Source: Escherichia coli
GTDB lineage: Bacteria; Pseudomonadota; Gammaproteobacteria; Enterobacterales; Enterobacteriaceae
Assembly (NCBI RefSeq): GCF_044324875.1
Contig: NZ_CP172185.1
Length of the DNA stretch: 64,000 nucleotides
Reading direction: 5' to 3' (one strand)
The position numbers and the translations under genes were made by a program. Numbering within the stretch: position 1 is the first letter of the stretch; the number at the start of each line of letters is the position of its first letter. This document shows positions 1-64,000 of this stretch, one piece after another. The notes under the pieces were generated by a model. The model did no database searches. It saw only the letters and a list, made by a program, of their open reading frames with translations, and was not told the origin of the DNA.

Positions 1-79
1 ACACTGTCAGCCAGTGCCATATCCGCACGGGTGCTTCAAAGACATAGTGACTGACAACGTTGTCGCTTTTCTGTTGCAT
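1..79 (-). CDS. hyaC: Hydrogenase-1 cytochrome b subunit, N-terminal fragment (gene runs off window start)
   Basis: Reverse complement of 1..79 reads ATG-MQQKSDNVVSHYVFEAPVRIWHWLTV, the HyaC N-terminus; sits directly downstream of hyaB on the minus strand. Confidence 0.8.
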   Translation of the reverse strand, partial: MQQKSDNVVSHYVFEAPVRIWHWLTV

Positions 80-97
80 GATGATTCTCCTTCGCTG

Positions 98-1891
98 TTA
101 ACGCACCTGCACGGAGATAAGCTCGCTACCGTCGTCGCCCAGCACATGTGTTGAACAGGCGAGGCACGGATCAAAGCTGTGCAGAGTACGCAGGATCTCC
201 AACGGTTGCTCAGGGATCGCCATTTTGGTGTTCATCAGCGCCGCTTCATAAGCGCCAATCTGCCCTTTGGGATCGCGCGGGCTGGCGTTCCAGGTGGTCG
301 GCACCACGCACTGGTAGAGATCAATCTTGCCATCGCGAATGGCGGCCCAGTGGCCTAACGCCCCGCGCGGCGCTTCGGTAAAGCCGACAGCACGGCACTC
401 TGTCGGCCAGGTTGCAGGTTCCCATTTTTCAGTGGAGGCGGTGGCAAGATTGCCGTTTTTCAGGTTGGTCATCAGCTTGTCGAAGAAATACTGCAACTTA
501 CCTGCGGCCCACTGCGCTTCGTGCGCGCGGCACAAAATGCGGCCCAACGTTGACTGGATGCCGGAAAGTGGCAGGTTCAACGCCGACATCATGCGATCGA
601 CCGACTCAACGGTCGCCGCATCGCCTTTGTGATAAGCGATTAACGTGCGTGCCAGCGGCCCCACTTCCATCGCATTACCGCGCCAGCGTGGCGCTTTGAT
701 CCACGAGTAGCGTTCCTGTTCATTCAGCTGCTGAATGTTGGTATCGCTGCCTTTGACATCGCCGGGGTTGTACCACGGGTCGGTAATGCCATCGAACGGA
801 TGACGCCCGACCTGATCGTTGGGATAACGATACCAGGCGTGATCGACAAACTCCTGCACCTGCTGCGGATCAACCAAATCCACTGGCAGCACATTTTTGA
901 AGTCGCCGTTAATCACCGCGCCGCCAGGCATCAGCAGACTTTTCTCGCCAAAGTCGTTGGCAATATCCGGGAATGCGCCGTAGCTGAGGACACATTTATC
1001 AGAAAGACCCGTGCCGATTTCGCTCCACGGTTTGTTGAACTGGCCGATGGCTAAGGCGTCGGGGATCATCACGTTATTAATGAAGTCCGCCGTACGGGTA
1101 ATGATCGACTGCACCAGGTTCAGGCGTTCCATATTGACCGCCCCGACCGCGCCGCTTTCGTCAATGTTAATGGCGCAAGGCATCCCGCCGACAATCCAGT
1201 TTGGATGCGGGTTTTTACCGCCAAAGACCGCGTGGATTTTGACAATTTCACGCTGGAAATCGAGAGCTTCGAGATAGTGGGCAAAGCCCATCAGGTTGGC
1301 TTCTGGCGGCAGTTTGTACTGCGGGTGCCCCCAGTAGCCATTGCGGAAGATCCCCAACTGCCCGCCTTCAACGAATTTCTTCAGGCGGTTTTGTACGTCG
1401 AAGAAATAGCCAGGGGATGATTTCGGCCATGAGGAGAGACTTTGCGCCAGTTCGGAGGTTTTCCGCGGATCGGCTTTCAGCGCATCTAACACATCGATCC
1501 AGTCCATCCCGGCAAGCTGATAGAAGTGCACCAGATGGTCATGGCACCAGAGCGTCGCCAGCATAATGTTGCGGATGATATTGGCGTTGTCCGGCACTTT
1601 AATACCAATGGCATCCTCGATGGCGTAAACCGAAGCCAGAGCGTGTACGCCAGTACAGACGCCGCAGATACGTTCAACGAACGCCCACGCATCGCGCGGG
1701 TCGCGCCCTTGCAGGATGATCTCCAGCCCGCGAAACATGGTGCCGCAGGAGACGGCATTGGTGATCACATTCTGATCGTTAATATTCACTTCGCAGCGCA
1801 TGTGGCCTTCAATGCGCGTAATCGGGTCGACCACAAGGCGGCGTCCGGCATTATTGATGGTGTATCCCTGAGTTTCGTACTGAGTGCTCAT
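98..1891 (-). CDS. hyaB: Ni-Fe hydrogenase 1 large subunit
   Basis: 597-aa ORF; RxCGxC N-terminal and DPCxxC C-terminal Ni-Fe ligand motifs; 4-bp overlap with hyaA. Confidence 0.95.
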
Positions 1892-3006
1892 GCCTGTTTA
1901 TCCTCATTGCCTGGCTGATGTTCGGTTTCTGTAGGTTGCTGGTTATGACGTCTGCGCTGGTCAACGGCGCTGGCGACTGCGTGCACACCAACAGCCGCTG
2001 CAACCACGCCAAGCGCGGTTAAACCGACGGTGTCGGCGGTGGAATGAGTTCCCATTTGCGGAATATCGACCACGCGGCTGTAGAACGAACCGCGATCCCA
2101 GAAACCATTTTCCGCACAGCCCAGGCAGCCGTGACCAGACTGGATTGGGAAAGAAACGCCATCATTCCAGCGTGTGGAGGAACAGGCGTTATAGGTGGTA
2201 GGTCCTTTGCAACCCATTTTGTACAGGCAGTAACCTTTGCGGGCAGCGTCATCATCCCAACTCTGCACGAACTCTCCGGCGTCGAAGTGAGCGCGGCGAT
2301 AACATTTATCGTGGATACGCTGACCATAAAACATCAGTGGACGGCCCATTCTGTCGACATCTGGCAAGCGATCAAAGGTCACCATGTAAGTAATGATGGC
2401 GCTCATCACATCCGGGATCGGCGGGCAGCCAGGTACTTTGATAATAGGTTTGTCGGTGATGACTTTGTCGATAGGCGTTGCCTGCGTCGGATTGGGTCGC
2501 GCGGCCTGCACGCAGCCCCAGGACGCGCAGGTTCCCCAGGCGATAATCGCACTGGCTCCGGCAGCGGCACGTTTGAGTTTCTCAATAAACGGTCGTCCGC
2601 TGCTGATACAGAACATCCCCTGCTCGCCCAGCGGCGGATTACCTTCTACTGCGAGGATATATTTGCCATTGTATTGCGTGATGATGTCTTCAAAGACTTC
2701 TTCCGCCTGGGTTCCGGCGGCAGCCATCAAAGTATCGTCATAATCGAGGGAAATCAGGGAAAGGATGACGTCCTTCGCCAGCGGGTGAGCGGAGCGGATA
2801 AAAGATTCGGTACAGCAGGTGCATTCCAGACCGTGGATCCATACCACCGGAATGCGCGGTTTGTTCTCCAGCGCCCAGGCAATCTTTGGTGCCATTCCCG
2901 CGCCTAAGCCCAGCGACGTGGCAGCCAGACTACAATATTTGAGAAAGCTGCGCCGGGTAACGCCCTGACGCCGCATGGCCTGGTAAAATGTTTCCTCGTT
3001 ATTCAT
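1888..3006 (-). CDS. hyaA: Ni-Fe hydrogenase 1 small subunit (Tat signal peptide)
   Basis: ORF 1888..3033; true start taken at [24 protein letters not shown] (twin-arginine motif), 9 codons inside the ORF-track start. Confidence 0.92.
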
Positions 3007-3432
3007 ATCGCACGTCTCTTCTCCTTGCGACACCGGCAGGACACCGGGCGCTTATGGTCGGCAAGCGACGTCCCTGTAGCAAGGCAAACCATCGCTTCAC
3101 GTGAGATGCTGAAAACGAAAGCTCATCCTTCTGCACTGGCGCACGTCGCCAGAAAGTATTGTTAATAAAGCGTAGTGAAACTTTTGCACAAAACAATACA
3201 AACTGTATGGATTTATCTTTTAGCGATAAAAATGGACCTATTTTTCTTTTTGCCGGGCAGTGGGGATGTTTAGCCGGTTGCTAAACGAGTAAAAGAGAAG
3301 GAATTCATGGTGATGAAATGATCAATCTGCTGTTATTTCACGCTATCAATGCACTTTTGTCTGTTTTTCAGGCAAACAAACAAATTAGGGGTTTACACGC
3401 CGCATCGGGATGTTTATAGTGCGCGTCATTCC

Positions 3433-3520
3433 GGAAGTGTGGCCGAGCGGTTGAAGGCACCGGTCTTGAAAACCGGCGACCCGAAAGGGTTCCAGAGTTC
3501 GAATCTCTGCGCTTCCGCCA
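3433..3520 (+). tRNA. serT: tRNA-Ser (anticodon UGA)
   Basis: GGAAGTGTGGCCGAGCGGTTGAAGGCACCGGTCTTGAAAACCGG...TTCGAATCTCTGCGCTTCCGCCA; class II tRNA with long variable arm, anticodon loop CT-TGA-AA, 3' CCA. Confidence 0.9.
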
Positions 3521-3530
3521 AATAAGATAA

Positions 3531-3562
3531 GGGGTTAGCTAAATGCTAACCCCTTTTTCTTT
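3531..3562 (+). terminator. Rho-independent terminator after serT
   Basis: GGGGTTAGC-taaat-GCTAACCCC followed by a T-run. Confidence 0.7.
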
Positions 3563-3726
3563 TGCCTGTCGAAATTCTCAGGGCGTTATATTTGCTTAAT
3601 GACCTGATAATCCGCTGTTAAACCTGTTCCAGATCAAATGCGTAAAGATGGGTAAAACTTCTGGGTGCCCTTACGCATTATCATTATGCTGCTTAATTAA
3701 TTACATCTGTCATAGAGAGTGACTCA

Positions 3727-4386
3727 ATGGATCGTATTGTTAGTTCTTCACATGACCGTACATCGCTGCTTAGCACCCATAAGGTGCTGCGTAATACCTA
3801 TTTTCTGCTGAGCCTGACGCTGGCCTTTTCTGCGATTACCGCAACTGCCAGTACGGTGCTGATGCTGCCATCTCCGGGTCTGATTCTGACGCTGGTGGGT
3901 ATGTATGGTTTGATGTTCCTGACCTATAAAACGGCGAATAAGCCGACCGGGATTATCTCCGCATTCGCCTTTACCGGTTTTCTGGGTTATATCCTCGGAC
4001 CAATTCTGAATACCTATCTGTCTGCCGGAATGGGTGACGTAATCGCTATGGCACTGGGCGGAACGGCGTTAGTGTTCTTCTGCTGCTCTGCATATGTGCT
4101 GACCACCCGCAAAGATATGTCGTTCCTCGGCGGTATGCTGATGGCGGGTATTGTGGTGGTGCTGATTGGTATGGTTGCTAATATCTTCCTGCAACTGCCT
4201 GCTCTGCATCTGGCGATCAGCGCGGTCTTCATTCTGATCTCCTCTGGCGCTATTTTGTTTGAAACCAGCAACATCATTCATGGCGGTGAAACGAACTATA
4301 TTCGTGCCACGGTTAGCCTGTATGTTTCGCTGTACAACATCTTCGTCAGCCTGCTGAGCATTCTGGGCTTCGCCAGCCGCGATTAA
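3727..4386 (+). CDS. yccA: BAX inhibitor-1 family inner membrane protein, FtsH modulator
   Basis: 219-aa ORF, multi-pass hydrophobic profile, matches YccA. Confidence 0.9.
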
Positions 4387-4476
4387 TCTCGCCCAGGGTT
4401 ACTTACCGAGCCTCGCTTTATGCGGGGCTTTGTTTTTTGTTACACTGCCGCCAGTCTGATTAAGGTAGTAATAATT

Positions 4477-4806
4477 ATGCTGATCTTCGAAGGTAAAGAG
4501 ATAGAAACGGATACCGAAGGCTATCTCAAAGAAAGCAGCCAGTGGAGTGAGCCGCTGGCAGTGGTGATTGCAGAGAACGAAGGGATTTCGCTGTCGCCAG
4601 AACACTGGGAAGTGGTGCGTTTTGTGCGTGATTTCTATCTGGAATTCAATACTTCTCCGGCGATTCGTATGCTGGTAAAAGCGATGGCGAATAAATTTGG
4701 CGAAGAAAAAGGTAACAGCCGCTATTTATACCGACTGTTTCCGAAAGGTCCGGCTAAGCAAGCCACCAAAATTGCTGGCCTGCCAAAACCGGTAAAATGT
4801 ATTTAA
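4477..4806 (+). CDS. tusE: Sulfurtransferase TusE (DsrC-like)
   Basis: 109-aa product starting [13 protein letters not shown]-terminal PKPVKCI; ORF track 4420..4806 is an upstream extension. Confidence 0.85.
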
Positions 4807-5081
4807 CGGATACGAAAATCGGTTAATTCCTCCGAGGGATGATGCGGCTCGCTGAGCACCCGTTCTACACGCGCAGAACGCGGGCCGCCACTCTTTAACC
4901 ACTGCATTAATTTTTCTACCTGCCCTTCTTCACCGCAGGCAACCACTTCCACGCTGCCATCGTCAAGATTTTTGGCGTACCCGGCTAATCCCAGTTTTTT
5001 CGCTTCGTACTGCGTGGTATAGCGAAATCCAACGCCCTGAACTCGCCCGTAAACCCAGGCAATTATGCAGACTTTCGACAT
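4803..5081 (-). CDS. yccX: Acylphosphatase
   Basis: 92-aa product [21 protein letters not shown] (acylphosphatase signature); ORF 4803..5297 is an upstream extension. Confidence 0.85.
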
Positions 5082-5175
5082 TGCTGCTCTCCTTATCCTT
5101 AATGGACGCGTTGCAAATCCATGGAAAACTCCGGACAATGACGCCCATTTCTTTGCATCGACAGAAAAGTAAATT

Positions 5176-6366
5176 ATGAGTGTACGTTTAGTGTTAGCCA
5201 AAGGGCGCGAAAAATCATTACTTCGTCGCCATCCGTGGATCTTTTCCGGGGCCGTTGCCCGCATGGAAGGTAAAGCCAGCCTCGGGGAAACCATCAATAT
5301 TGTTGATCATCAGGGAAAATGGTTAGCACGCGGCGCTTATTCGCCAGCTTCGCAAATCCGGGCGCGCGTCTGGACGTTTGACCCGAATGAATCTATCGAC
5401 ATTGCTTTTTTTACCCGCCGTTTGCAACAAGCGCAAAAATGGCGTGACTGGCTGGCGCAAAAAGATGGCCTCGACAGCTATCGTTTAATCGCCGGAGAAT
5501 CTGATGGCCTGCCGGGTATTACTATCGATCGTTTCGGTAATTTTCTGGTGCTGCAACTACTGAGTGCTGGCGCAGAGTATCAGCGCGCGGCATTAATTAG
5601 CGCCCTGCAAACGCTGTACCCGGAATGTGCGATTTACGATCGCAGCGATGTTGCGGTACGTAAAAAAGAAGGGATGGAGCTGACCCAGGGCCCCGTCACC
5701 GGCGAGTTGCCGCCTGCCCTGCTGCCGATTGAAGAACACGGCATGAAGCTGCTGGTGGATATTCAGCACGGACACAAAACGGGCTACTACCTGGATCAGC
5801 GTGATAGCCGCCTGGCTACCCGCCGCTACGTTGAAAATAAACGCGTACTGAACTGTTTCTCCTATACCGGTGGTTTCGCCGTATCGGCACTGATGGGCGG
5901 TTGCAGCCAGGTTGTCAGCGTTGATACCTCCTAGGAAGCCCTGGATATTGCACGGCAGAACGTTGAGCTGAACAAACTGGATCTGAGCAAGGCTGAGTTT
6001 GTCCGTGATGATGTCTTTAAATTGCTGCGTACCTATCGCGATCGCGGTGAAAAATTTGACGTTATCGTGATGGACCCGCCGAAGTTTGTTGAGAATAAAA
6101 GCCAGTTGATGGGCGCGTGTCGTGGCTATAAAGATATCAACATGCTGGCGATTCAGTTGCTGAATGAAGGCGGTATTCTCCTGACTTTCTCCTGTTCTGG
6201 CCTGATGACCAGCGATTTATTTCAGAAAATCATCGCAGATGCCGCAATTGATGCCGGTCGTGATGTACAATTTATAGAGCAGTTCCGTCAGGCAGCCGAT
6301 CATCCGGTGATCGCTACCTATCCGGAAGGGCTATATCTGAAAGGGTTTGCCTGTCGCGTCATGTAA
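5176..6366 (+). pseudogene. rlmI: 23S rRNA m5C1962 methyltransferase RlmI, interrupted by an in-frame TAG at 5932..5934
   Basis: ORFs 5176..5934 and 6022..6366 share one frame; spliced length is 396 codons, the RlmI length; translation continues ...[21 protein letters not shown]... with no other stop. Confidence 0.85.
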
Positions 6367-6741
<375 letters not shown>

Positions 6742-6754
6742 TCCCTGAACAAAT

Positions 6755-6790
6755 CCCCGGAAGGTTTTTGCCTTCCGGGGATTTTTTATT
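6755..6790. terminator. Bidirectional rho-independent terminator between hspQ and yccU
   Basis: CCCCGGAAGG-tttttg-CCTTCCGGGG flanked by A-run and T-run. Confidence 0.7.
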
Positions 6791-7199
6791 TGGCCAGGCC
6801 CAGGCGAGGGATCTCAATAGCCGGGCAGCGATCCATCACTACATTTAACCCGGCATCCCGTGCCAGTACTGCCGCTTGCTCATTAATCACCCCCAGTTGC
6901 ATCCAGAGGGTTTTCGCACCGATGGCGATCGCTTCCTGCGCTACGCCCCACGCCGCTTCTGAATTCCGGAAAACATCGACCATATCGACTTTTTCAGGAA
7001 CTTCTGCCAGCGTGCCATACCCCTGCTGGCCCAGCAGTGTTTTGCCGGCAACTTTTGGCGAAACCGGAATGACGTGATACCCCTGGTCGAGTAGATATTT
7101 CATCACACGATAGCTGGGACGATCGGGTTTGTCGCTTGCCCCCACCAGCGCAATGGTGTGAGTGGACGTTAAAATGCCTGCAATATCGGTTTCTTTCAT
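6786..7199 (-). CDS. yccU: CoA-binding domain protein
   Basis: 137-aa product [30 protein letters not shown]; ORF 6786..7280 is an upstream extension. Confidence 0.85.
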
Positions 7200-7371
7200 T
7201 ATTTCCTCCAGACTGTTTAACAAAGTGTACGACAAAGCCGACATGCCAACCATGCAGCTAATACGAATGAATGAGAGCAAAAGCGGGAAATATGTCTATA
7301 TGTTAGTAAGTATGATTAAAGAAAAATTTTGACACATTATTATTCGGGCGGTCTTTTGACAGGAGCTACCT

Positions 7372-8034
7372 ATGAAAACCGGCATCGTGACCACCTTGAT
7401 TGCATTATGTTTGCCGGTATCCGTTTTTGCCACCACGCTGCGGCTTTCAACCGATGTCGATCTTCTGGTACTCGACGGCAAGAAGGTTTCCAGCTCTCTG
7501 CTGCGCGGTGCGGACAGCATTGAACTGGATAACGGACCGCATCAGTTAGTGTTTCGCGTTGAGAAGACGATTCATCTTTCCAATAGTGAAGAACGGCTGT
7601 ATATCTCCCCACCGCTGGTGGTCAGTTTTAATACCCAGCTCATCAACCAGGTCAATTTTCGCCTGCCTCGCCTGGAGAATGAGCGGGAAGCTAACCATTT
7701 TGATGCCGCGCCGCGCCTTGAATTGTTGGATGGCGATGCGACGCCGATTCCGGTAAAGCTGGATATTCTCGCCATTACCTCAACGGCAAAAACGATTGAT
7801 TATGAGGTCGAGGTTGAACGCTATAACAAATCCGCGAAACGCGCTTCACTACCGCAATTTGCCACGATGATGGCAGATGACAGTACGCTGCTTTCGGGTG
7901 TTTCCGAGCTGGATGCTATTCCACCGCAGTCTCAGGTGCTCACAGAACAACGGCTGAAGTATTGGTTTAAACTGGCTGACCCACAAACGCGAAATACTTT
8001 TCTGCAATGGGCGGAAAAACAACCATCTTCCTGA
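7372..8034 (+). CDS. yccT: UPF0319 periplasmic protein with signal peptide
   Basis: 220-aa ORF with N-terminal signal sequence [20 protein letters not shown]. Confidence 0.85.
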
Positions 8035-8130
8035 GATTTTTGTGCCTGTGCGCAGGCTTTTTCGGTCTTTATCTTGCAGCGATAAGTGCTTACAGTAATC
8101 TGTAGGAAAGTTAACTACGGATGTAACATT

Positions 8131-8589
8131 ATGGAACTGACGACACGCACTTTACCTGCGCGGAAACATATTGCGCTGGTGGCACACGATCACTGCAAAC
8201 AAATGCTGATGAGCTGGGTGGAACGACATCAACCGTTACTGGAACAACACGTACTGTATGCAACAGGCACTACCGGTAACTTGATTTCCCGTGCAATCGG
8301 CATGAACGTCAACGCGATGTTGAGTGGCCCAATGGGGGGTGACCAGCAGGTTGGCGCATTGATCTCAGAAGGGAAAATTGATGTATTGATTTTCTTCTGG
8401 GACCCACTAAATGCCGTTCCGCACGATCCTGACGTGAAAGCCTTGCTGCGTCTGGCGACGGTATGGAACATTCCGGTCGCCACCAACGTGGCAACGGCAG
8501 ACTTCATTATCCAGTCGCCGCATTTCAACGACGCGGTCGATATTCTGATCCCCGATTATCAGCGTTATCTCGCGGACCGTCTGAAGTAA
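8131..8589 (+). CDS. mgsA: Methylglyoxal synthase
   Basis: 152-aa product [23 protein letters not shown]; ORF 8086..8589 is an upstream extension. Confidence 0.9.
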
Positions 8590-8620
8590 TATTGCACAGG
8601 TGGCAAACGCCACCTGTTTC

Positions 8621-10675
8621 TTACGGTTTTCTCGCCACCGGCACATCCAGATTTTTCAGTATTTCGACAAATGGAGAGGGATTCTCTTTGTTAAACAGTG
8701 CCCATACCCGATGGCGTGCCCGGGTCAGCGCCACGTACATTAACCGCCGTTCTTCAGCGTCCGGGAAATCCTCAACCGGTGGCAGTAGCGCCTCTTCCAT
8801 AATCGACTCCCGCGCCGCAGCCGGAAAACCATCACTCCCCTCCTGCAAGCCAACGATGATGACGTAATCCGCCTGTTGCCCTTTGCTGGCATGAATGGTC
8901 ATAAAGTCGATTTGCAACTTCGGCCAGCGTGTTGCCGCTTTTTCCAGGCTGGCAGGCCTCATGTGATGGTAACGCGCCAGGATCAGAATGCGCTCTTCCG
9001 GTTTGGCATAACCAGAGAGCTTATCCAGCAAAGCGTCAAGATGGCTCTCATCCAATAACGTGACGGCTTTTTTGTCTCCATTGGTTAAGCTGTTTAGCGG
9101 CTTTTTCAGCTGGCCTGGGTTCTGCTGAATAAACCGGTTTGCCACCTCACCGATACGACTGTTAAAACGGTAAGTCGTGTCTAAATCACAGCGATCGCCT
9201 TCTCCAAAGTTTTCATGGAAAGCGGTGGTGAGCGACATTTGCGCACCGCTGAAACGGTAAATCGCCTGCCAGTCATCACCAACAGCGAACAACGTCGTTT
9301 GACTGTTTTGCTTGCGCAATGCCGCTAACAACGCTGCACGCTGCGGCGAGATATCCTGAAATTCATCAACCAGAATATGCTTCCACGGGCTGATAAAGCG
9401 ACCTTTCTCCAGAATCACAATCGCCTGGTGAATAAGGCCCGAAAAATCGACAGCGTTTTCTGCCTTCAGCGCACCTTTCCAGGCTTTTAATAACGGGGCC
9501 ATCAACTTGATACGTTTACTGAACAGATCGCGAATCTCTTCGGGTGCACTGGCAATCATTTCTGCCTGTGCGCCACCGTGCATCCGCATCAGACTTACCC
9601 AACGATCGAGGCGTGAGGCAAGACGACGCTGTAATTTTTCATCATCCCAGAAGTTACCTTCTGGCACTGACCACTGCATTTCTTCCGTCAGCCATTGCCG
9701 CCAGCCCTTCGCCTGCGCTTTCTTTTCGCTGCATTGCTTGCGCCACTCAGCAATAAAGAGTTCATGACGGGCAGCGGTATCATTTTCCAGTTTGCTGACT
9801 ATCGGAACTTTTTTGCTGCCCTGCTGAATAATATGCAGCGCCAGCGCATGAAACGTGCGTGCGGTAATGTCTTCGGTATGTAGCCGTTCGCGAATACGCT
9901 CGTCCATCTCTTCAGCGGCTTTGCGACCAAACGCCAGCAATAAAATTTGCTCAGGGGACGCTTCACCACGCGCCAGCAACCAGCCTGCACGGGCCACCAG
10001 CACCGACGTTTTTCCGCTTCCTGCACCAGCCAGCACTAACAAAGAATGCTCGCCATTAACGACTGCCCGGGCCTGCGCCGGATTCAGCGGTGAAGACTCG
10101 ACCTGGCGGAAAAAATCCGCATACTCGGTAAGCATGGCTTCGGTATACGCCTGATTATGCTGCAACCGAGCGCTTTCAATATCTTTCAACCAGGCCTGAC
10201 ATTTACGCCACGCCTCACGGCAGTTATCGAATTCTTCCAGTCGGTTAACCGGCAACGGCAACGCCGACAAAGCCTGGCGGATTTGTTGCTGAACGCCAGA
10301 GGTTTGCTCACGCGTCAGCCATTTATTTTCTCCAGTGCGCGTGGCAATCAAATCCAGTTGCTGGCGTAAAACACCAGACGCAATTTCGCTCATCTCGCCA
10401 CTCCACCGCCGCCAGTGAGCATCAAGATGATGGTAAAAACGCTGCGTCTCGCCCCATTCGGTACCGTGCAGACGCACCACTTTTTCGCCCGGCAGTACAA
10501 ATTCCAGCTCGCCCCATACCAGACCGCGCTTACAGTGAATCGCCAGTAATTGATTGAAAGGAATAAGGTATTCGTGGCGATCGCCGGAGACTTTAATCCC
10601 GGCATTGAGGATCACCGCCCGATCGTAAGGGTGCTGTGCCAGACGTTTTCCAAGCGATGTCGCTTTCAGTTCCAT
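8621..10675 (-). CDS. helD: DNA helicase IV (UvrD/Rep superfamily 1)
   Basis: 684-aa product from MELKATSLGKR; Walker A GAGSGKT; ORF 8621..10768 is an upstream extension. Confidence 0.92.
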   Translation of the reverse strand: MELKATSLGKRLAQHPYDRAVILNAGIKVSGDRHEYLIPFNQLLAIHCKRGLVWGELEFVLPGEKVVRLHGTEWGETQRFYHHLDAHWRRWSGEMSEIASGVLRQQLDLIATRTGENKWLTREQTSGVQQQIRQALSALPLPVNRLEEFDNCREAWRKCQAWLKDIESARLQHNQAYTEAMLTEYADFFRQVESSPLNPAQARAVVNGEHSLLVLAGAGSGKTSVLVARAGWLLARGEASPEQILLLAFGRKAAEEMDERIRERLHTEDITARTFHALALHIIQQGSKKVPIVSKLENDTAARHELFIAEWRKQCSEKKAQAKGWRQWLTEEMQWSVPEGNFWDDEKLQRRLASRLDRWVSLMRMHGGAQAEMIASAPEEIRDLFSKRIKLMAPLLKAWKGALKAENAVDFSGLIHQAIVILEKGRFISPWKHILVDEFQDISPQRAALLAALRKQNSQTTLFAVGDDWQAIYRFSGAQMSLTTAFHENFGEGDRCDLDTTYRFNSRIGEVANRFIQQNPGQLKKPLNSLTNGDKKAVTLLDESHLDALLDKLSGYAKPEERILILARYHHMRPASLEKAATRWPKLQIDFMTIHASKGQQADYVIIVGLQEGSDGFPAAARESIMEEALLPPVEDFPDAEERRLMYVALTRARHRVWALFNKENPSPFVEILKNLDVPVARKP

Positions 10676-10797
10676 GACTCTGTAGATCCACACGAAATGA
10701 TTTCTTATCAGTGTAACCGTCAGAGAAAACGTGCTCCAGCCCAAAAAAACGTTACAATTGCCGCCCATTACTGAAAACCACAGTAAAGCGAGGTTTT

Positions 10798-11244
10798 ATG
10801 CGTACCGTTTTGAACATTCTGAACTTTGTGCTTGGCGGATTTGCCACCACTCTGGGCTGGCTGTTGGCGACTCTGGTCAGTATTGTGCTGATTTTTACCT
10901 TACCGCTGACACGATCCTGCTGGGAGATCACTAAACTGTCTCTGGTGCCTTATGGCAATGAAGCTATTCATGTCGATGAACTGAACCCGGCTGGCAAAAA
11001 TGTGCTGCTAAATACTGGCGGTACGGTATTGAATATTTTCTGGCTGATTTTCTTTGGCTGGTGGTTATGCCTGATGCACATTGCAACGGGCATCGCACAA
11101 TGTATTTCCATCATTGGCATTCCTGTCGGCATTGCGAACTTTAAAATTGCCGCTATTGCACTATGGCCGGTCGGTCGTCGCGTGGTATCGGTAGAAACAG
11201 CGCAAGCTGCGCGTGAAGCCAATGCACGTCGTCGTTTTGAATAA
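10798..11244 (+). CDS. yccF: Inner membrane protein YccF
   Basis: 148-aa hydrophobic ORF matching YccF. Confidence 0.88.
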   Translation: MRTVLNILNFVLGGFATTLGWLLATLVSIVLIFTLPLTRSCWEITKLSLVPYGNEAIHVDELNPAGKNVLLNTGGTVLNIFWLIFFGWWLCLMHIATGIAQCISIIGIPVGIANFKIAAIALWPVGRRVVSVETAQAAREANARRRFE

Positions 11245-11262
11245 TCCACTAATATGGCCTTT

Positions 11263-13416
11263 ATGCTAAGTCCTTTGCTCAAACGCTATACCTGGAACAG
11301 CGCCTGGCTGTATTACGCGCGTATTTTTATTGCGCTTTGTGGAACCACAGCGTTTCCGTGGTGGCTGGGTGATGTAAAACTGACGATTCCGCTGACGCTG
11401 GGGATGGTGGCAGCGGCGCTGACCGATCTCGATGACCGGCTGGCGGGACGTTTGCGTAACCTCATCATTACGCTGTTCTGCTTTTTTATCGCCTCGGCCT
11501 CAGTAGAATTGCTGTTTCCCTGGCCCTGGCTATTTGCAATTGGTTTAACGCTCTCTACCAGCGGCTTCATTTTGCTCGGCGGTCTGGGTCAACGCTATGC
11601 AACAATTGCCTTCGGTGCGTTACTGATCGCCATTTACACTATGTTGGGGACGTCACTGTATGAGCACTGGTATCAGCAGCCGATGTATCTGCTGGCCGGT
11701 GCCGTCTGGTACAACGTCCTGACACTTATTGGTCATCTACTGTTCCCGGTCCGCCCGCTGCAGGACAACCTGGCGCGTTGCTATGAACAACTGGCGCGTT
11801 ACCTTGAGCTCAAGTCGCGCATGTTTGATCCTGATATTGAAGATGAAAGCCAGGCACCGCTGTACGATTTGGCTCTCGCCAACGGTCAGCTGATGGCGAC
11901 ATTGAATCAGACGAAACTCTCGCTGCTGACCCGCTTACGTGGCGATCGTGGTCAACGGGGAACGCGTCGCACGCTGCATTATTACTTCGTCGCGCAGGAT
12001 ATTCACGAGCGTGCCAGCTCTTCTCATATTCAGTATCAAACATTGCGTGAACATTTTCGCCACAGCGACGTGCTGTTCCGTTTTCAGCGGCTGATGTCGA
12101 TGCAGGGCCAGGCGTGCCAGCAACTGTCACGCTGTATTTTGTTGCGTCAGCCTTATCAACATGATCCGCATTTCGAGCGCGCTTTTACGCATATTGATGC
12201 TGCGCTGGAGCGGATGCGCGATAACGGCGCACCTGCCGATTTACTCAAAACACTGGGATTTTTGCTGAACAATTTACGCGCCATTGATGCCCAACTGGCA
12301 ACAATTGAATCAGAACAGGCCCAGGCACTGCCCCATAATAATGACGAAAATGAGCTCGCTGATGACAGCCCGCACGGATTGAGTGATATCTGGCTGCGTC
12401 TTAGCCGTCACTTCACGCCGGAATCCGCCCTCTTCCGTCATGCGGTAAGAATGTCGCTGGTGTTGTGCTTCGGCTACGCCATCATTCAGATAACCGGAAT
12501 GCATCACGGGTATTGGATCTTGCTGACAAGTTTGTTTGTCTGCCAGCCAAACTATAACGCCACGCGCCACCGCCTGAAGTTAAGGATTATTGGTACGCTG
12601 GTAGGTATCGCCATTGGGATTCCTGTGCTGTGGTTTGTACCGTCACTGGAAGGGCAACTTGTGCTACTGGTTATTACCGGCGTGCTCTTTTTTGCCTTCC
12701 GTAATGTGCAATACGCCCATGCAACGATGTTCATCACACTTTTGGTGCTACTGTGTTTTAACTTGCTGGGTGAAGGTTTTGAAGTGGCGTTACCTCGCGT
12801 AATCGATACGCTGATTGGTTGTGCCATTGCGTGGGCGGCAGTGAGCTACATCTGGCCTGACTGGAAGTTTCGCAATCTGCCGCGCATGCTCGAACGTGCC
12901 ACCGAGGCCAACTGTCGCTATCTCGATGCCATACTGGAGCAATACCATCAGGGGCGTGATAACCGTCTGGGGTATCGTATTGCCCGCCGCGATGCACACA
13001 ACCGTGATGCTGAACTGGCGTCGGTGGTATCAAATATGTCCAGCGAGCCGAACGTTACCCCGCAAATTCGCGAGGCCGCGTTTCGGTTGCTGTGCCTTAA
13101 CCATACGTTTACCAGCTATATCTCAGCCCTCGGTGCTCACCGGGAGCAGTTAACTAATCCTGAAATTCTGGCGTTTCTTGATGACGCAGTTTGCTATGTT
13201 GATGACGCGCTACATCATCAACCTGCTGATGAAGAACGCGTCAATCAGGCATTAGCTGGCCTGAAACAGCGAATGCAGCAACTTGAACCGCGGGCAGACA
13301 GCAAAGAACCTCTGGTCGTACAACAAGTCGGGTTATTGATTGCATTACTGCCAGAGATTGGTCGTCTGCAACGCCAGATTACTCAAGTTCCGCAGGAAAC
13401 TCCTGTTTCGGCGTAA
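11263..13416 (+). CDS. yccS: Inner membrane protein YccS (YccS/YhfK family)
   Basis: Large multi-pass membrane ORF; start taken at MLSPLLKRYTWNS (alternative ATG at 11254 gives 720 aa). Confidence 0.88.
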   Translation: MLSPLLKRYTWNSAWLYYARIFIALCGTTAFPWWLGDVKLTIPLTLGMVAAALTDLDDRLAGRLRNLIITLFCFFIASASVELLFPWPWLFAIGLTLSTSGFILLGGLGQRYATIAFGALLIAIYTMLGTSLYEHWYQQPMYLLAGAVWYNVLTLIGHLLFPVRPLQDNLARCYEQLARYLELKSRMFDPDIEDESQAPLYDLALANGQLMATLNQTKLSLLTRLRGDRGQRGTRRTLHYYFVAQDIHERASSSHIQYQTLREHFRHSDVLFRFQRLMSMQGQACQQLSRCILLRQPYQHDPHFERAFTHIDAALERMRDNGAPADLLKTLGFLLNNLRAIDAQLATIESEQAQALPHNNDENELADDSPHGLSDIWLRLSRHFTPESALFRHAVRMSLVLCFGYAIIQITGMHHGYWILLTSLFVCQPNYNATRHRLKLRIIGTLVGIAIGIPVLWFVPSLEGQLVLLVITGVLFFAFRNVQYAHATMFITLLVLLCFNLLGEGFEVALPRVIDTLIGCAIAWAAVSYIWPDWKFRNLPRMLERATEANCRYLDAILEQYHQGRDNRLGYRIARRDAHNRDAELASVVSNMSSEPNVTPQIREAAFRLLCLNHTFTSYISALGAHREQLTNPEILAFLDDAVCYVDDALHHQPADEERVNQALAGLKQRMQQLEPRADSKEPLVVQQVGLLIALLPEIGRLQRQITQVPQETPVSA

Positions 13417-14008
13417 GAGAGTCAGCCCATTCTGCAAGCTCCTGGCGGCGTGCCACCGGGAGCGCAGCTTCATGAATGCCGATAATGGCCCCTTCAAGCA
13501 TAAACAGAATCTTTTCTGTCACCAGACTGTTTTGCTGCCGCAGTCGCAACCAACACATTTTTGCCCCAAGTATACGTAACGCCCGTACATCCTTAATCCC
13601 CACCTCCCCGAGAATCGCTTCCAGATGAAAAGACATATTGGGCAAATCTTTCAGTCTTTCCCGGGTATTGCGCGTGCTTTTCTCTTTCAGCGCTGCATCG
13701 AGAGAATATTTCGACAGACGCACCAGCTTCAGTTGATTTCGCCATAGACTTTCATCAACCCGATAGTAATTGAGGGTAACGGATCGGCCACACTTTTTAT
13801 ATGTCAGCCAAACAGGCGGATGTTTTACACAGTACTGTGCACTTTGCTCACAAGCCCGAAGATACAACTCACCATCAGAAACCATCGCAAACACCGTGTC
13901 GTCAACGGTCAGGCTGTAACTACCAAACAATGATCGGTATTCAATTGTGCCCAACGTTGCCAGGTATTCTTGTGATTTATAGATCCGCTTATAGGAGAGG
14001 CTTTTCAT
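13379..14008 (-). CDS. sxy: Competence regulator Sxy/TfoX
   Basis: 209-aa ORF MKSLSYKRIYKSQEYLATLG; 3' end overlaps the 3' end of yccS by about 38 bp. Confidence 0.9.
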   Translation of the reverse strand: MKSLSYKRIYKSQEYLATLGTIEYRSLFGSYSLTVDDTVFAMVSDGELYLRACEQSAQYCVKHPPVWLTYKKCGRSVTLNYYRVDESLWRNQLKLVRLSKYSLDAALKEKSTRNTRERLKDLPNMSFHLEAILGEVGIKDVRALRILGAKMCWLRLRQQNSLVTEKILFMLEGAIIGIHEAALPVARRQELAEWADSLTPKQEFPAELE

Positions 14009-14184
14009 AAAATTCCTTTTAAAATCATAACATGAAAGAATGATTCACATTAACGGATCCGTTAACTACGAAAATAGGCAACTTATTCTTAAGGGGCAAG
14101 ATTAATTTATGTTTTCCCGTCACCAACGACAAAATTTGCGAGGCTCTTTCCGAAAATAGAGTTGATCTTTGTCGTCACTGGATG

Positions 14185-14204
14185 TACTGTACATTCATAC
14201 AGTA
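14185..14204 (+). promoter_or_regulatory. LexA (SOS) box in the sulA promoter
   Basis: TACTGTACATTCATACAGTA, a near-perfect CTGT-N8-ACAG palindrome about 23 bp upstream of the sulA ATG. Confidence 0.85.
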
Positions 14205-14226
14205 ACTCACAGGGGCTGGATTGATT

Positions 14227-14736
14227 ATGTACACTTCAGGCTATGCACATCGTTCTTCGTCGTTCTCATCCGCAGCAAGTAAAATTGCGCGTGTCTCTAC
14301 GGAAAACACTACAGCCGGGCTTATCAGTGAAGTTGTCTATCGCGAAGATCAGCCCATGATGACGCAACTTCTACTGTTGCCATTGTTACAGCAACTCGGT
14401 CAGCAATCGCGCTGGCAACTTTGGTTAACACCGCAACAAAAACTGAGTCGCGAATGGGTTCAGGCATCTGGGCTACCCTTAACGAAAGTAATGCAGATTA
14501 GCCAGCTCTCCCCTTGCCACACCGTGGAGTCAATGGTTCGCGCTTTACGCACGGGCAATTACAGCGTGGTGATCGGTTGGTTGGCAGATGATTTGACTGA
14601 AGAAGAGCATGCTGAACTTGTTGATGCGGCAAATGAAGGTAACGCTATGGGGTTTATTATGCGTCCGGTAAGTGCATCCTCTCACGCCACGAGACAACTT
14701 TCCGGGCTAAAAATTCACTCTAATTTGTATCATTAA
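14227..14736 (+). CDS. sulA: SOS cell-division inhibitor SulA
   Basis: 169-aa product [23 protein letters not shown]; LexA box immediately upstream. Confidence 0.92.
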
Positions 14737-14924
14737 GTAAATTTAGGATTAATCCTGGAACTTTTTTTGTCGCCCAGCCAATGCTTTCAGTCGTGACTAA
14801 TTTTCCTTGCGGAGGCTTGTCTGAAGCGGTTTCCGCGATTTTCTTCTGTAAATTGTCGCTGACAAAAAAGATTAAACGTACCTTATACAAGACTTTTTTT
14901 TCATATGCCTGACGGAGTTCACAC

Positions 14925-15092
14925 TTGTAAGTTTTCAACTACGTTGTAGACTTTACATCGCCAGGGGTGCTCGGCATAAGCCGAAGATATCGGTAGAGTT
15001 AATATTGAGCAGATCCCCCGGTGAAGGATTTAACCGTGTTATCTCGTTGGAGATATTCATGGCGTATTTTGGATGATAACGAGGCGCAAAAA
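14925..15092 (+). promoter_or_regulatory. ompA promoter (TTGTAA-16 bp-TAGACT) and long 5' UTR
   Basis: -35/-10-like hexamers at about 14925 and 14947; about 132 nt leader GCCAGGGGUGCUCGGCAUAAGCC... before the ATG; the ompA leader is a known Hfq/MicA target. Confidence 0.7.
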
Positions 15093-16145
15093 ATGAAAAA
15101 GACAGCTATCGCGATTGCAGTGGCACTGGCTGGTTTCGCTACCGTAGCGCAGGCCGCTCCGAAAGATAACACCTGGTACACTGGTGCTAAACTGGGCTGG
15201 TCCCAGTACCATGACACTGGTTTTATTCCTAACAATGGTCCGACCCACGAAAACCAACTGGGTGCAGGTGCTTTTGGTGGTTACCAGGTTAACCCGTATG
15301 TTGGCTTTGAAATGGGTTACGACTGGTTAGGTCGTATGCCGTACAAAGGCGACAACATCAACGGCGCATACAAAGCTCAGGGCGTTCAGCTGACCGCTAA
15401 ACTGGGTTACCCAATCACTGACGATCTGGACATCTACACTCGTCTGGGTGGTATGGTATGGCGTGCAGACACCAAGGCTAACGTACCTGGTGGCGCATCT
15501 TTTAAAGACCACGACACCGGCGTTTCTCCGGTTTTCGCTGGCGGTGTTGAGTACGCGATCACTCCTGAAATCGCTACCCGTCTGGAATACCAGTGGACCA
15601 ACAACATCGGTGACGCACACACCATCGGTACTCGTCCGGACAACGGCATGCTGAGCCTGGGTGTTTCCTACCGTTTCGGTCAGGGCGAAGCAGCTCCAGT
15701 AGTTGCTCCGGCTCCAGCTCCGGCACCGGAAGTACAGACCAAGCACTTCACTCTGAAGTCTGACGTTCTGTTCACCTTCAACAAAGCAACCCTGAAACCA
15801 GAAGGTCAGGCTGCTCTGGATCAGCTGTACAGCCAGCTGAGCAACCTGGATCCGAAAGACGGTTCCGTAGTTGTTCTGGGTTACACTGACCGCATCGGTT
15901 CTGACGCTTACAACCAGGGTCTGTCCGAGCGCCGTGCTCAGTCTGTTGTTGATTACCTGATCTCCAAAGGTATCCCGGCAGACAAGATCTCCGCACGTGG
16001 TATGGGCGAATCCAACCCGGTTACTGGCAACACCTGTGACAACGTGAAACAGCGTGCTGCACTGATCGACTGCCTGGCTCCGGATCGTCGCGTAGAGATC
16101 GAAGTTAAAGGCATCAAAGACGTTGTAACTCAGCCGCAGGCTTAA
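15093..16145 (+). CDS. ompA: Outer membrane protein A
   Basis: Signal peptide [21 protein letters not shown], beta-barrel domain, APAPAP hinge, C-terminal peptidoglycan-binding domain; variant external loops. Confidence 0.95.
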
Positions 16146-16159
16146 GTTCTCGTCTGGTA

Positions 16160-16188
16160 AAAAACCCCGCTGCTGCGGGGTTTTTTTT
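16160..16188 (+). terminator. ompA rho-independent terminator
   Basis: AAAAACCCCGC-tgct-GCGGGGTTTTTTTT. Confidence 0.8.
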
Positions 16189-16900
16189 GTGCACAGAAAA
16201 CCCCCAGCTAGGCTGGGGGTTCCGGAAAGCTTTCAGCTTTGAGCCAGTTATTAAAACCCCTTTTGATTTGTTAAAACACCTTGCGGTCTGGCAACTGCAA
16301 GTGTCAAACAAGAAATCAAAAGGGGGTCCCAATGGGGAACGAAAAGAGCTTAGCGCACACCCGATGGAACTGTAAATATCACATAGTATTTGCGCCAAAA
16401 TACCGAAGACAGGTGTTCTACAGAGAGAAGCGTAGAGCAATAGGCTGTATTTTGAGAAAGCTGTGTGAGTGGAAAAGTGTACGGATTCTGGAAGCTGAAT
16501 GCTGTGCAGATCATATCCATATGCTTGTGGAGATCCCGCCCAAAATGAGCGTATCAGGCTTTATGGGATATCTGAAAGGGAAAAGCAGTCTGATGCTTTA
16601 CGAGCAGTTTGGTGATTTGAAATTCAAATACAGGAACAGGGAGTTCTGGTGCAGAGGGTATTACGTCGATACGGTGGGTAAGAACACGGCGAAGATACAG
16701 GATTACATAAAGCACCAGCTTGAAGAGGATAAAATGGGAGAGCAGTTATCGATTCCCTATCCGGGCAGCCCGTTTACGGGCCGTAAGTAACGAAGTTGGA
16801 TGCAAATGTCAGATCGTGTGCGCCTGTTAGGGCGCGGCTGGTAAGAGAGCCTTATAGGCGCATTTGAAAAACCTCCGGCTATGCCGGAGGATATTTATTC
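16189..16900 (+). mobile_element. IS200-family insertion sequence, copy 1 (about 712 bp)
   Basis: Identical to the copies at 48635..49346 and 55755..56466; left end GTGCACAGAAAACCCCCAGCTAGGCTGGGGG hairpin, right end CCTCCGGCTATGCCGGAGGATATTTATTC; single tnpA; no target duplication. Confidence 0.9.
16332..16790 (+). CDS. tnpA: IS200 transposase TnpA (Y1 HUH family)
   Basis: 152-aa product MGNEKSLAHTRWNCKYHIVFAPKYRR...HIHMLVEIPP, with the HxH motif and catalytic Tyr region typical of IS200/IS605 TnpA. Confidence 0.92.
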   Translation: MGNEKSLAHTRWNCKYHIVFAPKYRRQVFYREKRRAIGCILRKLCEWKSVRILEAECCADHIHMLVEIPPKMSVSGFMGYLKGKSSLMLYEQFGDLKFKYRNREFWCRGYYVDTVGKNTAKIQDYIKHQLEEDKMGEQLSIPYPGSPFTGRK

Positions 16901-16931
16901 GTCTTTAGAAAATTGAACTGACTTTCGTCAG

Positions 16932-17384
16932 TTATTCCTTACCCAGCAATGCCTGCAGATCCTGCTTCAAAGAAGACATTTTATTCGCGTATTTCTCTTT
17001 GTTTTCCGCATCTTCAATCAGCTGAACAATCGTTTCAGAAAGCGTTTTACCGCGACGCTGCGCAAGACCAGCCAGACGTTGCCAGACAATAAATTCCAGA
17101 TCGATCGATTTTTTGCGCGTATGCTGGTGTTCCGCATTAAAATGGCGCTTCCGTCTGGCCCGAATGGTTTGCTTCATGCGATTGACCAGTTCCGGATTCA
17201 TATGCTTGTCAATCCAGCCATTTACCAGCACGGGTTCATTTTCCAGCGAGAGCAACACATCGACGGCTTCCTGGGCGGCACTGGCTTCTATGTAACGGGT
17301 GATTAACTCCCCTTCGCGATGCTTCTTCACCAGATACTTCCATTTCCAACCGCTTTCAAGATTTTCAAGTTGTTGATATTTCAT
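16932..17384 (-). CDS. matP: Macrodomain Ter protein MatP
   Basis: 150-aa [38 protein letters not shown]. Confidence 0.9.
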
Positions 17385-17569
17385 AGCGATCTCAATGTTA
17401 CCGTGTAACTCTTTACAGAATATCAGCTTTTTAGGCCAGTGAAGAAAAGAATCTCCATCCTGTGAGCTTTAACGCCCATGCCAGGAGTATTGTCGGTGCT
17501 TTCTACGTGTGCTGCAGTGCCGGTTACGGTATAATCGCGGCTTTGACAACAGACTAAAAAACATCAACT

Positions 17570-19330
17570 TTGACCATTACGAAACTTGCATGGCGTGACC
17601 TGGTTCCTGATACCGATAGCTATCAGGAAATATTTGCTCAGCCACATTTGATTGACGAAAACGATCCTTTATTCAGTGATACTCAACCGCGACTACAATT
17701 TGCGCTGGAGCAGTTGCTGCATACGCGAGCATCCTCCTCTTTTATGCTGGCGAAGGCCCCGGAAGAGTCTGAGTATCTGAATCTTATTGCCGATGCCGCG
17801 CGTGCGCTACAAAGCGATGCAGGCCAACTGGTGGGCGGTCACTATGAGGTTTCCGGGCACACCATCCGCTTACGTAACGCAGTGAGTGCAGATGATAATT
17901 TTGCGACTTTAACGCAAGTTGTCGCTGCCGACTGGGTAGAAGCGGAGCAACTCTTTGGCTGCCTGCGCCAGTTTAATGGCGACATTACCCTGCAGCCAGG
18001 TCTGGTGCATCAGGCAAATGGCGGTATTCTCATCATCTCTTTGCGTACACTGCTGGTGCAACCTCTGCTGTGGATGCGGCTGAAAAATATCGTTAACCGC
18101 GGGCGTTTTGACTGGGTTGCGTTTGATGAGTCGCGCCCTCTCCCCGTCTCTGTGCCTTCGATGCCATTGAAGCTGAAAGTCATTCTGGTAGGCGAACGCG
18201 AATCATTGGCTGATTTCCAGGAGATGGAACCAGAGCTTTCAGAGCAGGCTATTTATAGCGAATTTGAAGATACTCTGCAGATTGTCGATACGGAGTCAGT
18301 AAGCCAGTGGTGTCGCTGGGTAACATTGACCGCAAGACATAATCACTTACCTGCACCGGGAGCGGATGCCTGGCCGGTACTTATCCGCGAAGCAGCCCGC
18401 TACACCGGTGAACAAGAAACACTTCCGCTTAGCCCGCAGTGGATCCTCCGCCAGTGTAAAGAGGTCGCCTCCCTGTGCGATGGCGACACCTTCTCCGGCG
18501 AGCAGATAAACTTAATGCTACAGCAGCGTGAATGGCGCGAAGGTTTCCTCGCTGAACGCATGCAGGATGAGATTCTTCAGGAGCAAATCCTGATTGAAAC
18601 CGAAGGCGAACGCATCGGGCAAATTAACGCCCTTTCGGTCATTGAATTTCCGGGTCATCCACGCGCTTTTGGCGAACCTTCTCGCATTAGCTGCGTTGTG
18701 CATATTGGCGATGGTGAATTCACCGACATCGAACGCAAAGCGGAGCTTGGCGGCAATATCCATGCGAAAGGGATGATGATCATGCAGGCGTTCCTGATGT
18801 CGGAACTACAGCTTGAGCAACAGATCCCCTTCTCAGCATCGCTGACATTTGAGCAGTCATACAGTGAAGTGGATGGCGATAGTGCCTCGATGGCTGAACT
18901 CTGCGCCCTGATAAGCGCCCTCGCCGATGTGCCGGTGAATCAGAGTATCGCTATCACAGGTTCAGTCGATCAGTTCGGTCGTGCCCAGCCGGTCGGTGGT
19001 TTAAATGAGAAAATCGAAGGCTTCTTTGCTATTTGCCAGCAACGTGAGTTAACCGGGAAACAAGGTGTCATTATCCCCACTGCTAACGTTCGCCATTTAA
19101 GTCTTCCCAGTGAACTGTTGAAAGCGGTAGAGGAAGGCAAATTCACCATCTGGGCAGTAGACGATGTGACTGACGCACTGCCGTTATTATTAAATCTGGT
19201 GTGGGATGGCGAAGGCCAAACGACGCTGATGCAAACCATCCAGGAACGTATCGCGCAAGCATCGCAACAGGAAGGACGTCACCGTTTTCCATGGCCATTA
19301 CGTTGGCTGAACTGGTTTATTCCGAACTGA
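17570..19330 (+). CDS. ycbZ: Putative Lon-like protease
   Basis: 586-aa ORF with C-terminal Lon protease S16 domain ([14 protein letters not shown]). Confidence 0.88.
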
Positions 19331-19360
19331 TCGGACTTGTTCAGCGTACACGTGTTAGCT
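19325..19360 (+). promoter_or_regulatory. fabA promoter operators: FadR box plus FabR palindrome
   Basis: AACTGATCGGACTTGTT (FadR consensus-like) overlapping the ycbZ stop, followed by AGCGTACACGTGTTAGCT centred on CACGTG. Confidence 0.6.
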
Positions 19361-19398
19361 ATCCTGCGTGCTTCAATAAAATAAGGCTTACAGAGAAC

Positions 19399-19917
19399 AT
19401 GGTAGATAAACGCGAATCCTATACAAAAGAAGACCTTCTTGCCTCTGGTCGCGGTGAACTGTTTGGCGCTAAAGGTCCGCAATTGCCAGCACCGAACATG
19501 CTGATGATGGACCGTGTGGTCAAAATGACCGAAACGGGTGGTAACTTCGACAAAGGGTATGTTGAAGCAGAACTGGATATCAATCCGGATCTGTGGTTCT
19601 TCGGATGCCACTTCATTGGCGATCCGGTTATGCCGGGATGCCTGGGCCTGGACGCAATGTGGCAGCTGGTAGGGTTCTACCTCGGCTGGCTGGGCGGCGA
19701 AGGTAAAGGCCGCGCGCTGGGCGTTGGCGAAGTGAAATTCACCGGTCAGGTACTGCCGACAGCGAAAAAAGTGACCTACCGTATTCACTTTAAACGCATT
19801 GTTAACCGTCGTCTGATTATGGGCCTGGCGGATGGCGAAGTGCTGGTTGATGGTCGTTTGATCTATACCGCCAGCGACCTGAAAGTCGGTCTGTTCCAGG
19901 ATACGTCTGCCTTCTGA
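19399..19917 (+). CDS. fabA: 3-hydroxydecanoyl-ACP dehydratase/isomerase
   Basis: 172-aa product [23 protein letters not shown]; ORF 19201..19917 is an upstream extension. Confidence 0.93.
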
Positions 19918-19944
19918 TTATAATCAGACATAGTATCAAAAGGC

Positions 19945-19975
19945 GAAACCTCCGCAATGCGGAGGTTTCTTTTTA
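19945..19975. terminator. Bidirectional terminator between fabA and rmf
   Basis: AAACCTCCGC-aat-GCGGAGGTTT with flanking A/T runs. Confidence 0.7.
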
Positions 19976-19986
19976 AAGAGACAGAA

Positions 19987-20154
19987 TCAGGCCATTACTA
20001 CCCTGTCCGCCATGGCTTCTCGCCAGCCTCCCAGCCATTGTGACCTTTGATTCAGCGTCTGATAGGGACACATTTCTTTTGAGCGTCCGGCGATGCCGGC
20101 CTGATAACCACGTTGATGTGCCCGTTCCAGGCGATCTCGTTTTTGTCTCTTCAT
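19987..20154 (-). CDS. rmf: Ribosome modulation factor
   Basis: 55-aa product MKRQKRDRLERAHQRGYQAGIAGRSKEMCPYQ read from the reverse complement; below the ORF-track length cutoff. Confidence 0.85.
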   Translation of the reverse strand: MKRQKRDRLERAHQRGYQAGIAGRSKEMCPYQTLNQRSQWLGGWREAMADRVVMA

Positions 20155-20409
20155 GCCTCGTTTCCCTCATACTGGTTTCTGGTGGAAAAGAAAACAGTGA
20201 TTACTAAATGTGCAATCACAGTTAAGCAATACCGCGAATCATAACTGCCGTCAATGCGCAAAATTCACGCCACTGTCATATTTGTGAGCTACACGGGCAT
20301 GTCGGTTGTACAAAAAATGTGAAGAGGAACAACTTTTTCCGCAAGTTAGAAACAAAAAAACCGCCTCAGGCAACATACCGGAGACGGTTATATTTACAAA
20401 TCTTTATGA

Positions 20410-20973
20410 TTACGGTAGACGCTTTATCTCTTGCGCAATAGAAGCGGCTTCCTGACTCCAGACACTGGCCAGCACTTTAACCATTTCATCGTAACCATCC
20501 TGAGTTTGCACCCCTTCCAGACGGAACGGACGTTTGATCAGTTGTCCCTGGTGGTTCAACAGCCACTCACCACTGACAATGACCTTGCCATCATATCGCC
20601 CGTTAAACTCCGTTACGGTAACATTGAGCGTATCCTGGGCGCTTCCCAGAGGCTGGGAGGCAACCACCCAGCCGGGCAGTTGCGTGCTCAGGTTGGCAAC
20701 CAGAGTGTTGCGCAACTGTTGATCCAACGGGCTGGCCCACAAGTTGTTGTTGGCAATCACATACTTCACATCACTGGTTTGATAAACCACACCATTCCCC
20801 GCCAGATAGTCAGGAACAGTGACCTGCTCTACCCATAACAGGCGATTACCCTGGCTGGCGGTACTTTGTGTACCGCTCTGCACCACAGGTAACTGGTAAT
20901 AGTTTTTATTAATTTCGCCGGAGCTGCATCCGGCCAGCCACAGTGCTGCAATCGTCACTAGCCACTTTTTCAT
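20410..20973 (-). CDS. pqiC: Paraquat-inducible lipoprotein PqiC
   Basis: 187-aa ORF with lipobox LAGC; overlaps pqiB stop by 4 bp. Confidence 0.88.
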   Translation of the reverse strand: MKKWLVTIAALWLAGCSSGEINKNYYQLPVVQSGTQSTASQGNRLLWVEQVTVPDYLAGNGVVYQTSDVKYVIANNNLWASPLDQQLRNTLVANLSTQLPGWVVASQPLGSAQDTLNVTVTEFNGRYDGKVIVSGEWLLNHQGQLIKRPFRLEGVQTQDGYDEMVKVLASVWSQEAASIAQEIKRLP

Positions 20974-22610
20974 TGTTTCGCCCTCTTCGGCTCTGGATCT
21001 TTTTTGTCCTTCGCTTCAAATACCAGCGCGTTACTCTTCTCATTGAGCGTTTTCAGCACCGGTTGCAGTTCTCGCAACACCTGATCAAGGCGCTGCATAT
21101 CCGCCACCATCTTGTTGTAGGCTGCGGAGCCAGGCTGGAAGCCCTGCATGCTGCGATTCAATTCACGCAACGTTGACTGCATATCCGTCGGCAACTGCTG
21201 CATCGACTGGCTGGCGAGGATCTTGTTCATGCTATCCAGCGTCGTTTGCAGGTTTTTCATTGTGCGCTGACTTTCAGAAAGCGTACTGGTTGCCTGTTCA
21301 ATCATCGGATTCAATGGCAGTTTGTTGATCTTATCCAACGCTTCCATCAGTCGTTGCTGGATTTGCGCCAGACCGCCGCTAACGGTCGGGATAATCTGAT
21401 AGCCATTAAATTCACGAATACCGGTTATTGCAGGCGTATTTGGATAGAAATCGAGATCAACATACAGTGCGCCAGTGACCAGGTTTCCGGTTTTCAGCGA
21501 TCCGCGTAAACCACGTTTCAACAATTCGCCAAGGTGCTCAACAACATCCGCATTTTCGCCAAGCTGCATTTTCAGCCGCTCTGGCTCGATACGAATCAGT
21601 ACCGGAATACGGTAATCATCGTTAAATGTCTGACGCATATTCGGCGCAAAGAATGGCACTTTGCTTACGGTACCCAGGCGAATACCCCGGAATTCTACCG
21701 GAGCTCCCGGTTGCAGACCGCGTACCGAATCTTTAAAGAACATCAGATAATCAATGTGATCGGTGTACAACGAATCCTGAATGCTCTTCTGATCATCATA
21801 CAAAACGAAAGCTGTTTTCGGTGCCACTGGCTGCCCTAAATCCAGACCTTCCGGCACATCAAAGCTGACACCGCCACTAAGCAGCGTTGTCAATGAGCCC
21901 ATCTCCACACGCATCCCCGCTGACGTCAGATCAACCGCAATGCCACTATCTTTCCAGAAGCGAACATTGCTGGTCACCAGTCGGTCATAAGGTGCATTGA
22001 TGAACAGTTGATAGCTGATATTGCGTTTTTGCGTATCGAAGGTGCTGGTTTCAACCGAACCTACCCGATAGCCACGGAACAGCACGGGATCTCCTGGCGA
22101 GAGCTGCCCGGCTTTTTTGCTATCGAGAATCACACGGATACCTTTCGCATCAGGCGGGGCCAACGGTGGCGAGTCCAGCAAATCGTATTTATCCATTTTG
22201 CTGCCTTTCGCGCCTGGCTGCAGTTCGATATAAACCCCAGACAGCAGCGTTCCCAGGCCGCTAATCCCTTCTCGACCAATCTGCGGTTTCACCACCCAAA
22301 AGACGGTATCTTTATGCAGCAATTTTTCCATACCGGAATTCAGCCGCGCTTTGATTTCAACGTGCGTCAAATCATCAGCCAGTGTGGCGCTTTCAACCAC
22401 GCCGACGTCAACGCTACGGCTTTTAATGGTGGTTTTACCACCTTCAATTCCTTCCGCATTCGCGGTGATCAGGGTCACTTCCGGCCCCTGATGGCTGTAA
22501 TGATAAAATAGAACCCAGGCCCCAATGAGCGCCGTGACGATAGGAAATATCCACACGGGAGACCAGTTCTTCACTTTCTGGATTTTGGCTTCCCCATTAT
22601 TAGATTCCAT
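20970..22610 (-). CDS. pqiB: MCE-domain intermembrane transport protein PqiB
   Basis: 546-aa product from MESNNGEAKIQKVKNWSPVWIF; ORF 20970..22670 is an upstream extension. Confidence 0.9.
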   Translation of the reverse strand: MESNNGEAKIQKVKNWSPVWIFPIVTALIGAWVLFYHYSHQGPEVTLITANAEGIEGGKTTIKSRSVDVGVVESATLADDLTHVEIKARLNSGMEKLLHKDTVFWVVKPQIGREGISGLGTLLSGVYIELQPGAKGSKMDKYDLLDSPPLAPPDAKGIRVILDSKKAGQLSPGDPVLFRGYRVGSVETSTFDTQKRNISYQLFINAPYDRLVTSNVRFWKDSGIAVDLTSAGMRVEMGSLTTLLSGGVSFDVPEGLDLGQPVAPKTAFVLYDDQKSIQDSLYTDHIDYLMFFKDSVRGLQPGAPVEFRGIRLGTVSKVPFFAPNMRQTFNDDYRIPVLIRIEPERLKMQLGENADVVEHLGELLKRGLRGSLKTGNLVTGALYVDLDFYPNTPAITGIREFNGYQIIPTVSGGLAQIQQRLMEALDKINKLPLNPMIEQATSTLSESQRTMKNLQTTLDSMNKILASQSMQQLPTDMQSTLRELNRSMQGFQPGSAAYNKMVADMQRLDQVLRELQPVLKTLNEKSNALVFEAKDKKDPEPKRAKQ

Positions 22611-22614
22611 ACTG

Positions 22615-23868
22615 TCAGGACTCCTCATGCTCTGATTCAGGTTGACGATCCCACGACAAACGCGGGTCAAACGTCATAGCAGAAAACATTGTCATTATGA
22701 CGACTAAAGCAAACATTAATGCACCCATTGCCGGATAAATACTCATTAAACCTCCCATACGCACCAGCGCCGAGAGCACCGCGATAACGAAAACGTCAAT
22801 CATCGACCAGCGGCCTACAAACTCAACAACTTCATAAATCAAATGCATTCTTTCACTGTCGCGCTTGCCATGCCCTTTGGCATCCCAACACAACCACGCT
22901 ATGGCGATCATCTTTAACGTTGGCACCATAATACTGGCCAGAAAGATAACCGCAGCGACGGGATAAGATCCTTCGCTCCATAACAGGATGACCCCAGCGA
23001 GAATCGTCGATGGCATCTTCGAGCCTAATAAATCCGTCACCATGATGGGCAAAATATTAGCCGGAAGATACAGCATGATGGACGTAACAAGCAGCGCGAG
23101 TGTCCATTGCAGGCTGTTTCTACGTCGAACGTACCCTTTGGTACTACAACGCGGGCACACGGGTTCGTCAGCAGGAAGGATTGCCGTACAACAGGAGCAC
23201 GAACGCAGCCCCTGACGTATCCCCGTGACGCCAGGTTTTAGCGGCTGGCGCAGTTCTGGCATCGGGGCGATATCGTCCCATAACCAGCGACGATCAACGC
23301 ACTGAAAGGCGCGCAGTTGCAGGACACAAAATAAACACCAGGGGAGAAAGCTGCTGCCGACACCAATGCTGCCGTAGGCCATCAGTTTAACGAAACTGAC
23401 CAGCACACCCGCGAGGAAAATCTCCGCCATTCCCCAGGTTTTGAGTTGAAAAAGCACCCGTGCCAGTTGCTCTTTTAAACGGACCGGTAATTCCGCGCGA
23501 TTCACCAGTAACAGAATGGTTATCAGACAAAACGCGGGAACCAGTTGCACAAACAACAGGAAAAAGGTGCCGAGGCTGGCGTAGTCCTCAGAAAAAAGCA
23601 CGCCGGGAATTTCCAGTAATGTAATTTCACTGGTGACTCCCGCAACGTTCATATTCACAAAAGGAAACAAGTTGGACAGCAACAGCATGAACAGTGCAGC
23701 CAACGCATAGGCGGTGGGACGCTGCCGAGGGGCATCCCACGCCACGGTTAACGTTGTGCCACACCGGGGACATGCCGCTTTCTGACCATGCTCAAGGCGC
23801 GGTAACGCCACCAGCATGTCACACTGCGAGCACAGGATGTGCTTCGCGGCATGATGATGTTCGCACAT
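22615..23868 (-). CDS. pqiA: Paraquat-inducible membrane protein PqiA
   Basis: 417-aa ORF, Cys-rich N-terminus followed by multi-pass membrane segments. Confidence 0.9.
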   Translation of the reverse strand: MCEHHHAAKHILCSQCDMLVALPRLEHGQKAACPRCGTTLTVAWDAPRQRPTAYALAALFMLLLSNLFPFVNMNVAGVTSEITLLEIPGVLFSEDYASLGTFFLLFVQLVPAFCLITILLLVNRAELPVRLKEQLARVLFQLKTWGMAEIFLAGVLVSFVKLMAYGSIGVGSSFLPWCLFCVLQLRAFQCVDRRWLWDDIAPMPELRQPLKPGVTGIRQGLRSCSCCTAILPADEPVCPRCSTKGYVRRRNSLQWTLALLVTSIMLYLPANILPIMVTDLLGSKMPSTILAGVILLWSEGSYPVAAVIFLASIMVPTLKMIAIAWLCWDAKGHGKRDSERMHLIYEVVEFVGRWSMIDVFVIAVLSALVRMGGLMSIYPAMGALMFALVVIMTMFSAMTFDPRLSWDRQPESEHEES

Positions 23869-23997
23869 TGGTACTCCTTAATGATGCGCTATTTTACAGA
23901 TGACTAACAAAGTGTTGGTTTTCATGCCTGATAAACCCAGTTCATCAGGCAATTTTACCGTTGTCAGCCGTCTCTGTTTAAATCGACTATTTTGCGA

Positions 23998-25905
23998 TCA
24001 GCCACCATTTTTTAACGCTTCAAGATACTCCCAGCGTTCAAAGGCTTGCTCCAGCTCCTGCTCTGCAGCAGCCATATCGGCGAGCACTTTTTGCGTCTGC
24101 TCATGGGGCTGAGTGAAGAAGGAAGCATCCGCCACCTGCGTCTGTAGGGCTTCCAGCTTCGCCTCCAGATCTTCGAGCAATTGCGGTAGCTGCTCCAGTT
24201 CGCGCTGCAATTTATAGCTTAGTTTGCTACTGCTGCGTTTTACAGTTTCTGCTTTTGGCGCGGCGGCTTCTTCGATTTTTTTCACCGCAGGCTGTTTGAG
24301 CGCCACATACTGTTCTTGCTGACCACGGGCATCATGATAACCGCCGACATAACGACCAATTTTACCGCCGCCTTCGAAGATCCAGCATTCTGTAACGGTG
24401 TTATCGACAAACTGACGATCGTGGCTCACCAGCAATACCGTGCCCTGGTAGCTGTCGATCAGTTCTTCCAGCAGTTCCAGCGTTTCAACATCAAGATCGT
24501 TGGTCGGTTCGTCAAGAATCAATAAGTTGCTTGGTTTGAGGAACAAACGCGCCAACAACAAGCGGTTACGCTCACCGCCAGAAAGCGCACGTACCGGCGT
24601 CATCGCCCGTTTCGGATGGAACAGGAAGTCCTGCAAATAGCCCAAAACATGGCGTGGCTTGCCGTTAACCATCACCTCTTGCTTACCTTCAGCAAGGTTA
24701 TCCATCACCGTTTTATCGGGATCCAGTTCCGCACGGTGCTGATCGAAATAAGCCACTTCCAGTTTGGTGCCAACGTGAATACGCCCGCTGTCCGCCTGAA
24801 GCTGACCGAGCATCAGTTTCAGCAGCGTGGTTTTGCCGCATCCATTCGGACCAATCAGGGCAATTTTGTCGCCACGTAGAACCTGGGCAGAAAAATCTTT
24901 CACCAGTTGCTTACCGTCGACCTGGTAGCAAACGTCTTCCATTTCGAAAACGATCTTACCGGAGCGGCTGGCCTCTTCCACCTGCATCTTTGCGGTACCC
25001 ATCACTTCGCGACGTTCGCCACGCTCGCGACGCATTGCTTTCAGGGCGCGTACGCGGCCTTCATTACGGGTACGGCGTGCTTTGATCCCCTGGCGGATCC
25101 ACACCTCTTCCTGCGCCAGTTTGCGATCGAACTCGGCATTTTGTAGTTCTTCCACACGCAGAGCTTCTTCTTTTTCCAGCAGGTACTGGTCGTAATTCCC
25201 TGGATAGGTCACAAGTTTGCCGCGATCGAGATCAACAATGCGCGTCGCCATATTGCGGATAAACGAACGGTCGTGGGAGATGAAAATTATCGTCCCATTG
25301 AAGGTTTTGAGAAACCCTTCCAGCCAGTCGATGGTTTCGATATCCAGGTGGTTAGTCGGTTCGTCGAGCAGCAATACGCGCGGATTGCTCACCAGCGCGC
25401 GTCCTAATGCCGCTTTACGCAACCAACCGCCGGAAAGCGACGACAGCGCAACATTAGGATCTAACCCCAGTTGCGCCAGCACTTCGTTGATGCGGTTTTC
25501 CAGCTGCCACAGGTTGTGGTGATCCAGCTGTTCCTGAACCTTCGCCAGTTCGTTGAGATTTTTCTCGCTCGGGTCGTTCATCACCAGGCGCGAAATATCG
25601 TGATAGCGTTTCAGGTATTCCGCTTGTTCTTCAATGCCTTCGGCAACGAAATCATAAACGCTACCCTCAACGTTACGCGGCGGATCCTGTTGCAGACGAG
25701 CGACAATCAAATCTTGCTCGTAAATAATGCGACCGTCATCCAGCCCCTGTTCACGGTTGAGGATTTTCATTAACGTCGATTTGCCTGCGCCGTTGCGGCC
25801 CACCAGACAAACACGTTCGTTATCTTCGATATGCAGTTCTGCGTTATCGAGAAGCGGCGCGTCGCTGAACGACAGCCATGCGCCATGCATACTGATTAAT
25901 GACAT
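23998..25905 (-). CDS. uup: ABC-F family ATPase Uup
   Basis: 635-aa ORF with two ABC cassettes (GRNGAGKST, GPNGCGKTT) and C-terminal coiled-coil domain. Confidence 0.93.
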   Translation of the reverse strand: MSLISMHGAWLSFSDAPLLDNAELHIEDNERVCLVGRNGAGKSTLMKILNREQGLDDGRIIYEQDLIVARLQQDPPRNVEGSVYDFVAEGIEEQAEYLKRYHDISRLVMNDPSEKNLNELAKVQEQLDHHNLWQLENRINEVLAQLGLDPNVALSSLSGGWLRKAALGRALVSNPRVLLLDEPTNHLDIETIDWLEGFLKTFNGTIIFISHDRSFIRNMATRIVDLDRGKLVTYPGNYDQYLLEKEEALRVEELQNAEFDRKLAQEEVWIRQGIKARRTRNEGRVRALKAMRRERGERREVMGTAKMQVEEASRSGKIVFEMEDVCYQVDGKQLVKDFSAQVLRGDKIALIGPNGCGKTTLLKLMLGQLQADSGRIHVGTKLEVAYFDQHRAELDPDKTVMDNLAEGKQEVMVNGKPRHVLGYLQDFLFHPKRAMTPVRALSGGERNRLLLARLFLKPSNLLILDEPTNDLDVETLELLEELIDSYQGTVLLVSHDRQFVDNTVTECWIFEGGGKIGRYVGGYHDARGQQEQYVALKQPAVKKIEEAAAPKAETVKRSSSKLSYKLQRELEQLPQLLEDLEAKLEALQTQVADASFFTQPHEQTQKVLADMAAAEQELEQAFERWEYLEALKNGG

Positions 25906-25916
25906 TACTATTCCTT

Positions 25917-28025
25917 TCAGGCTGCGGTAATCAGCCAGCAGTTGTGGATCTGGCGGTTACGGGCGAAATCCTGGGAGAGCGTTTTTTGCGTAATTTCTTG
26001 TGCTTTCAGTCCTAGTTTTGCCAGTCCGTCAAGATCCATACGGAAGCCACGTTTGTTGTTCGAGAACATTATCGTCCCACCAGCACGCAGCAGACGTTTC
26101 AAATCTTTCATCAGCGCCAGATGATCGCGCTGAACATCAAACGCATCTTCCATTCGTTTTGAGTTAGAGAAGGTTGGCGGATCGATAAAGATCAGATCGA
26201 ACTGTTCATTTGCCTCACGCAGCCACGCCAGGCAATCGGCCTGAATCAGGCGATGCGCACGCCCGGTTAGGCCATTCAGACGCAGGTTGCGTTCTGCCCA
26301 CTCCAGATAAGTACGCGACATATCCACGGTGGTGGTGCTGCGTGCACCGCCTAATCCCGCATGCACGGTGGCACTGCCGGTATAAGAGAACAGGTTGAGG
26401 AAATCTTTGCCTTTGCTCATCTGACCGAGCATACGGCGGGCGATACGGTGATCGAGGAACAGACCAGTATCGAGATAATCCGTCAGGTTCACCCACAAGT
26501 GAGCGTTATATTCGGTAACTTCAAGAAACTCGCCCTTCTCGCCCAGTTTCTGGTACTGGTTTTTGCCCTTCTGGCGTTCGCGGGTTTTCAGTACCAGTTT
26601 GTTTGGCGCAATCCCCAGTACCGAAATGGTTGCAGCGATAATATCGAACAGACGCTGACGCGCTTTGTGCGCATCAATAGTTTTTGGCGGCGCATACTCC
26701 TGCACCACCACCCAATCGGCGTAGCGGTCAACTGCAACGTTGTATTCCGGTAGATCGGCGTCGTACAGGCGGTAGCATTCAATGCCTTCCTGACGCGCCC
26801 ACTTCTCGAATTTTTTGAGGTTCTTACGCAGACGGTTGGCGTAGTCTTCTGCCACCATTGCCGGTTTGCTGTCTGGTGTGCTTTCGGCAACGTGGTAATT
26901 TTTCTGCACGCAGTCTAATGGACCGTTTTTCGCTTTGTACTGTTTGTCTGCACGCAACTGCAGGCAACTTAACAGATCCGGCGAGGCACTGAATAAAGAG
27001 AGATTCCAGCCGCCGAACTGGTTTTTCATGATTCGGCCCAGCAGGCTATGCAGCGCAATCAGCGCCGGTTCGCTGTCCAGACGTTCACCGTATGGCGGGT
27101 TGCTCAACACTGTACCGTACGGCCCTTTCGGCAGCGGATTGGTCAGTTGCGCGACATCTTTCACCTCAAAGGTGATCAGTTCACCAATCCCCGCAAGACG
27201 GGCGTTAGTGCGCGCACGTTGAATCACCCGTGCGTCGCTGTCCGAACCGTAAAAATGAGAGCTATACTCAGCCAGGCCTTTACGGGCGCGAGTTTGCGCT
27301 TCCGCTTTCACTTCCTGCCAGATAGCTTCATCATGCTGCGCCCAGCCGCTAAAGCCCCAACGCCCACGGTGCAAGCCTGGTGCGCGATCGGTCGCCAGCA
27401 TCGCCGCTTCAATCAGCAACGTACCGGAACCACACATCGGATCGAGCAGCGGTGTTCCTGGCTGCCAGCCGGATCGCATCACAATAGCGGCTGCCAGGGT
27501 TTCTTTGATCGGCGCAATACCAGCACGATCGCGATAGCCACGCAGATGTAAACCATCACCACTGAGATCAAGGGCGATACTGGCGGTTTCTTTATGCAGC
27601 CAGACGTTAACGCGGATATCCGGCGCATCACGATCAACATTTGGACGCGGCAGATTTTTCCGCGTGAAAGCATCGACAATCGCGTCTTTCACTTTCATCG
27701 CACCGTACTGACTGTTGCGGATGGTGTCATTCAAACCACTGAAGTGGACAGCGAAGGTCGCGCCAGGATTAAACATCTCTGTCCAGTTGATCGCCTGAAC
27801 ACCGAGATAGAGGTCTAAATCGCTGTAAACCTTACACTCGCCCAGCGGCAACATAATACGCGAGGCCAGGCGGCTCCACATCAGGCTCTGGTAAACAAGC
27901 CGTGTGTCGCCCTTGAAATGGACCCCACCCTGAACCACCTGGCATTCAACGGCCCCCAGGTTTTCCAGTTCAGTTTTTAACAGCTCTTCCAGCCCACGGG
28001 CCGTACTGGCAAACAGAGAATTCAT
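25917..28025 (-). CDS. rlmL: Bifunctional 23S rRNA m2G2445/m7G2069 methyltransferase RlmKL
   Basis: 702-aa [27 protein letters not shown] with two methyltransferase domains. Confidence 0.93.
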
Positions 28026-28268
28026 ATCGTCACTTTTACTCTAAGAGCCTACCGCAGTAGGCGTAATTGTTGCAGTCAGTCTGGACATGGACAGCGCGGA
28101 GAAACCGGAGCGTACACAAGTACGTGAGGATTTCGAGCACTTCCCTGGGCCAAACTGACAAATAAAATAGCCTAATGGGACAGGCGCTAAGAAAATTGTT
28201 GCGCATTATAGCTAATAAGCGCGTCATGTCATAAAGTTGAGGGCTTATTTTCATTTGAGGACCGCATC

Positions 28269-29378
28269 GTGGCGACATTAACCCGGCTTTTTGTTCATCC
28301 TGTTAAATCGATGCGCGGCATTGGTCTTACACATGCCCTGGCAGATATCAGTGGCCTGGCCTTCGATCGCATCTTTATGATCACGGAACCTGACGGTACG
28401 TTTATTACCGCTCGCCAGTTTCCCCAGATGGTACGGTTTACTCCTTCACCTGTGCATGATGGCTTGCATCTCACCGCACCAGATGGCAGTAGCGCATATG
28501 TTCGTTTTGCTGATTTCGCCACACAAGACGCACCAACCGAAGTTTGGGGCACACATTTTACCGCGCGAATTGCACCAGACGCGATCAACAAATGGCTAAG
28601 TGGATTTTTCTCCCGCGAAGTGCAGTTGCGCTGGGTGGGGCCACAAATGACCCGGCGCGTGAAACGCCACAACACTGTACCTCTGTCATTTGCTGATGGC
28701 TATCCTTACCTTCTTGCTAACGAAGCCTCGTTACGTGATCTCCAACAACGTTGTCCGGCCAGTGTAAAAATGGAGCAATTCCGCCCCAATCTGGTGGTTT
28801 CCGGCGCGTCAGCCTGGGAAGAAGATCGCTGGAAAGTGATTCGCATTGGTGATGTGGTATTTGATGTGGTTAAACCTTGTAGCCGCTGTATTTTCACCAC
28901 CGTCAGCCCAGAAAAAGGGCAAAAACATCCGGCAGGCGAACCATTAAAAACATTGCAATCTTTCCGCACTGCCCAGGATAACGGCGATGTCGATTTTGGT
29001 CAGAATTTAATTGCCCGTAATAGCGGCGTGATTCGCGTTGGCGATGAGGTGGAAATTCTGGCAACGGCTCCGGCAAAAATTTACGGCGCAGCTGCCGCTG
29101 ATGATACCGCCAACATCACGCAACAACCGGACGCAAATGTAGATATTGACTGGCAGGGACAGGCATTTCGTGGAAATAACCAACAAGTGTTGCTGGAGCA
29201 ATTAGAAAATCAGGGAATTCGTATCCCTTATTCTTGCCGCGCGGGCATTTGTGGAAGTTGCCGTGTTCAGCTTTTAGAAGGCGAAGTCACGCCGCTGAAA
29301 AAATCAGCAATGGGCGATGATGGCACCATTCTTTGCTGTAGCTGTGTACCGAAGACTGCGCTTAAGCTGACGCGTTAG
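28269..29378 (+). CDS. ycbX: MOSC-domain 2Fe-2S protein YcbX
   Basis: 369-aa ORF with apparent GTG start; C-terminal ferredoxin-like CRAGICGSC. Confidence 0.88.
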
Positions 29379-29917
29379 ACTGCCTGTTCGAGGCTGAAGC
29401 TGTCAACATTAACCTGCGGTTTCAGCCTGTCGTTCATGATTTTGATGGCGTCGCCCAGCTGCATCGCGCGACCCGCAATAACAACGCAGGGTTGTGCCAG
29501 CAGGCATAGTGCGGCATTTTCGCCAGATTCAACGACCAGCAAATTGACTTGCTCGTGAGTGTCGCTCAACCAAACGCAGGCCGCATCGCCCGGCATGGGC
29601 ACCCACATTTCACCATGGGAAACAAAATGCCAGCTTTTCGGCATTTGCGGTTTGAGATAACGAATTGCTACCAGCGCATTAAGCACCAGTTCGGCTTTTT
29701 GTTCTTTAGATAAATTAAAATCGCGGCATTTTTCTTCAAATGAGAAATAGAGCGCGGCGTCGTCAACGCAAAAGCCAGCGGGAGAAAAGGCATCTGGAGT
29801 CAACATTTTGCGCGCAAAACGTGAGCGAAATAGCATACCATTGGCTAAATCGAGCATCATTCGATCGTGCTCTTCATCGTAATACCAACGCCAGTTATCG
29901 TCTGGTTTAATTCGCAT
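29375..29917 (-). CDS. zapC: Cell division protein ZapC
   Basis: 180-aa product [24 protein letters not shown]; ORF 29375..29953 is an upstream extension. Confidence 0.88.
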
Positions 29918-30090
29918 TTGCCTCTCCCCTACCCTATAAAACCGCAGCAACACAATCCATTGTCGCTTCGCTTAATAACCTCAACAATAAAAGTACAAAA
30001 TGTCTAAATAAGCAACAGCGATGAATATAAAACAACCAGGGCTGAAAATAAAGCCCTGATTATCTTATAAAGAGGAATTCGAAGAAATAA

Positions 30091-31101
30091 TTAGATATGG
30101 GTAACGATTTCTTTAATCAGCGGCGGACCTTTAAAAATAAAACCAGAATAAATTTGCACCAGTGATGCCCCCGCAGCAATCTTTTCACGCGCAGCGATAA
30201 CCGAGTCAATGCCGCCAACACCGATGATCGGTAAGCGACCGTTTAATTCCTGTGACAAGCGGCGAATAATTTCTGTGCTTTTTAACTGAAGCGGACGACC
30301 ACTTAAGCCACCGGTTTGATCACAATTTTTCATTCCCTGAACCAGAGAACGATCGAGCGTGGTATTGGTTGCAATAACGCCATCAATATTATGGCGAACT
30401 AAACTATCGGCAACCTGGATCAATTCTTCTTCAGAAAGATCCGGCGCGATCTTCACTGCGATCGGCACATATTTATGGTGCATCGCTTGCAAATCATTTT
30501 GCTTATTTTTAATCGCAGTTAAGAGATCATCCAGCGCTTCACCATATTGCAGTGTGCGTAGTCCTGGAGTATTCGGCGATGAAATATTGATGGCGATATA
30601 TCCCGCATAAGCATAGATTTTTTCCATACAAATCAGATAGTCATCTTTACCCTGCTCCACCGGCGTATCTTTATTTTTGCCGATGTTAATACCCAGGACG
30701 CCATCATAATGGGCTTTTTTTACGTTCTCTACGAGGTTATCAACGCCAAGATTATTAAAGCCCATACGGTTGATCAAACCTTCGGCATCTACCAGACGAA
30801 AGAGACGCGGCTTGTCATTACCTGGCTGTGGACGTGGCGTGACGGTACCGATCTCGATCGATCCAAATCCCATCGCGCCTAACGCGTCAATGCACTCCCC
30901 GTCTTTATCAAGACCGGCTGCCAGACCAAGCGGATTTTTAAACGTCAGGCCCATGCAGTTAACAGGTTTCGCAGGCACTTTCTGCCGCACCAGTGCTTCA
31001 AACGGCGTTCCTGTAATACGGCGTAATTGCTGAAAAGTAAACTCATGAGCGCGCTCTGGATCGAGCTGGAAAAGGGCTTTACGAACGAAGGGGTAGTACA
31101 T
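30091..31101 (-). CDS. pyrD: Dihydroorotate dehydrogenase (quinone)
   Basis: 336-aa product [23 protein letters not shown]; ORF 30091..31128 is an upstream extension. Confidence 0.93.
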
Positions 31102-31211
31102 GAACTCTCCTGGATTCCCGGTGTGCAAACCGGGGGCGTATTATGTGCGAGTTCGGACCAAAAGGGAATTGACCTGTGGCAAAAAAAGCGCAAACGTTTT
31201 CCGAGCCTGTT

Positions 31212-31922
31212 TCAGAACAGATTTTGCTCCTTCTTTGCACTCAACCCGCCGTAATCATTTATCGTCCGCCAGGAGACATGACACGGTGCTATTGCCTGAC
31301 ACCAGCTTGTCTGACGCTGGCTTTTAGGTGGCACAACTCCCGCATTACTTAACGCTTTACCATTTACGCTCACCTGAATCAGGTTAATGTAGTAAGGCGT
31401 TGGGTTAGTGAGTTGTACACCCTGCGAATTCCGTGTCCAGCGTAATTGTTGATAAGCTTCCAGCGGGTCGCCCGGCAAACCTTCGGGTCGCCAGAACAGT
31501 TTAAATACCGAGCGCATCGCCACTTTTACGCTCTGATTTTCAACTTTGCCGGATGGCACGCTGGCAATGCTTAACTCAAATAGCGTTTCGCGATCCACAG
31601 GCAAAATGTCGCTTTCCGTTCTCAGCAAGCGCAACGTGCCTGTAGTACCGGGCTTCAGGAGAACAAGTGGTGGAGCGACCAGTAGTGGTGCTGACCCTGT
31701 CGATGCTTCGCCCCCGGCCCAACGCGTTGGGCGATTGATTTTACTGTTAATAAGCCAGGATTCCTGACTGGTATTAGTCAGTGAAATAGATATCGATTCT
31801 CTGTCTGCCGGGAAGATAAATCGCGTTCCGCCAACCACCACTCCTGCCTGCAATTCCCCCGCCACCAGCAGCGATAAAACGGCAAAAATCGCGAGCGTCA
31901 ATCTGTTCCACGTATTAGTCAT
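31212..31922 (-). CDS. ycbF: Periplasmic fimbrial chaperone (PapD-like)
   Basis: Start taken at MTNTWNRLTLAIFAVLSLL with signal peptide; chaperone-family fold motifs. Confidence 0.8.
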   Translation of the reverse strand: MTNTWNRLTLAIFAVLSLLVAGELQAGVVVGGTRFIFPADRESISISLTNTSQESWLINSKINRPTRWAGGEASTGSAPLLVAPPLVLLKPGTTGTLRLLRTESDILPVDRETLFELSIASVPSGKVENQSVKVAMRSVFKLFWRPEGLPGDPLEAYQQLRWTRNSQGVQLTNPTPYYINLIQVSVNGKALSNAGVVPPKSQRQTSWCQAIAPCHVSWRTINDYGGLSAKKEQNLF

Positions 31923-32430
31923 AATGAAGTACAAATGTCGCGCTGGCATTCACTTTACCCGACTGCACATCGCTATTAACAGGTCGCAATTGCGCATAAA
32001 AAGTTAATGGCACCTTACCGCTATGTAGGCTGTAGTCTTTACTCGCCTGGTTAAGCGGAATCAATATTTTCGCATCATCCAGAATCGCAATTGCCAGCCC
32101 GCTGGCTGCATCCGTACCACTTTCAATGGACAGCATTTCGCTCTGCATTCCGTCGGGTGTTCCTGAAAAGGTAACGTCAACCGTGCTGACATCTGTTCCG
32201 CAATCCTGCAAATTAATGATGAAAGATTTCTCCGGGCCATAGTTCCCATGAGAAAAACGTGTCAGCGAGACATCGCCTAACTGCACATTGATTTGCTTGC
32301 TATCCTGTGCCAGCACGCATGTATTACGGCGAAACGATCCGCTGATGTTGACCGTGCCATCATGGGCAAATAGCTCACAACTCCCCGTTAAACCCAGTAA
32401 GCACAGAATCCAGATTATCCGTTTCAACAT
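31915..32430 (-). CDS. ycbV: Fimbrial-like protein
   Basis: Start taken at MLKRIIWILCLLGLTG; fimbrial subunit-like, C-terminal ATFVLHYD. Confidence 0.78.
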   Translation of the reverse strand: MLKRIIWILCLLGLTGSCELFAHDGTVNISGSFRRNTCVLAQDSKQINVQLGDVSLTRFSHGNYGPEKSFIINLQDCGTDVSTVDVTFSGTPDGMQSEMLSIESGTDAASGLAIAILDDAKILIPLNQASKDYSLHSGKVPLTFYAQLRPVNSDVQSGKVNASATFVLHYD

Positions 32431-32437
32431 CACTCCT

Positions 32438-32980
32438 TCACTGGTAAACCAGATCAAAATAGAGAACCGCCGTCGCATTACCGCCCGTAGCCCCCGCCTT
32501 TGTGGACTTATAGCGAAGTTGATATTTGAGTGTGTTATCCCCCGCTTTTAAGGGCGTAAGAGGCTGGACCTGATTGAGCGGGATTTCTTGCTGACTTTGC
32601 GCATCAAGAATTTGCACGGCAATCCCCGTTGCCATACCACCGCTTCCGCCTGTGTCAGTTAGTTTGAGTAGTGTCGGCGCAAGGGTGTCAGCCTCGCCGC
32701 TAAAAAGGACGTCCGCGCCAGTAATACCAGCGGCACAACCGGTGATATCGATATTCAAATCAGCAGCTGTGCTTACGGTATTCGCAGCCTGAAAATCACT
32801 GATATTAAAATCGCCAATATGAATATTTTGTAATGCGCTTTTGGTGGCAACATCACAGCCCTGATCGACCACATTACCATAAATATGCATACTGACTTGT
32901 TCAGGCCCAGCCATCCCGACATGGGTGTTAAGAAAGCTAAAGAACAAGATAACGTACTGAAATATTGTTTTTTTCTTCAT
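32438..32980 (-). CDS. ycbU: Fimbrial-like protein
   Basis: 180-aa ORF MKKKTIFQYVILFFSF with signal peptide; fimbrial subunit-like, C-terminal AVLYFDLVYQ. Confidence 0.8.
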   Translation of the reverse strand: MKKKTIFQYVILFFSFLNTHVGMAGPEQVSMHIYGNVVDQGCDVATKSALQNIHIGDFNISDFQAANTVSTAADLNIDITGCAAGITGADVLFSGEADTLAPTLLKLTDTGGSGGMATGIAVQILDAQSQQEIPLNQVQPLTPLKAGDNTLKYQLRYKSTKAGATGGNATAVLYFDLVYQ

Positions 32981-32991
32981 ACGTTCACGCG

Positions 32992-36653
<3,662 letters not shown>

Positions 36654-36677
36654 CTCGCTCTCTTAACTGAAGACGGC

Positions 36678-37379
36678 TTACGATTTACAGTTGAGTTGCG
36701 GCGTTTCCGCCCCGTAGTCATTGATGGTTCGGTACGTTACGCTACTGTTTTGAGCACCCTTTGGCAGAGGGAATTGGTATTTATCAAAGGGGGAAATCAT
36801 TTGATTTTTAACTACTTTTCCACCTATTTTCAGGTCTGTCAGGGTAATGAAATAAGGTGTTGGGTTACTGACCGTAACCATGTCAGCTGACGAAGTGCAA
36901 CGCAGTTTCGCCGGAGCCTCGGCTAAGGGATACGCTAAACCTTTTGGTCGCCAGAAAAGTTTGATGACGCTTTGTGTGGCAATCTTCAGGGTATTGCCTT
37001 CTTCCCGCTTCGTTGTTGAAGGGACTGCCCGTACGCTGGTGAAGAAAAGAGTTTCTCTGTCTTTCGCCAACGGCGCGCCAATGTACATAATGCGTAACAA
37101 ATTCTCGTTTGCCGGATTCAGCACAAATAGCGGTGGTGTAATAATAAAGTCCGCTGATTTTTTATTATCTGGTGTCATCACCCATGACTGAATAAGATAA
37201 GGAACATCCGGACTGGTGTTACGTACACCCAGTGAAATTTGCTCTTCACCTTCCGAATAAACAAGACGTGTTGCTGCAAGTCCGACCCCACCTTTACCTG
37301 CCGCCCATGTGAACGAACAGCTGAGTAATATTGCCGTTAAACTTACGGTCACAATTCCCTTTGTTATGCAAGTTTTCAT
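36678..37379 (-). CDS. elfD: Periplasmic fimbrial chaperone
   Basis: 233-aa ORF with signal peptide; PapD-like. Confidence 0.85.
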   Translation of the reverse strand: MKTCITKGIVTVSLTAILLSCSFTWAAGKGGVGLAATRLVYSEGEEQISLGVRNTSPDVPYLIQSWVMTPDNKKSADFIITPPLFVLNPANENLLRIMYIGAPLAKDRETLFFTSVRAVPSTTKREEGNTLKIATQSVIKLFWRPKGLAYPLAEAPAKLRCTSSADMVTVSNPTPYFITLTDLKIGGKVVKNQMISPFDKYQFPLPKGAQNSSVTYRTINDYGAETPQLNCKS

Positions 37380-37461
37380 AAATAGTCACTCTTAAAAAAT
37401 ATGGATATCCCCTCCAGAACACTGGAGGGGGACTAATTAATAAAACAATTAATGTGTTCTA

Positions 37462-38004
37462 TTAATAATAGTTAATATGAAAATCCGTTACCGCATTAAC
37501 ATTACCTGAAGTCGCTTTACCCGTAGCGATATAATCAACTTTAAAAGTCACTGTTTGCTCAGCGGAATCCGCTAACTGAATATTCGACGTTTCAATACCG
37601 GGAGTTACCGATGTAGAACCATCTGGCAGATACATTTGTAGAGCAACATTCGTCGCTGCATCGGTGGAAGCCTGGTTGGCAAATGCTGTAGGTTGCACTC
37701 CGTCAGCCGTACCACTGAAGGTAAAAGTCGCATTTTTAGTTACAGTAACATCACAGCCTTCTAAGGCAATTGGTACATCAGTTTTAACGCCAGAGACTGC
37801 ACCATTAGTTTGCAACTTGGTGGCGCTGACATTTGGCAATGTGACTACTGAATCTTTGGTCGCAGCTACCAGCGAACAAGCTGGAGCAATGACTTTACCA
37901 TTAAATGTTACTTTGCCATCCGTGATAGCATTATCATCAGCCGCCATAGCACTGGACGTTGCACATACCACAGTTATAAACGCCGTCAATACACTTTTTT
38001 TCAT
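37462..38004 (-). CDS. elfA: Major fimbrial subunit
   Basis: Start at MKKSVLTAFITVVCATSSAMA signal peptide; C-terminal TDFHINYY beta-strand. Confidence 0.85.
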   Translation of the reverse strand: MKKSVLTAFITVVCATSSAMAADDNAITDGKVTFNGKVIAPACSLVAATKDSVVTLPNVSATKLQTNGAVSGVKTDVPIALEGCDVTVTKNATFTFSGTADGVQPTAFANQASTDAATNVALQMYLPDGSTSVTPGIETSNIQLADSAEQTVTFKVDYIATGKATSGNVNAVTDFHINYY

Positions 38005-38013
38005 CGTTATCAT

Positions 38014-38360
38014 CCTGATTTTTTCGTAAATATGATAATGCCTTTAAATGACATTGGACTTAATAATAACAACAATTGTCCGCCATTTAAATCAAGCATC
38101 CTTAATCCAATAAGTGACAAATCTTTAATTTATAGATTTCATGAATATTTTCTTATTACCTGAATGAGTAATTCATTGATTCAACATCGACTGAATATCC
38201 AATAAATAAATACACGTGATACATATCCCTCAATCCTTAGTTCATTTTTAGAAAAAGATACACAAAATTTATATTTGGCATTTTCTTGTCTCTCCGACAG
38301 ACTGACCGAATTGTTATCAATGTTAACAAAAAAAAGAACAATTGGTTATAAGGAGAGAGT
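38014..38360. promoter_or_regulatory. AT-rich divergent control region between elfA and ssuE
   Basis: About 350 bp, visibly strongly AT-rich with A/T tracts; lies between two divergent operons. Confidence 0.5.
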
Positions 38361-38936
38361 ATGCGTGTCATCACCCTGGCGGGTAGTCCTCGCTTTCCTT
38401 CTCGCTCCAGCTCCTTGCTGGAATATGCGCGGGAAAAACTGAATGGCCTGGATGTAGAGGTTTATCACTGGAATCTGCAAAACTTTGCCCCGGAAGATCT
38501 GCTTTATGCTCGTTTCGATAGTCCGGCACTCAAGACCTTCACCGAACAGCTGCAACAGGCTGATGGACTGATAGTCGCTACACCTGTGTATAAAGCCGCC
38601 TATTCCGGCGCGCTGAAAACCCTGCTCGACCTGCTCCCAGAGCGCGCTTTGCAAGGCAAAGTGGTGCTGCCGCTGGCGACAGGCGGCACGGTGGCTCATC
38701 TTTTGGCGGTCGATTACGCCCTTAAACCAGTTTTAAGTGCGCTGAAAGCCCAGGAGATCCTGCACGGCGTGTTTGCCGATGACTCACAGGTGATTGATTA
38801 CCACCACAAGCCGCAGTTCACGCCGAATTTACAAACCCGTCTTGATACCGCGCTAGAAACTTTCTGGCAGGCATTGCACCGTCGGGATGTTCAGGTTCCT
38901 GACCTTCTGTCTCTGCGAGGTAATGCCCATGCGTAA
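38361..38936 (+). CDS. ssuE: NADPH-dependent FMN reductase
   Basis: 191-aa ORF MRVITLAGSPRFPSRSS. Confidence 0.92.
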   Translation: MRVITLAGSPRFPSRSSSLLEYAREKLNGLDVEVYHWNLQNFAPEDLLYARFDSPALKTFTEQLQQADGLIVATPVYKAAYSGALKTLLDLLPERALQGKVVLPLATGGTVAHLLAVDYALKPVLSALKAQEILHGVFADDSQVIDYHHKPQFTPNLQTRLDTALETFWQALHRRDVQVPDLLSLRGNAHA

Positions 38937-39888
38937 GATCATTAAACTGGCGCTGGCGGGATTGCTTAGCGTCTCTACACTTGCTGTTGCCGCGGAGTCT
39001 TCGCCAGAGGCGTTACGGATTGGCTATCAGAAAAGCAACATCAGTTCGGTGCTGGCGAAAAATTACCAAATGCTGGAAAAACGCTATCCGCAAACAAAAA
39101 TCTCCTGGGTGGAGTTCCCGGCTGGCCCGCAGATGCTGGAGGCACTGAACGTCGGTAGTATCGATCTGGGTAGTACGGGAGATATTCCGCCAATCTTTGC
39201 TCAGGCCGCCGGGGCTGATTTGCTGTATGTGGGTGTCGAGCCACCGAAGCCCAAAGCCGAAGTGATTCTGGTGGCAGAAAATAGCCCGATCAAAACCGTA
39301 GCCGATCTTAAAGGTCACAAAGTTGCCTTTCAGAAAGGTTCCAGTTCGCACAATCTTTTACTACGCGCACTACGCCAGGCCGGGCTTAAGTTTACCGATA
39401 TACAACCCACTTACCTGACACCCGCTGATGCCCGCGCCGCGTTCCAGCTAGGTAACGTTGACGCCTGGGCTATCTGGGATCCCTACTACTCCGCTGCATT
39501 ATTACAGGGCGGCGTGCGGGTGTTGAAAGACGGCACCGATCTCAATCAAACCGGATCGTTTTATCTGGCAGCCCGTCCGTATGCAGAAAAAAACGGCGCA
39601 GTTATTCAGGGTGTACTGGCAACCTTTAGTGAGGCCGATGCGTTAACCCGCAGCCAGCGCGAGCAAAGCATCGCCTTATTGGCAAAAACGATGGGCTTAC
39701 CGGCCCCGGTGATTGCCTCGTATCTGGATCATCGCCCTCCCACCACCATCAAACCGGTTAACGCCGAAGTTGCCGCCTTACAGCAGCAAACGGCAGATCT
39801 GTTTTATGAAAACCGTCTGGTGCCGAAAAAAGTCGATATTCGCCAGCGTATCTGGCAGCCCACTCAACTGGAAGGAAAACAATTATGA
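38929..39888 (+). CDS. ssuA: Aliphatic sulfonate ABC transporter periplasmic binding protein
   Basis: 319-aa product [21 protein letters not shown]; overlaps ssuE stop. Confidence 0.9.
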
Positions 39889-41030
39889 GTCTGAATATGT
39901 TCTGGTTTTTACCGACCCACGGTGACGGGCATTATCTGGGAACGGAAGAAGGTTCACGCCCGGTTGATCACGGTTATCTGCAACAAATTGCGCAAGCGGC
40001 GGATCGCCTGGGCTATACCGGTGTGCTGATCCCAACGGGGCGCTCCTGCGAAGATGCGTGGCTGGTTGCCGCGTCGATGATCCCGGTGACGCAACGGCTG
40101 AAGTTTCTTGTCGCCCTGCGTCCCAGCGTAACCTCACCTACCGTTGCCGCCCGCCAGGCCGCCACGCTTGACCGTCTCTCGAATGGTCGTGCGTTGTTTA
40201 ATCTGGTCACAGGCAGCGATCCACAAGAGCTGGCAGGCGACGGCGTGTTCCTTGATCATAGCGAGCGCTACGAAGCCTCGGCGGAATTTACCCAGGTCTG
40301 GCGGCGCTTATTGCTGGGGGAAACCGTCAATTTCAACGGTAAACATATTCATGTGCGCGGAGCCAAACTGCTCTTCCCGCCGATTCAACAGCCGTATCCT
40401 CCGCTTTACTTTGGCGGATCGTCAGATGTCGCCCAGGAGCTGGCGGCAGAACAAGTTGATCTCTACCTCACCTGGGGCGAACCGCCGGAACTGGTTAAAG
40501 AGAAAATCGAACAAGTGCGGGCGAAAGCTGCCGCGCATGGACGCAAAATTCGTTTCGGTATTCGTCTGCATGTGATTGTTCGTGAAACCAACGACGAAGC
40601 GTGGCAGGCCGCCGAGCGGTTAATCTCGAATCTTGATGATGAGACTATCGCCAAAGCACAAGCCGCATTCGCCCGGACGGATTCCGTAGGACAACAGCGA
40701 ATGGCGGCGCTACATAACGGCAAGCGCGACAATCTGGAGATCAGCCCCAATTTATGGGCGGGTGTTGGCTTAGTGCGCGGCGGTGCCGGGACGGCACTGG
40801 TGGGCGATGGTCCGACGGTCGCTGCGCGAATCAACGAATACGCTGCACTTGGCATCGACAGTTTTGTGCTTTCGGGCTACCCGCATCTGGAAGAAGCGTA
40901 TCGGGTTGGCGAATTGCTGTTCCCGCATCTGGATGTCGCCATCCCGGAAATTCCGAAGCCGCAGCCGCTGAATCCGCAAGGCGAAGCGGTGGCAAATGAT
41001 TTTATCCCCCGTAAAGCCGCGCAAAGCTAA
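39885..41030 (+). CDS. ssuD: Alkanesulfonate monooxygenase (FMNH2-dependent)
   Basis: 381-aa [22 protein letters not shown], luciferase-like monooxygenase. Confidence 0.93.
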
Positions 41031-41040
41031 GGAATAAATA

Positions 41041-41832
41041 ATGGCAACGCCAGTGAAGAAGTGGTTATTGCGCGTTGCCCCCTGGTTTTTACCGGTGGGC
41101 ATCGTGGCGGTGTGGCAACTGGCCTCCTCAGTTGGCTGGCTGTCGACGCGTATTTTGCCCTCTCCGGAAGGAGTGGTGACGGCGTTCTGGACGCTCTCCG
41201 CCAGCGGCGAATTGTGGCAGCATCTGGCGATCAGCTCCTGGCGGGCGTTGATTGGCTTTTCAATTGGCGGATCGCTGGGGTTGATTTTGGGACTGATTAG
41301 CGGGCTATCTCGCTGGGGAGAACGGCTGCTGGATACCTCCATTCAGATGTTGCGTAACGTGCCGCATCTGGCGCTGATCCCGCTGGTGATTTTGTGGTTT
41401 GGCATTGATGAATCCGCAAAAATCTTTCTGGTGGCGCTCGGCACGCTATTCCCCATTTATATCAACACCTGGCACGGCATCCGTAATATCGATCGCGGTC
41501 TGGTGGAAATGGCGCGTAGCTATGGATTATCCGGCATCCCGCTGTTTATCCATGTGATCCTGCCTGGTGCCCTGCCCTCCATTATGGTCGGCGTGCGTTT
41601 TGCGTTGGGCCTGATGTGGCTGACGCTGATTGTTGCCGAAACCATTTCTGCCAATTCCGGCATTGGTTATCTGGCGATGAATGCGCGGGAGTTTCTGCAA
41701 ACGGACGTGGTGGTTGTCGCCATTATTCTTTACGCCCTGCTCGGCAAACTTGCTGACGTCAGCGCGCAGCTGTTAGAGCGCCTCTGGTTGCGCTGGAACC
41801 CGGCTTATCATTTGAAGGAGGCCACGGTATGA
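41041..41832 (+). CDS. ssuC: Aliphatic sulfonate ABC transporter permease
   Basis: 263-aa membrane ORF. Confidence 0.9.
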
Positions 41833-42596
41833 ATACTGCTCGTCTGAACCAGGGCACACCATTGTTGCTCAATGCAGTAAGCAAACATTACGCGGAAAAT
41901 ATCGTCCTGAACCAACTGGATTTACATATTCCGGCTGGTCAGTTTGTGGCGGTGGTGGGCCGCAGCGGTGGTGGCAAAAGTACCCTGCTGCGCCTGCTGG
42001 CAGGTCTGGAAACGCCAACCGCTGGCGATGTGTTAGCGGGCACCACACCGCTGGCTGAAATTCAGGAAGACACGCGAATGATGTTTCAGGATGCGCGTCT
42101 GCTGCCGTGGAAATCGGTGATTGATAACGTTGGGTTAGGCCTTAAAGGCCAGTGGCGCGATGCCGCGCGTCGGGCGTTGGCTGCAGTAGGACTGGAGAAT
42201 CGCGCGGGGGAATGGCCTGCCGCACTTTCTGGCGGGCAGAAACAGCGTGTGGCGCTGGCAAGAGCGTTGATTCATCGACCGGGTTTATTATTGCTTGATG
42301 AACCGCTCGGGGCGCTGGACGCCTTAACGCGACTCGAGATGCAGGATTTGATTGTGTCACTTTGGCAGGAGCACGACTTTACCGTACTGTTGGTGACGCA
42401 TGATGTGAGCGAAGCGGTAGCAATGGCTGACCGGGTGTTGTTAATTGAAGAGGGAAAAATTGGTCTGGATTTGACGGTGGATATCCCCCGTCCGCGCCGG
42501 TTAGGGTCGGTGCGATTAGCGGAGCTGGAAGCGGAAGTGTTGCAACGGGTGATGCAGCGTGGGCACTCTGAACAACCGATTCGGCGTCATGGTTAA
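41829..42596 (+). CDS. ssuB: Aliphatic sulfonate ABC transporter ATP-binding protein
   Basis: 255-aa ORF with Walker [10 protein letters not shown] and ABC signature LSGGQKQR. Confidence 0.92.
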
Positions 42597-42597
42597 T

Positions 42598-42795
42598 ATG
42601 CCGGATGTGGCGCACAAAACCAGCAGTTTCAACGGATTGTAGGCCTGATAAGACGCGTCAAGCGTCGCATCAGGCATTTGGGCACGGCTGCCGGATGCGG
42701 CGTGAACGCCTTATCCAGCCTACAAAACCAGCATTTTCAACGGACTTGTAGGCCTGACAAGACGCGTCAAGCGTCGCATCCGGCATTTTGGCTCA
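42598..42795. repeat. REP/BIME cluster
   Basis: Two near-identical units of about 95 bp (AAAACCAGCAGTTTCAACGGATTGTAGGCCTGATAAGACGCGTCAAGCGTCGCATCAGGCAT and its second copy) plus GCCGGATGCGGCGTGAACGCCTTATCC REP palindromes. Confidence 0.85.
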
Positions 42796-42801
42796 AAAGT
42801 A

Positions 42802-45414
42802 TCAAGCCAGTGCTTTAGTTATCTTCTCGTACAGATCGCCAGAGAGATTTTCCAGCCCTTTCAACTGCTCCAGCGCCGCGCGCATTTTCTCCTGACGTTT
42901 GGCATCGTAACGCTTCAGGCGAATCAGCGGTTCAATCAGACGTGAAGCCACCTGCGGGTTACGGCTGTTGAGATCGGTTAGCATTTCCACCAGGAACTGG
43001 TAACCGCTGCCATCTTCGGCATGGAACGCTGCCGGGTTGCTGCCCGCAAACGCACCAATCAACGAACGAATACGGTTCGGGTTGCTCATGGTAAATGAGC
43101 GATGCTGCAACAGGCCACGCACCGTCTCCAGCACATTCGCCGCCGGGCTGGTGGCTTGCAGGATAAACCATTTATCCATCACCAGACCATCCTGATGCCA
43201 CTTGTCGTCGTACTCCTGCATCAGCGCGTCACGGCAAGGCAGCTGTGCAGCAACCGCCGCAGAAAGCGCTGCCAGCGCATCGGTCATATTGTTTGCTTCA
43301 TGGTATTGCTTGCTCACCAGCACGTCAGCCAGATGCGTTTCACCAAAAGCAAGGAAGCGCAGGCAGGCATTACGCAGAGTGCGTTTTGCAATATCTTCAT
43401 GCTCAACACGGTACTCGCTCTGGTAATTCGCGTTGTAAATAGCCAGTAGCTCATCCGCCAGTTCAGTCGCCAGAGTACGAGTGAGTGCTTCGCGTACTTC
43501 AGCAATAGCAATCGGGTCGATGATATCGAACAGTTCTGCCATTTCATTGACGGAAGGCAGCGTCAGGATTTCTGCCGCCAGTGCCGGATCAATCTTCTCA
43601 TCAAGCAGTACCGCGCGGAAAGCATCAGCCACATGCACCGGCAGAGACAGCGGCTGACCTTGCTGATGACGCGCGACGTTCAGCTTGATGTAGGTTGCCA
43701 GCAGGCTTTGCGCCGCATCCCAGCGGGAGAAATCATTACGCGCATGACGCATCAGGAAGGTCAGTTGCTGATCGCTCCACTTATATTCCAGTTTCACTGG
43801 CGCAGAGAATTCGCACAGCAGCGCAGGCACCGGCTGGAAGTAGACATTATCAAAGACAAAGGTCTGTTCCGCCTGGGTGACGTTCAGCACCGAATTGACC
43901 GGATGACCGCCTTTCTGCAACGGGATCACTTTGCCTTCGTTATCATACAGTTCGATGGCAAACGGAATATGCAGCGGCTGTTTTTCTGCCTGATCCGGCG
44001 TAGCAGGCGTACGCTGGCTGATGGTCAGGGTGTACTGCTCGGTTTCCGGATTATAGTCGTCTTTGACGGTCACAACCGGCGTACCGGACTGGCTGTACCA
44101 ACGGCGGAAATGAGAGAGATCGACATTTGACGCATCTTCCATTGCCTGAACAAAATCGTCGCAGGTTGCCGCGCTGCCATCATGGCGCTCGAAATAAAGC
44201 TGCATCCCTTTCTGGAAGTTTTCTTCGCCCAGCAGGGTGTGGATCATGCGAATCACTTCCGCGCCCTTCTCGTAAACGGTCAGGGTGTAGAAGTTGTTCA
44301 TCTCAATGACCATATCCGGGCGGATCGGGTGCGCCATCGGGCTGGCGTCTTCTGCAAACTGCAATCCGCGCATGGTGCGCACATTATTGATGCGGTTAAC
44401 TGCGCGGGAACCAAGGTCAGAGCTGAACTCCTGATCGCGGAAGACGGTTAAACCTTCTTTCAGGCTGAGCTGGAACCAGTCGCGGCAAGTCACACGGTTA
44501 CCGGTCCAGTTATGGAAATATTCATGGCCGATAACACGCTCAATATCGAGGTAATCTTTATCGGTGGCGGTGTCGGTACGGGCCAGCACATATTTGGAGT
44601 TAAAGATATTCAGACCTTTATTCTCCATTGCGCCCATATTGAAGAAATCCACCGCGACGATCATATAGATGTCGAGGTCATACTCCAGGCCGAAGCGTTC
44701 TTCATCCCATTTCATGGAGTTTTTCAGCGAGGTCATCGCCCACGGCGCACGATCAAGGTTGCCGCGATCGACGTACAGCTCCAGCGCAACTTCGCGACCA
44801 GAACGCGTGGTGAAGGTGTCGCGCAGCACGTCGAAGTCGCCTGCCACCAGCGCAAACAGGTAGCACGGTTTCGGGAACGGGTCCTGCCACTGTACCCAGT
44901 GACGTCCGTTTTCCAGTTCGCCTTGCGCAACGCGGTTACCGTTGGAAAGCAGGAAGGGATATTTGGTTTTATCGGCAATAATTTTGGTGGTAAAACGCGC
45001 CAGCACGTCCGGGCGGTCAAGATAATACGTAATATGGCGGAAACCTTCGGCTTCACACTGAGTGCAAAGCGCATCGCCTGACTGATAAAGCCCTTCCAGC
45101 GCGGTATTCGTCGCCGGGCTAATTTCATTAACGATCTTAAGCGTAAAACGCTCCGGCAAATTACTGATGACCAGTGCGCCCTCTTCTTCTTTCCAGGCGG
45201 TCCACGGCTCATCATTAATATGAACAGAAACCAGTTTAAGATCTTCGCCATCAAGACGAAGCGGAGCATCTGATGCACCATGACGGACAGCCTGGCTGAC
45301 CGCGGTAACGACCGTCTTTTGCGCGTCCAGGTCAAAGGTCAAGTCAATATCAGTAATCTGGTAATCCGGCGCACGATAATCGTGACGGTATTTGGCTTGT
45401 GGCTGTTGAGTCAT
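42802..45414 (-). CDS. pepN: Aminopeptidase N
   Basis: 870-aa ORF with zinc metallopeptidase motifs HEYFHNW and GAMEN. Confidence 0.95.
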   Translation of the reverse strand: MTQQPQAKYRHDYRAPDYQITDIDLTFDLDAQKTVVTAVSQAVRHGASDAPLRLDGEDLKLVSVHINDEPWTAWKEEEGALVISNLPERFTLKIVNEISPATNTALEGLYQSGDALCTQCEAEGFRHITYYLDRPDVLARFTTKIIADKTKYPFLLSNGNRVAQGELENGRHWVQWQDPFPKPCYLFALVAGDFDVLRDTFTTRSGREVALELYVDRGNLDRAPWAMTSLKNSMKWDEERFGLEYDLDIYMIVAVDFFNMGAMENKGLNIFNSKYVLARTDTATDKDYLDIERVIGHEYFHNWTGNRVTCRDWFQLSLKEGLTVFRDQEFSSDLGSRAVNRINNVRTMRGLQFAEDASPMAHPIRPDMVIEMNNFYTLTVYEKGAEVIRMIHTLLGEENFQKGMQLYFERHDGSAATCDDFVQAMEDASNVDLSHFRRWYSQSGTPVVTVKDDYNPETEQYTLTISQRTPATPDQAEKQPLHIPFAIELYDNEGKVIPLQKGGHPVNSVLNVTQAEQTFVFDNVYFQPVPALLCEFSAPVKLEYKWSDQQLTFLMRHARNDFSRWDAAQSLLATYIKLNVARHQQGQPLSLPVHVADAFRAVLLDEKIDPALAAEILTLPSVNEMAELFDIIDPIAIAEVREALTRTLATELADELLAIYNANYQSEYRVEHEDIAKRTLRNACLRFLAFGETHLADVLVSKQYHEANNMTDALAALSAAVAAQLPCRDALMQEYDDKWHQDGLVMDKWFILQATSPAANVLETVRGLLQHRSFTMSNPNRIRSLIGAFAGSNPAAFHAEDGSGYQFLVEMLTDLNSRNPQVASRLIEPLIRLKRYDAKRQEKMRAALEQLKGLENLSGDLYEKITKALA

Positions 45415-45679
45415 AAATAACCTTTAGCATCTTTTATAGAGTCTGGTGTTCAGTCTATTCCTGTTGCGTAAATCGCGCTATGCAGAATCTTCATCTTTTC
45501 AGGTACAAACGCCTTTATTGCTACATTTTTATAACATACACCGCGTAATGCCATCGACCAGAAAGGTGGCATATGGTGTGATCGGGGTTCAATAAATTGC
45601 GAAACAAGGTATACTCCAGCAGTTCCTGAAGATGTTTATTGTACTAAACGCTCCTGTACGAGGACGCTACTGCGCACCT

Positions 45680-46882
45680 ATGACACAATTCGCTTCTCCT
45701 GTTCTGCACTCGTTGCTGGATACAGATGCTTATAAGTTGCATATGCAGCAAGCCGTGTTTCATCACTATTACGATGTGCATGTCGCGGCGGAGTTTCGTT
45801 GCCGAGGTGACGATCTGCTGGGTATTTATGCCGATGCTATTCGTGAACAGGTTCAGGCGATGCAGCACCTGCGCCTGCAGGATGATGAATATCAATGGCT
45901 CTCAGCCCTGCCTTTCTTTAAGGCCGACTATCTTAACTGGCTACGCGAGTTCCGCTTTAACCCGGAACAAGTCACCGTGTCCAACGATAATGGCAAGCTG
46001 GATATTCGTTTAAGCGGCCCGTGGCGTGAAGTCATCCTCTGGGAAGTTCCTTTGCTGGCGGTTATCAGTGAAATGGTACATCGCTATCGCTCACCGCAGG
46101 CCGACGTTGCGCAAGCCCTCGACACGCTGGAAAGCAAATTAGCCGATTTCTCGGCATTAACCGCCGGTCTTGATATGTCGCGCTTCCATCTGATGGATTT
46201 TGGCACCCGCCGACGTTTTTCTCGTGAAGTACAAGAAACCATCGTGAAACGTCTGCAACAGGAATCCTGGTTCGTGGGCACCAGCAACTACGATCTGGCG
46301 CGTCGGCTTTCCCTCACGCCAATGGGAACACAAGCACACGAATGGTTCCAGGCGCATCAGCAAATCAGTCCGGATCTTGCCAACAGCCAGCGAGCTGCAC
46401 TTGCTGCCTGGCTGGAAGAATATCCCGACCAACTTGGCATTGCATTAACCGACTGCATCACTATGGATGCTTTCCTGCGTGATTTCGGTGTCGAGTTCGC
46501 CAGTCGCTATCAGGGCCTGCGTCATGACTCCGGCGACCCGGTTGAATGGGGTGAAAAAGCCATTGCACATTATGAGAAGCTGGGAATTGATCCACAGAGT
46601 AAAACGCTGGTTTTCTCTGACAATCTGGATTTACGCAAAGCGGTTGAGCTATACCGCCACTTCTCTTCCCGCGTGCAATTAAGTTTTGGTATTGGGACTC
46701 GCCTGACCTGCGATATCCCCCAGGTAAAACCCCTGAATATTGTCATTAAGTTGGTAGAGTGTAACGGTAAACCGGTGGCGAAACTTTCTGACAGCCCTGG
46801 CAAAACTATCTGCCATGATAAAGCGTTTGTTCGGGCGCTGCGCAAAGCGTTCGACCTTCCGCATATTAAAAAAGCCAGTTAA
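45680..46882 (+). CDS. pncB: Nicotinate phosphoribosyltransferase
   Basis: 400-aa product [22 protein letters not shown]; ORF 45632..46882 is an upstream extension. Confidence 0.92.
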
Positions 46883-46890
46883 TATCATCA

Positions 46891-46916
46891 GGGAGCTAAT
46901 CGGCTCCCTTTTTTTA
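46891..46916 (+). terminator. pncB rho-independent terminator
   Basis: GGGAGC-taatcg-GCTCCC followed by TTTTTTT. Confidence 0.7.
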
Positions 46917-47050
46917 CCTTTAATTCCGAAATCTTTCGCTGCATTTGCGAATTCTGCTTGTCTGATTGCAGATGCCAGGTAACATAGGTATCCCCCCATT
47001 TACGGGTGGACAAGTGTTTATTTTTTCCGACTATTAACAGAGAGAATATT

Positions 47051-48451
47051 ATGAGCGTTGTGCCTGTAGCCGACGTACTCCAGGGCCGCGTAGCCGTTGA
47101 CAGCGAAGTCACCGTGCGCGGATGGGTACGTACCCGCCGAGATTCAAAAGCTGGCATCTCCTTCCTCGCCGTTTATGACGGTTCCTGCTTTGATCCTGTA
47201 CAGGCTGTCATCAATAATTCTCTGCCCAATTACAATGAAGACGTCTTGCGTCTGACCACCGGCTGCTCGGTCATTGTGACGGGTAAAGTCGTGGCGTCGC
47301 CGGGCCAGGGGCAACAATTTGAAATTCAGGCCAGCAAGGTTGAAGTTGCTGGTTGGGTTGAAGATCCAGACACTTACCCGATGGCGGCAAAACGCCACAG
47401 CATTGAGTATCTGCGTGAAGTCGCTCACCTGCGTCCGCGCACAAACCTGATTGGTGCCGTCGCGCGCGTTCGCCATACGCTGGCGCAGGCGCTGCATCGC
47501 TTCTTTAACGAGCAGGGATTCTTCTGGGTTTCAACGCCACTGATTACTGCGTCTGATACCGAAGGGGCTGGCGAAATGTTCCGCGTTTCTACGCTGGATC
47601 TGGAAAACCTGCCGCGTAACGATCAGGGCAAAGTGGATTTCGACAAAGACTTCTTTGGTAAAGAGTCTTTCCTGACCGTATCTGGCCAGTTGAACGGCGA
47701 AACCTACGCTTGCGCATTGTCCAAAATTTATACCTTCGGCCCGACTTTCCGTGCTGAAAACTCCAACACCAGCCGTCACCTGGCGGAATTCTGGATGCTG
47801 GAGCCGGAAGTGGCGTTTGCTAACCTGAACGATATTGCGGGTCTGGCTGAAGCCATGCTGAAATATGTCTTCAAAGCGGTTCTCGAAGAACGCGCTGACG
47901 ACATGAAATTCTTCGCTGAACGCGTAGATAAAGATGCCGTTTCACGTCTGGAACGCTTTATTGAGGCCGATTTCGCGCAGGTGGATTACACCGACGCAGT
48001 GACCATTCTCGAAAACTGCGGCAGGAAGTTTGAAAACCCGGTTTACTGGGGCGTCGATCTCTCTTCTGAGCATGAGCGTTATCTGGCGGAAGAACACTTT
48101 AAAGCACCGGTAGTGGTTAAAAACTATCCGAAAGATATTAAAGCGTTCTATATGCGCCTTAACGAAGACGGTAAAACCGTTGCGGCTATGGACGTTCTGG
48201 CTCCGGGCATCGGTGAGATCATTGGTGGCTCCCAGCGTGAAGAGCGTCTGGACGTGCTGGACGAGCGTATGCTGGAAATGGGCCTGAACAAAGAAGATTA
48301 CTGGTGGTATCGCGATCTGCGTCGCTACGGTACTGTTCCGCATTCCGGTTTCGGTCTTGGTTTTGAACGCCTGATTGCTTACGTAACAGGCGTGCAAAAC
48401 GTGCGTGATGTGATTCCGTTCCCACGTACTCCACGTAACGCCAGCTTCTAA
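47051..48451 (+). CDS. asnS: Asparaginyl-tRNA synthetase
   Basis: 466-aa product [25 protein letters not shown]; class II aaRS motifs. Confidence 0.95.
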
Positions 48452-48465
48452 TTTAGCGTCTTCAA

Positions 48466-48494
48466 GAGCCAGCGCCCGCTGGCTCTTTTTTTAT
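48466..48494 (+). terminator. asnS rho-independent terminator
   Basis: AGAGCCAGC-gccc-GCTGGCTCT followed by TTTTTTT. Confidence 0.8.
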
Positions 48495-48562
48495 CCTTTC
48501 TGTCAAGTTATCTGTTTGTTAAGTCAAGCAATCTATTTGCAACCCCACCATAACGATCATCC

Positions 48563-48593
48563 TGTTACGGAATATTACACTGCAACATTTGCG
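48563..48593 (+). promoter_or_regulatory. Distal OmpR-binding site of ompF (F4-like)
   Basis: TGTTACGGAATATTACACTGCAACATTTGCG; it would sit about -380 to -350 from the predicted ompF start site once the 712-bp IS is subtracted. Confidence 0.55.
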
Positions 48594-48634
48594 CACAAAA
48601 AATAATCCGCATTCTTATTGCGGATTAGTTTTTT

Positions 48635-49346
48635 GTGCACAGAAAACCCCCAGCTAGGCTGGGGGTTCCGGAAAGCTTTCAGCTTTGAGCCAGTTATTAA
48701 AACCCCTTTTGATTTGTTAAAACACCTTGCGGTCTGGCAACTGCAAGTGTCAAACAAGAAATCAAAAGGGGGTCCCAATGGGGAACGAAAAGAGCTTAGC
48801 GCACACCCGATGGAACTGTAAATATCACATAGTATTTGCGCCAAAATACCGAAGACAGGTGTTCTACAGAGAGAAGCGTAGAGCAATAGGCTGTATTTTG
48901 AGAAAGCTGTGTGAGTGGAAAAGTGTACGGATTCTGGAAGCTGAATGCTGTGCAGATCATATCCATATGCTTGTGGAGATCCCGCCCAAAATGAGCGTAT
49001 CAGGCTTTATGGGATATCTGAAAGGGAAAAGCAGTCTGATGCTTTACGAGCAGTTTGGTGATTTGAAATTCAAATACAGGAACAGGGAGTTCTGGTGCAG
49101 AGGGTATTACGTCGATACGGTGGGTAAGAACACGGCGAAGATACAGGATTACATAAAGCACCAGCTTGAAGAGGATAAAATGGGAGAGCAGTTATCGATT
49201 CCCTATCCGGGCAGCCCGTTTACGGGCCGTAAGTAACGAAGTTGGATGCAAATGTCAGATCGTGTGCGCCTGTTAGGGCGCGGCTGGTAAGAGAGCCTTA
49301 TAGGCGCATTTGAAAAACCTCCGGCTATGCCGGAGGATATTTATTC
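48635..49346 (+). mobile_element. IS200-family insertion sequence, copy 2, inside the ompF upstream regulatory region
   Basis: Identical to copy 1; left end abuts AATCCGCA-ttcttatt-GCGGATT hairpin plus T-run. Confidence 0.9.
48778..49236 (+). CDS. tnpA: IS200 transposase TnpA
   Basis: Protein identical to the copy-1 TnpA. Confidence 0.92.
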   Translation: MGNEKSLAHTRWNCKYHIVFAPKYRRQVFYREKRRAIGCILRKLCEWKSVRILEAECCADHIHMLVEIPPKMSVSGFMGYLKGKSSLMLYEQFGDLKFKYRNREFWCRGYYVDTVGKNTAKIQDYIKHQLEEDKMGEQLSIPYPGSPFTGRK

Positions 49347-49552
49347 TTAGCTGATAGCACAATTTTCATACTATTTTTTGGCGTTCTGGATGTCTGAACG
49401 AGGATTTAGTGCCAGGTCGATAAAGTTTCCATCAGAAACAAAATTTCCGTTTAGTTAATTTAAATATAATGAAATCATATAAATAGATAAATATTGCTGT
49501 AAATATCATCACGCTTCTATGGAAATATGACGGTGTTCACAAAGTTCCTTAA

Positions 49553-49660
49553 ATTTTACTTTTGGTTACATATTTTTTCTTTTTGAAACCAAACCTTTAT
49601 CTTTGTAGCACTTTCACGGTAGCGAAACGTTAGTTTGAATGGAAAGATGCCTGCAGACAC
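49553..49660 (+). promoter_or_regulatory. ompF proximal OmpR sites (F1-F3) and core promoter
   Basis: TTTTACTTTTGGTTACATATTTTTTCTTTTTGAAACCAAA direct-repeat OmpR half-sites, about 110 bp of leader before the ATG at 49765. Confidence 0.6.
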
Positions 49661-49764
49661 ATAAAGACACCAAACTCTCATCAATAGTTCCGTAAATTTT
49701 TATTGACAGAACTTATTGACGGCAGTGGCAGGTGTCATAAAAAAAACCATGAGGGTAATAAATA

Positions 49765-50853
49765 ATGATGAAGCGCAATATTCTGGCAGTGATCGTCCCT
49801 GCTCTGTTAGTAGCAGGTACTGCAAACGCTGCAGAAATCTATAACAAAGATGGCAACAAAGTAGATCTGTACGGTAAAGCTGTCGGTCTGCATTATTTCT
49901 CCAAGGGTAACGGTGAAAACAGTTACGGTGGCAATGGTGACATGACCTATGCCCGTCTTGGTTTTAAAGGGGAAACTCAAATCAATTCCGATCTGACCGG
50001 TTATGGTCAGTGGGAATATAACTTCCAGGGTAACAACTCTGAAGGCGCTGACGCTCAAACTGGTAACAAAACGCGTCTGGCATTCGCGGGTCTTAAATAC
50101 GCTGACGTTGGTTCTTTCGATTACGGCCGTAACTACGGTGTGGTTTATGATGCACTGGGTTACACCGATATGCTGCCAGAATTTGGTGGTGATACTGCAT
50201 ACAGCGATGACTTCTTCGTTGGTCGTGTTGGCGGCGTTGCTACCTATCGTAACTCCAACTTCTTTGGTCTGGTTGATGGCCTGAACTTCGCTGTTCAGTA
50301 CCTGGGTAAAAATGAGCGTGACACTGCACGCCGCTCTAACGGCGACGGTGTTGGCGGTTCTATCAGCTACGAATACGAAGGCTTTGGTATCGTTGGTGCT
50401 TATGGCGCCGCTGACCGTACCAACCTGCAAGAAGCTCAACCTCTTGGCAACGGTAAAAAAGCTGAACAGTGGGCTACTGGTCTGAAGTATGACGCGAACA
50501 ACATCTACCTGGCAGCGAACTACGGTGAAACCCGTAACGCTACGCCGATCACTAATAAATTTACAAACATCAGCGGCTTCGCCAACAAAACGCAAGACGT
50601 TCTGTTAGTTGCGCAATACCAGTTCGATTTCGGTCTGCGTCCGTCCATCGCTTACACCAAATCTAAAGCGAAAGACGTAGAAGGTATCGGTGATGTTGAT
50701 CTGGTGAACTACTTTGAAGTGGGAGCAACCTACTACTTCAACAAAAACATGTCCACCTATGTTGACTACATCATCAACCAGATCGATTCTGACAACAAAC
50801 TGGGCGTAGGTTCTGACGACACCGTTGCTGTGGGTATCGTTTACCAGTTCTAA
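49765..50853 (+). CDS. ompF: Outer membrane porin OmpF
   Basis: 362-aa ORF, signal peptide [23 protein letters not shown]-terminal VAVGIVYQF. Confidence 0.95.
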
Positions 50854-50879
50854 TAGCACACCTCTTTGTTAAATGCCGA

Positions 50880-50908
50880 AAAAACAGGACTTTGGTCCTG
50901 TTTTTTTT
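50880..50908 (+). terminator. ompF rho-independent terminator
   Basis: AAAACAGGAC-tttg-GTCCTGTTTTTTTT. Confidence 0.8.
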
Positions 50909-51037
50909 ATGCCTTCCAGAGCAATCTCACGTCTTGCAAAAACAGCCTGCGTTTTCATCAGTAATAGTTGGAATTTTGTAAATCTCCCGTTACCCTGATA
51001 GCGGACTTCCCTTCTGTAACCATAATGGAACCTCGTC

Positions 51038-52228
51038 ATGTTTGAGAACATTACCGCCGCTCCTGCCGACCCGATTCTGGGCCTGGCCGATCTGTTTCGT
51101 GCCGATGAACGTCCCGGCAAAATTAACCTCGGGATTGGTGTCTATAAAGATGAGACGGGCAAAACCCCGGTACTGACCAGTGTGAAAAAGGCTGAACAGT
51201 ATCTGCTCGAAAATGAAACCACCAAAAATTACCTCGGCATTGACGGCATCCCTGAATTTGGTCGCTGCACTCAGGAACTGCTGTTTGGTAAAGGTAGCGC
51301 CCTGATCAATGACAAACGTGCTCGCACGGCACAGACTCCGGGTGGCACTGGCGCACTACGCGTGGCTGCCGATTTCCTGGCAAAAAATACCAGCGTTAAG
51401 CGTGTGTGGGTGAGCAACCCAAGCTGGCCGAACCATAAGAGCGTCTTTAACTCTGCAGGTCTGGAAGTTCGTGAATACGCTTATTATGATGCGGAAAATC
51501 ACACCCTTGACTTCGATGCACTGATTAACAGCCTGAACGAAGCTCAGGCTGGCGACGTAGTGCTGTTCCATGGCTGCTGCCATAACCCAACCGGTATCGA
51601 CCCTACGCTGGAACAATGGCAGACACTGGCACAACTTTCCGTTGAGAAAGGCTGGTTACCGCTGTTTGACTTCGCTTACCAGGGTTTTGCCCGTGGTCTG
51701 GAAGAAGATGCTGAAGGACTGCGCGCTTTCGCGGCTATGCATAAAGAGCTGATTGTTGCCAGTTCCTACTCTAAAAACTTTGGCCTGTACAACGAGCGTG
51801 TTGGCGCTTGTACTCTGGTTGCTGCCGACAGTGAAACCGTTGATCGCGCATTCAGCCAAATGAAAGCGGCGATTCGCGCTAACTACTCTAACCCACCAGC
51901 ACACGGCGCTTCTGTTGTTGCCACCATCCTGAGCAACGATGCATTACGTGCGATTTGGGAACAAGAGCTGACTGATATGCGCCAGCGTATTCAGCGTATG
52001 CGTCAGTTGTTCGTCAATACGCTGCAGGAAAAAGGCGCAAACCGCGACTTCAGCTTTATCATCAAACAGAACGGCATGTTCTCCTTCAGTGGTCTGACAA
52101 AAGAACAAGTGCTGCGTCTGCGCGAAGAGTTTGGCGTGTATGCTGTTGCTTCTGGTCGTGTGAACGTAGCCGGGATGACACCAGATAACATGGCTCCGCT
52201 GTGCGAAGCGATTGTGGCAGTGCTGTAA
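51038..52228 (+). CDS. aspC: Aspartate aminotransferase
   Basis: 396-aa [26 protein letters not shown]; PLP-lysine motif SYSKNFGLY. Confidence 0.95.
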
Positions 52229-52240
52229 GCGTTAAAAACA

Positions 52241-52270
52241 ATGAAGCCCGCTTAAAAAGCGGGCTTTTTT
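52241..52270. terminator. Bidirectional terminator between aspC and gloC
   Basis: AAGCCCGC-ttaaaaa-GCGGGCTT with flanking T-run. Confidence 0.75.
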
Positions 52271-52278
52271 ATGCGCCT

Positions 52279-52926
52279 TTACCAGACGGGCATTTCGTCT
52301 TGCAGGAAGGGATTATGCAGGCGCTCATAACCAAGTGTGGATAATGGTCCGTGACCCGGAATAAATGTCACGTCATCCCCCAGTGGCAGCAATTTATCTT
52401 TGATTGAAGAAATCAGTTGATTATGATCGCCACGCGGGAAGTCACTGCGCCCTACTCCACCTTTGAAAATAACATCGCCAGAAATCAGCAGCTTTGCCCG
52501 ATCATCAAAAAATACGACATGACCCGGCGTATGCCCAGGGCAATGTAACACCTGTAAAGCCACATTCCCTATGCTGATGGTATCGCCTTCGTTCAGCCAA
52601 CGATCTGGCGTCAGCGGCTGGCACTCTTCCAGACCAAACATACGACTTTGCGCAGGCAAGCCTTGCAGCCAGAACTCATCTTCTTTTTCCGGGCCAAAAA
52701 CCGGCACGCCGTAATGTTGCGCCAGTTCCGCCGCTGCGCCAACGTGGTCCAGATGACCATGCGTCAGCAGGATCTGCATCAGTGTCAGGCCGCTGGCATC
52801 AACTTCCTGTTTGATTTTTTCCGCATCGCCGCCAGGATCGACCAGTGCGGCCAGTCGGGTTTGTTCACACCAGATCAATGAACAGTTCTGGGAGAATGCG
52901 GTGACCGGAATAATACGATAGTTCAT
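52279..52926 (-). CDS. gloC: Metallo-beta-lactamase fold hydroxyacylglutathione hydrolase
   Basis: 215-aa ORF with THGHLDH metal-binding motif. Confidence 0.88.
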
Positions 52927-52952
52927 ACTGCCCCTGTTTCGTTAAGCGATTG

Positions 52953-53501
52953 CTACCAGTGCCGTGCTGGCCCGGTATCAATATGCACAAAGTTACTACG
53001 TGGGTAATATCCTACACCACCTGCGCGCATAGATAACGCGGCTTTGCGAATATTGCTTAACGCGATACCTTCAATATGGAAATCCATCGCCTGCCCTTTC
53101 GTGTGATAGCTTTTCTTCGCTACTCCACGGCTGCGGGCGCGTAGTTCATTGTTGGTATCAATGGAACGATAACCGGAAATGAGTTGCACCGGTTTGCGGG
53201 TGCCTAACAACCCTTGCAGGCGATACAACTGGTCGAATAATCCTGGGTCGATGGACTTTATTTTGTTCGCGCGGTAATCGCGGAAAAAATGGTTAAGTTT
53301 TGCCAATTCTTCCTGAATATAGCCTCTGCCATCGAAAAACTCCGCTTTGATTGACTCTCCGGTATGAAGATTATTGAGTGTCAAAATGCGCGGGCGTGGG
53401 GTAGAGAGTGTTGCAAACGCAGGGGTCGGCAGGATGGCGGCACCGAGTGCAACGCCACCAAGCGCCAGCAGTTTGCGGCGATTAGCGTCGAATTTGTCCA
53501 T
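52953..53501 (-). CDS. mepK: Peptidoglycan LD-endopeptidase (peptidase M15 family), Tat signal
   Basis: Start at MDKFDANRRKLLALGGVALGAA; ORF 52953..53510. Confidence 0.85.
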   Translation of the reverse strand: MDKFDANRRKLLALGGVALGAAILPTPAFATLSTPRPRILTLNNLHTGESIKAEFFDGRGYIQEELAKLNHFFRDYRANKIKSIDPGLFDQLYRLQGLLGTRKPVQLISGYRSIDTNNELRARSRGVAKKSYHTKGQAMDFHIEGIALSNIRKAALSMRAGGVGYYPRSNFVHIDTGPARHW

Positions 53502-53681
53502 GATAATCAAGTCTACAGGTCAATGTTATCGTTTATATGCACTTCTGGCGCACAAGAGGCACCTTAACCGTCAGTAAAGCTGACGTCAAGATGACTCAAC
53601 CCCAGCAGTGACGGGGGCTGCAGAGAATCGCCCCCGATCATGCTAATTATTACGACAACTGATTTCCCCGAACTGCTTCAT

Positions 53682-55529
53682 TTACCTGATTAATTGTTCC
53701 GCTTTCGATACGATTTGCGAGCTGGATCGCGCAGGCAGATCATAATTGTAAATATCTGTACGATACTGGGTACGACCATCTGCACCAACAAAGGCAGTCA
53801 GGTAGTAGAGATTCACCGGAATCGACTGCCGAATATTGACGTAACGCGTATCGCCCTGCTTCAGCGCATCAGAAATACGTTTGTCATTCCATCCTGCATC
53901 CTGCAACAGCATATTCGCCAGATCAGAAGCTTTATTCACTCGTACACAGCCTGAGCTCAATGCGCGTGTATCACGCTTGAACAGATTGTGGTTCGGCGTG
54001 TCATGCAAATAAATGGCCTCTGAACTCGGCATATTGAATTTATAGCGCCCCAGCGAGTTCCGTGGGCCTGGAGCCTGCTGGAAGCGAAACGGTAAATTCG
54101 AGGCCGTGATTGTAGACCAGTCAACCTGCCATGGGTCAATCGCTTCTCTGCTGTTCCAGCCGCGCATCACCGTATAGCCATGGCTTTCGAGATATCCCGG
54201 ATCGTTGCGCACTTTCGGCAGAATATCTTTGCGTGCCAGAGTTGGTGGTACGTTCCACGGCGGGTTTACCACTACGTTGTTAAGTGCACTGCTCATCATC
54301 GGCGTTTTGCGATCGGGGCGACCGACAATGACTCGCGAATCCAGCACCTGATTGCCGTTCTGATAGTAGACCAGCGAATAGGCCGGAATGTTAACCATGA
54401 TCCCGGTAGAAAGCTCTGTTGGCAGCAAGCGCAATCGCTGGATGTTGAGTGCCAACACGCCAGCACGCTGGGCGGGCGTTACGTTTAACCAGTCACGCGT
54501 TGCCGGGCCAATAGCGCCATCTGCTCCCAATCCTTGCCATGCCTGAAAACGTTTAACGGCTTCCACCAGTTCATTATCGTAGGCGGCACGAACGGCAGGC
54601 GCAGGTTTACTACGAGACGTCGTTTGCTTGTCCATCGGCTTAGTTTCTGCTGTTTCAACAGTAACAGCGGATGGGCTGACTACCGTGTCAGTTGGCGTGT
54701 CATCGCCAGGTAGAGTAATTTTCGGCCCCCCGTCCAACATGCCTGTGCGTTGCAATATTTCGCGCAACGCCGGTACGTCGTTACTCCACTGCCCTGGGCG
54801 CAACGTTGCTTTACCGGTCAGTTGAGGCCACGGTTTGGTGTCACTGAGTAAGGCCAGTAACGATTCATGCATCGCCGCATATTGCGGATGCTGCGGTGCC
54901 AGTCCTGCAACAAACGTCGGCAATTGACCTTTATCCAGCGCCAGCTGCCATTGGTTAATCACCGAAAGCGGCGGCGTTGCAAGCGCATAAGGTTTACTGC
55001 TATATAGCCAGCGAGTGCCTTTGACCGGAATATTTGCAATGAAATGGAGATAGCCCATCATCGCATCAGAGAGCACGACGTCGCGTGCCATCCCGTTAAC
55101 ACCAGGATCGGTCAGTAACTCTACCCATTTATTAAACTGCGGCTGGAAACCGGCAATCGCCACCTCGGCCAGCTGTTGCTGGAAGGCTTTAACAGCATCA
55201 CGGTTTTCCCACATGGGTTGCATATCGCGTGCGGCATACAACAGTTGAAGCTGGTTAAGATAAACCGGCTTGTAACCTGCGGGTAATTGAGATTCGATTT
55301 GCGTGCGGGCTTTTTCTGCCGCACCTTCAGGCAATGGCTGGATCCCCGCCATTATTGCCGTGGCTTGCGCCTGCGGCAGTGCCTCGCCCTGTTCACTGAC
55401 AGCCACCGGGCTGTCGCCAGGGATTACTTCAGGCTCATCGGCCTGCGCATTGAACAGTGGAGCGAATGTTACGGCCAGGCACAAACTGATTGCCGACAGC
55501 CGACGACCACACATCATATTAAGCAACAT
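53682..55529 (-). CDS. ldtD: L,D-transpeptidase LdtD (YcbB)
   Basis: 615-aa ORF with signal peptide, PG-binding domain and YkuD catalytic domain (HDTPNHNLF...SSGCVRV). Confidence 0.92.
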
Positions 55530-55754
55530 CCCTTGCCCCCTGTTTTTATCATACTCTGAATAGCCAGGCTGTTATTTTACGACTTACCTGTACAACGCCA
55601 ATACTCACGAAAGTATGACGAGCAAGCCTGTTACTCATCAGGCTTATCTTCAGTATATAAACGCCGATACGTTTTTACATAACCTAATGTAAAGAAGTTT
55701 AAAGAAAAGCGCGCCGTAATGTGCCACTTTTTTAGTGCAGAAACGGAGTTTTCG

Positions 55755-56466
55755 GAATAAATATCCTCCGGCATAGCCGGAGGTTTTTCAAATGCGCCTA
55801 TAAGGCTCTCTTACCAGCCGCGCCCTAACAGGCGCACACGATCTGACATTTGCATCCAACTTCGTTACTTACGGCCCGTAAACGGGCTGCCCGGATAGGG
55901 AATCGATAACTGCTCTCCCATTTTATCCTCTTCAAGCTGGTGCTTTATGTAATCCTGTATCTTCGCCGTGTTCTTACCCACCGTATCGACGTAATACCCT
56001 CTGCACCAGAACTCCCTGTTCCTGTATTTGAATTTCAAATCACCAAACTGCTCGTAAAGCATCAGACTGCTTTTCCCTTTCAGATATCCCATAAAGCCTG
56101 ATACGCTCATTTTGGGCGGGATCTCCACAAGCATATGGATATGATCTGCACAGCATTCAGCTTCCAGAATCCGTACACTTTTCCACTCACACAGCTTTCT
56201 CAAAATACAGCCTATTGCTCTACGCTTCTCTCTGTAGAACACCTGTCTTCGGTATTTTGGCGCAAATACTATGTGATATTTACAGTTCCATCGGGTGTGC
56301 GCTAAGCTCTTTTCGTTCCCCATTGGGACCCCCTTTTGATTTCTTGTTTGACACTTGCAGTTGCCAGACCGCAAGGTGTTTTAACAAATCAAAAGGGGTT
56401 TTAATAACTGGCTCAAAGCTGAAAGCTTTCCGGAACCCCCAGCCTAGCTGGGGGTTTTCTGTGCAC
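55755..56466 (-). mobile_element. IS200-family insertion sequence, copy 3 (inverted)
   Basis: Reverse complement identical to copies 1 and 2; left end abuts the mukB terminator T-run. Confidence 0.9.
55865..56323 (-). CDS. tnpA: IS200 transposase TnpA
   Basis: Protein identical to the copy-1 and copy-2 TnpA. Confidence 0.92.
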   Translation of the reverse strand: MGNEKSLAHTRWNCKYHIVFAPKYRRQVFYREKRRAIGCILRKLCEWKSVRILEAECCADHIHMLVEIPPKMSVSGFMGYLKGKSSLMLYEQFGDLKFKYRNREFWCRGYYVDTVGKNTAKIQDYIKHQLEEDKMGEQLSIPYPGSPFTGRK

Positions 56467-56494
56467 AAAGAAAAGGCGGCATTGCTGCCGCCTT
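56466..56494 (-). terminator. mukB rho-independent terminator
   Basis: On the minus strand AAGGCGGCAGCAATGCCGCCTT followed by TTCTTT, immediately 3' of the mukB stop. Confidence 0.7.
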
Positions 56495-56498
56495 CATT

Positions 56499-59400
56499 TT
56501 AACTCGCTTGGGAAGGCACTTCGTCACTTCCAGGAAGCGTTTCAGGGAGTTGCGGCGCAAATCCTCGCAGGCCGACGACGTGAACGTGTTCGGTATTCTG
56601 GAAGACTTTACGCACCAGTTTATAGGTGGTGCCTTTTTCCGGACTGATATTTTCCGGCGCTGCGATGATGAGCTGCATTTGCAAACGTTCACACAATTCA
56701 AACAGCGTGGCGATAGAACGAGCATCCAGTCGCGCTGCTTCATCGAGGAACAGCAGGCGGCAAGGAGAGATATCTTTACCGCGCAGGCGGCGAGATTCAT
56801 CTTCCCAGCTTTGTACCACCATCACCAGAATCGACATACCGGTACCAATCGCCTCACCGGTCGACAATGCACCAGACTCTGCGCGCAACCAGCCATCAGA
56901 ACCACGGTTAACCTCAACTTCCATTTCCAGATAGTTGCGGTAATCCAGCAGTTCTTCGCCAATGGTCTGCGGCGTGCGCTGCCCCATATCAATCTGCGGA
57001 TTAAGACGCTGATACAATTTCGCCAGCGCTTCCGAGAAGGTCAGACGGTTGCTGTTAAACAGATCCTGATGCTGCTCATGCTGTTCAGAGAGCACATCCA
57101 GCAGCATGGCGTGCGTTTCACGCACGTTCACGTTGAGGCGCACGCTGTTCACCTGACCAAACGATACGTTCTGCAACCCCTGGTTGAGCATACGGATACG
57201 GTTCTGCTCGCGCTGAATGGTTTTGCGAATGATGTTCGCCACGCTGCGGGAACTGATCGCCAGTTTCTGTTCGCGGGAGGTTAATTCTTCGGTCAGACGG
57301 CTAAGTTCGATCTCCATCTGTTCGATAGCTTCCACCGGATCATCGGTACGAATAATATCCTGACGAATACGTTCACGCAGATGCTGATAAACCGCCACGA
57401 AGAACTGAATTTTACGCTCCGGACGTTTCGGATCTTCCGACATGCGCAGCACGTCGCGCAGATGTTCGTTATCCGCCACCGCCAGACGCAGCGCACCTAA
57501 CGCCTTATCCGACATAGAGCGCAAATCATCAGCGGAGAGATAAGCCAGCTCACGACGGTGTAAGCGACGCTCAACGCCGTTATCTTTCACCATGCGCATG
57601 ACTGCACACCAGCCCGCTTTCGCGGTCACTACCTGCTCGCGCATCTCAAAGTAATCCCGCTCCAGCTTGCGCAGTTTGCGGGTCAGGTTGTCCATCTCTG
57701 CTTCGCAGAAGGTAAGCGCTTTTTCCAGTTGATTGCGGCGTGAACGGTTATTGCTCAGTTGCGCGTGCAACTCGTCACGGCGAATACGCGCCCGCTCTTC
57801 TGCCCCGCTATCAGCTCGCACGCCGATATCCTGCAATTCACGTTGCAGATCATTGAGTAGCTCTTTTTTGGTGTCGTAAGAACTTTTCAGCGAAGCCAGC
57901 ACCTGGTTGTACTGACTCAACTGCGCTGCGTGTCCGCGCAACGCTTCACGCGCGCGGGTACGCTCCGCTTCCGCCTGTTCCAGACGTTCACGCAGTTTTT
58001 CGTTGAGATCGCTGTTACCGCTAAGCATTTCTGCCGAGTCAGAGTAGCTAAAGTGCGCACGACGTTGCACCACTTCCGTCAGGGCAAACGCCTGCTGACG
58101 GGCATCGCGCTGCATCTGCTGAGAGTACGCGTAATCTTCTTTTAACTGTTCGAACTGTTCCGGGTCACTCTGCAATACCGAAACGATCGGTTCCAGTTTC
58201 GCCAGTTGATTACCGAACTGCTGAACAAAACGCGCGGCTTCCTGGGCTTCATCCAGACGTTCGCGGATTTCATCGACGCGATCCGCCAGGCTGTCATCAG
58301 CCAACAAGTTGAGACGCGGCAGAATGCGGTTCAGCGCCGTAACACCCTCTTTCGCCTGCTCAAACTGAATACGCTGCTGCTGGTTATCATTTTCATGATT
58401 ACTCAACGCCCGCTCCAGTTCGACGCGACGGCTGTTCAGTTGACGGATTTCTGCTTCCGGGTCAGACTCAAACGCCACCGCCAGATGACTACCTATAAAG
58501 CGGCTGAATGCCTGATGCAGACGCTGGGTTTTCTGTACATCAAAGGAGAGCGTGGCGAAGCGTTCGGAAAGCACTTCACGCTCGGCATGGAGGCTTTCAA
58601 TACGGCTTTCACGCGCAGCACGACCAAACAGCGGCACTTCCGGGAAACGTGAATAACGCCACTGACGATCGGCGATTTTCACCACTACCGCTTTTTCCAG
58701 CTCATCAACGCTGAACACGCTGTCATCGAATGACTGCGGATCCCCTTCGATCAGATAGAGATCTTCCGGGCAATCGGTCAAGCCTTCCAGGTGCTCGGTT
58801 ACCTGTGACAGATCTGGCACCACGATGGCGTGGCGTGACGGGCCATACAGTGCCGAGAAGTACGGCGCATCTTCCAGACTCACGTCGTCATAAATTTCGG
58901 ACAGCAGCACGCCGCCAAAACGCTCCGCCAGCGCATTCAAACGCTGGTCTTCAGAACCACCTGGCTGGCTTAAACGTTCGATCTCTTCATCGACGGCGTT
59001 TTTGCGCGCGCCTACTTCATCGCGTTCAACAATGGCTTCGCGCTCACGCTCCAGCAACTGTTGCAGATATTCGGTGACATCCTGGCTAGAGGAGAACTCT
59101 TCGCCGCACTGTTCGCTCAACTGGTTGAGGCTGTTTTGCGCAGCCAGCCAAACCGGCGCACGCTGCATCAAACTCTGAATGCGAGACTGCAGCTGTTCCT
59201 GTTCCTGGCGCAGAGCCATGCGCTCTTCACGGGCGTTAGACACGCTATCGGAAAGAGAGGCAATGCGTGCTTCCAGCTCCTGATGCAGAGCTTCCAGTTC
59301 ATCAATATCAAAATTCTTGCCCTGACGTTTGCAGAAATCTGCCAGCAGGCGTTCGGCTTCTTGCTGCTCGCGCAGACGCTGTTCCAGTTCGCTTAAGCGC

Positions 59401-60959
59401 ATCCGCAACGGTTGAACCTGCTCTGCCAGGTGACGCTGATCGACCCCTTCGCGCAATAGTTCGCGAGCGACATCCCACGCCTCGTTACGCGCCAGCGGGC
59501 CATTAATTGCCACCACCAGCTGATAAGCCTGCTCAAACTGGCTGTGTGCGGTTTGCGCCATGCTCATTTTCTGCTCAAGAGAGAGCATTTTTTCAGTCGC
59601 TTCCAGCTCTTTCGCCTGGAAGGTTTCCAGCCATTCGGCGGCGCTGTCGGCGGTTAAGTCCGGCAGATGGCACAGTTCTTTGGCACGATTAAGCGCAGCA
59701 ATCGCCTGGTTATACTGGATCGCGCGCGTTTGCTGGACGTCCAGCGCCTGCTGATAGTCAGCAAGCTGGCTTTTCAGCTCGTCCACTTCCAGTTCGGCAG
59801 CTTCCGCACGAGCCTCGTTCTCTTCCTGGCGTTCGATGGCTTCTGCCACCACTTCGTTTTGCTCTTCCAGACGGATCTGCAGCTCATCGAGATCCGCTTC
59901 GTAACGTTCGATCTTCTCCTGCTGACGCAGTGCGGTTTGCACCAGGTTCAGGTGATCGCTGGCCGCCTGATAATCTGCTTCCAGATCGCCTTCGGCACCG
60001 TTGTGCTCTGCCAGCTCACGCGCCATATCGACGTGTTTGTACTGCTCAGCCGCCAGTTGCTGACGCGAAGTGTGTAGCTCGCGACGAAATTCCAGGGCTT
60101 TGTCGAGATGGACACGGCGCTCGTTGGCGTGACGCATGTAGTCCGCCGCCACGTAGTTGGTGGCTTCGCTGATCAGATGCTTAAACAGGTCACGGTCCGA
60201 CTGGGTGACACGAATCGCTTCCAGCGTCATGCGGTTTTCGCGCAGCGCCGCTTCCATGTCCTGGAACGCTTTCCGCACGCCGCTGTTTTCCGGCAACAGG
60301 TAGTCGCGCAGAGAGCGCGTAATGGCGCTGGAGATCCCGCCGTACAGCGAAGCTTCGATCAGACGATAGAATTTGCTACGGTCAGACGCTGAGCGCAGAC
60401 GACGCGCGATGATGCCCAGATCGAACATCAGCGAGTGGTAATCGGTAATGGAGTTGAACTGCTTAAACTGCACGCCTTCCATCGCCTCGAGCTTGTCTTT
60501 CAGCTCGTTCAGCGGCAGTACACGCGCCTGGCGTTCGTTGAGGGTTTCGGTCACCAGCTGCGTCGGCAGCACCGACATCGGCAGGCCCTGAATGGCAAAC
60601 GGTTTGATATCGACTTTACGATCGCGTCCGGCAACCTGTTGCAAACGCACACCGACCACCACACGCTGGTGGCGCGAGTTAATGGTGTCGAGCATCGAAT
60701 AACAGACACCCGCTTTCAGCTTACCGTGCAGACCTTTATCGCGCGAACCGCTGGTGGCCCCGGCTTCCGTGGTGTTACGGAAATGCAGCAGGGTCAGGTC
60801 GGGGATCAGCGCCGTAACGAACGCCGCCATGGTGGTGGATTTACCCGCCCCGTTACCGCCGGAGAGCGTCGTAACCAGCTCATCGAGGTCAAAAGTTCGG
60901 GCAAAAAAGCCGTTCCAGTTAATCAGCGTCAGTGAGCGAAATTTACCGCGTTCAATCAT
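56499..60959 (-). CDS. mukB: Chromosome partition protein MukB (SMC-like condensin)
   Basis: 1486-aa [45 protein letters not shown] with long coiled coils. Confidence 0.96.
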
Positions 60960-61663
60960 TATTCTTCCTCTCCGCTATCTGGCTGACTCTCTTCGGTTTC
61001 ATCGTTGAGTTGCAGATGATTTTCAATCGGCATTGCTTCGCCATCACGAATCAGGCGACGCTGTGCTTCACGGGGATCGTCGCCAGCACGCACATCGGCT
61101 CCGAAGCGGAACACCGATTCGGTAATGCGGAACTTGCTGCTGTCGTGGCCCATAAACCACACCATACCCAAACGACGCAGACGGTTGAGCGAAGAACGTA
61201 CTTTTTCCTGCAACTTCTGGCGGTCAACGTCTGAACCGGTTGAACGGTTGTTCACCAGTTTCAGCAGTTTCGCTTCATCGGCCAGGGTGAGCAGTTCGTC
61301 GTACAGTTCCTGCTGGGTGAAAATCCCCTCGTTCGCCAGCCGTTCCGGGCTGAGATAGAGATAACAGAGGATTTTCCCGACCATCATATCCAGTTCCGAC
61401 AAGACGGAACGCGGGATAAGAGTGGTGGAACGTGGGCGTAAATAGAAGAACCCTTCCGGTGCACGAATAAGCTCAACGTTATAACGCGCGTAAAACTCTT
61501 CCAGATATTCCTGAAAATCCATCAGGAATGCATGATTATCCAGTTCGTCGAGGCCAATATGGCGGCCTGAACGTAAGGCGCTATCCAGCGCCGGAAATAA
61601 CGGATTCGCCAGCGCCTGCGCCAGCTTAACCGGCATCACTTGTTCAATATTTGTCGATGACAT
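60959..61663 (-). CDS. mukE: Chromosome partition protein MukE
   Basis: 234-aa product from [23 protein letters not shown], acidic C-terminus; TAATG overlap with the mukB start. Confidence 0.9.
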
Positions 61664-62966
61664 GCGCCTGTACCTTGGCTCCGTAATCATTAATCGGCTG
61701 CCATTTCGCTGGCAGTCCGGTGAAATCTGCTTGCGCTACGCCAAGACGTACCGCCTGATCAATAACAATGCGCGCAACGTCAAAGTGACGTGCACGCGGA
61801 TACTGTGACAGATATTCGCGTACCACCAGACCAAGATCCAGCGGCACTTGTCTGGTTTTGTACACGGCGAGTTGTTCTTCGATGATCGCCGCCAGCTGTT
61901 CGCGGATCTCGTTAAACTCTTCGTACTCCAGATCCTCAGGAAGTTCTCCTGTCACTTCTTCATCGCGCAGAGCCATCTCTTCGTCACGCATATCCAACAG
62001 ACGATCGGCATTGGCATAAGTTAGCGCCCACGGCTCATCAAAATAGGTTTGTACCGACTGACGTAACCGCTGAGCAAAGACGCGGTTTTTATCCATATCG
62101 ATCGCAGTACGAATAAATTTGTGTACGTGGCGGTCGTAGCCAATCCACAAATCGATGGATTGCTGGCCCCAGCTGATAATACGGTCAAGTTTGCTCTGCA
62201 GATCGAATACCAGACGATCGACAAAATGCAGATCGTCATGGGTCATCGTCGCATCCTGAATGCGCAACAGATTAGCCTGCAATTTGTCGCCTGCCGCTTC
62301 CAGCGTATCCTGCAATTCACGCAGCGTTCCGGAAGTTTCCGAAAGCAACAATTCACAGCTGGAGATCGCCGCCCGCCAGTCTTTGTTCAGCAACTGGGCG
62401 ATATCGTCCTTCACCTGCTGCTGCTGTTCGTCCATCAGACGTTGCGTCAGGTCGATACTGTCGAAAATTTCTGCTACCGAATATTTCAGTGGCGCATAAA
62501 CATTACGGTGCCAGTGAAATTCATCACCGCCCTCTTCGGCGGCATCTGCCGCGCGTTTGAGCTCACCCGCCACAATCGACAACTGCATAGAAAGGCGCAG
62601 CGTAGAAAACTCGCGCTGACGGATGTAATAGTCAGTAATGCCGATGCCGAGCGGCGTCAGACGGTAAATTGCGTTCCCTTCCGCCTGCTCGCTGGTAAAG
62701 CGGTTCAGCAGACGTTGACGCACCATGTCGTTGATCGCGTTGTTGGCGCGCACGCCGATGGTTTCGCTGGTTTGCTCAAACGCATCACTCACATGGCGGA
62801 ATGCATCCACCAGCTCGCCTTCACTCATCTCACCATCCAGACGCTCGCCGTTCAGCGTGGCAACCGCCAGCAGAAAAGAGAGTCGGTCTACCGGCAGCGA
62901 GATGGAGAAGTCATTTTTTCTGGCCCAGGCAACCAGTTCGGGGACTGTCTGGGAAAATTCACTCAT
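61644..62966 (-). CDS. mukF: Chromosome partition protein MukF (kleisin)
   Basis: 440-aa [39 protein letters not shown]. Confidence 0.95.
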
Positions 62967-63748
62967 ACTTTATCCTTGCTCTGCGGTTTGCGCGCGGTGA
63001 CATGAATATAACGCCCCAGGGTAATATACGGTTCCTGACGGCAATAACGCGTTTCTAATTCAAGTAATGCTTCATAGCAGTCGCGCTGCTGGTGCTTCTC
63101 GCGCAGATAATCATGAAACACGCGAACGCCTGTCTTACCCATAATTTGCCAACCAGCTTCTTCCAGCCACAGATAAACCTGCGCCGGGTCGCGTGGATAA
63201 TCTGGCGAAAGCGTCCGTTTTTTCTTTTTCGGCATTCCCGCCTGCACGTAATCAAAATTCCCGGCGACCATGTTATGCATCAGCAAGCCGTGCGCATTGT
63301 AGAACATTAACGACAACACACCGCCTGGACGCAACACTGACCACAGGGTCTGTAATACGCTGCGGGGATCGGCCACCCACTCGAGCACCGCATGGAACAA
63401 TATCAGATCAACGGGCGTTTCCAAATGCGAAGCAACATCCTGAGCGGCGCAATGTATAAATTGCATGTTGTCGCTCACACCTTTTGCTTCTGCCGCCTGT
63501 TTTGCGCGGTCGATCATCTGCGCAGAAAGATCGCATAAAATGACCTGATGCCCACGCTCGGCCATTTTGATTGCGGTCTGCCCTTCTCCACCGCCAGCAT
63601 CCAGCACACGCAGTTTTTGCGGGCCCATTTCCGCCAGCACGCGATCGAGATCCTGCCACAGAATAGCCTGTCGAAGCTGCCCTTTGGTGGTGCCGTAAAT
63701 GTTACGGGAAAACTTTTCCGCAATATCATCAAAATTGCGATCCTGCAT
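62963..63748 (-). CDS. smtA: SAM-dependent methyltransferase SmtA/CmoM
   Basis: 261-aa product [19 protein letters not shown] with [12 protein letters not shown]-binding motif; first gene of the smtA-mukFEB operon. Confidence 0.9.
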
Positions 63749-63883
63749 TGCTTTCTCCACCGGTTGGCTAAGACGTTTTCTGATAAAGACGCTATTTTGT
63801 CACAGCCACGGCGAGAATGAACCCGTCTGGTGTAATATCGCTGGCGATCCCTTGCTATATGGTTAAAAAAGGAACCAGAAAGG

Positions 63884-64000
63884 ATGCTTTTTACACTGAA
63901 AAAAGTGATTGGCAATATGTTGCTGCCACTTCCGCTGATGTTGTTGATTATTGGCGCTGGCCTGGCGCTGCTGTGGTTTAGCCGTTTTCAAAAAACCGGG
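63884..64000 (+). CDS. elyC: Envelope biogenesis factor ElyC (YcbC), N-terminal fragment (runs off window end)
   Basis: ATG at 63884 followed by MLFTLKKVIGNMLLPLPLMLLIIGAGLALLWFSRFQKTG; divergent from smtA. Confidence 0.75.
   Translation, partial: MLFTLKKVIGNMLLPLPLMLLIIGAGLALLWFSRFQKTG

Follow-up and report, generated by a model that had tools for sequence, protein, structure and literature searches.

The closest described relative of the locus considered here is RlmI, also named YccW, which Purta et al. (2008) report as the 23S rRNA m5C1962 methyltransferase of Escherichia coli. For the lesion that the locus carries, the nearest precedent is found in the amber hotspots of lacI. According to Coulondre, Miller, Farabaugh and Gilbert (1978), as reviewed in PMC12606429, these hotspots arise when the inner cytosine of a CCAGG site is converted to thymine by deamination of 5-methylcytosine. 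Vsr very-short-patch repair normally guards Dcm sites of this type (PMC2715241). A further point of comparison is offered by rlmI pseudogenes in other lineages. Shigella sonnei and E. coli NCTC/FDAARGOS_944 have a TAG at codon 253, as does the DNA studied here, while ExPEC XM, PU-1, LHM10-1, Z1323MEC0001 and SA53-3 have an amber codon at position 245 or 310. The backgrounds of these pseudogenes differ by 20-36 positions in 1,191 bp, and S. sonnei adds a second nonsense mutation, W92*. Equivalent alleles are already labelled 'internal stop' in RefSeq, and a search of the literature on rlmI or yccW together with Shigella or pseudogenes found no paper describing these nonsense alleles.

The locus lies at 5176..6366 on the plus strand of the window, the whole 64-kb stretch of E. 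coli DNA that was analysed. It shares with E. coli RlmI/YccW a common location, the local synteny, a length of 396 codons and an architecture consisting of PUA_3 and Methyltrans_SAM, but its reading frame is broken at codon 253 and the full enzyme is not encodable. The preliminary description of this DNA had identified the gene as rlmI, and comparison with the known protein bears this out. When Gln253 is restored, residues 1-396 align with E. coli YccW/RlmI (PDB 3C0K) at E = 4e-266, with five substitutions relative to the K-12 protein, namely V22I, D41N, S71N, S80T and S152A; the pair of ORFs at this locus is no coincidence of reading frames. This full-length similarity is accompanied by the yccX-rlmI-hspQ synteny and the PGAP name rlmI, as expected of an RlmI ortholog. 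On the restored protein, Pfam places PUA_3 at residues 6-68 and Methyltrans_SAM at residues 111-357, with generic class I methyltransferase models matching residues ~217-352; the PUA-like N-terminus and the class I SAM-dependent methyltransferase domain that characterize RlmI are both present.

The gene order around the locus (hyaAB, tRNA-Ser, yccA, tusE, yccX, rlmI, hspQ, yccU, csgI, mgsA and helD) is colinear with that of annotated E. coli. Of the other genes in the window, 40 were compared with E. coli MEW and all are full length and free of stops, and the surroundings are not a decaying, Shigella-like region. An interpretation of the window as Shigella DNA with an IS1 insertion was considered because the C-terminal remnant of rlmI, a 114-aa product identical to proteins on hundreds of contigs, carries the name 'Shigella sonnei' and because S. 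sonnei loci have IS1 nearby. It was rejected: 25 differences separate the rlmI of S. sonnei from that of the window, the element inserted at 16.2-16.9 kb is IS200C, and the 40 genes compared are intact. Three IS200C copies were detected in the 64 kb with the Rfam model STnc490 (16199-16322 and 48645-48768 on the plus strand, 56333-56456 on the minus strand), and they adjoin tnpA ORFs at 16281..16790, 48727..49236 and 55865..56374, respectively. The copy between ompA and matP is not found in E. coli MEW, while the copy between asnS and ompF is common to both. The IS200C copies probably explain why short-read assemblies of the window lineage fragment into contigs of 10-36 kb. Between pyrD and ssuE, a fimbrial operon of the elf/ycb type occupies ~31200-38000 on the minus strand and includes an 866-aa ORF of usher size; in E. 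coli MEW, pyrD is followed directly by ssuE without a fimbrial operon there.

Translation of 5176..6366 yields 396 codons and a terminal TAA, and the sole internal stop is the TAG at 5932..5934 of the plus strand, which occupies codon 253. Two ORFs on the plus strand result. The first, at 5176..5934, encodes a truncated product of 252 aa that comprises the PUA-like domain, the central domain and a partial Rossmann fold extending to VVSVDTS. The second, at 6022..6366, is the C-terminal remnant of 114 aa, which begins at a TTG at 6022 in the rlmI frame; the two ORF starts are separated by 846 nucleotides, or 3 x 282, and are therefore in-frame. When read from the ATG at 6070, the remnant is 98 aa long. 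The preliminary description had proposed that the two ORFs share one frame and together give the length of RlmI, that a lone in-frame TAG truncates the protein at residue 252 of 396, and that the stop falls inside the methyltransferase domain. All of this holds: the combined frame has 396 codons, the stop is codon 253 and leaves 252 residues, and it lies within the span assigned to Methyltrans_SAM. A gene for RlmI is expected to have an uninterrupted frame through the catalytic domain. Here that frame fails at codon 253 and residues 253-396 are absent from the main product, so the locus is classed as an rlmI pseudogene and not as a functional member of the family.

The structural consequences of the stop can be anticipated in some detail. 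It comes immediately after VVSVDTS, at the end of the second beta-strand of the SAM-binding Rossmann fold, and 144 C-terminal residues are lost. Among the lost motifs are DPPK (motif IV; residues 300-303, nucleotides 6073-6084) and the cysteine-containing TFSCS (residues 337-341, nucleotides 6184-6198). Because both motifs are missing, and in view of general knowledge of class I RNA m5C methyltransferases, the truncated RlmI is predicted to be catalytically dead, and C1962 of 23S rRNA would be left unmethylated. The remnant ORFs, whether of 114 or 98 aa, are without the SAM-binding half of the enzyme and would be expected to be non-functional alone. With regard to expression, Rfam reported no RNA element within rlmI, and when the surroundings of the gene were scanned for promoters and terminators, the hspQ terminator at 6751-6784 was the only feature to exceed shuffled expectation. 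The same scan found no terminator-like site between rlmI and hspQ, and some polarity on hspQ is therefore possible.

The preliminary description had deduced that the TAG derived from CAG, and this ancestral codon can now be observed directly. The reference set consisted of 5,426 complete RefSeq E. coli genomes, the window lineage not being among them, and megablast found rlmI in essentially all of these. Alignment with other E. coli rlmI alleles identifies the ancestral codon as CAG (Gln). The closest alleles are those of strain C4 (5 differences), PCN033 (6 differences) and strain 042 (13 differences), each with CAG at codon 253, and C stands at 5932 in every intact allele fetched. Against the closest alleles, only one further non-synonymous change is present, D41N (GAT to AAT at 5296 of the window), which is private to the window lineage among the alleles compared. 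Relaxed constraint after the stop arose could account for D41N, although as a single change it is anecdotal.

Three origins for the TAG had been left side by side in the preliminary description: a genuine strain polymorphism, a laboratory lesion and a sequencing error. Public data select the first of these. An exact look-up of the 252-aa product gave no match, gene callers beginning instead at the GTG at 5191; the 247-aa product of that start is present on ~10 public contigs, including those of GCA_958308375.1 and of the SRR8502383 and SRR21142071 assemblies. In these three independent datasets, rlmI is 100% identical to that of the window. Over 15.9 kb, GCA_958308375.1 and SRR8502383 share the only 2 SNPs that set them apart from the window (positions 390 and 15800), and therefore at least two genotypes of the window lineage carry the TAG. 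With at least two independently sequenced genotypes sharing it, a sequencing error is excluded and a laboratory lesion of the one-off kind is very unlikely.

Since the stop falls at a CCAGG sequence, the possibility that the T at 5932 is a basecalling or sequencing miscall at a methylated site, with CAG as the true codon, merits closer attention. DNA modification is a recognised cause of nanopore errors, and several long-read-style assemblies have errors at precisely this CCWGG site and at others in rlmI, as well as showing homopolymer indels. The errors in those assemblies, however, are deletions or A-to-C changes and not clean C-to-T substitutions, and the window is without indels against its relatives. 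Moreover, the variant is not confined to one assembly or platform. The same T appears in one NCBI and two SRA-derived assemblies of the lineage, short-contig assemblies included, in the finished S. sonnei record HE616528.1 and in thousands of S. sonnei assembly blocks. A miscall is thus scarcely credible. As regards the long-read-style public assemblies themselves (n = 10 loci), deletions or miscalls fall exactly at the CCWGG sites of rlmI (5791/2, 5909 and 5932/3) and homopolymer indels at 5406/7 and 5662. These indels shred rlmI into false fragments, with many spurious short 'methyltransferase' proteins in the databases. Base modification disturbs nanopore basecalling, and assembly errors centred on CCWGG, including those at 5932, fit methylation of these sites in other E. 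coli.

A laboratory lesion in a domesticated strain, possibly one with an amber suppressor such as supE, would be in keeping with the frequency of amber mutations in laboratory K-12 derivatives, and the suppressor survey is limited to one tRNA gene, the only one in the window. The provenance of the lineage nonetheless argues strongly against such an origin. Its closest relatives come from natural sources, namely cow, duck, pig and human. In its first 25 kb the window reaches no more than ~99.1% identity with any complete RefSeq genome, and the rlmI allele is 25 positions away from that of S. sonnei, which is itself no more than 2 substitutions from the commonest E. coli alleles. In addition, several independent datasets carry the allele and there is a 2-SNP difference among them. 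A laboratory lesion is regarded as highly improbable on these grounds; the window lineage is a naturally occurring clone of E. coli with poor coverage among finished genomes.

Turning to the origin of the mutation, the stop lies in a former Dcm site at 5931..5935 that now reads CTAGG and was ancestrally CCAGG. Position 5932 is the inner cytosine, so that C5932 to T is a G:C-to-A:T change at the inner C of CCWGG, the change expected at a Dcm hotspot. There are six CCWGG sites in rlmI, and at three of them an inner C-to-T change creates a stop (codons 171, 245 and 253). Besides the site at codon 253, these are an intact CCAGG at 5907..5911, where the change gives an amber at codon 245, and a third intact CCAGG at 5685..5689, where it gives an amber at codon 171. 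Given this Dcm context of C5932, deamination of 5-methylcytosine escaping Vsr is the most likely origin of the stop. In this scheme, the 5-methylcytosine at C5932 would have deaminated spontaneously to thymine, the resulting mismatch would have been missed by Vsr very-short-patch repair, and the C-to-T change would then have turned Gln253 (CAG) into amber (TAG).

The likeness to lacI is close with respect to both the inner-C change of CAG to TAG at CCAGG and its recurrence at the same site. The lacI cases, however, came from laboratory selection in a single K-12 strain, whereas the rlmI cases are natural alleles fixed in wild lineages. A further difference from lacI is that we infer the methylation of C5932 by Dcm in the ancestor; dcm and vsr both lie outside the 64-kb window. 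C-to-T is the commonest spontaneous transition at unmethylated cytosines as well, and a caveat to the Dcm origin is that two nonsense alleles from non-Dcm sites, Q310* and Q365*, are also C-to-T changes. Even so, we conclude with considerable confidence that rlmI in the window lineage is an inherited nonsense pseudogene produced by one C-to-T change at a Dcm hotspot. The hotspot, the recurrence of the stop in other lineages including S. sonnei and the 'internal stop' flags in RefSeq all go beyond what the preliminary description had recognised.

The same T at 5932 is found in S. sonnei, in an allele that otherwise differs from that of the window at 25 positions, including 5847 and 5940 on either side of the stop. 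Apart from its two stops, each a single substitution, the S. sonnei allele matches the commonest E. coli alleles. The second of these stops, W92* (TGG to TGA at 5451), is at a non-Dcm site and was seen in 8 loci. A 128-aa fragment ending at the TAG is indexed in 2,818 collection blocks, indicating that Q253* is fixed or nearly so in S. sonnei. A related allele in CP026834.1 has Q253* without W92*, which suggests that Q253* came first. In S. sonnei and some E. coli, gene callers have turned the fragments of these alleles into short proteins named 'SAM-dependent methyltransferase'. Q253* is also present in E. coli NCTC/FDAARGOS_944, where PGAP annotates a pseudogene with an 'internal stop'. The nearest intact allele to that of FDAARGOS_944 is from FDAARGOS_943; the two differ only at 5683 and 5932 and both have the 5906-A marker, situated 26 bp before the stop, which argues for a local origin of Q253* in FDAARGOS_944. 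The nearby csgI of FDAARGOS_944 is annotated as frameshifted, so that its neighbourhood has more than one lesion. With independence judged from gene haplotypes only, Q253* appears to have arisen on at least three backgrounds, the window included.

These shared stops could in principle descend from one mutation if short tracts of gene conversion had carried the TAG into FDAARGOS_944, S. sonnei and the window lineage. Recombination is frequent in E. coli, and the local haplotypes of the window and FDAARGOS_944 are identical from 5797 to 6032 save for 5906. However, each TAG carrier has its nearest intact allele only 2-5 bases away, with the carrier's own flanking markers. The 5906-A of FDAARGOS_944 is present in FDAARGOS_943, and the window and S. 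sonnei differ at 5847 and 5940. On account of these carrier-specific markers, any imported tract would have to be at most 92 bp in S. sonnei and at most 126 bp in FDAARGOS_944. The independent occurrence of Q245* on three backgrounds further indicates that such sites mutate repeatedly. A single origin is therefore considered unlikely, and repeated mutation at the Dcm site is preferred.

The frequency of these alleles was assessed with 31-mers centred on the mutant base, a design in which every 28-base megablast seed must include that base. The Q253* 31-mer in the window background matched 1 of the 5,426 complete E. coli genomes (FDAARGOS_944), and that in the S. sonnei background matched none of them. 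If Dcm sites are hotspots, an amber would be predicted at the sister site at codon 245. The corresponding Q245* 31-mer (CCAGG to CTAGG at 5908) was found in four genomes, ExPEC XM, PU-1, LHM10-1 and Z1323MEC0001, all of which are annotated as pseudogenes with an 'internal stop' and which together represent three distinct backgrounds. In ExPEC XM and PU-1, codon 253 is CAC (His) and the Dcm site there is destroyed; these genomes have the amber at codon 245 instead.

The screen was then widened to 309 31-mers that represent all 145 single-base nonsense changes in 11 backgrounds. They were run in shuffled order against the 5,426 complete genomes and junction words were checked. Matches were obtained in seven genomes, with Q245* in four, Q253* in one, Q310* in one (SA53-3) and Q365* in one (VTB97432v), the sensitivity of the screen depending on flanking polymorphism. 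Five of the seven matching genomes have the stop at a Dcm site, and no mutant was detected in this screen for the Dcm-site amber at codon 171. When counted as allelic events, whose independence is taken from the 1.2-kb gene haplotype and not from genome phylogeny, four of six fall at Dcm sites, which make up 3 of 37 transition targets (binomial P ~6e-4). Exclusion of codon 253 as a guard against ascertainment bias leaves three of five events on 2 of 36 targets (P ~1.6e-3). Recurrence is therefore in excess over non-Dcm sites, with at least three backgrounds each for Q253* and Q245* as judged by haplotype.

Whether an amber codon abolishes function also depends on how it is decoded. The window contains a single tRNA gene, which encodes an ordinary tRNA-Ser (anticodon UGA), and the window lineage presumably has no suppressor. 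That the lineage is of natural provenance, and that S. sonnei has gained a second stop, both speak against maintained function. Nor is the pattern among alleles that of programmed readthrough or suppression: codon 253 is a sense codon in all intact alleles fetched, the TAG 31-mer occurs in 1 of 5,426 genomes, and S. sonnei has gained W92*. A leaky UAG is a subtler proposal. Amber codons can be read through by near-cognate tRNA-Gln, and insertion of Gln at this UAG would restore the ancestral protein exactly. As RlmI is a catalytic enzyme, even small amounts could matter and C1962 might stay partly methylated. Yet no recoding signal is evident, UAG followed by G is not a notably leaky context, and the second stop of S. 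sonnei lies upstream, so that no function is preserved there. Partial activity through a leaky stop is consequently given little credence, and an inactive pseudogene is the favoured interpretation.

Loss of rlmI has mild effects where it has been studied. No assembly defect or growth arrest is seen at 20 or 37 degrees, although growth is slowed under the load of protein overexpression (PMC7056703). Under kanamycin, particles of ~45S build up (PMC11894153). A slight growth defect and reduced biofilm are among the effects cited in PMC10117853, which also reports lower fitness of Vibrio cholerae lacking rlmI under sub-MIC aminoglycosides, ciprofloxacin and triclosan. With phenotypes this mild, a clone can retain such alleles, and they can become fixed under weak selection, as in S. 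sonnei. A slightly deleterious effect fits both the low frequency of the nonsense alleles screened, found in 7 of 5,426 E. coli genomes, and the fixation of Q253* in S. sonnei.

The recurrence of these alleles also admits a reading in which loss of RlmI is adaptive in some niches, through ribosome assembly and aminoglycoside tolerance or through host restriction, and in which selection adds to mutation bias. Nonsense alleles have arisen repeatedly, Q253* is fixed along with a second stop in S. sonnei, and c-di-GMP reportedly raises tolerance of kanamycin by inhibiting RlmI (PMC11894153). Several observations weigh against this reading. The screened alleles are confined to the few complete genomes noted above, and their matches cluster at Dcm sites, a pattern expected from mutation bias but not from selection for loss. 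Knockouts grow slightly worse and are less fit under the sub-MIC drugs already mentioned. S. sonnei, for its part, accumulates pseudogenes generally. Adaptive loss is therefore thought improbable, and mutation bias continues to be the preferred account. A more specific form of the idea holds that loss of m5C1962 has been favoured repeatedly in S. sonnei, the window clone and several animal-associated E. coli, and that the Dcm sites of rlmI serve as pre-set 'fragile' switches through which loss is readily attained. It is highly speculative and is viewed as quite unlikely; if true, natural adaptation, for example to aminoglycoside or host stress, would tie together DNA methylation, mutation bias and ribosome modification.

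The interrupted rlmI is a real pseudogene of an ordinary kind, in a well-characterised and dispensable housekeeping gene, and its proposed mutational origin, for which the evidence is good though indirect, is a textbook one. The recurrence of stops at two Dcm sites of rlmI is a small new observation and does not constitute a new kind of system. The locus nevertheless provides a clean natural case, in wild populations, of the hotspot mechanism described for lacI in 1978, with two CCAGG sites mutated on at least three backgrounds each. For annotators, the short 'SAM-dependent methyltransferase' ORFs at this locus are best read as fragments of rlmI, and CCWGG sites call for care as places where real mutations and nanopore artefacts coincide. 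For the biology of these bacteria, the finding predicts ribosomes without m5C1962 in the window lineage and in all S. sonnei, a prediction that bears on work concerning RlmI, ribosome assembly and aminoglycoside tolerance.

Follow-up and report, generated by a model that had tools for sequence, protein, structure and literature searches.

In Escherichia coli, transcripts with complementary 3′ ends arise from 276 of the 370 convergent operons, and the sxy and yccFS operons were shown to converge in the same study (Conway et al. 2014; PMC4161252). The sxy-yccS pair was subsequently included in a list of 165 convergent excludons that occur in 50% or more of 58 MG1655 transcriptomes (ExcludonFinder 2025; PMC12288877). 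A second type of system relevant to this locus was described by Dar and Sorek (2018; PMC6061677). In that system, the steady-state ends of Rho-dependent transcripts lie just 3′ of stable stem-loops that have no U-run; the stem-loops shield the RNA from PNPase and RNase II, and the rut sites are found immediately downstream.

The overlap of the sxy and yccS coding sequences is thus already known, being annotated in RefSeq and published in both studies of convergent transcription cited above. What is new here is a conserved, synonymously constrained hairpin (Table 1), whose only unusual trait is that it sits within the coding sequence of the partner gene. The first-pass annotation of this DNA, made from the letters alone, had found no terminator hairpin between the two genes. 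This statement holds for canonical intrinsic terminators, none of which was found by a consensus scan in or near the overlap. It does not hold for the conserved, selected hairpin, which lies inside sxy, beyond the yccS stop codon.

Table 1. Features of the sxy/yccS junction and its surroundings, in positions of the window (the whole 64,000-nucleotide stretch of E. coli DNA that was analysed)
Feature	Position	Strand	Description	Basis
yccF	10798..11244	+	First gene of the yccF-yccS operon	ORF and RefSeq annotation of identical strain; yccFS operon of Conway et al. 2014
yccS CDS	11254..13416	+	YccS/FUSC-family putative transporter, 720 aa; TAA at 13414-13416	
Spacer between the last conserved codons of YccS (...RL) and Sxy (W194)	13369..13426	.	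58 nt in E. coli; each tail reads into it from its own side	
Convergent CDS overlap	13379..13416	.	38 bp; last 12 codons and stop of both proteins, all in unconserved C-terminal tails	
sxy (tfoX) CDS	13379..14008	-	209 aa, co-activator of the CRP-S regulon; stop 13379-13381	
Conserved GC-rich hairpin	13432..13467	+	Core arms 13438-13447 and 13454-13463; E. coli extension CUGC/GCAG; sxy codons 182-191	
Candidate Rho-utilisation region	13468..13623	+	C-rich, G-poor yccS-sense read-through RNA, antisense to sxy	Composition only

The two genes are adjacent, yccS on the plus strand and sxy on the minus strand, and their 3′ ends face each other, so that they form a convergent pair. The gene names and positions given by the first-pass annotation agree with the open reading frame listing, with the sequence itself and with the RefSeq annotation of a 100%-identical strain, in which yccS and sxy have the same coordinates. 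An annotation artefact can be ruled out as the origin of the overlap, given that both stop codons are unambiguous and the RefSeq annotation is identical. The comparison with K-12 suggested in the first-pass annotation was carried out and gave the expected result: in MG1655, where sxy occupies 1021138..1021767 and yccS 1021730..1023883, the overlap is again 38 bp. It should be noted that the K-12 yccS start is annotated three codons downstream of the start used here. Orthologues of YccS match the Pfam FUSC-like/FUSC_2 domains, and homologues of Sxy match TfoX_N and TfoX_C. The sxy/yccS region was found in 5425 of 5426 complete E. coli genomes. With up to two mismatches to the CRP-S consensus allowed, no site was found upstream of sxy within the sxy-sulA spacer, and the window-wide count of such sites is at the chance level.

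An overlap of coding sequences has a direct consequence for the transcripts. The full-length mRNA of either gene carries at least 38 nt antisense to the other and, therefore, translatable mRNAs of the two genes cannot both end before the partner gene is entered. Convergent transcription across the overlap, as proposed in the first-pass annotation, is for this reason unavoidable, and it is also evident in published RNA-seq. Whether such transcription matters to either gene is a separate question. Antisense interference with the competence regulator, which the first-pass annotation had suggested, is physically possible; it is without specific support and is, in our opinion, best treated as a side-effect until shown otherwise. 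Our search of the literature found no report of the overlap regulating sxy, of an effect of yccFS on Sxy, or of mutual exclusion between the two operons.

The overlap itself was surveyed at the locus of 80 Enterobacteriaceae species, both stop codons being located in each. The tail-to-tail order of sxy and yccS is present in 78 of the 80 species, and the length of the overlap is not conserved, ranging from -11 to 80 bp. Thus, the overlap measures 38 bp in Escherichia (41 bp in E. albertii), 14-23 bp in Salmonella, 11-47 bp in Citrobacter, 44 bp in Enterobacter, 80 bp in Trabulsiella, 16 bp in Leclercia, 7 bp in Kosakonia, 4 bp in Buttiauxella, and 0 or -11 bp in Kluyvera. The protein segments that produce it are likewise variable, as both the Sxy tail beyond W194 and the YccS tail beyond ...RLQxQ are unconserved and differ in length. 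What is nearly constant is the spacing of the conserved cores of the two proteins, which falls within 48-59 nt at 78 of 79 loci, 48 of these having exactly 58 nt. Each unconserved C-terminal tail extends into this spacer up to the first stop codon in its frame. In simulations with random sequence of the window's base composition and a 58-nt spacer, the two reading frames overlapped in 79% of trials, with a median of 53 nt and a probability of 0.60 for an overlap of 38 nt or more. The 38-bp overlap, therefore, is what chance would produce, because the conserved cores are only about 58 nt apart. It appears to result from the close packing of the two genes, and its length in Escherichia is one state of a character that drifts. 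The non-random feature of the sxy/yccS junction is rather that there is no intergenic DNA at all.

These observations bear on the proposal that the pair acts as a functional convergent excludon, in which polymerase collision, RNase III cleavage of the duplex, or both would lower expression of the partner and keep the competence regulator silent, with the hairpin positioning the collisions. The constancy of the tail-to-tail order in Enterobacteriaceae and in more distant Enterobacterales is in line with this proposal, as are the convergence of the operons and the listing of the pair among excludons from MG1655 RNA-seq, both cited above. So is the fact that, at other convergent pairs, a hairpin fixes the site at which converging polymerases collide. 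Moreover, 5295 of 5425 E. coli genomes have no more than one base difference in the 102-bp stretch comprising the overlap and the hairpin, whereas the surrounding 801 bp are at least 99% identical in only 1206. We nevertheless consider a functional excludon unlikely. The overlap varies in length and matches chance expectation. The entire block matP-ompA-sulA-sxy-yccS-yccF-helD is syntenic, so the adjacency of the two genes requires no special explanation; in three distant Enterobacterales, with Sxy 43-47% identical, the block matP-ompA-(sulA)-sxy-yccS-(yccF)-helD is retained, with overlaps of 4 bp and 26 bp and a 2-bp gap. Any pair with overlapping coding sequences is automatically called by ExcludonFinder, and the literature search described above revealed no yccFS effect on Sxy. 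Finally, collision-driven termination is reported to work best for highly expressed pairs, and neither of these operons yields a Term-seq 3′ end.

The hairpin begins 15 nt past the yccS stop codon and 45 nt upstream of the sxy stop codon; its plus-strand sequence is CUGCAAGCUCCUGGCGGCGUGCCACCGGGAGCGCAG, with a folding energy of about -22 kcal/mol. The arms are the antisense of Sxy codons R188-Q/R189-E190-L191 and A182-L183-P184-A185, which form a core of 10-11 bp. About 70 of 76 loci across Enterobacteriaceae share this core, AGCUCCYGGCG / CGCCGGGAGC. The position of the hairpin relative to yccS is also regular. Across 78 loci, the base of the stem lies 12-49 nt 3′ of the yccS stop codon, and the yccS reading frame never reaches the hairpin, its stop being located 1-38 nt ahead of the W194 codon in all 78. 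Without this stop, the yccS frame of E. coli would remain open for another 22 codons. A few genomes in which the genes abut have a weak hairpin (L052, L053, L055, L064, L072, and L074). In the three distant Enterobacterales the hairpin is weak in one (L083), not evident in another (L085), and replaced by a different hairpin in the third (L084).

Three lines of evidence, namely recoding, codon choice and covariation, show that the hairpin is a selected RNA structure, beyond what the conserved amino acids explain. First, the native sequences fold more stably than their synonymous recodings, the mean z over 65 distinct sequences being -2.8 for the yccS-sense and -2.6 for the sxy-sense strand. Second, the codons of the arms are peculiar. 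L183 is encoded by the rare CTC in 95% of sequences, while CTC makes up 11% of Leu codons in the window; E190 is GAG in 91% of sequences against a usage of 31% in the window; P184 is CCG in 99% and R188 is CGC in 92%; and residue 189 is encoded by the rare CGG every time Arg occurs there. Accordingly, the normalised codon entropy of the arms is 0.35, compared with 0.81 at 78 other conserved Sxy columns (Mann-Whitney p = 4e-4). Third, 91% of the cells in the paired columns are standard pairs, as opposed to 38-52% when the partner columns are slid. Changes on both sides of the stem are seen at four pairs, among them columns 12/37 and 19/30, where G-C has become A-U, and columns 13/36, where C-G has become U-A. 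The covariation score was reached by none of 500 shuffles, although the sequences are related, so that these statistics overstate their independence.

The same data were used to weigh the reading in which the palindrome works as DNA and not as RNA, for instance as an operator bound by a dimeric protein. An inverted repeat whose arms are as highly conserved as GCTCCYGGCG and CGCCGGGAGC would suit such a site. The compensatory changes at columns 12/37, 19/30, and 13/36, however, preserve pairing and not sequence, and the tolerance of G.U on one strand only, described below, is a signature of RNA, unlike the recognition of duplex DNA. A search of Rfam with positions 12600-14400 at E ≤ 1 returned no match, and this absence of a family match was also counted against the DNA-site reading, which we regard as very improbable.

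The structure being that of an RNA, it remains to be asked on which strand, and for which gene, it is maintained. Wobble pairs provide one indication. The alignment contains 66 cells that are G.U on the yccS-sense strand and only 7 A.C cells, in which the G.U pair would be on the sxy-sense strand. When individual sequences are considered, pairing is better on the yccS-sense strand in 48 of 69 and on the sxy-sense strand in 2. A second indication comes from two genomes in which the genes are separated, by a 249-bp gap in L049 and a 2286-bp gap in L051. In both, the hairpin inside sxy is absent: L183 is CTG, the folding energy of -11 to -13 kcal/mol is at the null level, and the peptide is largely kept. 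The yccS gene in both genomes has a GC-rich hairpin of its own 10 nt past its stop codon, again without a U-run, and sxy of L051 has its own canonical intrinsic terminator. The comparison of hairpin loss with gene separation thus comprises two genomes. A reciprocal structure serving sxy was sought in the last 35 conserved codons of yccS and was not found; the codon entropies there are ordinary (0.33-1.0, mostly 0.6-1.0). Taken together, the strand asymmetry, the position of the yccS stop codon, the loss of the hairpin in separated genomes, and the lack of a counterpart in yccS point to an element of the yccFS 3′ end. As judged from sequence, the hairpin is, therefore, most likely a 3′ element of the yccFS transcript placed in the coding sequence of the neighbouring gene.

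The same observations have to be set against an alternative in which selection acts on the hairpin as part of the sxy mRNA, where it might slow ribosomes near the end of the reading frame, form a barrier to 3′ exonucleases or serve as an attenuator, its proximity to the yccS stop being incidental. After all, the structure sits inside sxy, and the sxy-sense strand, too, is more stable than its recodings, as shown by the mean z given above. There is also a precedent in Haemophilus influenzae, where Sxy is reported to be under post-transcriptional control via mRNA structure (PMC2248739). The wobble asymmetry, however, favours the other strand by both counts, and Q189, encoded by CAG in 36 of 65 sequences, places a C.A mismatch in the centre of the sxy-sense stem. 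Furthermore, the two genomes with a non-adjacent yccS have lost the hairpin while largely keeping the amino acids, and a 3′ barrier located 45 nt upstream of the stop codon would give rise to non-stop mRNAs. For these reasons, a role in the sxy mRNA appears improbable to us.

If the hairpin belongs to yccFS, the manner in which it would act is suggested by its flanks. No U-tract directly follows the stem, the 3′ flank being GCAGCUUCAUGAAUGCC (CUUCAUGAAU). Downstream of the hairpin, the ratio of C to G is 1.57, 1.83, and 3.44 in successive windows of 78 nt, compared with a 90th percentile of 1.5 and a 99th percentile of 2.23 over the whole window, though antisense strands of genes are often C-rich anyway. 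The lack of a U-tract and the C-rich RNA downstream make a protective or pausing 3′ stem-loop of a Rho-terminated transcript the most likely function. Transcription of yccFS would pass the stop codon, continue through the hairpin and enter sxy. Rho would terminate the transcript further downstream, on the untranslated C-rich antisense RNA, and 3′-5′ exonucleases would trim it back to the hairpin, which would protect the mRNA. The hairpin might additionally pause RNA polymerase and fix the site of head-on collisions. The part of each yccFS mRNA that is antisense to the 3′ end of sxy would then measure about 90 nt or more, and sxy transcripts, lacking a comparable conserved 3′ structure, would read into yccS. 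For the interval from 1020120 to 1026525, the Term-seq and Rho tables of Adams et al. (2021) contain neither a 3′ end nor a Rho region on either strand, and they have no entry for sxy, yccS, or yccF; the missing entries are probably due to weak expression of both operons under laboratory conditions.

The explanation as a whole, combining tight packing of the two genes, a selected hairpin embedded in sxy, and a yccFS message that is terminated by Rho and trimmed, is the one we favour with moderate confidence. A bolder version would make the junction a regulatory switch: yccFS transcription would pause or collide at the hairpin and, directly or via RNase III, truncate or destabilise the sxy mRNA upstream of its stop codon, the tight packing itself being selected. 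Such a switch would help to explain why the competence regulon of E. coli is hard to induce, but we regard it as rather doubtful.

The overlap alone is of no consequence, as it is annotated, published, and expected by chance at the given spacing. The significance of the locus lies elsewhere. Codons 182-191 of sxy represent a clear case of synonymous sites constrained by the needs of a neighbouring operon on the opposite strand. In practical terms, whoever recodes, tags or deletes the 3′ end of either sxy or yccS also changes the 3′ end of the partner's mRNA. At the same time, the hairpin allows clean synonymous mutations, with which it can be probed whether yccFS transcription influences Sxy, whose control in E. 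coli is poorly understood.

How the junction relates to known systems can now be stated in structural terms. The hairpin resembles a canonical intrinsic (Rho-independent) terminator in its GC-rich stem of 10-14 bp and its short loop, and differs from one in having no U-tract 3′ of the stem. It also resembles the overlapping bidirectional terminators and the sites of collision-driven termination (Ju et al. 2019; Wang et al., bioRxiv 10.1101/2022.10.23.513370), in which one palindromic hairpin, located between convergent units or at their ends, can form in both transcripts. Those terminators, however, are intergenic and end both transcripts past their stop codons, whereas the sxy/yccS hairpin is without flanking A and U tracts. 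That it could be a bidirectional terminator, or the normal terminator of sxy, is ruled out by its location upstream of the sxy stop codon, where it would truncate sxy.

As to the convergent excludons (PMC4161252; PMC12288877), the locus shares with them the arrangement of two convergent units with complementary 3′ ends, and both papers name this pair. The overlap of sxy and yccS extends beyond the 3′ UTRs into the coding sequences, and it is in its arrangement that the pair corresponds to the excludon concept, the point of which is mutually exclusive expression. The hairpin itself is like the stem-loops of Dar and Sorek (2018; PMC6061677): it is stable and GC-rich, it is located soon after a stop codon, it has no U-run, and it is followed by C-rich RNA. 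In L049 and L051, too, a stem-loop without a U-run is found shortly past the yccS stop codon. Unlike the stem-loops of that study, the sxy/yccS hairpin, known here from sequence, sits in the coding sequence of a convergent gene and is kept via the synonymous sites of that gene.

In 5295 of 5425 E. coli genomes, the 102 bp that comprise the sxy/yccS overlap and the hairpin within sxy show no more than one base difference. For the 801 bp around them, a typical identity is just ~98.6%, and only 1206 genomes reach at least 99%. Thus, the stretch is locally more conserved than its flanks.

In the more distant Enterobacterales locus L084, where Sxy is 43% identical and the genes overlap by 26 bp, the E. 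coli-type hairpin is absent. A different, perfect 13-bp hairpin (UCUGGCCAGCACU/AGUGCUGGCCAGA) lies a few codons deeper into sxy, ~75 nt after the yccS stop; it may have arisen independently to meet the same need. At two Enterobacteriaceae loci, other DNA separates the genes. The 249-bp spacer of L049 (folding z = -5.1) contains two perfect 12-bp hairpins, each adjoining one stop codon, and has the appearance of a palindromic, REP-like insertion. In L051, a 200-aa ORF and a 425-aa membrane protein gene, both on the minus strand, are inserted, and a canonical intrinsic terminator comes directly after sxy on its side of the insertion.

On the plus strand, a stretch antisense to the central part of sxy is markedly rich in C and poor in G (31 C vs 9 G); its C/G ratio of 3.44 exceeds the 99th percentile of 78-nt windows across the 64-kb window.

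Features and their coordinates (E. coli: window positions; other loci: locus positions)
Feature	Genome or locus	Position	Remark
Overlap plus hairpin	E. coli	13379-13480	
C-rich stretch	E. coli	13546-13623 (+)	
sxy codons 10 and 14	E. coli	13967-13981	near-fixed codon choice; codon usage, 79 distinct sxy sequences
LexA-box-like palindrome	E. coli	14185-14204	
sxy-yccS spacer	L049, Enterobacteriaceae bacterium UBA5654	4125-4373	
Terminator after sxy	L051, Superficieibacter electus	4137-4154	
Two inserted genes	L051	4173-6081	between sxy and yccS
L084 hairpin	L084	about 4023-4052	within the sxy codons for ...SGQHQEVLAR...

Between the divergent genes sxy and sulA lies TACTGTATGAATGTACAGTA, a perfect palindrome that resembles a LexA box and is located 23-42 nt upstream of where sulA starts (14227). 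The sulA gene is under SOS control, with which this palindrome is consistent.

Near the 5′ end of sxy itself, codon choice is nearly fixed at two positions, Y10 (TAT in 99% of the sequences compared) and E14 (GAA in 100%), and is free to vary at other conserved columns. A possible explanation is a structure in the 5′ part of the mRNA or an element of translational control. Such control is described for Haemophilus influenzae sxy (PMC2248739).

Follow-up and report, generated by a model that had tools for sequence, protein, structure and literature searches.

How unusual is the OmpA protein encoded in this stretch of the Escherichia coli genome, and do its surface loops tell us something about the strain or only that it is not K-12? 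The DNA that we analyzed, which we will call the window, is 64,000 nucleotides long. The original prediction, which was made from the sequence alone, was that its ompA gene carries a set of external loops that is not found in K-12. We argue that this gene is almost certainly an unremarkable copy of OmpA-long, which is one of two major isoforms of OmpA in natural E. coli, that it has been inherited vertically, and that within this isoform it belongs to the III/beta combination of sequence patterns.

We begin with the gene itself, which is intact: a GAGG ribosome-binding site is followed by an uninterrupted reading frame of 350 codons and a TAA stop codon, so the product has 350 amino acids (Table 1). 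Both of the expected Pfam domains are full length. Residues 23-199 align to positions 1-180 of the 180 positions in the profile for the barrel (PF01389, E = 1.2e-79), and the periplasmic domain at the C terminus (PF00691, E = 8.7e-24) has N228T as its sole change relative to K-12. The alignment to K-12 also shows that the signal peptide, the proline-rich hinge, and the pair of cysteines in the C-terminal domain are all conserved. We take the signal peptide to be cleaved after AQA, as in K-12 OmpA. The gene order of K-12 (yccS-sxy-sulA-ompA-matP-ycbZ) is maintained, and ompA lies between sulA and matP as expected, with a 712-bp IS200C element between its terminator and matP. We found no evidence that contradicts the identification of the protein as OmpA, and its standard architecture (signal peptide, barrel, proline-rich hinge, and peptidoglycan-binding domain) is unchanged. 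The barrel core and the C-terminal domain had been recognized from the sequence as those of E. coli OmpA, and the full-length domains and the alignment with K-12 agree.

Table 1. Features of ompA and the IS200C copies, in positions of the window. Values of dS and dN are from Nei-Gojobori counts for the window's ompA against K-12 ompA.
Feature	Position	Strand	Remarks
ompA coding sequence	15093..16145	+	OmpA-long, Liao pattern III, C-terminal pattern beta; protein is WP_000750418.1
Signal peptide, codons 1-21	15093..15155	+	same as K-12 by alignment
8-stranded beta-barrel domain, residues 23-199 (PF01389)	15159..15689	+	Pfam; 100% identity to PDB 9FZD chain A over residues 22-195
Loop 1 difference, Pro46 (codon CCT, mature residue 25) where K-12 has Asn	15228..15230	+	alignment; loop assignment from PMC5413513
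Loop 2 difference, Asp-Asn-Ile at 87-89 where K-12 has Ser-Val-Glu	15351..15359	+	alignment; loop assignment from PMC5413513
Loop 3 variant, 11 residues (SNVYGKN in K-12)	15477..15509	+	12-nt insertion at ~15491-15502 in the DNA alignment; loop assignment from PMC5413513
Hyper-divergent segment, codons 44-148, loops 1-3	15222..15536	+	30 of 35 substitutions relative to K-12; dS 0.31 (dN 0.056), versus dS 0.027 in codons 149-350
Codons 1-43			dS 0, dN 0, window versus K-12
Codons 149-350			dS 0.027, dN 0.002, window versus K-12
Periplasmic OmpA-like domain, residues 226-321 (PF00691)	15768..16055	+	Pfam
C-terminal domain difference, Thr228 (codon ACC, mature residue 203) where K-12 has Asn	15774..15776	+	contributes T203 to Liao pattern beta (A175, T203, G251)
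ompA intrinsic terminator, hairpin CCCCGC...GCGGGG then T8	16159..16188	+	intact; IS200C starts at the next base
IS200C copy 1, 712 bp	16189-16900	+	in the ompA-matP spacer, directly after the T8 of the terminator; Y1 transposase ORF at 16332-16790
IS200C copy 2, 712 bp	48635-49346	+	directly after the asnS terminator, upstream of ompF
IS200C copy 3, 712 bp	55755-56466	-	in the ldtD-mukB spacer, after a terminator-like hairpin

Are the loops really different from those of K-12? We aligned the window's gene to ompA of strain MG1655 (NC_000913, 1019013-1020053), both as protein and as DNA. Across the 346 residues that align, the complete set of changes from K-12 is N46P, S87D/V88N/E89I, S129A, Y132P, an insertion of GASF (residues 134-137), N139D, and N228T. 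In other words, K-12 OmpA (which is OmpA-short, pattern I/alpha; PDB 1BXW, 1QJP, and 9FZC) has the same signal peptide, the same hinge, the same beta-strands throughout, the same loop 4, the same chromosomal position between sulA and matP, and the same C-terminal domain except for one residue. It differs in loops 1-3 (seven substitutions and a four-residue insertion, which makes loop 3 four residues longer here than the SNVYGKN of K-12) and at residue 228. The two loop peptides that were quoted in the original prediction are both present in the reading frame, and the alignment establishes that loops 1-3 are not those of K-12.

At the DNA level, the window's ompA has 35 substitutions relative to K-12 and the one 12-nt insertion, for 95.5% identity, versus about 99% in the neighboring genes. 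Most of these substitutions (30 of 35) lie in nucleotides 130-445 of the gene, which account for just 304 of the 1041 aligned nucleotides (binomial P = 6e-12). If we slide a 300-bp window across the 64 kb and compare each of the 1204 positions to K-12, then the loop-coding stretch ranks 13th for divergence, with a peak of 12.7% versus a median of 2%. So the divergence of the ompA loops from K-12 is real and is far beyond what is expected by chance.

A different sequence is not necessarily a rare one. The protein is identical at all 350 of its 350 residues to RefSeq WP_000750418.1, which is annotated in E. coli strains CFSAN018748, ST2747, and KTa008. The genes for this protein in those strains have only silent nucleotide differences from the window's ompA (1 in CFSAN018748 and 7 each in ST2747 and KTa008). 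One of the window's bases, the A at nucleotide 708 of the gene (position 15800), was found in no other allele among the nine that we compared. The exact protein also appears in a collection of 15 billion proteins, on at least 1000 contigs, under the name "MULTISPECIES: porin OmpA [Enterobacteriaceae]".

The barrel of this protein has even been crystallized. A search of the Protein Data Bank showed that residues 22-195 are identical (174 of 174) to chain A of 9FZD, while the K-12 barrel corresponds to 9FZC. The 9FZD structure is the reference for OmpA-long, in complex with the nanobody Nb39 (Commun Biol 2025, PMC12259851); it has the same barrel and all four of the same loops, and because the construct contains only the transmembrane domain, Thr228 lies outside of it. 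The authors of that study collected OmpA from about 90,000 E. coli genomes, and clustered it into two main isoforms, OmpA-short (which is like K-12) and OmpA-long. They then cloned the commonest sequence from either isoform and obtained nanobodies that are strictly specific to one or the other.

OmpA-long is also common in our own counts. Of the 5426 complete E. coli genomes that we searched with an 81-nt probe across loop 3, 2124 (39%) have the long form, and 370 of the 5426 records contain an ompA that is at least 99% identical in nucleotides to this one over the whole gene. (Among the complete E. coli genomes, we also noticed 5 plasmid places that match ompA. For example, the small plasmid NZ_CP097216.1, of 4668 bp, has at 635-978 a gene for an "outer membrane beta-barrel protein" that is 90.7% identical to nucleotides 199-554 of ompA.) Because 39% of the complete genomes have the long loop 3 and because the barrel is identical to the crystallized, most frequent form of OmpA-long, this allele is not unusual. 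Indeed it is already known: databases list and name the exact protein, functional tests of its loop class have been published, and there is a crystal structure of its barrel. These results also leave practically no chance that the unfamiliar loops arose from an error in sequencing or assembly or that the gene is decaying. We found no point in favor of either idea, and the full-length open frame, the two complete domains, and the presence of the same protein in many independent genomes and in the crystallized construct rule them out.

Where does the allele fall within the published nomenclature? Using the definitions in PMC5413513 (Liao et al. 2017), the loops of the window's OmpA read P / DNI / ANVPGGASF / H, which is pattern III. 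That paper also reports that Pro25 in loop 1 and Asp-Asn-Ile in loop 2 co-occur with the long loop 3, and all three are present together here (in mature numbering), as expected for OmpA-long or pattern III. The C-terminal half has A175, T203, and G251 in mature numbering (A200, T228, and G276 of the precursor), which is pattern beta. None of the positions scored by Liao et al. differs from the III/beta combination, and the window's protein also has its M161. In their collections, III/beta was rarer than III/alpha, III/delta, or III/gamma. According to PMC5413513, which is our source for the following two studies, Gophna et al. 2004 found pattern III in the septicaemic O78 strain 789 and in CFT073, and Power et al. 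2006 gave the name ompA2 to a pattern II allele from strain B194. As described there, a PCR screen for ompA2 found its class of loop 3 in 43% of 524 strains (Power et al. 2006). The ompA2 allele (II/alpha in the scheme of Liao et al., for example WP_000750419.1 of ETEC-2264) has the same loops 1, 2, and 3 as the window's OmpA, and judging from this description, the PCR assay would score the window's allele as positive. Pattern II, as in ETEC-2264, differs by having Asn in loop 4 and Leu186, where the window has the His176 and Met186 of pattern III, and also by Val114 (Ile in the window) and Asn228 (Thr in the window). In our panel of alleles, the III/beta combination is found in the window, ST2747, KTa008, and CFSAN018748, while Ecol_244 is III/delta, ETEC-2264 is II/alpha, and the short forms have NVYG or NFDG.

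The two loop classes are more different than we would expect if only the protein had changed. Synonymous divergence from K-12 is more than 10 times higher around the loops than in the rest of the gene (Table 1), and because synonymous sites are also affected, the divergence of the loops is not simply due to rapid evolution of the protein. The E. coli classes, at 90.1% identity within codons 44-148, have diverged from one another about as much as either has from Salmonella in the remainder of the gene (about 90%).

To polarize the differences, we used as outgroups two Salmonella ompA genes that were found by exact-protein look-up. At the 30 sites in codons 44-148 that differ between the window and K-12, Salmonella has the window's base at 19-23 and the K-12 base at 6-9. 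In codons 87-128, Salmonella has the window's base at every differing site but one, and in codons 129-139 (up to position 15509), it does so at most of them. The proteins show a similar trend. Among three aligned OmpA proteins from Salmonella enterica, loop 2 is DNING in all three, as in the window, loop 1 is IPNNG in two, and loop 3 is at least as long as the window's in two, with the motif xGGxSTK(D/N)H. The Salmonella proteins are about 94% identical to the window's OmpA, and they differ from it in the exact residues of loop 3, in loop 4 (N), and at several positions in the strands. These few sequences suggest that, in loops 2-3, the long form is probably near the state of the enterobacterial ancestor, with the short form of K-12 being derived.

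Given these comparisons, it is most plausible that the loop classes represent a polymorphism of long standing within the species. This is what we would expect for a receptor under frequency-dependent selection by phages or hosts, with recombination within the gene, and we infer that the loop classes have been under balancing selection. Recombination between them is visible in our panel, as the allele of XJ6-3 is a recombinant of the two classes. A stronger version of this idea is that the loop classes are an ancient polymorphism of a phage receptor, possibly older than the species, with the window's allele being ancestral and the short loops of K-12 being a newcomer that evolved rapidly or was imported. 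With two Salmonella outgroups in hand, we consider this stronger version to be tentative: it could well be correct, yet we lean slightly against it. We also note that the title of Gophna et al. 2004, as it is cited in PMC5413513, indicates that the resemblance was discussed there as convergence.

If the allele is ordinary, what about the strain? The original prediction took the loops as a sign of a non-K-12 lineage or of a mosaic. The first of these turned out to be correct. The window is collinear with K-12 from 1,035,144 to 973,285 (reversed), in six blocks with 96.5-98.6% identity, so the lineage is non-K-12 across the whole window and not at ompA alone. Most genes in the window are between 97% and 99.7% identical to their K-12 counterparts, and the window contains three copies of IS200C that are absent from that region of K-12. 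A contrast had also been drawn with ompF, which was described as looking like that of K-12. This is true of the protein, in which just 1 of 362 residues differs (T269I). The DNA of ompF is 99.0% identical to K-12, which is ordinary background divergence. Because ompF thus resembles K-12 no more than its surroundings do, there is no meaningful contrast between ompA and ompF.

We found no sign of a mosaic that is specific to this strain. By the DNA that flanks ompA, the closest complete genomes are ST2747 and its relatives, at 99.3-99.5% identity, and none of the complete E. coli genomes exceeds about 99.5%. (Over about 6.6 kb that take in one end of the IS element beside matP, two draft assemblies match the window: GCA_002467655.1 at 100% and GCA_040713135.1 at 99.97%.) Because ST2747, the nearest genome by flanks, encodes an identical OmpA protein, we reject a strain-specific mosaic of ompA, and the match argues for vertical inheritance within the lineage and against a strain-specific import.

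Still, consider what an import would look like: the strain would have recently acquired the 5' segment of a foreign ompA by recombination, with the flanks remaining native. Divergence from K-12 does rise from about 1% in sulA and matP to as much as 12.7% in nucleotides ~110-450 of ompA, the synonymous differences are concentrated in the loop segment, and alleles such as that of XJ6-3, which join K-12-like and long-type segments, show that recombination within ompA occurs in E. coli. On the other hand, the sharp boundary belongs to the comparison between K-12 and the long class rather than to this strain. The ompA of ST2747 differs from the window's at only 7 nucleotides, none of which alters the protein, the same loop class is present in 39% of complete genomes, and the outgroup comparison suggests that it is the loop 2-3 segment of K-12 that is derived. 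So we think that a recent import into this strain is very improbable, and we will continue to treat the gene as vertically inherited.

A related question is whether the allele reflects Shigella, or another named lineage of Enterobacteriaceae, rather than E. coli sensu stricto. The exact protein is labelled as coming from multiple species of Enterobacteriaceae, a partial OmpA sequence from S. flexneri shares loops 1-3, and, within the window, rlmI is interrupted by a nonsense codon and IS200C is present three times. Also, the best match among complete E. coli genomes is at about 99.5%, and the collection that we compared to excludes Shigella genomes. Nevertheless, we think that such an origin is unlikely. 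Collinearity with K-12 at 96.5-98.6% identity is within the diversity of E. coli and Shigella, the genes that we compared at full length maintain their open frames with the exception of rlmI, and many strains of E. coli have the identical OmpA. In any case, the allele would be OmpA-long, and already known, whatever the name of the species. Beyond not being K-12, this allele says nothing unusual about the genome.

We now turn to what the loops might do. It had been predicted that the loops would give this OmpA a distinct receptor phenotype, and published experiments on this class of alleles, which by analogy should apply here, do report that phages and binders recognize it differently (PMC12032242, PMC12259851, and, in the account given by PMC5413513, Power 2006). 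According to PMC12032242, mutations in K-12 OmpA that confer resistance to phages were found at residues 25, 70, 110, and 154, in the four loops. The natural differences in the window's OmpA, at residues 25, 66-68, and 108-114, are at or near the mapped sites in loops 1-3. The same study describes eight variants of OmpA from the ECOR strains that were expressed in one background: phages with type-1 Gp38 infected all of them, while the host range of phages with type-2 Gp38 was limited to variants 1, 3, and 4, a restriction that is credited there to forms 3a/3b of loop 3 together with loop 2a. The nanobodies are also selective (Nb01 for OmpA-short and Nb39 for OmpA-long, with neither binding the other isoform), and each of them contacts all four loops (PMC12259851). 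Finally, swapping alleles of ompA altered the charge and hydrophobicity of the cell surface, the formation of biofilms, and killing by neutrophil elastase (PMC9560509).

These studies suggest a simple mechanism. The scaffold of OmpA (the strands, the hinge, and the periplasmic domain) is the same as in K-12, and the differences are confined to the tips of loops 1-3 and one periplasmic residue. The loops are the exposed face that is contacted by phage adhesins, colicins, antibodies, and host proteases, and therefore the allele would change which ligands can bind without affecting the structural role of the protein. Most plausibly, selection by phages or hosts maintains the loop classes and recombination shuffles them. 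By analogy, then, the window's OmpA should act as OmpA-long, with a normal structural role and with a spectrum of ligands and phages that is unlike that of K-12. In practice, knowing the isoform should help to predict which of the T-even-type phages that depend on OmpA can adsorb. It also informs the choice of nanobody or antibody reagents (Nb39, not Nb01) and whether vaccine antigens that are based on the loops would match. More broadly, results that were obtained with K-12 OmpA should not be assumed to be valid for this lineage.

Although ompA was our focus, it is not the most divergent part of the window. A patch that spans elfA-ssuE-ssuA (37301-39450) is up to 31% divergent from K-12, which exceeds ompA. 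Nucleotide identity to K-12 is 80.5% for elfA, 94.1% for ssuE, 91.8% for ssuA, 92.1% for elfG, and 94.3% for elfC. The divergent patches of elfG and elfC lie within 33001-36350 (at 33001-34450 and 35251-36350), and there is another divergent stretch in rlmL (26651-27150). The final 24 nt of ssuB, together with the sequence between it and pepN (42573-42799), do not align to K-12, and the spacer between aspC and gloC (52246-52265 in the window) is without about 150 bp of K-12 sequence (984,329-984,483). The differences in these two spacers may reflect REP-type elements. We also noticed that rlmI (5176-6366, + strand), which encodes the methyltransferase for m5C1962 of 23S rRNA, has a premature TAG at codon 253 (Q253*, at 5932-5934). 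From its sequence, rlmI is probably a pseudogene in this lineage.

Lastly, the three copies of IS200C are 100% identical to one another and encode a Y1 transposase (PF01797). Because the copies are identical, and because each lies directly 3' of a hairpin and a run of T without any duplication of the target, they suggest recent transposition with a preference for terminator-like sites. The contigs of draft assemblies from this lineage break at these copies. K-12 lacks the copy beside ompA, and we found no IS200C at this site in any of the 5426 complete E. coli genomes. With this copy in place, transcripts of matP would now meet the hairpin and T-run at the right end of the element rather than the shared terminator.

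The second copy might have consequences for porin regulation. The start codon of ompF (ATG at 49765) lies 418 bp downstream of the right end of this copy, and only 2 of 5426 complete genomes have an end of IS200C near this upstream flank, with a different spacing. We take the distal OmpR site F4 to lie at about -380 to -361 relative to the transcription start of ompF. If this position for F4 holds, then the second copy sits between F4 and sites F1-F3. In the accepted model, F4 acts through a DNA loop to repress ompF at high osmolarity, and so the insertion could disturb this repression.

Follow-up and report, generated by a model that had tools for sequence, protein, structure and literature searches.

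The window analysed here, a stretch of 64,000 nt of Escherichia coli DNA, contains three copies of a small insertion sequence. Copy 1 (16189-16899, plus strand) separates the ompA terminator from the 3' end of matP, copy 2 (48635-49345, plus strand) occupies the spacer between asnS and ompF, 420 nt ahead of the start codon of ompF (49765), and copy 3 (55756-56466, minus strand) lies between mukB and ldtD. A repeat search and direct comparison identified a 713-bp block that is common to all three copies with 0 differences. This pairwise comparison had been set beforehand as a test of the first-pass annotation, which had described three identical copies, and its outcome agrees with that description. 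Comparison with empty sites set the element proper at 711 bp with the ends GTGCACAG...GGATATTTATT, and these 711 bp are 100% identical across copies 1, 2, and 3. The junction sequences quoted in the first-pass annotation were correct and its left boundary holds for copy 1, but in copies 2 and 3 the boundary had been placed one T further to the left than in copy 1. The same annotation referred to an otherwise conserved core chromosome, and 4,026 complete E. coli genomes indeed match the segment from 17000 to 41900 in a single unbroken alignment. The host itself represents a divergent Escherichia lineage with at most 98.7% identity.

An intact tnpA gene encoding a Y1 HUH transposase of 152 amino acids is present in each of the three elements [16332-16790 (plus strand), 48778-49236 (plus strand), and 55865-56323 (minus strand)], and the translations of copies 2 and 3 are the same as that of copy 1. 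The left end and the start codon are 143 nt apart, in agreement with the first-pass annotation; the stop codon, previously placed 110 nt from the right end, ends 109 nt away from it. The only long open reading frame in the tnpA frame of copy 1 is 16332-16790, so that the element carries tnpA only, without tnpB. The transposase matches the NCBIfam model transpos_IS200 (NF033573) with 145.9 bits (cut-off 55) as well as the solved Y1 transposases 2EC2, 2A6M (IS608), and 2XM3 (ISDra2), and its DHIHM and RGYYV sequences align with the catalytic motifs (HIH and RGYY) of these three proteins. It differs by one amino acid from RefSeq WP_000526135.1 ('IS200C family transposase'). At the DNA level, 1-10 of the 711 bases distinguish the element from the copies of E300010, GMF065, P31_YH1_02.21, and metagenome contigs, and near-identical copies carry the RefSeq label 'IS200/IS605-like element IS200C family transposase'.

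The element lacks terminal inverted repeats, its ends being GTGCACAG... and ...GGATATTTATT, and a subterminal hairpin is found at both ends. The left-end hairpin of copy 1 (16199-16221, plus strand) consists of AACCCCCAGC TAG GCTGGGGGTT, is preceded by GTGCACAGAA, and folds at -11.7 kcal/mol. It forms the first helix of the Rfam family STnc490 (RF01405), which covers the IS200 5'UTR/art200 region and is matched three times in the window [16199-16322 (plus), 48645-48768 (plus), and 56333-56456 (minus)], each time over its full length and with 146.4 bits (gathering score 56). The right-end hairpin of copy 1 (16872-16899, plus strand) consists of CCTCCGGC TAT GCCGGAGG and a 9-nt tail, ATATTTATT, that closes the element; the hairpin proper covers 16872-16890, the fold has an energy of -10 kcal/mol, and a scan flagged it as terminator-like on both strands. 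Based on the transpos_IS200 match, the aligned catalytic motifs, the RefSeq IS200C label, the STnc490/art200 region and the subterminal hairpins at both ends, the three elements are copies of IS200C, an already known tnpA-only element of the IS200 group in the IS200/IS605 family.

With one consistent boundary, indicated by a slash, the left junctions of copies 1, 2, and 3 read GCGGGGTTTTTTTT/G, GCGGATTAGTTTTTT/G, and GCCGCCTTTTCTTT/G, respectively. Each copy lies directly 3' of a stable hairpin with a T-run and has its left end toward the hairpin, as had been noted at first pass. The first target is the predicted intrinsic terminator of ompA (16159-16188, plus strand; AAAAAACCCCGCTGCTGCGGGGTTTTTTTT), where the junction follows T8, 43 nt past the ompA stop codon. 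Its single-stranded DNA fold has an energy of -14.0 kcal/mol (z = -6.2), and the identical sequence is found at the empty site of K-12 and 21F61. The second target (48597-48634, plus strand; AAAAAATAATCCGCATTCTTATTGCGGATTAGTTTTTT) is the second hairpin after asnS, at a distance of approximately 183 nt from the stop codon of this gene; it folds at -11.8 kcal/mol (z = -5.2) and is terminator-like on both strands. The third is the predicted mukB terminator (56467-56497, minus strand; ATGAAGGCGGCAGCAATGCCGCCTTTTCTTT), with the junction 32 nt past the mukB stop codon, a fold of -11.8 kcal/mol (z = -4.2) and a terminator-like flag in the scan. Judged from their sequence, all three targets resemble intrinsic terminators, being composed of a G+C-rich hairpin followed by a T-run, and those of ompA and mukB stand behind a co-oriented gene. 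The empty sites read GCGGGGTTTTTTTT/CGTCTTTAG at ompA (strain 21F61), TTAGTTTTTT/CTTAGC at asnS-ompF (K-12 and GMF065), and GCCGCCTTTTCTTTTT/CCGAAAAC at mukB (K-12), where the T-run is T5 compared to T3 in the window. At all three loci, comparison of filled and empty sites showed base-exact insertion without target duplication, in line with the earlier annotation.

A census of 63 distinct IS200C sites was collected from metagenomes with a search pattern wholly inside the element, and the flanks are therefore not biased by the search. The left end was always the adjacent one, and the flank consensus at this end was T-N-N-T-T (T at -1 and -2 in 63/63 sites, at -5 in 62/63 and at -4 in 56/63). 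The 40 nt upstream of the junctions had a mean minimum free energy of -17.5 kcal/mol, compared to -6.4 kcal/mol for random positions and -5.8 kcal/mol for TNNTT/G sites (Mann-Whitney p about 1e-37 to 1e-40 against both control sets). All 63 sites folded at -8 kcal/mol or better, an energy equaled by about 25% of the TNNTT/G sites. In 59 of the 63 sites, 5-10 nt (median 7) separated the last G-C pair of the hairpin from the insertion point downstream of it, and in 53 of 62 a co-oriented open reading frame ended at most 250 nt upstream, mostly 31-62 nt. An A-rich 5' flank was present in only 22 of the 63 targets, indicating that the target is not a full copy of the right-end architecture.

The same association was found in nine genomes of other species from several phyla (Yersinia pestis IS1541, Vibrio ruber, three Mailhella, Desulfovibrio, Oxalobacter, Peptococcaceae, and a Bacillota MAG), in which 78 of 79 junctions folded at -8 kcal/mol or better (p = 6e-45). 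A strict detector of a hairpin plus T-run recognized 81 of 112 junctions (72%), whereas its rate was 3.3% for random positions and 6.0% for TTTTG sites. In Y. pestis NCTC5923, a stable hairpin was found just upstream of IS1541 in 15 of 15 distinct junctions, 14 of which have a flank ending in TT. In Y. pestis and Mailhella, the right end itself serves as a target where two elements are joined head to tail. The hairpin and T-tail at left junctions are thus near-universal, within E. coli populations as well as across phyla, and the preference for terminator-like hairpins proposed at first pass is borne out by both the metagenome sites and the nine genomes. From these sequence comparisons we consider it probable, at roughly 85%, that the target of IS200C is an intrinsic-terminator-like structure composed of a G+C-rich hairpin and a T-rich tail ending in T-N-N-T-T.

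Insertion at such a target would proceed by peel-and-paste transposition, in which the Y1 HUH transposase would cut out one strand as a circle and paste it into a single-stranded target, 3' of a short target sequence and without duplication. The left end would be joined directly to the last T of the tail, 5-10 nt past the hairpin, and since insertion takes place at the end of the T-tail, the host terminator would stay intact upstream of the element. By analogy with the pairing of guide and target in IS608, the A-run (GAAAA) that immediately precedes the left-end hairpin may read the T-tail through base pairing. The variants found all have an A-run guide and a T-run target, so that covariation is uninformative on guide pairing. 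The target hairpin could have either of two roles: the target may imitate the element's own right end (a hairpin with a 9-nt tail ending in TTATT), or the hairpin may keep the T-tail exposed in single-stranded DNA. A single-strand, hairpin-guided mechanism had been suggested by the first-pass annotation; the association with hairpins holds, but in the IS608 mechanism the hairpins bound by the transposase are those of the element and not those of the target. To our knowledge, the IS608 model leaves no hairpin-binding site free for a hairpin of the target, and the target hairpin is an extra requirement beyond that known model.

Filled sites in other E. coli genomes bear on how often these terminators are used. 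The ompA site was filled in none of 5,426 complete E. coli genomes, and the asnS-ompF hairpin site is shared with only three of them, which have a different junction and lack ompF. In E300010 and MEW, IS200C is found after the asnS terminator itself, and in three genomes the right flank of an IS200C copy starts inside the T-run of the ompF terminator. The mukB site was filled with the same left junction as in the window in 97 of the 5,426 genomes, and three junction forms were found at this terminator (T3/IS/CCG, T3/IS/TTCCG, and T5/IS/CCG). E. coli genomes with any match contained a median of 1-2 and a maximum of 36 matching places. Terminators of this region (asnS, ompF, and mukB) thus appear, from their junctions, to have been used repeatedly and independently by IS200C.

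The identity of the three copies makes fairly recent hops within this genome plausible, as had been proposed at first pass for a single active element, and 0 differences over 711 bp in three copies is what recent copying predicts. For the mukB copy the proposal is less secure: this copy may be older and kept identical through gene conversion, because its site is filled in 97 genomes. Gene conversion could yield identical copies in general, since copies from other strains are only 1-10 of 711 bases away from those in the window. That all copies, or at least the mukB copy, are ancient and homogenised is nevertheless rather unlikely. The mukB copy differs from the GMF065 copy at this site in 5 of 711 bases and the flanks differ by 1-1.7%, which fits shared descent, and IS200 is nearly dormant (PMC4513863). 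Against great age stand the three mukB junction forms, which point to independent insertions, and the rarity of the ompA and asnS-ompF insertions among complete genomes.

A second alternative concerns the source of the single-stranded target, which could be the non-template strand at an RNA polymerase paused on the U-tract instead of the lagging-strand template. The latter is preferred by IS608 and ISDra2. The plus strand of the window has a GC skew of -0.027, and in copies 1 and 2 the active strand is the C-rich one, which corresponds to the leading-strand template; the lagging-strand expectation is thus matched in the window by copy 3 only. Two of three copies on a template disfavoured by the replication model, together with an element that is always co-oriented with the terminated gene and a T-tail strand that is the non-template strand, would fit capture during termination. 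However, any model requiring the T-tail strand gives this co-orientation automatically. In the census, the GC skew of the flanks was positive (G-rich in the orientation of the element) in 46 of 52 sites, and the upstream skew was +0.039 for open reading frames co-oriented with the element compared to 0.000 for those in the opposite orientation. This pattern hints at a bias for the lagging-strand template like that of IS608 and ISDra2, and we regard capture from a paused polymerase as quite improbable.

Alternatively, the element might insert at any short T-rich word, with only harmless copies just past terminators persisting. Such survivorship must contribute, and part of the intergenic bias is selection and not targeting, because insertions inside genes are lost. 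The 53 of 62 sites just downstream of a co-oriented open reading frame are harmless places, and in a 2025 preprint the association is seen as a setting favourable to persistence (bioRxiv 10.1101/2025.07.22.666184). As the sole explanation it is highly improbable, however, since selection would tolerate any intergenic position, whereas the junction is fixed to the base and to its distance from the hairpin in 59 of 63 sites. The strong hairpin in every census site compared to about a quarter of TNNTT/G sites, the 72% of junctions compared to 6% of TTTTG sites that pass the strict detector, and the repeated strikes on the same terminators in different strains likewise argue against it. A group IIC intron was rejected, as the only open reading frame is the Y1 transposase and a search of the window against Rfam yielded no group II intron.

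Targeting of a terminator-like structure by IS200C can be compared with several known systems. IS200 of Salmonella and IS200C of E. coli are approximately 707-711 bp long with a single tnpA encoding 152 aa, as in the window. In IS200, the left-end hairpin is a bidirectional terminator, the 5'UTR contains a stem that sequesters the SD sequence, the antisense RNA art200/STnc490 is encoded, and neither inverted repeats nor target duplications occur (PMC4513863). Nothing essential distinguishes the window element from these, and the ompA-matP insertion is absent from the complete E. coli genomes. IS1541 of Y. pestis is closely related and shares the core of the left-end hairpin; its left end begins with GTGCCCAG, whereas that of the window element begins with GTGCACAG. 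Terminator-like stem-loops were reportedly present at 8 of 14 IS1541 sites and proposed as hot spots by Odaert et al. in 1998 (J Bacteriol). Copy number is much higher in Yersinia (IS1541) (PMC4513863). Terminator-like sequences immediately upstream of insertion sequences give their strongest signal in the IS200/IS605 family (bioRxiv 10.1101/2025.07.22.666184), and the terminator landing rule has thus already been described for this element family.

IS608 (Helicobacter pylori) and ISDra2 (Deinococcus radiodurans) share with IS200C a homologous Y1 transposase, subterminal hairpins, and a left end placed 3' of a short target without duplication. Their targets are plain words (TTAC and TTGAT), and both also carry tnpB. 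We know of no need for a hairpin in the target of either element, and unlike these plain words the IS200C target is a T-tail at a fixed position after a hairpin. In the IS200/IS605 family, the target pairs with a guide tetranucleotide that lies 5' of the foot of the hairpin, and RAYT/TnpA-REP and REP-targeting insertion sequences likewise use Y1 enzymes with a guide tetranucleotide on extragenic hairpins (PMC6006769). The window transposase matches REP_Tyr_transpos weakly (31.4 bits, below the family cut-off of 80), and its target hairpins are unique gene terminators, whereas REP-associated Y1 enzymes target a repeated REP family. Group IIC introns use a short T-rich motif and insert just past the stem-loops of Rho-independent terminators or attC sites (PMC7923331). 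As with IS200C, the result is a safe site and an intact terminator, but the machinery, a ribozyme with a reverse transcriptase, is unrelated and the likeness is an analogy only.

Target choice of the IS200 transposase is hard to study because the element moves so rarely, and the census provides a sharp target definition, namely a hairpin with a 5-10 nt tail ending in T-N-N-T-T. The landing rule would account for dozens of harmless copies of a near-dormant element: past a host terminator IS200C is shielded from read-through, and it brings its own terminator-like hairpins at both ends. IS200 junctions may therefore serve as markers of real terminators. When strains are typed by IS200, repeated strikes on one terminator can be mistaken for common ancestry, and a gene flanked by copies at adjacent terminators can be deleted, as apparently happened to ompF in three E. 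coli genomes. More speculatively, and in our view improbably, IS200-group transposases might choose their targets by structure, with any intrinsic terminator as a mimic of the right end (a hairpin with a tail of approximately 5-10 nt ending in TT), and capture may be coupled to termination through the non-template T-tract exposed by a paused RNA polymerase, not only to replication forks. If true, terminators would be a universal safe harbour for Y1 transposases across phyla, and transposition would be tied to gene expression.

When the three stretches were compared directly, each with 60 nt of flank, they had a block of 713 bp in common with 0 differences, and a repeat search agreed. The element proper, as delimited by the empty sites of other strains, is 711 bp long (GTGCACAG...GGATATTTATT). 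It lies at 16189-16899 on the plus strand between ompA and matP (copy 1), at 48635-49345 on the plus strand in the asnS-ompF spacer (copy 2) and at 55756-56466 on the minus strand between mukB and ldtD (copy 3). The identity of the copies reported in the first-pass annotation holds for the shared block, the element and the 152-codon tnpA gene, which is the same in all three. The junction strings quoted there are present in the sequence, with the left boundary of copies 2 and 3 drawn one T too far left, and the tnpA stop codon lies 109 nt from the right end, not 110. The tnpA product scored 145.9 bits against NCBIfam transpos_IS200 (cut-off 55) and aligns, its HUH and tyrosine motifs included, with the Y1 HUH transposase structures solved for Sulfolobus, IS608 and ISDra2. 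Folding placed a subterminal hairpin at the left and right end of each copy, and the STnc490/art200 region of IS200 is complete in every copy (146.4 bits). This anatomy matches the published one of IS200 (PMC4513863), an element of about 707 bp that has an antisense sRNA, a stem sequestering the SD sequence and, at its left end, a terminator hairpin. Equivalent copies in complete E. coli genomes are annotated as 'IS200/IS605-like element IS200C family transposase'; the window TnpA differs from the RefSeq IS200C protein in one residue, and at the DNA level 1-10 of 711 bases separate the element from the copies of other strains. Judged by its sequence, the element is IS200C, an already-known insertion sequence. 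The whole-window scan also returned ordinary features, namely tRNA-Ser(TGA) at 3433-3520, a PyrD leader at 31096-31169 and a match to the REP-derived naRNA4 at 42642-42720.

The closest empty ompA site, that of strain 21F61, reads GCGGGGTTTTTTTT joined directly to CGTCTTTAG, and the 711 bp of the window sit exactly at this join. The empty asnS-ompF spacer of K-12 and GMF065 reads GCGGATTAGTTTTTT followed by CTTAGC, and the empty mukB site of K-12 reads GCCGCCTTTTCTTTTT followed by CCGAAAAC. Comparison of filled and empty sites showed no target duplication at any of the three loci, and every copy has its left end towards the hairpin, both as originally described. The host hairpin and T-run were left undamaged by the insertion at all three sites. 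Folded as single-stranded DNA, the targets at the ompA terminator, in the asnS-ompF spacer and at the mukB terminator gave -14.0, -11.8 and -11.8 kcal/mol, with 0 of 200 shuffles as good. The junction lies 43 nt past the stop codon at ompA and 32 nt past it at mukB. In the asnS-ompF spacer the target is the second of two hairpins that follow asnS, at a distance of about 183 nt. That the hairpin and T-run are part of the element itself was ruled out, because the hairpins differ per site and exist at the empty sites of K-12 and 21F61. Rfam matches to Leu_leader, istR and RsmY at the ompA terminator were weak, below gathering scores, and reflect only the terminator shape.

Copy 1 moved the terminator common to matP and its convergent neighbour away from matP. 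Read on the bottom strand, its right end (16867-16932) has the sequence CCTCCGGCATAGCCGGAGG TTTTTC. This terminator-like site points towards matP and is 32 nt from the matP stop codon, so that matP receives a terminator-like hairpin from the IS. Upstream of copy 2, at a distance of 56-74 nt, stands CCTGTTACGGAATATTACA (48561-48579), the putative distal OmpR site F4, for which the coordinates -380 to -361 have reportedly been published. A role of F4 in ompF repression by looping is backed by the literature, and copy 2 would add 711 bp between the putative F4 and F1-F3.

A census of IS200C junctions was carried out by searching metagenome contigs with an exact 42-nt left-end pattern, which gave 90 junctions representing 63 distinct sites. 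The census patterns lie wholly inside the element and therefore cannot bias the flanks. The flank ended in TT at all 63 sites, with T at position -5 in 62/63 and at -4 in 56/63; position -3 held T at 41 sites and A at 13. The 40 nt upstream of the sites had a mean minimum free energy (MFE) of -17.5 kcal/mol; random positions averaged -6.4, and TNNTT sites followed by G elsewhere on these contigs averaged -5.8 (p about 1e-37 to 1e-40). An MFE of -8 or better was found at 63/63 sites, versus 32% of the random and 25% of the TNNTT-G controls. Insertion had taken place 5-10 nt (median 7) 3' of the last G-C pair in 59/63 sites, and a co-oriented ORF ended at most 250 nt upstream in 53/62, usually at a distance of 31-62 nt. 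These upstream ORFs form a seemingly mixed set; a bias towards the terminators of strongly expressed genes (ompA, ompF, asnS, gnd) was considered as a possibility.

A second census, across species, searched a single genome of each species for the 17-nt hairpin core CCCCAGCTAGGCTGGGG and gave at least 120 loci, including nine multi-copy genomes (Yersinia pestis with IS1541, Vibrio ruber, three Mailhella, Desulfovibrio, Oxalobacter, a Peptococcaceae MAG and a Bacillota MAG). Among the matches listed, a stable hairpin stood directly 5' of the element at 78 of 79 distinct junctions in these nine genomes (p = 6e-45). With the 63/63 metagenome sites, this bears out, for metagenome contigs and genomes of other species, the proposed enrichment of IS200 junctions at a hairpin plus T-run. 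A strict detector of hairpin plus T-tail was positive at 81 of the 112 matches listed, some of which are not left ends; its rate was 3.3% at random positions and 6.0% at TTTTG sites. In its unrevised form the detector found 58/112, as A-tracts on the 5' side of terminators that work in both directions base-paired with the T-run and left no tail to score; the MFE comparison, which has no threshold, was run beside it. The core CCCCAGCTAGGCTGGGG is identical, among the matches listed (L005-L124), in IS200-group elements of Gamma- and Betaproteobacteria and Desulfovibrionaceae and also in Bacillota, Elusimicrobia and Saccharibacteria MAGs. Several variant arrangements were seen. In a Ruminococcus MAG (L090-L098) the core is part of the right end, with ATGCTTATT after it. 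Miniature derivatives reduced to the hairpin also occur. That of Dickeya undicola (L084, about 700-760), T6-GTCTATAGAAAAC-hairpin-GTTTTCTATAGAC-A7, has the hairpin between a left-end start and a second, inverted one, and in two MAGs (L085, L024) the left-end start and hairpin are directly followed by the right-end tail GATGTTTATT or GATATTTATT.

In this family, TnpA acts as a dimer on the subterminal hairpins of the element itself. The cleavage site is recognised through base pairing with a tetranucleotide just 5' of the hairpin foot, and the left-end guide also picks the target; the element thus inserts 3' of the target word, and nothing is duplicated (PMC6006769). Both IS200C hairpins have an A-run on their 5' side (GAAAA-CCCCCAGC left, GAAAAA-CCTCCGGC right), the right end finishes TTATT and the target T-N-N-T-T; a T-tail target is therefore as the family rule predicts, and by analogy the left-end A-run would pair with the target T-tail. 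Every variant found combined an A-run guide with a T-run target. The target hairpin is not predicted by the family guide rule. The best reading of these sequences is that the target would imitate the right end of the element, a hairpin with a 9-nt T-rich tail. The IS200C right end is terminator-like on both strands in a terminator scan, and stands in the position of the target in head-to-tail IS-IS junctions of Y. pestis and Mailhella. Such junctions (...CCGGAGGATATTTATT joined to GTGCCCAG) were seen in Y. pestis NCTC5923 (L110, L111, L113) and Mailhella massiliensis (L100), and represent either the right end used as target by another copy or tandem dimers. A complete mimic of the right end with its own guide, an A-tract 5' of the target hairpin, was rejected as a requirement: only 22/63 sites have it.

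For the sister element IS1541, Odaert et al. reportedly found terminator-like stem-loops at 8 of 14 sites in 1998 and proposed that they are hot spots; the Y. pestis loci here agree, with a hairpin at 15/15 IS1541 junctions among the matches listed. A 2025 preprint found terminator-like sequences immediately upstream of ISs to be strongest for IS200/IS605, and reads the association as a context limiting transposase expression; our full-text literature search found a terminator target rule for IS200 stated only there (bioRxiv 10.1101/2025.07.22.666184). Group IIC introns, an unrelated class, likewise insert after terminators (PMC7923331). The element is thus known and its site preference largely known. 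The base-level definition of the target and its near-universality across phyla, as read from the junction sequences, appear to add to the earlier reports; neither was found in the literature searched, and specialists may well know them. Overall, the observation was confirmed and the interpretation of the first-pass annotation is supported at the sequence level.

With respect to replication, the GC skew of the window plus strand is -0.027, which places the active strand of copies 1 and 2 on the leading-strand template and only that of copy 3 on the lagging-strand template. IS608 and ISDra2 prefer the lagging-strand template, so in the window only copy 3 fits. Census flanks were G-rich in the element orientation at 46/52 sites, and upstream skew was +0.039 for ORFs co-oriented with the element versus 0.000 for opposite ORFs; the census may reflect the usual lagging-strand bias, with coding-strand skew as a confounder.

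Among 5,426 complete E. coli genomes, the ompA site was filled in none, the asnS-ompF hairpin junction was present in three (P31_YH1_02.21, 98205 and OZ121091) and the mukB left junction in 97. The 25 kb at 17000-41900 matched these genomes at 98.7% at best (a soil/drain isolate) and typical strains at 98.3%; the source is therefore a divergent Escherichia lineage outside that collection. IS200 is regarded as nearly dormant (PMC4513863). Recent transposition, as first proposed, is plausible: the 0 differences, the unique ompA site and the rare asnS-ompF site fit recent copying within the source lineage. An older mukB copy, and copies kept identical by gene conversion, are also conceivable, given how widely the mukB site is shared and how few bases (1-10 of 711) differ between strains.

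The same region shows further use of terminators. In the three genomes with the asnS-ompF junction the order is asnS-IS200C-aspC and ompF is absent (element of P31_YH1_02.21 at L125 1356-2066; window equivalent 48635-50905). The left flank of IS200C is the asnS-ompF hairpin and the right flank starts within the ompF terminator T-run. This looks like a deletion of ompF by recombination between two direct IS200C copies at two terminators. In E300010 (L001 1394-2104) and MEW, IS200C lies directly after the asnS terminator (GAGCCAGCACCCGCTGGCTCTTTTTTT; window equivalent 48464-48494), a hairpin other than the asnS-ompF target. Together with the window sites, the asnS and ompF terminators therefore bring to five the terminator-like hairpins used across strains in about 41 kb. 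At the mukB terminator (window 56467-56471), where the K-12 empty site has five Ts, the junction takes three forms: T3-IS-CCG in the window, T3-IS-TTCCG in GMF065 and T5-IS-CCG in E300010. These may stem either from slippage after insertion or from separate hits in one T-run, and on the junction sequences the separate hits are easier to reconcile with the three forms than a single ancestral event. The mukB junction forms are a caution for IS200-based strain typing.

Follow-up and report, generated by a model that had tools for sequence, protein, structure and literature searches.

Whether three identical insertion sequences around ompF turn part of an Escherichia coli chromosome into an invertible segment, or serve as passive homology for occasional rearrangement, is the question raised by a 64,000-bp stretch of contig NZ_CP172185.1, hereafter the window. 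A repeat search, three-way alignment and exact string matching revealed three copies of IS200C, each 711 bp long, 100% identical and bounded by the ends GTGCACAG...TATTTATT; an exact triple of this length cannot have arisen by chance. Copy 1 (16189..16899, + strand) is located between the convergent genes ompA and matP, copy 2 (48635..49345, + strand) in the asnS-ompF intergenic region, and copy 3 (55756..56466, - strand) between mukB and ldtD. The span that a first-pass annotation had marked out for these repeats, beginning at 16189 and ending at 56466, was exact to the base at both limits.

All three copies retain an intact open reading frame for a 152-aa Y1 (HUH) transposase with HIH and YY motifs, identified by Pfam and ORF translation (tnpA at 16332..16790, +; 48778-49236, +; and 55865-56323, -), the product of which matches Pfam PF01797 Y1_Tnp at E=2.3e-37 over profile positions 2-121 of 121. 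Inspection of ORFs in the 711-bp element showed that tnpA is its sole ORF, with no second ORF or tnpB. The STnc490 family (art200 / tnpA 5'UTR region; Rfam RF01405) was matched full-length in 3/3 copies at 16199..16322 (+), 48645-48768 (+) and 56333-56456 (-), with 146.4 bits vs a gathering score of 56. Terminal inverted repeats are absent, as the first 40 nt and the reverse-complemented last 40 nt agree at 11/40 positions, which is chance level, and subterminal hairpins are found at nt 10-33 of the left end and nt 684-702 of the right end. RefSeq labels copies that are 98.6-99% identical to these as 'IS200/IS605-like element IS200C family transposase'. The window copies are intact, ordinary IS200C elements belonging to the IS200 group of the IS200/IS605 family. 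They share with IS200 of Salmonella enterica a length of ~710 bp, one tnpA gene for a Y1 HUH transposase, the STnc490/art200 match, the lack of both terminal inverted repeats and target duplication, and a left-end terminator hairpin (window nt 10-33; Salmonella nt 12-34) followed by a 5'UTR stem (PMC4513863); the length of 711 bp vs the 707 bp quoted for the Salmonella element is a minor difference. IS200 has been described as almost dormant in transposition, and the density of three copies within 40 kb compares with a mean of ~2.9 per E. coli genome (PMC4513863).

Gene content was assigned from collinearity with annotated genomes and from intact ORF lengths. Copies 1 and 2, previously described as direct repeats about 31.7 kb apart, are direct and separated by exactly 31,735 bp (16900..48634), an interval collinear with the annotated E300010 sequence that contains matP, ycbZ, fabA, rmf, pqiABC, uup, rlmKL, ycbX, zapC, pyrD, the elf/ycb fimbrial operon, ssuEADCB, pepN, pncB and asnS. 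Copies 2 and 3, described as inverted about 6.4 kb apart, are inverted and flank exactly 6,410 bp (49346..55755) that carry ompF, aspC, gloC, mepK and ldtD. The first-pass annotation had placed fabA, pyrD and asnS in the former interval and the ompF-aspC-gloC-mepK-ldtD block in the latter, and the collinearity and ORF lengths support both assignments. It had overlooked a second inverted pair that the repeat search revealed, formed by copies 1 and 3 with 38,856 bp between them, as well as the possibility of tandem duplication between copies 1 and 2.

The interval between copies 2 and 3 is in ancestral orientation, being collinear with MEW, E300010 and 16 other places, and the window order as a whole is collinear with both IS-free and IS-bearing E. 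coli. Comparison with 5,426 complete E. coli genomes, the closest of which is 98.8% identical to the window over 24 kb, showed that the ompA-matP site of copy 1 carries an IS in 0/5,426 and that the asnS-ompF intergenic region carries IS200C in two, in both cases after a different hairpin 142 bp upstream. The site and orientation of copy 3 are occupied in 97 of the 5,426 genomes, carriers that are phylogenetically non-independent; the two junctions, mukB|IS and IS|ldtD, and the entire site were each found in 97 genomes, and native flanks were kept in 97/97. E300010 has its own inverted IS200C pair around ompF-ldtD, with the block uninverted. Synthetic queries for the asnS|ldtD junction, diagnostic of inversion between copies 2 and 3, and for the ompA|ldtD junction, diagnostic of inversion between copies 1 and 3, were each found in 0/5,426 genomes, counts that are weakly informative in that one genome carries a comparable pair. 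The exact LdtD and OmpF alleles, which occur in thousands of blocks, showed the native order at all places listed. The ompA-to-mukB segment keeps the ancestral gene order; the comparative evidence on inversion is negative, with rearrangement indicated nowhere in the sequences compared.

What the insertions have in common is the sequence that precedes them. The ompA intrinsic terminator, a hairpin and T8 run (16159..16188, +), abuts the left end of copy 1; RNAfold predicted a stem of -19 kcal/mol followed by the T-run, and the hairpin was missing from the output of a simple terminator scan. A second terminator-like hairpin downstream of asnS, with a T6 run (48603..48634, +; terminator scan and RNAfold), abuts the left end of copy 2, and the mukB intrinsic terminator, consisting of a hairpin and TTTTCTTT (56467..56495, -; terminator scan, RNAfold and empty-site comparison), abuts that of copy 3. 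Comparison of occupied with empty sites (for copy 1, with E300010) revealed no target duplication at 3/3 window copies, and the flanks are contiguous; copy 3 follows a T-run that lacks 2 nt relative to both the empty site and the occupied site of E300010, and may therefore stem from a different insertion event than the one in the 97 genomes. A terminator hairpin and T-run abuts the IS left end at 4 E. coli sites and at no fewer than 22 of 23 loci from 12 genera of other Enterobacterales (L005 is marginal), relative to a base rate of 32/202 for T5+ runs, and the four nucleotides 5' of the left end are TTTT, TATT, TGTT or TCTT in 27/27 sites. At 18/21 external loci, a same-strand ORF ends no farther than 200 nt before the left end. 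In both E. coli and the other Enterobacterales loci, the insertions are mostly co-oriented with the terminated gene.

Each window copy was thus inserted with its left end directly behind an intrinsic-terminator T-run, those of ompA, the second asnS hairpin and mukB, respectively. Because each IS is oriented like the terminated gene, and ompA and asnS are on the + strand while mukB is on the - strand, copies 1 and 2 form a direct pair to which copy 3 is inverted. That the left end adjoins the T-run to the nucleotide suggests target-site choice. It is tentatively proposed, with somewhat less than even confidence, that IS200C targets a hairpin and T-tract on single-stranded DNA and inserts precisely downstream of the T-run, oriented like the terminated gene, such that gene orientation would fix the set of available rearrangements. 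A recent survey found intrinsic-terminator-like sequences to be over-represented directly upstream of IS elements, most of all for IS200/IS605 (bioRxiv 10.1101/2025.07.22.666184). The upstream terminator anatomy of that survey is seen at all three window copies; however, the survey is statistical and reads the pattern as limiting transposase expression, whereas the window data concern precise abutment. In the searchable literature, this family-level statistical association was found but a mechanistic account of IS200 terminator targeting was not. 'Peel-and-paste' single-strand transposition, with a preference for the lagging-strand template, is expected of the IS200 group and was established with IS608 and ISDra2 (PMC5371812, PMC5027513). 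GC skew is monotonic across the window, which suggests that the window lies in a single replichore; as copies 1 and 2 are opposite to copy 3, at least one orientation would break a strict lagging-template rule. A transposase-mediated composite element that would pair the copy 1 left end with the copy 2 right end was considered and found implausible, as it needs a 33-kb single-stranded intermediate.

Direct repeats permit deletion and inverted repeats permit inversion, and the minimal efficient processing segment for homologous recombination is tens of bp. All three pairs in the window offer 711 bp of 100% identity, a long homology for RecA-dependent recombination, for which the copies, as perfect homologies, would be passive substrates. 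Recombination between copies 2 and 3 is predicted to invert 6.4 kb, and that between copies 1 and 3 to invert 38.9 kb. For copies 1 and 2, the predicted product is either a deletion or, via unequal sister exchange, a viable but unstable 32.4-kb tandem duplication; since fabA and asnS are essential in K-12 (Keio collection), the 31.7-kb deletion should be lethal. The repeat-recombination logic of the first-pass annotation was standard and sound, if incomplete, and both the repeat observation and the rearrangement logic are ordinary, being already known as textbook IS-mediated deletion, duplication and inversion. Few polar motifs would be affected: inversion between copies 2 and 3 would flip one Chi site and no KOPS motifs, inversion between copies 1 and 3 would flip seven Chi sites and two KOPS motifs, and a motif count found no matS site in the invertible segments. 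A fitness barrier to inversion arising from polar motifs was considered on these counts, and no strong barrier is evident.

Precedents for such events come from several systems. In S. Typhimurium, as summarized by a later paper, IS200 recombination supports segmental duplications in which direct copies provide the portable homology that RecA-dependent unequal exchange requires (Haack and Roth, 1995, via PMC8496262); those duplications were shown genetically, whereas the one between copies 1 and 2 is predicted only. For the E. coli long-term evolution experiment, 110 large rearrangements are summarized in PMC5009759. In E. coli evolution experiments, inverted IS copies inverted the segment between them, leaving an IS at each end, and direct copies gave deletions; these events were observed and involved IS1, IS5, IS150 and similar elements, while the window products are only predicted. 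[quoted passage not shown] Both the recombination outcomes in the window and their low frequency are predictions. At published rates, an inverted subpopulation would be expected to fall far below ordinary long-read depth, so that the refutation proposed in the first-pass annotation, a lack of reads or PCR products across the inverted junctions at reasonable depth, would be too weak.

Together, these observations are very probably explained by three ordinary IS200C copies, situated 3' of terminators in a segment of ancestral order, that are passive RecA substrates with predicted products. On the simplest reading, copies 1 and 2 would be recent local transpositions, because they are unique to this strain and match copy 3 without a difference. 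The three-copy identity could alternatively reflect gene conversion, in which case ongoing exchange among older insertions would account for it and would itself be evidence that the copies recombine. The filled copy 3 site in 97 other genomes and the notorious inactivity of IS200 (PMC4513863) would fit such a history, as would the fact that the IS copies of MEW and E300010 differ from the window IS at 7-9 of 711 positions, yet the three window copies are identical. However, copies 1 and 2 occupy sites without an IS in other genomes, which fits young insertions that need no homogenization. At copy 3, the divergence of the IS between the window and E300010 (~1%) resembles that of the flanks, which are 99.3% identical over 2,401 bp, such that conversion is uncalled for, and lineage-specific bursts of IS200 are documented (PMC8496262). 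Conversion among older insertions is, on this balance, unlikely, and recent local hopping of copies 1 and 2 is probably the better account.

A further alternative is that the block orientation is an assembly choice, with the 711-bp repeat left unspanned by short reads or the contig scaffolded by reference, so that the true or dominant configuration could differ. Short reads are indeed blind to IS-flanked inversions, as paired-end data carry no signal of them (PMC5009759). However, the window is one contiguous sequence across all three copies, and has the gene order seen in all the other E. coli compared, as would be expected a priori; an assembly artifact is accordingly very improbable.

The remaining alternative concerns ompF itself. 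The motif TTTACTTTTGGTTACATATTT (49555..49575, +), located by string match 209 bp beyond the copy 2 right end, is taken here to be the OmpR-binding site F1 of ompF. A putative distal OmpR site, F4, is represented by GTTACGGAATATTACACTGCAAC (48564..48586, +, its end approximate and its extent in the window an estimate), which precedes the copy 2 left end by 49-71 bp. F4 has been placed 260 bp upstream of F1-F2-F3 (PMC3050692), and by string match the start of the putative motif lies 280 bp upstream of F1 in the sequence with the IS taken out. Copy 2 divides the putative F4 from sites F1-F3, and this splitting of the ompF upstream region is predicted to weaken repression of ompF at high osmolarity. 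The 419 bp that precede the ompF ATG, promoter and F1-F3 included, lie inside the block invertible between copies 2 and 3, and the ompF context would be the same for ~1.1 kb after inversion because ompF would again face an IS200 right end. The earlier claim that inversion would re-orient ompF relative to its upstream region thus holds for the distal F4 and asnS but fails for the promoter, F1-F3 and the adjacent IS; inversion would leave behind only F4 and asnS, and copy 2 has already split F4 off.

Like hin, fim, shufflons and other invertons, the block is bounded by inverted repeats, and flipping could change gene context. In contrast to those systems, which use a dedicated recombinase and short inverted repeats, usually flip a promoter and invert at percent-level frequencies, the repeats here are entire insertion sequences, a dedicated recombinase is not encoded, and the promoter moves with the gene. 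Collinearity with annotated genomes identifies the genes of the 48.6-56.5 kb region and its borders as asnS, tnpA (Y1), ompF, aspC, gloC, mepK, ldtD, tnpA and mukB, with no dedicated invertase among them, and both orientations, as expected of an inverton, were not seen in the 5,426 complete genomes, in which the inverted junction is absent. A selected switch, flipped at appreciable frequency by recombination between copies 2 and 3 and with a standing subpopulation in which F4 is lost from cis, the orientation of ompF relative to replication is reversed and ompF regulation is altered, would draw on the two perfectly identical inverted repeats that flank the block, the position of copy 2 between F4 and F1-F3, the few polar motifs disturbed by flipping, and the independent gain of an inverted IS200C pair around the same block in the E300010 lineage. 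This recurrence, however, is explained by terminator targeting, the asnS-side copy of E300010 being at a different hairpin, and the inverted junction is missing from E300010 as from all other genomes compared. The most improbable of the alternatives is such a switch, as the only recombinase present is a single-strand DNA transposase, short inverted-repeat sites of the inverton type are absent, published rates of recombination between IS copies lie at ~1e-5 per generation or below, and the ompF promoter, F1-F3 and 711 bp of IS are identical both ways, so that little regulatory difference is expected.

For three ordinary IS200C copies acting as passive homologies, the consequences are practical, as three 711-bp repeats are break points for short-read assemblies of this strain, and inversion of 6.4 kb or 38.9 kb, or duplication of 32.4 kb, could occur there unnoticed when it is assembled or engineered. 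A by-product of use is the cross-genus demonstration of IS200C exactly after terminator T-runs, which explains both the orientations and the recurrent sites. If the targeting proposal is true, the rule would lead to the same intergenic regions being hit repeatedly in independent lineages, of which the use of two different hairpins downstream of asnS, and of the mukB terminator in 97 genomes, would be instances, and local gene orientation would decide whether IS200 copies come to be direct or inverted.

Three IS200C elements of 711 bp each, which three-way alignment and exact matching showed to be 100% identical (GTGCACAG...TATTTATT), lie in the window: copy 1 at the ompA-matP site (16189-16899, + strand), copy 2 in the asnS-ompF intergenic region (48635-49345, +) and copy 3 at the ldtD-mukB site (55756-56466, -). 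The repeat search returned one family of direct repeats and two pairs of inverted ones, which alignment and exact matching resolve into three elements. The coordinates in the first-pass annotation were exact, and the spacings it gave were right: copies 1 and 2 are separated by 31,735 bp, copies 2 and 3 by 6,410 bp. The repeat search also revealed a third pair, absent from that annotation, formed by copies 1 and 3 in inverted orientation 38,856 bp apart. The presence of three copies within 40 kb looks like local hopping; the average IS200 content is ~2.9 copies per E. coli genome (PMC4513863).

The element shows all of the IS200-group hallmarks that are testable. Each copy contains a single intact 152-aa ORF, which has HIH and YY motifs and matches the whole of Pfam Y1_Tnp (E=2e-37). 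Each also matches Rfam STnc490 (art200) in full, at 146 bits, and has hairpins at the left end (nt 10-33) and right end (nt 684-702). Copies 1-3 have no terminal inverted repeats, and comparison of occupied sites with the empty sites of other strains revealed no target duplication. The position of the left-end terminator agrees with that of Salmonella IS200 (PMC4513863), and elements of 98.6-99% identity are labeled 'IS200/IS605-like element IS200C family transposase' in RefSeq.

The left ends of all three copies (3/3) adjoin the T-run of an intrinsic-terminator hairpin: copy 1 abuts the ompA terminator (16159-16188, +), which a simple terminator scan did not list, copy 2 the second hairpin after asnS (48603-48634, +), and copy 3 the mukB terminator (56467-56495, -). 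With the site used in the comparison strains MEW and E300010 included, a hairpin and T-run are found at the IS200C left end in 4/4 E. coli sites. When species-representative genomes were scanned for exact matches to the 31-nt left end, 25 loci in 12 genera were found; wherever enough sequence lay upstream (23 external loci), a T-rich tract was present at the IS boundary, and a clear GC-rich stem lay just before this tract in at least 22 of these 23, L005 being the marginal one. Over all of these loci, folding energies lay between -11 and -25 kcal/mol, and the 4 nt preceding the IS were TTTT, TATT, TGTT or TCTT. The base rate in the window is a hairpin at 32 of 202 runs of five or more T residues.

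In 18/21 external loci, an ORF of 90 aa or more on the same strand stops within the 200 nt that precede the left end, so IS200C in most cases has the same orientation as the gene at whose terminator it lies. Thus, copies 1 and 2 are direct because ompA and asnS are both on the + strand, and copy 3 is inverted because mukB is on the - strand. Cumulative GC skew is monotonic, indicating one apparent replichore; a strict lagging-strand-template rule is described for IS608 and ISDra2 (PMC5371812), which the opposite IS200C orientations in the window do not fit. A preprint (10.1101/2025.07.22.666184) describes a statistical association with terminators at the family level, read as limiting transposase expression, while a mechanistic account of terminator targeting for IS200 was not found in the searchable literature.

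All unique segments of this E. coli ompA-to-mukB region align in the same order and orientation in E300010 and MEW, and thousands of genomes match a 24-kb stretch in one uninterrupted alignment. Because of this collinearity with other E. coli, the arrangement is ancestral, and the window shows none of the rearrangements that IS200 could mediate. Top identity over the 24 kb among 5,426 complete E. coli genomes was only 98.8% (soil isolate VCSW5), so none of them is a close relative of the source lineage. The ssu region (38637-42572) shows only 95.8% identity to MEW, with neighboring segments at ~99%; together with the 98.8% best match, this suggests that the lineage is mosaic or has been sampled poorly. 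Annotation of collinear genomes and intact ORFs bore out the gene content proposed earlier and gave the complete lists: matP, ycbZ, fabA, rmf, pqiABC, uup, rlmKL, ycbX, zapC, pyrD, the elf/ycb fimbrial genes, ssuEADCB, pepN, pncB and asnS lie between copies 1 and 2, and ompF, aspC, gloC, mepK and ldtD between copies 2 and 3. Upstream of pyrD, Rfam matches the PyrD leader (31096-31169, -), as expected for E. coli. The ssuB-pepN intergenic region has a match to naRNA4 (CssrE, REP-derived; 42642-42720, -) and is another recurrently used insertion site, carrying an IS3-family element in several other strains; that of E300010 (29669-31017 of locus L002) is annotated as IS1397.

The three sites differ in their occupancy among the 5,426 genomes. 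IS200C occupies the ldtD-mukB site, in the same orientation, in 97, the ompA-matP site in none, and the asnS-ompF intergenic region in two, MEW (L001 9694-10404) and E300010 (L002 36777-37487). In both of these strains it follows a different hairpin, the first after asnS (window 48464-48492), which precedes the window's site by 142 bp; the asnS-ompF region was thus struck at least twice independently, at two hairpins. Because their sites were not found occupied elsewhere, copies 1 and 2 are private to the lineage. The simplest reading of this privacy, and of their identity to copy 3, is recent, local transposition; homogenization of older insertions by gene conversion would explain the identity as well and is the weaker alternative. 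The T-run beside copy 3 (56467-56475) reads CTTT in the window and CTTTTT in both the empty site of MEW and the occupied site of E300010, a 2-nt difference that may reflect slippage or independent insertion 2 nt away.

The first-pass annotation had proposed that recombination between the direct copies would delete essential genes and that copies 2 and 3 could invert the DNA between them. This was a correct but generic and incomplete inference, and there is mild comparative evidence against fixation. Direct repeats are also open to tandem duplication via unequal sister exchange, which had been omitted and is the documented outcome for IS200 direct repeats (Haack and Roth, 1995, as cited in PMC8496262). 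The predicted 32.4-kb duplication of the copy 1-2 unit would leave the cell viable. The deletion would not, since K-12 needs both fabA and asnS to live. Likewise omitted was a predicted 38.9-kb inversion between copies 1 and 3, which would flip copy 2 as well and so alter the set of pairs that stand in direct or in inverted orientation. One Chi site and no KOPS motifs would be reversed by the 2x3 inversion, seven Chi sites and two KOPS motifs by the 1x3 inversion, and no matS site occurs within the window; polar-motif costs of both inversions are small.

Synthetic junctions built for the predicted inversions were searched against the 5,426 complete genomes, a search that registers fixed rearrangements only, and neither the asnS-ldtD junction (2x3) nor the ompA-ldtD junction (1x3) was present in any. 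In a stronger test, the mukB-IS junction, the IS-ldtD junction and the full ldtD-IS-mukB site were each found in exactly 97 genomes, and no fixed flank exchange of the ldtD-mukB copy with another copy occurred among the carriers listed, several of which have 25-32 matching places per genome. E300010 constitutes a natural replicate, with its own inverted IS200C pair around ompF-ldtD, uninverted. For IS homologous recombination in E. coli, the published rate for all IS pairs together is ~4.5e-5 per genome per generation, and IS-flanked inversions give no short-read signal (PMC5009759). For a single 711-bp pair, the inverted share of a culture can be inferred to be roughly 1e-5 to 1e-3, so 'no reads at reasonable depth', the outcome by which a minority inversion was to be judged, cannot discriminate.

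The insertion of copy 2 may itself matter for ompF. The F1-F3 promoter sites for OmpR lie at 49555-49620, and a string match places what we take to be F1 at 209 bp past the right end of copy 2. F4, the distal site for OmpR, lies 260 bp upstream of F1-F2-F3 and acts by looping at high osmolarity (PMC3050692). An F4-like motif (GTTACGGAATATTACA..., 48564-48586) is found 49-71 bp beyond the IS, on the opposite side from F1. Copy 2 separates this putative F4 from the F1-F3 promoter sites, which would set F4 and F1 711 bp further apart, at about 1 kb, and weaker ompF repression at high osmolarity is a reasonable prediction. The MEW and E300010 insertions are upstream of F4 and leave the F4/F1-F3 region unsplit. 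Re-orientation of ompF relative to its upstream region by the 2x3 inversion, as previously suggested, holds for the putative F4 and asnS, which would be left behind, and not for the promoter and F1-F3, which would travel with ompF because F1 lies on the ompF side of copy 2. After this inversion, ompF would again abut an IS200 right end, and the effect is smaller than had been implied.

Thus, these elements are ordinary IS200C copies that provide, at most, passive portable homology, and the capacity of repeated IS copies to serve as recombination substrates is already known biology.

Follow-up and report, generated by a model that had tools for sequence, protein, structure and literature searches.

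Hairpin ends, a predicted antisense RNA and terminator-adjacent insertion of an IS200-type element in Escherichia coli

By its sequence, the stretch at positions 16189–16900 of the E. coli DNA analysed here (64,000 nt in length, henceforth the window) is an intact IS200, namely the E. coli variant IS200C in the IS200 group of the IS200/IS605 family, and two further copies lie in the same window. We consider it highly probable that the hairpins near the ends of this IS200C copy would serve both as single-stranded DNA sites for the transposase TnpA and as transcription terminators, and that tnpA would be held down by a leader stem that sequesters its Shine-Dalgarno (SD) sequence together with the antisense RNA art200. 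Nothing about the hairpins and the antisense RNA is new: they are textbook IS200 anatomy, already characterised in Salmonella, and the regulatory layers involved (left-end terminator, SD-sequestering stem, art200 and Hfq) were dissected experimentally between 1999 and 2017. All three copies also stand directly behind a hairpin and its T-tract. The features on which the analysis rests are as follows (LE, left end; RE, right end):

16161–16188, plus strand: intrinsic terminator of ompA (AAAAACCCCGCTGCTGCGGGGTTTTTTTT), the T-tract of which is the insertion target adjoining the LE of copy A
16189–16900, plus strand: IS200-type element, copy A, 712 bp, directly behind the T-tract of the ompA terminator and without a target-site duplication
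16197–16200, plus strand: A-run at the 5' foot of the LE hairpin, a candidate guide sequence for the T-rich cleavage/target site by analogy with IS608 (PMC6006769)
16199–16221 (core palindrome 16201–16219), unstranded: LE subterminal hairpin AACCCCCAGC-TAG-GCTGGGGGTT, a presumed TnpA-binding single-stranded DNA hairpin and a published bidirectional terminator (PMC4513863)
16226–16240, plus strand: small hairpin AAAGCTTTCAGCTTT where the published tnpA transcript begins, at about nt 40 of the IS (PMC4513863)
16251–16340, minus strand: predicted art200 (STnc490) antisense sRNA, 90 nt, with coordinates from PMC4513863
16257–16326, plus strand: SD-sequestering 5'UTR stem, i.e., the published inverted repeat of nt 69–138, with compensatory changes at 9 pairs
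16332–16790, plus strand: tnpA, encoding a 152-aa Y1/HUH transposase (HIH at residue 61, Tyr125)
16347–16376, minus strand: inferred art200 promoter, with a −35 TTTACA (16376–16371) and a weak −10 TAAGCT/CTAAGC (16353–16347)
16814–16867, plus strand: interior stem-loop of the right end, downstream of the tnpA stop and ahead of the RE hairpin, kept in Salmonella and Yersinia
16867–16871, plus strand: A-run at the 5' foot of the RE hairpin, a candidate right guide sequence
16872–16890, unstranded: RE subterminal hairpin CCTCCGGC-TAT-GCCGGAGG, terminator-like on both strands and a presumed TnpA-binding single-stranded DNA hairpin
48635–49346, plus strand: IS200-type element, copy B, 712 bp, in the asnS–ompF intergenic region after a hairpin and T-run (48597–48634)
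55755–56466, minus strand: IS200-type element, copy C, 712 bp, directly behind the mukB terminator and co-oriented with mukB

The single substantial gene of the element, tnpA, encodes a protein that matched the Pfam family Y1_Tnp (E 1.7e-37) and the NCBIfam model NF033573 (IS200/IS605 family transposase; 145.9 bits against a cutoff of 55 bits), and that is homologous to the solved TnpA proteins of IS608 and ISDra2 (PDB 2a6m, 2vhg and 2xm3; E 1e-18 to 1e-16). Its Tyr125 is the residue that Ellis et al. changed to obtain a catalytically dead enzyme (PMC4513863). The traits found were those of the IS200 group, i.e., a small Y1/HUH transposase, no terminal inverted repeats (GTGCACAG... at the left end and ...ATATTTATTC at the right are not related in this way), subterminal hairpins on the same strand, no target duplication and a short target in the left flank.

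The extent of the element was established by comparison with an empty site and between the copies. Specifically, the ompA site in K-12 reads GGGGTTTTTTTT^GCCTTTAG and the window reads GGGGTTTTTTTT-[IS]-GTCTTTAG, such that T8^GCC in K-12 corresponds to T8-[IS]-GTC in the window and no target-site duplication is present at copy A. All three copies have a G at the left and a C at the right in common, while the next base of the right flank differs between them (G, T or C). Given this empty site and these shared ends with a differing right flank, the element spans exactly 16189–16900 and has no target duplication, meaning that the coordinates of the original prediction were exact.

Copies A, B and C were 100% identical over 712 bp in a pairwise comparison within the 64-kb window. 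The non-IS DNA of the window is 99.5% identical to E. coli; the nearest chromosomal E. coli copies (CFT073, E2348/69 and others) are 98–99% identical to the element, bear the RefSeq name IS200C and are annotated there as 'IS200/IS605-like element IS200C family transposase', and one E. coli plasmid copy is 99.9% identical to copy A. Copy A has ompA upstream and matP downstream on the opposite strand. Among 5,426 complete E. coli genomes we found no element at the ompA-terminator site in any, and occupied copies of the asnS site (copy B) in 5 and of the mukB site (copy C) in 97. Some E. coli genomes gave matches at 25–36 places each in these searches. Three identical copies within 40 kb, together with an ompA site that is empty elsewhere, suggest recent transposition (or gene conversion) in this lineage of an element usually described as almost immobile.

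Several further observations concern the surroundings of the copies. Copy B lies about 420 nt upstream of the ompF ATG (with 49347–49765 in between) and puts 712 bp between a distal OmpR-box-like sequence, GTTACGGAATATTACA (about 48565–48580), and the proximal ompF promoter; an effect of this copy on ompF osmoregulation is possible. The ompA allele (15021–16145) is a longer loop-3 variant and not the K-12 sequence, and its listed ORF begins at an upstream GTG, the real start being internal. Elsewhere in the window, Rfam matches were found to naRNA4 (CssrE, a REP-derived nucleoid-associated RNA; 42642–42720, minus strand), a pyrD leader (31096–31169, minus strand) and a tRNA (3433–3517, plus strand).

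The perfect palindromes that had been reported at both ends of each copy were recovered as exact matches, three of each in the 64-kb window (0 expected). The LE palindrome CCCCCAGCTAGGCTGGGGG, i.e., CCCCCAGC-TAG-GCTGGGGG, lies 12 nt inside the left end and occurs at 16201–16219 (plus strand), 48647–48665 (plus strand) and 56436–56454 (minus strand); the RE palindrome CCTCCGGCTATGCCGGAGG lies 10 nt inside the right end and occurs at 16872–16890 (plus strand), 49318–49336 (plus strand) and 55765–55783 (minus strand). Both hairpins folded better than shuffled sequences, as RNA on either strand and as single-stranded DNA (−11.7 kcal/mol for LE and −10.0 kcal/mol for RE in the latter case). The two palindromes are one motif, an A-run followed by CCnCCnGC-TAn-GCnGGnGG: AAAA-CCCCCAGC-TAG-GCTGGGGG at the left and AAAAA-CCTCCGGC-TAT-GCCGGAGG at the right have two stem differences, both of which are compensated, and the RE hairpin of the V. 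marinisediminis element is a further compensated variant (CCACC...GGTGG). Salmonella IS200F and Y. pestis IS1541A carry both hairpins without any change. The 110-nt right-end segment that includes the interior stem-loop folds at −43 kcal/mol (z = −3.8).

Elements of the IS200/IS605 family have subterminal hairpins to which TnpA binds, and their cleavage sites are recognised by base pairing with a short guide sequence located 5' of the hairpin foot (PMC6006769). The original prediction treated the palindromes as RNA elements; by this family mechanism they would first of all be single-stranded DNA hairpins bound by TnpA, and we infer on the same grounds that they are its binding sites. Each hairpin has an A-run directly before it, and cleavage would fall at T-rich sites in both cases (after TTTNTT in the left flank and after TTTATTC at the right end); by analogy with related elements, the A-runs probably guide cleavage at the T-rich flank and right end.

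Turning to termination, the LE hairpin has a strong 10-bp stem that is followed on the sense strand by UUCCGG, both U's of which lie within the extended stem, and on the antisense strand by UUUUCUGU; a simple terminator scan did not call it. In published assays it terminated about 85% of incoming transcription (PMC5435999), a sense-strand activity that is not obvious from the sequence, as a proper U-tract is found only on the antisense strand. The RE hairpin has the tails ATATTTATTC on the plus strand and TTTTTCAAAT / UUUUUCAAAU on the minus strand, and could both end the tnpA mRNA and stop antisense transcription coming from the right. We found no published regulatory role for the RE hairpin.

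To place the left end in a wider context, we scanned species-representative genomes with the 26-nt LE hairpin, which gave at least 120 loci. Those listed fall in Enterobacterales, Vibrio, Oxalobacter and Desulfovibrionaceae as well as in Bacillota, Peptococcaceae, Saccharibacteria and Elusimicrobia MAGs. Among the matches listed, the exact 26-nt hairpin also occurs in very distant phyla (and in Mailhella/Desulfovibrio) despite diverged 5'UTR stems, a pattern that suggests either that the hairpin is strongly constrained or that it spread horizontally; many of these distant-phylum matches are located at the ends of contigs, and some MAG contigs may be mis-binned.

The region between the LE hairpin and tnpA was compared with the published map of Salmonella IS200, on which the terminator occupies nt 12–34, tnpA transcription starts at about nt 40 and an SD-sequestering inverted repeat spans nt 69–138 (PMC4513863). 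We transferred the published coordinates with nt 1 at 16188, which puts the tnpA ATG at 16332. The alignment to Salmonella IS200F had no indels across the first 215 nt, and the published terminator (nt 12–34), stem (nt 69–138) and art200 start (nt 153/154) all fall on matching features of the window. The sense leader folds at −43.9 kcal/mol (z = −3.6 against shuffles). Across 16 distinct 5' regions from several phyla, pairing in the SD stem is kept via compensatory changes at 9 pairs, and the loop of this stem, GGUCUGGCAAC, at which pairing between art200 and tnpA initiates (PMC4513863), is nearly invariant. The arms of the stem differ in sequence in the more distant variants, and in Bacillota the 3' arm spans the start codon. 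Its G-U pairs are mostly on the sense strand, a bias that weakly favours selection on mRNA structure.

On the opposite strand, art200 is published as a 90-nt RNA starting at nt 153/154 (PMC4513863), i.e., at 16340/16341 on the minus strand of the window; its promoter and start site were mapped by primer extension and mutagenesis. The RNA predicted here has a short 5' segment over tnpA codons 1–3 and the SD, a long stem-loop and a UUUUAA tail, ends after GGGG-UUUUAA at the foot of the mirror-image stem, and folds at −35.5 kcal/mol (z = −5.1 against shuffles). We assigned the promoter hexamers from the published start site and the spacing, which places the −35 (TTTACA, a 5/6 match to the consensus) in tnpA codons 14–15 and the −10 in codons 6–7 at a spacing of 17–18 nt, which agrees with the published account, in which the −35 is good and the −10 'almost unrecognizable' (PMC4513863). 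A sigma-70 consensus scan of 16100–17000 found no promoter on either strand; nothing follows from this, as the art200 −10 of the publication departs from the canonical form and no promoter has been defined for tnpA.

Conservation of this promoter could be followed within the coding sequence that overlaps it. The window, Salmonella IS200F and Y. pestis IS1541A do not differ from one another in the mapped-promoter stretch, and from the ATG to codon 18 the sole difference from IS200F is codon 3. Across 11 gammaproteobacterial variants the third positions of the hexamer codons (6, 7, 14 and 15) were invariant, while the third position was variable in 11 of the 15 other degenerate codons in the range 4–23 (Fisher p = 0.018; a post hoc test with few lineages, confined to codons 4–23, with 4 intact full-length relatives among those retrieved). 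The −35 is not conserved in Bacillota and Saccharibacteria variants. Both parts of the architecture that had been proposed by likeness to Salmonella IS200 were borne out: the LE hairpin corresponds to the published terminator of nt 12–34 at the expected coordinates, and over the 5' region of tnpA the mapped antisense start, promoter stretch and terminator are kept base for base. The art200 of Salmonella IS200 is made and represses tnpA translation in both Salmonella and E. coli (PMC2515195, PMC4513863); in E. coli its promoter fires and it represses tnpA-lacZ about 13-fold (PMC4513863). Given this degree of likeness, art200 would be expected to be transcribed and to repress tnpA in the present host.

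The Rfam family RF01405 (STnc490) matched all three copies (16199–16322, 48645–48768 and 56333–56456). As support for the antisense RNA, however, this match was ruled out by a check of the strand: it scored 146.4 bits on the tnpA-sense strand (nt 11–134 of the IS) and 19.5 bits on the minus strand, where the palindrome alone was matched. Furthermore, RF01405 takes in the LE hairpin, located ahead of the tnpA start, and so fits neither mapped transcript (antisense art200 runs from nt 153 to 64). Sittka et al. 2008 described STnc490 as an antisense RNA of about 85 nt, and the coordinates tabulated for STnc470–640 are those of the whole intergenic region. The RF01405 model is probably the sense strand of the tabulated intergenic interval, and the sense-strand match is a property of the database model, not of the locus. 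A partial match to Ysr202 on the minus strand of the RE (27 bits against a 315-bit threshold) was likewise rejected, as it reflected only the right end shared by IS1541 and IS200.

In the scheme that we favour, TnpA would bind both single-stranded DNA hairpins for 'peel and paste' transposition, and the A-runs would direct cleavage at TTTNTT, where the left flank ends, and at TTTATTC, at the right end. Read-through into tnpA would be blocked by the LE hairpin and the host terminator acting in tandem, and the RE hairpin would be terminator-like in both directions. The 5'UTR stem would bury the SD and thereby keep TnpA synthesis low, and art200, transcribed from a weak promoter in tnpA codons 6–15 and ending at the mirror-image stem and U-tract, would pair with the tnpA leader and leave less TnpA to be made.

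Three other explanations have to be weighed against this scheme. The palindromes may be purely transposition signals, with their terminator activity incidental and the antisense transcript being promoter noise in this host. Such an explanation can draw on the need of the family mechanism for subterminal hairpins (PMC6006769), on the identity of LE and RE as one motif with compensated differences, on the lack of a sense-strand U-tract after the LE hairpin (UUCCGG comes next), on the very weak −10 of art200 and on the host terminator ahead of each copy, which makes an internal one partly redundant. Nonetheless, termination of about 85% at the LE (PMC5435999) and derepression of about 13-fold on art200 knockdown (PMC4513863) have both been reported in E. 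coli, the synonymous sites of the promoter hexamers are invariant and the loop for art200–tnpA pairing is nearly invariant across phyla, and we thus regard this explanation as unlikely. Alternatively, the 5' region may be conserved mainly for host regulation in trans, by a sense 5'tnpA sRNA (tnpA-90/110) and possibly art200. A processed 5'tnpA sRNA with more than 200 genes affected has been described (PMC5435999; bioRxiv 10.1101/2024.06.26.600842), and the G-U pairs of the SD stem favour selection on a sense-strand RNA. By contrast, the reported targets (invF, hilD, SPI-1) are Salmonella virulence genes that are absent from an E. coli-type host, and the 5' region is also kept in elements from Vibrio, Mailhella and Bacillota, which speaks for a function of the element itself; with the content of the window silent on trans targets, we judge host regulation to be a decidedly unlikely main cause.

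The third explanation concerns the opposite-strand ORFs of 108, 103 and 95 aa in the three copies, which might be a real protein gene overlapping the 5' region of tnpA. These ORFs begin at a TTG within tnpA, have their first 84 residues in common (encoded inside the IS) and diverge beyond the left end; they exit this end into different flanks, which is the reason that had been proposed for their differences in length. While the frame is open over the left 252 nt in enterobacterial copies, the product has no Pfam match, its C-terminus is set by the flank, its start codon lacks conservation, and three in-frame stops interrupt it in the V. marinisediminis element, which is otherwise intact, so that a protein-coding role hardly deserves credence. 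The original prediction had dismissed these ORFs, and we concur that they are not genes. For annotation, we recommend naming all three copies IS200C, placing art200 on the strand opposite to tnpA, leaving the antisense ORFs uncalled, and taking Rfam STnc490 matches to mean 'IS200 left end, sense strand'.

The position of the copies relative to host genes followed a common pattern. In the window, hairpin/T-tract structures abut the left ends at 16161–16188 (ompA), 48597–48634 (downstream of asnS) and 56467–56494 (mukB), and all three copies are co-oriented with a GC-rich hairpin and adjoin its T-tract. Among the loci listed in the LE survey, a T-rich hexamer ends 120 of the 123 unique left junctions, with a consensus of TTTNTT right before the element, and a strict, gapless hairpin with T-tract was found at 96 of the 123, compared to 14 of 3000 random control positions. 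We considered whether the T-tract alone, or selection against insertion into genes, could be the cause. When only T-tract ends (i.e., at least 5 T in the last 6 positions) were compared, a hairpin was present at 79% of the IS junctions (76 of 96, loci listed), far above the 9.6% of control T-tract ends and the 10.7% of ORF-free control T-tract ends, and both causes were rejected on these grounds.

Two junctions in Y. pestis were head-to-tail tandems of IS1541 (L067, at about 300–370, and L114). In these tandems the new copy follows directly after the RE of the previous one (hairpin and ATATTTATT), the RE being in the role of the target, and the RE appears to resemble the preferred target.

We tentatively propose, as a possibility to which we give somewhat less than even weight, that IS200-group elements home to intrinsic terminators, with TnpA or the excised single-stranded circle recognising the hairpin and TTTNTT as a mimic of the element's own RE. 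If this were true, each new copy would be placed co-oriented behind a host terminator and thus be insulated from the start, and the IS1541–IS1541 tandems of Y. pestis would be a direct by-product. A recent preprint found bulk terminator enrichment for IS200/IS605 and read it as limiting transposase expression; the association may reflect either mechanistic recognition of the hairpin or selection, and the older IS200/IS1541 literature may already have described it. Adjacency to terminators in about 120 independent insertions from many phyla, among the loci listed, bears on how single-strand transposons choose safe sites, and also matters for the reading of sRNAs found 'just upstream of IS200'.

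Compared to known systems, the element shares with Salmonella enterica IS200 (IS200F, LT2 copies) the 707–712 bp size class, identical LE and RE hairpins, the same SD stem and the same art200 start, promoter stretch and terminator geometry, and a Salmonella plasmid copy of IS200F has 91.9% nucleotide identity to it. It differs from Salmonella IS200 by a divergence of about 8%, with about 8 positions in the overlap of art200 and the 5'UTR (automatically matched on both strands), by one extra base (C) at the right end and by its E. coli-type host. The likeness to E. coli IS200C is closest in identity (98–99% for chromosomal copies and 99.9% for the plasmid copy), the difference being the insertion at the ompA terminator, seen in 0 of 5,426 complete genomes. 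IS1541 of Y. pestis is 87% identical, with identical hairpins and promoter stretch and insertion after a hairpin and T-tract, but differs in the first 8 nt (GTGCCCAG vs GTGCACAG) and in a right end without the terminal C.

IS608 (H. pylori) and ISDra2 (D. radiodurans) resemble the element in their homologous Y1/HUH TnpA and subterminal hairpins; they too leave the target unduplicated, insert on the 3' side of a short sequence in the flank that adjoins the LE, and are cleaved at the RE about 10 nt beyond the hairpin in the 3' direction. Unlike them, IS200 is without tnpB, its hairpins are perfect palindromes, and its target is a T-tract after a hairpin and not TTAC or TTGAT; 12 nt separate its left cleavage site from the hairpin, against 19 nt in IS608. 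Finally, the RNA-OUT/RNA-IN system of IS10 offers a regulatory parallel, as there too a cis-encoded antisense sRNA over the translation start of the transposase blocks 30S binding (PMC4513863). IS10, however, encodes a DDE transposase unrelated to that of IS200 and is unrelated in sequence, and the pairing in IS200 is loop-to-loop at its start, limited to about 40 bp and independent of Hfq.

Follow-up and report, generated by a model that had tools for sequence, protein, structure and literature searches.

The question raised by this locus is why an insertion sequence stands between the distal and the proximal OmpR sites of ompF, and what it may do to the regulation of the porin. The window (the whole stretch of Escherichia coli DNA that was analysed, 64,000 nucleotides in length) carries, all on the + strand, pncB (45632–46882), asnS (47006–48451), an IS200 element, ompF (49765–50853) and aspC (51038–52228). 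The asnS–ompF spacer is 1313 bp long (48452–49764), compared with 602 bp in K-12 MG1655. Removal of the 711 bp at 48635–49345 leaves a 602 bp spacer that is gap-free at the junction when aligned with K-12 and with ten other IS-less E. coli loci; this spacer differs from that of K-12 at 17 of the 602 positions, with no gaps. The IS-less junction reads ...GCGGATTAGTTTTTT^CTTAGCTGATAGC..., and the precise join around the IS200 site is ...AGTTTTTT followed directly by CTTAGC.... Because the IS-less sequence is restored exactly and without a gap, no target duplication is present in the spacer. The boundaries of the element are ambiguous by up to 2 nt, since T residues border both of its ends. The point of entry lies between −310 and −309 of ompF, and the element has the same orientation as ompF (+ strand). 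The IS200 that the original prediction had placed between asnS and ompF was confirmed as an intact IS200C-type element of 711 bp (48635..49345, boundaries ±2 nt, from alignment to IS-less loci). Of the bounds proposed for it earlier (48635..49346, 712 bp), the left end is retained, whereas the right end had taken in one base of the flank, C49346. The insertion upstream of ompF is real and rare. The element is a known one and the regulatory region is well known; only the insertion site is new.

The element shows the characteristics of the IS200 family, namely a Y1/HUH TnpA alone, no terminal inverted repeats, no target duplication and hairpins at both ends. The tnpA gene (48778..49236, + strand) encodes an intact transposase of 152 aa, which scored 145.9 bits against NCBIfam NF033573 (transpos_IS200; cut-off 55). 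In the ORF listing it is the sole long reading frame of the 711 bp, and there is no tnpB. The element is 97.5–99.5% identical to RefSeq E. coli copies annotated as ‘IS200C family transposase’. The terminator scan and the calculated folds agree in bounding it with hairpins at both ends: a left-end hairpin at 48645..48667 (+ strand, −18.7 kcal/mol) and a right-end subterminal hairpin at 49318..49336 (+ strand, −15.9 kcal/mol), which is terminator-like on both strands and is followed by ATATTTATT. The motif AAAA(A) stands just 5′ of the subterminal hairpin at both ends. In IS608, ‘guide’ sequences pair with the cleavage sites, and by analogy AAAA(A) could pair with the T-rich cleavage sites of this element. 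The IS200 5′ region (48645..48768, + strand) matched Rfam RF01405 (STnc490) with 146.4 bits and an E value of 4e-31. The match to this 5′UTR/art200 region runs in the sense of tnpA, whereas art200 itself has been described as antisense; we take the match to mark the art200 region and not the strand.

Salmonella IS200 and E. coli IS200C likewise have a single 152 aa Y1 transposase without tnpB in a length of about 0.7 kb. They too have neither inverted repeats nor target duplication, and they share the left-end terminator hairpin, the 5′UTR stem-loop (STnc490/art200) and the right-end hairpin. The present element is 711 bp in length, whereas the Salmonella element is given as 707 bp in the literature. 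Unlike known IS200C copies, it occupies an insertion site that is absent from all 5426 complete E. coli genomes. The left-end hairpin of Salmonella IS200 is a bidirectional Rho-independent terminator that stops about 85% of the transcripts running into it, and tnpA has a weak promoter (PMC4513863, PMC5435999).

Alignment to K-12 confirmed both the insertion point and the identity of the distal OmpR site F4, and it agrees with the earlier claim that IS200 separates the F4 orthologue from the proximal OmpR sites and the core promoter. The F4-like sequence TGTTACGGAATATTACACTGCAACATTTGCG (48563..48593, + strand) is identical to K-12 at 29 of its 31 positions. Both SNPs are also found in the IS-less genomes L009, L014 and L015, and represent a natural allele. 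The phasing GTTAC-N6-TTAC occurs only twice in the window. The ompF transcription start was taken, following EcoCyc/RegulonDB, to lie 110 nt before the ATG, at position 49655 here, and all of the negative positions that we give rest on this assumed start. A start at 49655 fits the AAAGAT −10 element and the location of F1–F3 at about −100..−40. On this numbering, F4 is the positional orthologue of K-12 −381..−351 and would occupy the same interval in the window without the IS, close to the −380 to −350 given in the original prediction; its actual position is −1092..−1062. An IHF site presumably lies near −180, within the part of the spacer that remains next to ompF (49346..49552). The displacement of F4 away from the ompF promoter, which had been put at about 0.7 kb, is 711 bp, and the centre-to-centre distance of F4 and F1–F3 increases from about 295 to about 1005 bp. 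The IS-less position also agrees with published work, in which F4 binds OmpR-P weakly and lies about 260 bp upstream of F1-F2-F3 (PMC3050692). OmpR-P bound at F4 is described as forming a loop with the proximal sites that prevents ompF transcription when osmolarity is high (PMC3050692, PMC1489923).

F1–F3, the core promoter, the 5′UTR and ompF are all intact beside IS200. The ompF upstream spacer (49346..49552, + strand, −309..−103) is still joined to the promoter and is collinear with K-12. The proximal OmpR sites F1–F3 (about 49553..49614, + strand) are identical to K-12 but for a single T>C, which falls near the F2/F3 border. The −10 region (AAAGAT), the inferred start and the 110 nt 5′UTR, which is the micF target (49643..49764, + strand), are identical to K-12. 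The ompF coding sequence (49765..50853, + strand, from the ORF listing) is intact and encodes 362 aa; this exact protein is very common among public assemblies.

Two native terminator-like hairpins precede IS200. The first is the intrinsic terminator of asnS (48464..48494, + strand), identified by the terminator scan, with a GC-rich hairpin followed by T7, a fold of −17.8 kcal/mol and a z score of −4.96. The second, termed hairpin 2 (48603..48634, not assigned to a strand), consists of an A-tract, a 9 bp stem and T6, and scored as a terminator on both strands in the scan. It folds with −16.6 kcal/mol (z −5.37), lies directly 3′ of F4 and directly left of IS200, and is found in all of the IS-less genomes examined. 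Hairpin 2 has the form of an intrinsic terminator, is bidirectional in form and is a predicted terminator. In K-12 the same F4 orthologue, hairpin 2, spacer, F1–F3, promoter and 5′UTR are present and are collinear once the IS is removed; the window differs in the greater distance of F4, in its two SNPs and in the one SNP near the F2/F3 border. The proposal that the IS hairpins block read-through from asnS is sound as to mechanism, the left-end hairpin being a documented terminator. It would add little in effect, because the asnS terminator and hairpin 2 are already upstream of IS200. The idea that the IS creates a new ompF promoter was rejected, as the promoter scan found no outward-facing σ70-like promoter at the right end of IS200.

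The original prediction gave no reason for the exact position of IS200; targeting of terminator-like hairpins provides one. IS200 left flanks were collected from the three copies in the window, from elsewhere in E. coli and from 32 loci found by scanning species-representative genomes, in Citrobacter, Kluyvera, Brenneria, Mangrovibacter, Entomohabitans, Kosakonia, Pluralibacter, Yersinia and other Enterobacterales. Each of the 38 distinct flanks has a stable hairpin that closes no more than 9 nt from the IS together with a T-rich tract, an apparent preference that purifying selection against insertions within genes could inflate. All 38 terminate in TT. Among 4000 positions chosen at random, 23 (0.6%) showed the same combination of hairpin and T-tract. 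T-richness alone cannot explain the pattern, since such a hairpin accompanies only 22% of the window's T-rich positions. The copies in the window sit after the ompA terminator, hairpin 2 and the mukB terminator, and other IS200 loci, e.g. yjbM–dusA, show similar hairpin flanks. In the search for the allele of the window, matches starting at query positions 144–178 were discarded because they represent IS200 at such other loci and not the ompF locus. Taken together, the flanks indicate that IS200 integrates immediately 3′ of intrinsic-terminator-like DNA (hairpin plus T-tract), so that its position beside F4 needs no selection on ompF.

Group IIC introns are terminator-targeting mobile elements. 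They, and likewise IS1541 at pheL–pheA, stand directly 3′ of a terminator hairpin and T-tract and are oriented like the gene that precedes them; IS200, unlike group IIC introns, relies on a Y1 transposase that acts on single-stranded DNA. A preprint reports a statistical association of IS200/IS605 elements with terminator-like sequences on their upstream side (bioRxiv 10.1101/2025.07.22.666184), and in Yersinia a copy of IS1541 separates the pheL attenuator from pheA (PMC3082878). The latter position fits the terminator-adjacent pattern.

The two further copies in the window are each identical to the first over 711 of 711 positions. One (16189..16899, + strand) directly follows the ompA terminator, and its junction was found in 0 of the 5426 complete genomes; the other (55756..56466, − strand) directly follows the mukB terminator and shares its junction with 97 of the 5426. 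Thus, 64 kb hold three identical copies, two of which have junctions that are missing from all of the complete genomes. Identical and private copies are indirect evidence that the element is active. The best complete E. coli genome is 98.8% identical to the window flanks over 14.6 kb, whereas a contig of the draft L049 (GCA_040716805.1) reaches 99.987% identity over positions 56228–64000 of the window and stops some 240 bp into the IS200 copy beside mukB. An identical MukB allele was present in 205 index blocks, of which 193 have contigs of 20–50 kb and none has contigs above 200 kb. The OmpF, LdtD, PepN, AspC, GloC, MepK and AsnS proteins of the window are common alleles. Three identical copies, two with private junctions and a third common to 97 genomes, suggest a recent expansion of IS200 in a lineage known only from drafts.

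The asnS–ompF spacer is present in one intact piece in 5416 of the 5426 complete E. coli genomes. The exact allele of the window was found in none of the 5426, its junction had no match in JGI metagenome contigs and literature searches for IS200 near ompF gave nothing relevant. In MEW and E300010, IS200 follows the T7 tract of the asnS terminator, upstream of F4, and F4 stays with ompF. In the draft L062 (GCA_000488135.1) an inverted IS200 lies on the A-tract side of hairpin 2, between F4 and ompF. Three human isolates, P31_YH1_02.21, 98205 and OZ121091, carry IS200 3–4 nt downstream of the site used in the window; in these ompF is absent and the arrangement is asnS–IS200–aspC. Hairpin 2 has therefore been used at least three times independently (in the window, in the ompF-deleted group of three genomes and in L062), and the asnS terminator at least once by IS200. 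On its right side the ompF deletion ends within the T8 tract of the terminator of ompF, where a second copy of IS200 would be expected to land by targeting. The deletion apparently arose by recombination between direct IS200 repeats flanking ompF. The search found no two-copy intermediate with IS200 after the ompF terminator. Recurrent targeting of this site in other strains, and the loss of ompF in one group, had been overlooked in the original prediction.

The reading that we favour, with a probability of roughly 0.6, is that an active IS200C-type element was placed next to F4 by hairpin targeting and partly weakens F4-dependent repression of ompF. In this mechanism IS200 would have integrated 3′ of hairpin 2, the terminator-like hairpin directly 3′ of F4. 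In the published model OmpR-P at the weak F4 site would loop to F1–F3 and repress ompF at high osmolarity, and with the extra contour length the promoter would meet F4-bound OmpR at a lower local concentration. Looping efficiency drops with contour length, reportedly by about three- to fourfold over this range in studies of LacI and λ CI looping in vivo. The 711 bp would now also lie between F4 and the IHF site that we place near −180, so that IHF would no longer be midway between F4 and F1–F3. Repression at high osmolarity would be partly weakened and not abolished, with the micF route untouched, and direct IS200 repeats flanking ompF could later recombine and delete the gene, as in the P31_YH1_02.21 group. 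Altered osmoregulation, with derepressed OmpF at high osmolarity, is plausible if the published looping model holds, and the effect on porin regulation is probably modest. A modest effect, or none, is quite possible because other systems readily form loops of some 1 kb in vivo, because the share of F4 in repression is partial even in K-12 and because micF is unaffected.

It may instead be that the insertion is silent for ompF, F4 either reaching across about 1 kb or mattering too little, and that the allele was carried along neutrally in a burst of IS200. We regard this as a serious possibility, although not the one that we prefer. Target preference alone fully accounts for the position, hairpins insulate the element on either side and its own promoter is weak, every proximal ompF element is intact and the other private IS200 copies in the window are found at functionally indifferent terminators. 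Against it, published repression through F4 depends on looping over about 260 bp (PMC3050692), and in Yersinia pestis, which is without F4, ompF expression rises with osmolarity in an OmpR-dependent manner (PMC3050692). Y. pestis ompF likewise has no F4 at the normal distance from its promoter; however, F4 is absent there and displaced in the window, and the species and the remaining regulon also differ.

Selection of the insertion for changed ompF expression, either through derepression and nutrient uptake or as a step towards porin loss under antibiotics, bile or colicin, appears improbable. The independent uses of hairpin 2, the loss of ompF at this point in three related genomes and the rarity of any other disruption of the spacer (the 5416 intact genomes of 5426) would suit such selection, but recurrence is expected from targeting alone, the asnS, ompA and mukB terminators have also been struck, and the alleles in question are very rare (0–3 of 5426). 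Misplacement of a multi-copy IS200 into the spacer during assembly is very improbable and was rejected: although the copies are identical within the window and draft contigs from the same lineage are interrupted at IS200, the two junctions are clean and conform to the target rule of IS200, the flanks without the element give exactly the IS-less sequence and equivalent insertions occur in independent complete genomes.

Returning to the placement of the element by hairpin targeting with partial weakening of F4, a wider interpretation is offered tentatively and seems to us rather unlikely as a whole: that in an E. coli lineage with an IS200 burst the hairpin beside F4 is a hot spot for IS200 that gives rise to F4-uncoupled ompF alleles of altered osmoregulation and, when IS200 copies at the terminators on either side of ompF recombine, to clean ompF deletions, an undescribed route driven by IS200 to changed porin regulation and porin loss. 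The rule that held for all 38 flanks would explain why IS200 is usually harmless, and it predicts where the element may land. If the displacement of F4 changes OmpF levels, the locus would provide a natural test of the ompF looping model, with the same sites and a 711 bp spacer; MEW and E300010, in which IS200 lies upstream of F4, and L062, in which it lies on the other side of hairpin 2, are the strains for comparison. OmpF abundance affects the entry of β-lactams and other antibiotics, so that regulatory and deletion alleles at this locus are clinically relevant. The three human isolates with asnS–IS200–aspC and without ompF show a possible end point, and the repeated use of the terminators that flank ompF ties IS200 both to regulatory change and to the loss of the porin.

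The 64 kb window carries three IS200 copies that are mutually identical (711/711). Two lie on the plus strand, one directly 3' of the ompA terminator (16189-16899) and one upstream of ompF (48635-49345), directly 3' of a terminator-like hairpin at 48603-48634 (hairpin 2); the third is on the minus strand, directly 3' of the mukB terminator (55756-56466). Among 5426 complete E. coli genomes, neither the ompA-side nor the ompF-side junction was found (0/5426 each) and the mukB-side junction was present in 97. The identity of the copies, together with these junction counts, suggests a recent IS200 burst in the lineage of the window. One draft contig from this lineage (GCA_040716805.1, JALMQQ010000042.1) is 99.987% identical to window 56228-64000 and ends inside IS200, and contigs with the exact MukB allele of the window are almost exclusively 20-50 kb long; the lineage therefore seems to lack a complete assembly and to carry many IS200 copies.

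Left flanks of IS200 were collected from the window, from E. coli loci and from loci in GTDB species representatives (L017-L048), giving 38 distinct ones. Every one of them was a terminator-like hairpin plus T-tract ending in TT, compared with 0.6% of random positions meeting the hairpin-plus-T-tract criterion. A single hairpin can be used from both sides. In GCA_000488135.1 (KI530678.1, L062 1725-2963), IS200 lies in the opposite orientation, with F4 (the distal OmpR site of ompF) on one side and the hairpin 2 A-tract on the other, and its sequence in this scaffold includes Ns; this strain also has an OmpF variant of 357 amino acids. The mukB hairpin is likewise used from either side (locus L050 versus the window). 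Within the ompF-upstream copy, A-runs at 48641-48644 and 49313-49317 each lie directly 5' of a subterminal hairpin; a speculative reading, modelled on the guide sequences of IS608, is that these runs could base-pair with the T-rich target on the left and with the cleavage site at the right end. At 48645-48768 the hit to Rfam STnc490 is on the tnpA-sense (+) strand, whereas PMC4513863 describes art200/STnc490 as an RNA antisense to the 5'UTR of tnpA; perhaps it is the sense strand that the Rfam family models.

Three human isolates (NZ_CP085063.1, strain P31_YH1_02.21; NZ_CP173546.1; NZ_OZ121091.1) have a clean deletion of ompF with the order asnS-IS200-aspC. The left junction lies 3-4 nt from the IS200 site of the window and the right junction within the ompF terminator's T-tract. 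This arrangement fits recombination between a pair of IS200 elements; a two-copy intermediate was looked for and not found. GCA_054047545.1 (CM132947.1, L057 1100-2963) has no called ompF. Its divergent ompF allele seems to be frameshifted (…GCGAACGAACTACGG…) and may thus be a pseudogene that has nothing to do with IS200.

Without IS200, the asnS-ompF spacer (window 48452-49764) is fairly polymorphic, with 7-17 differences per 602 bp between E. coli strains; two of these positions fall in F4 (48563-48593) and define a shared natural allele (ACACTG...TTTGCG). In strains MEW (ivory gull) and E300010 (stool, Mozambique), IS200 has inserted directly after the asnS terminator's T7. The insertion site of the window is 143 bp further downstream, and F4 stays joined to ompF in these two strains. 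This allele is a useful natural control.
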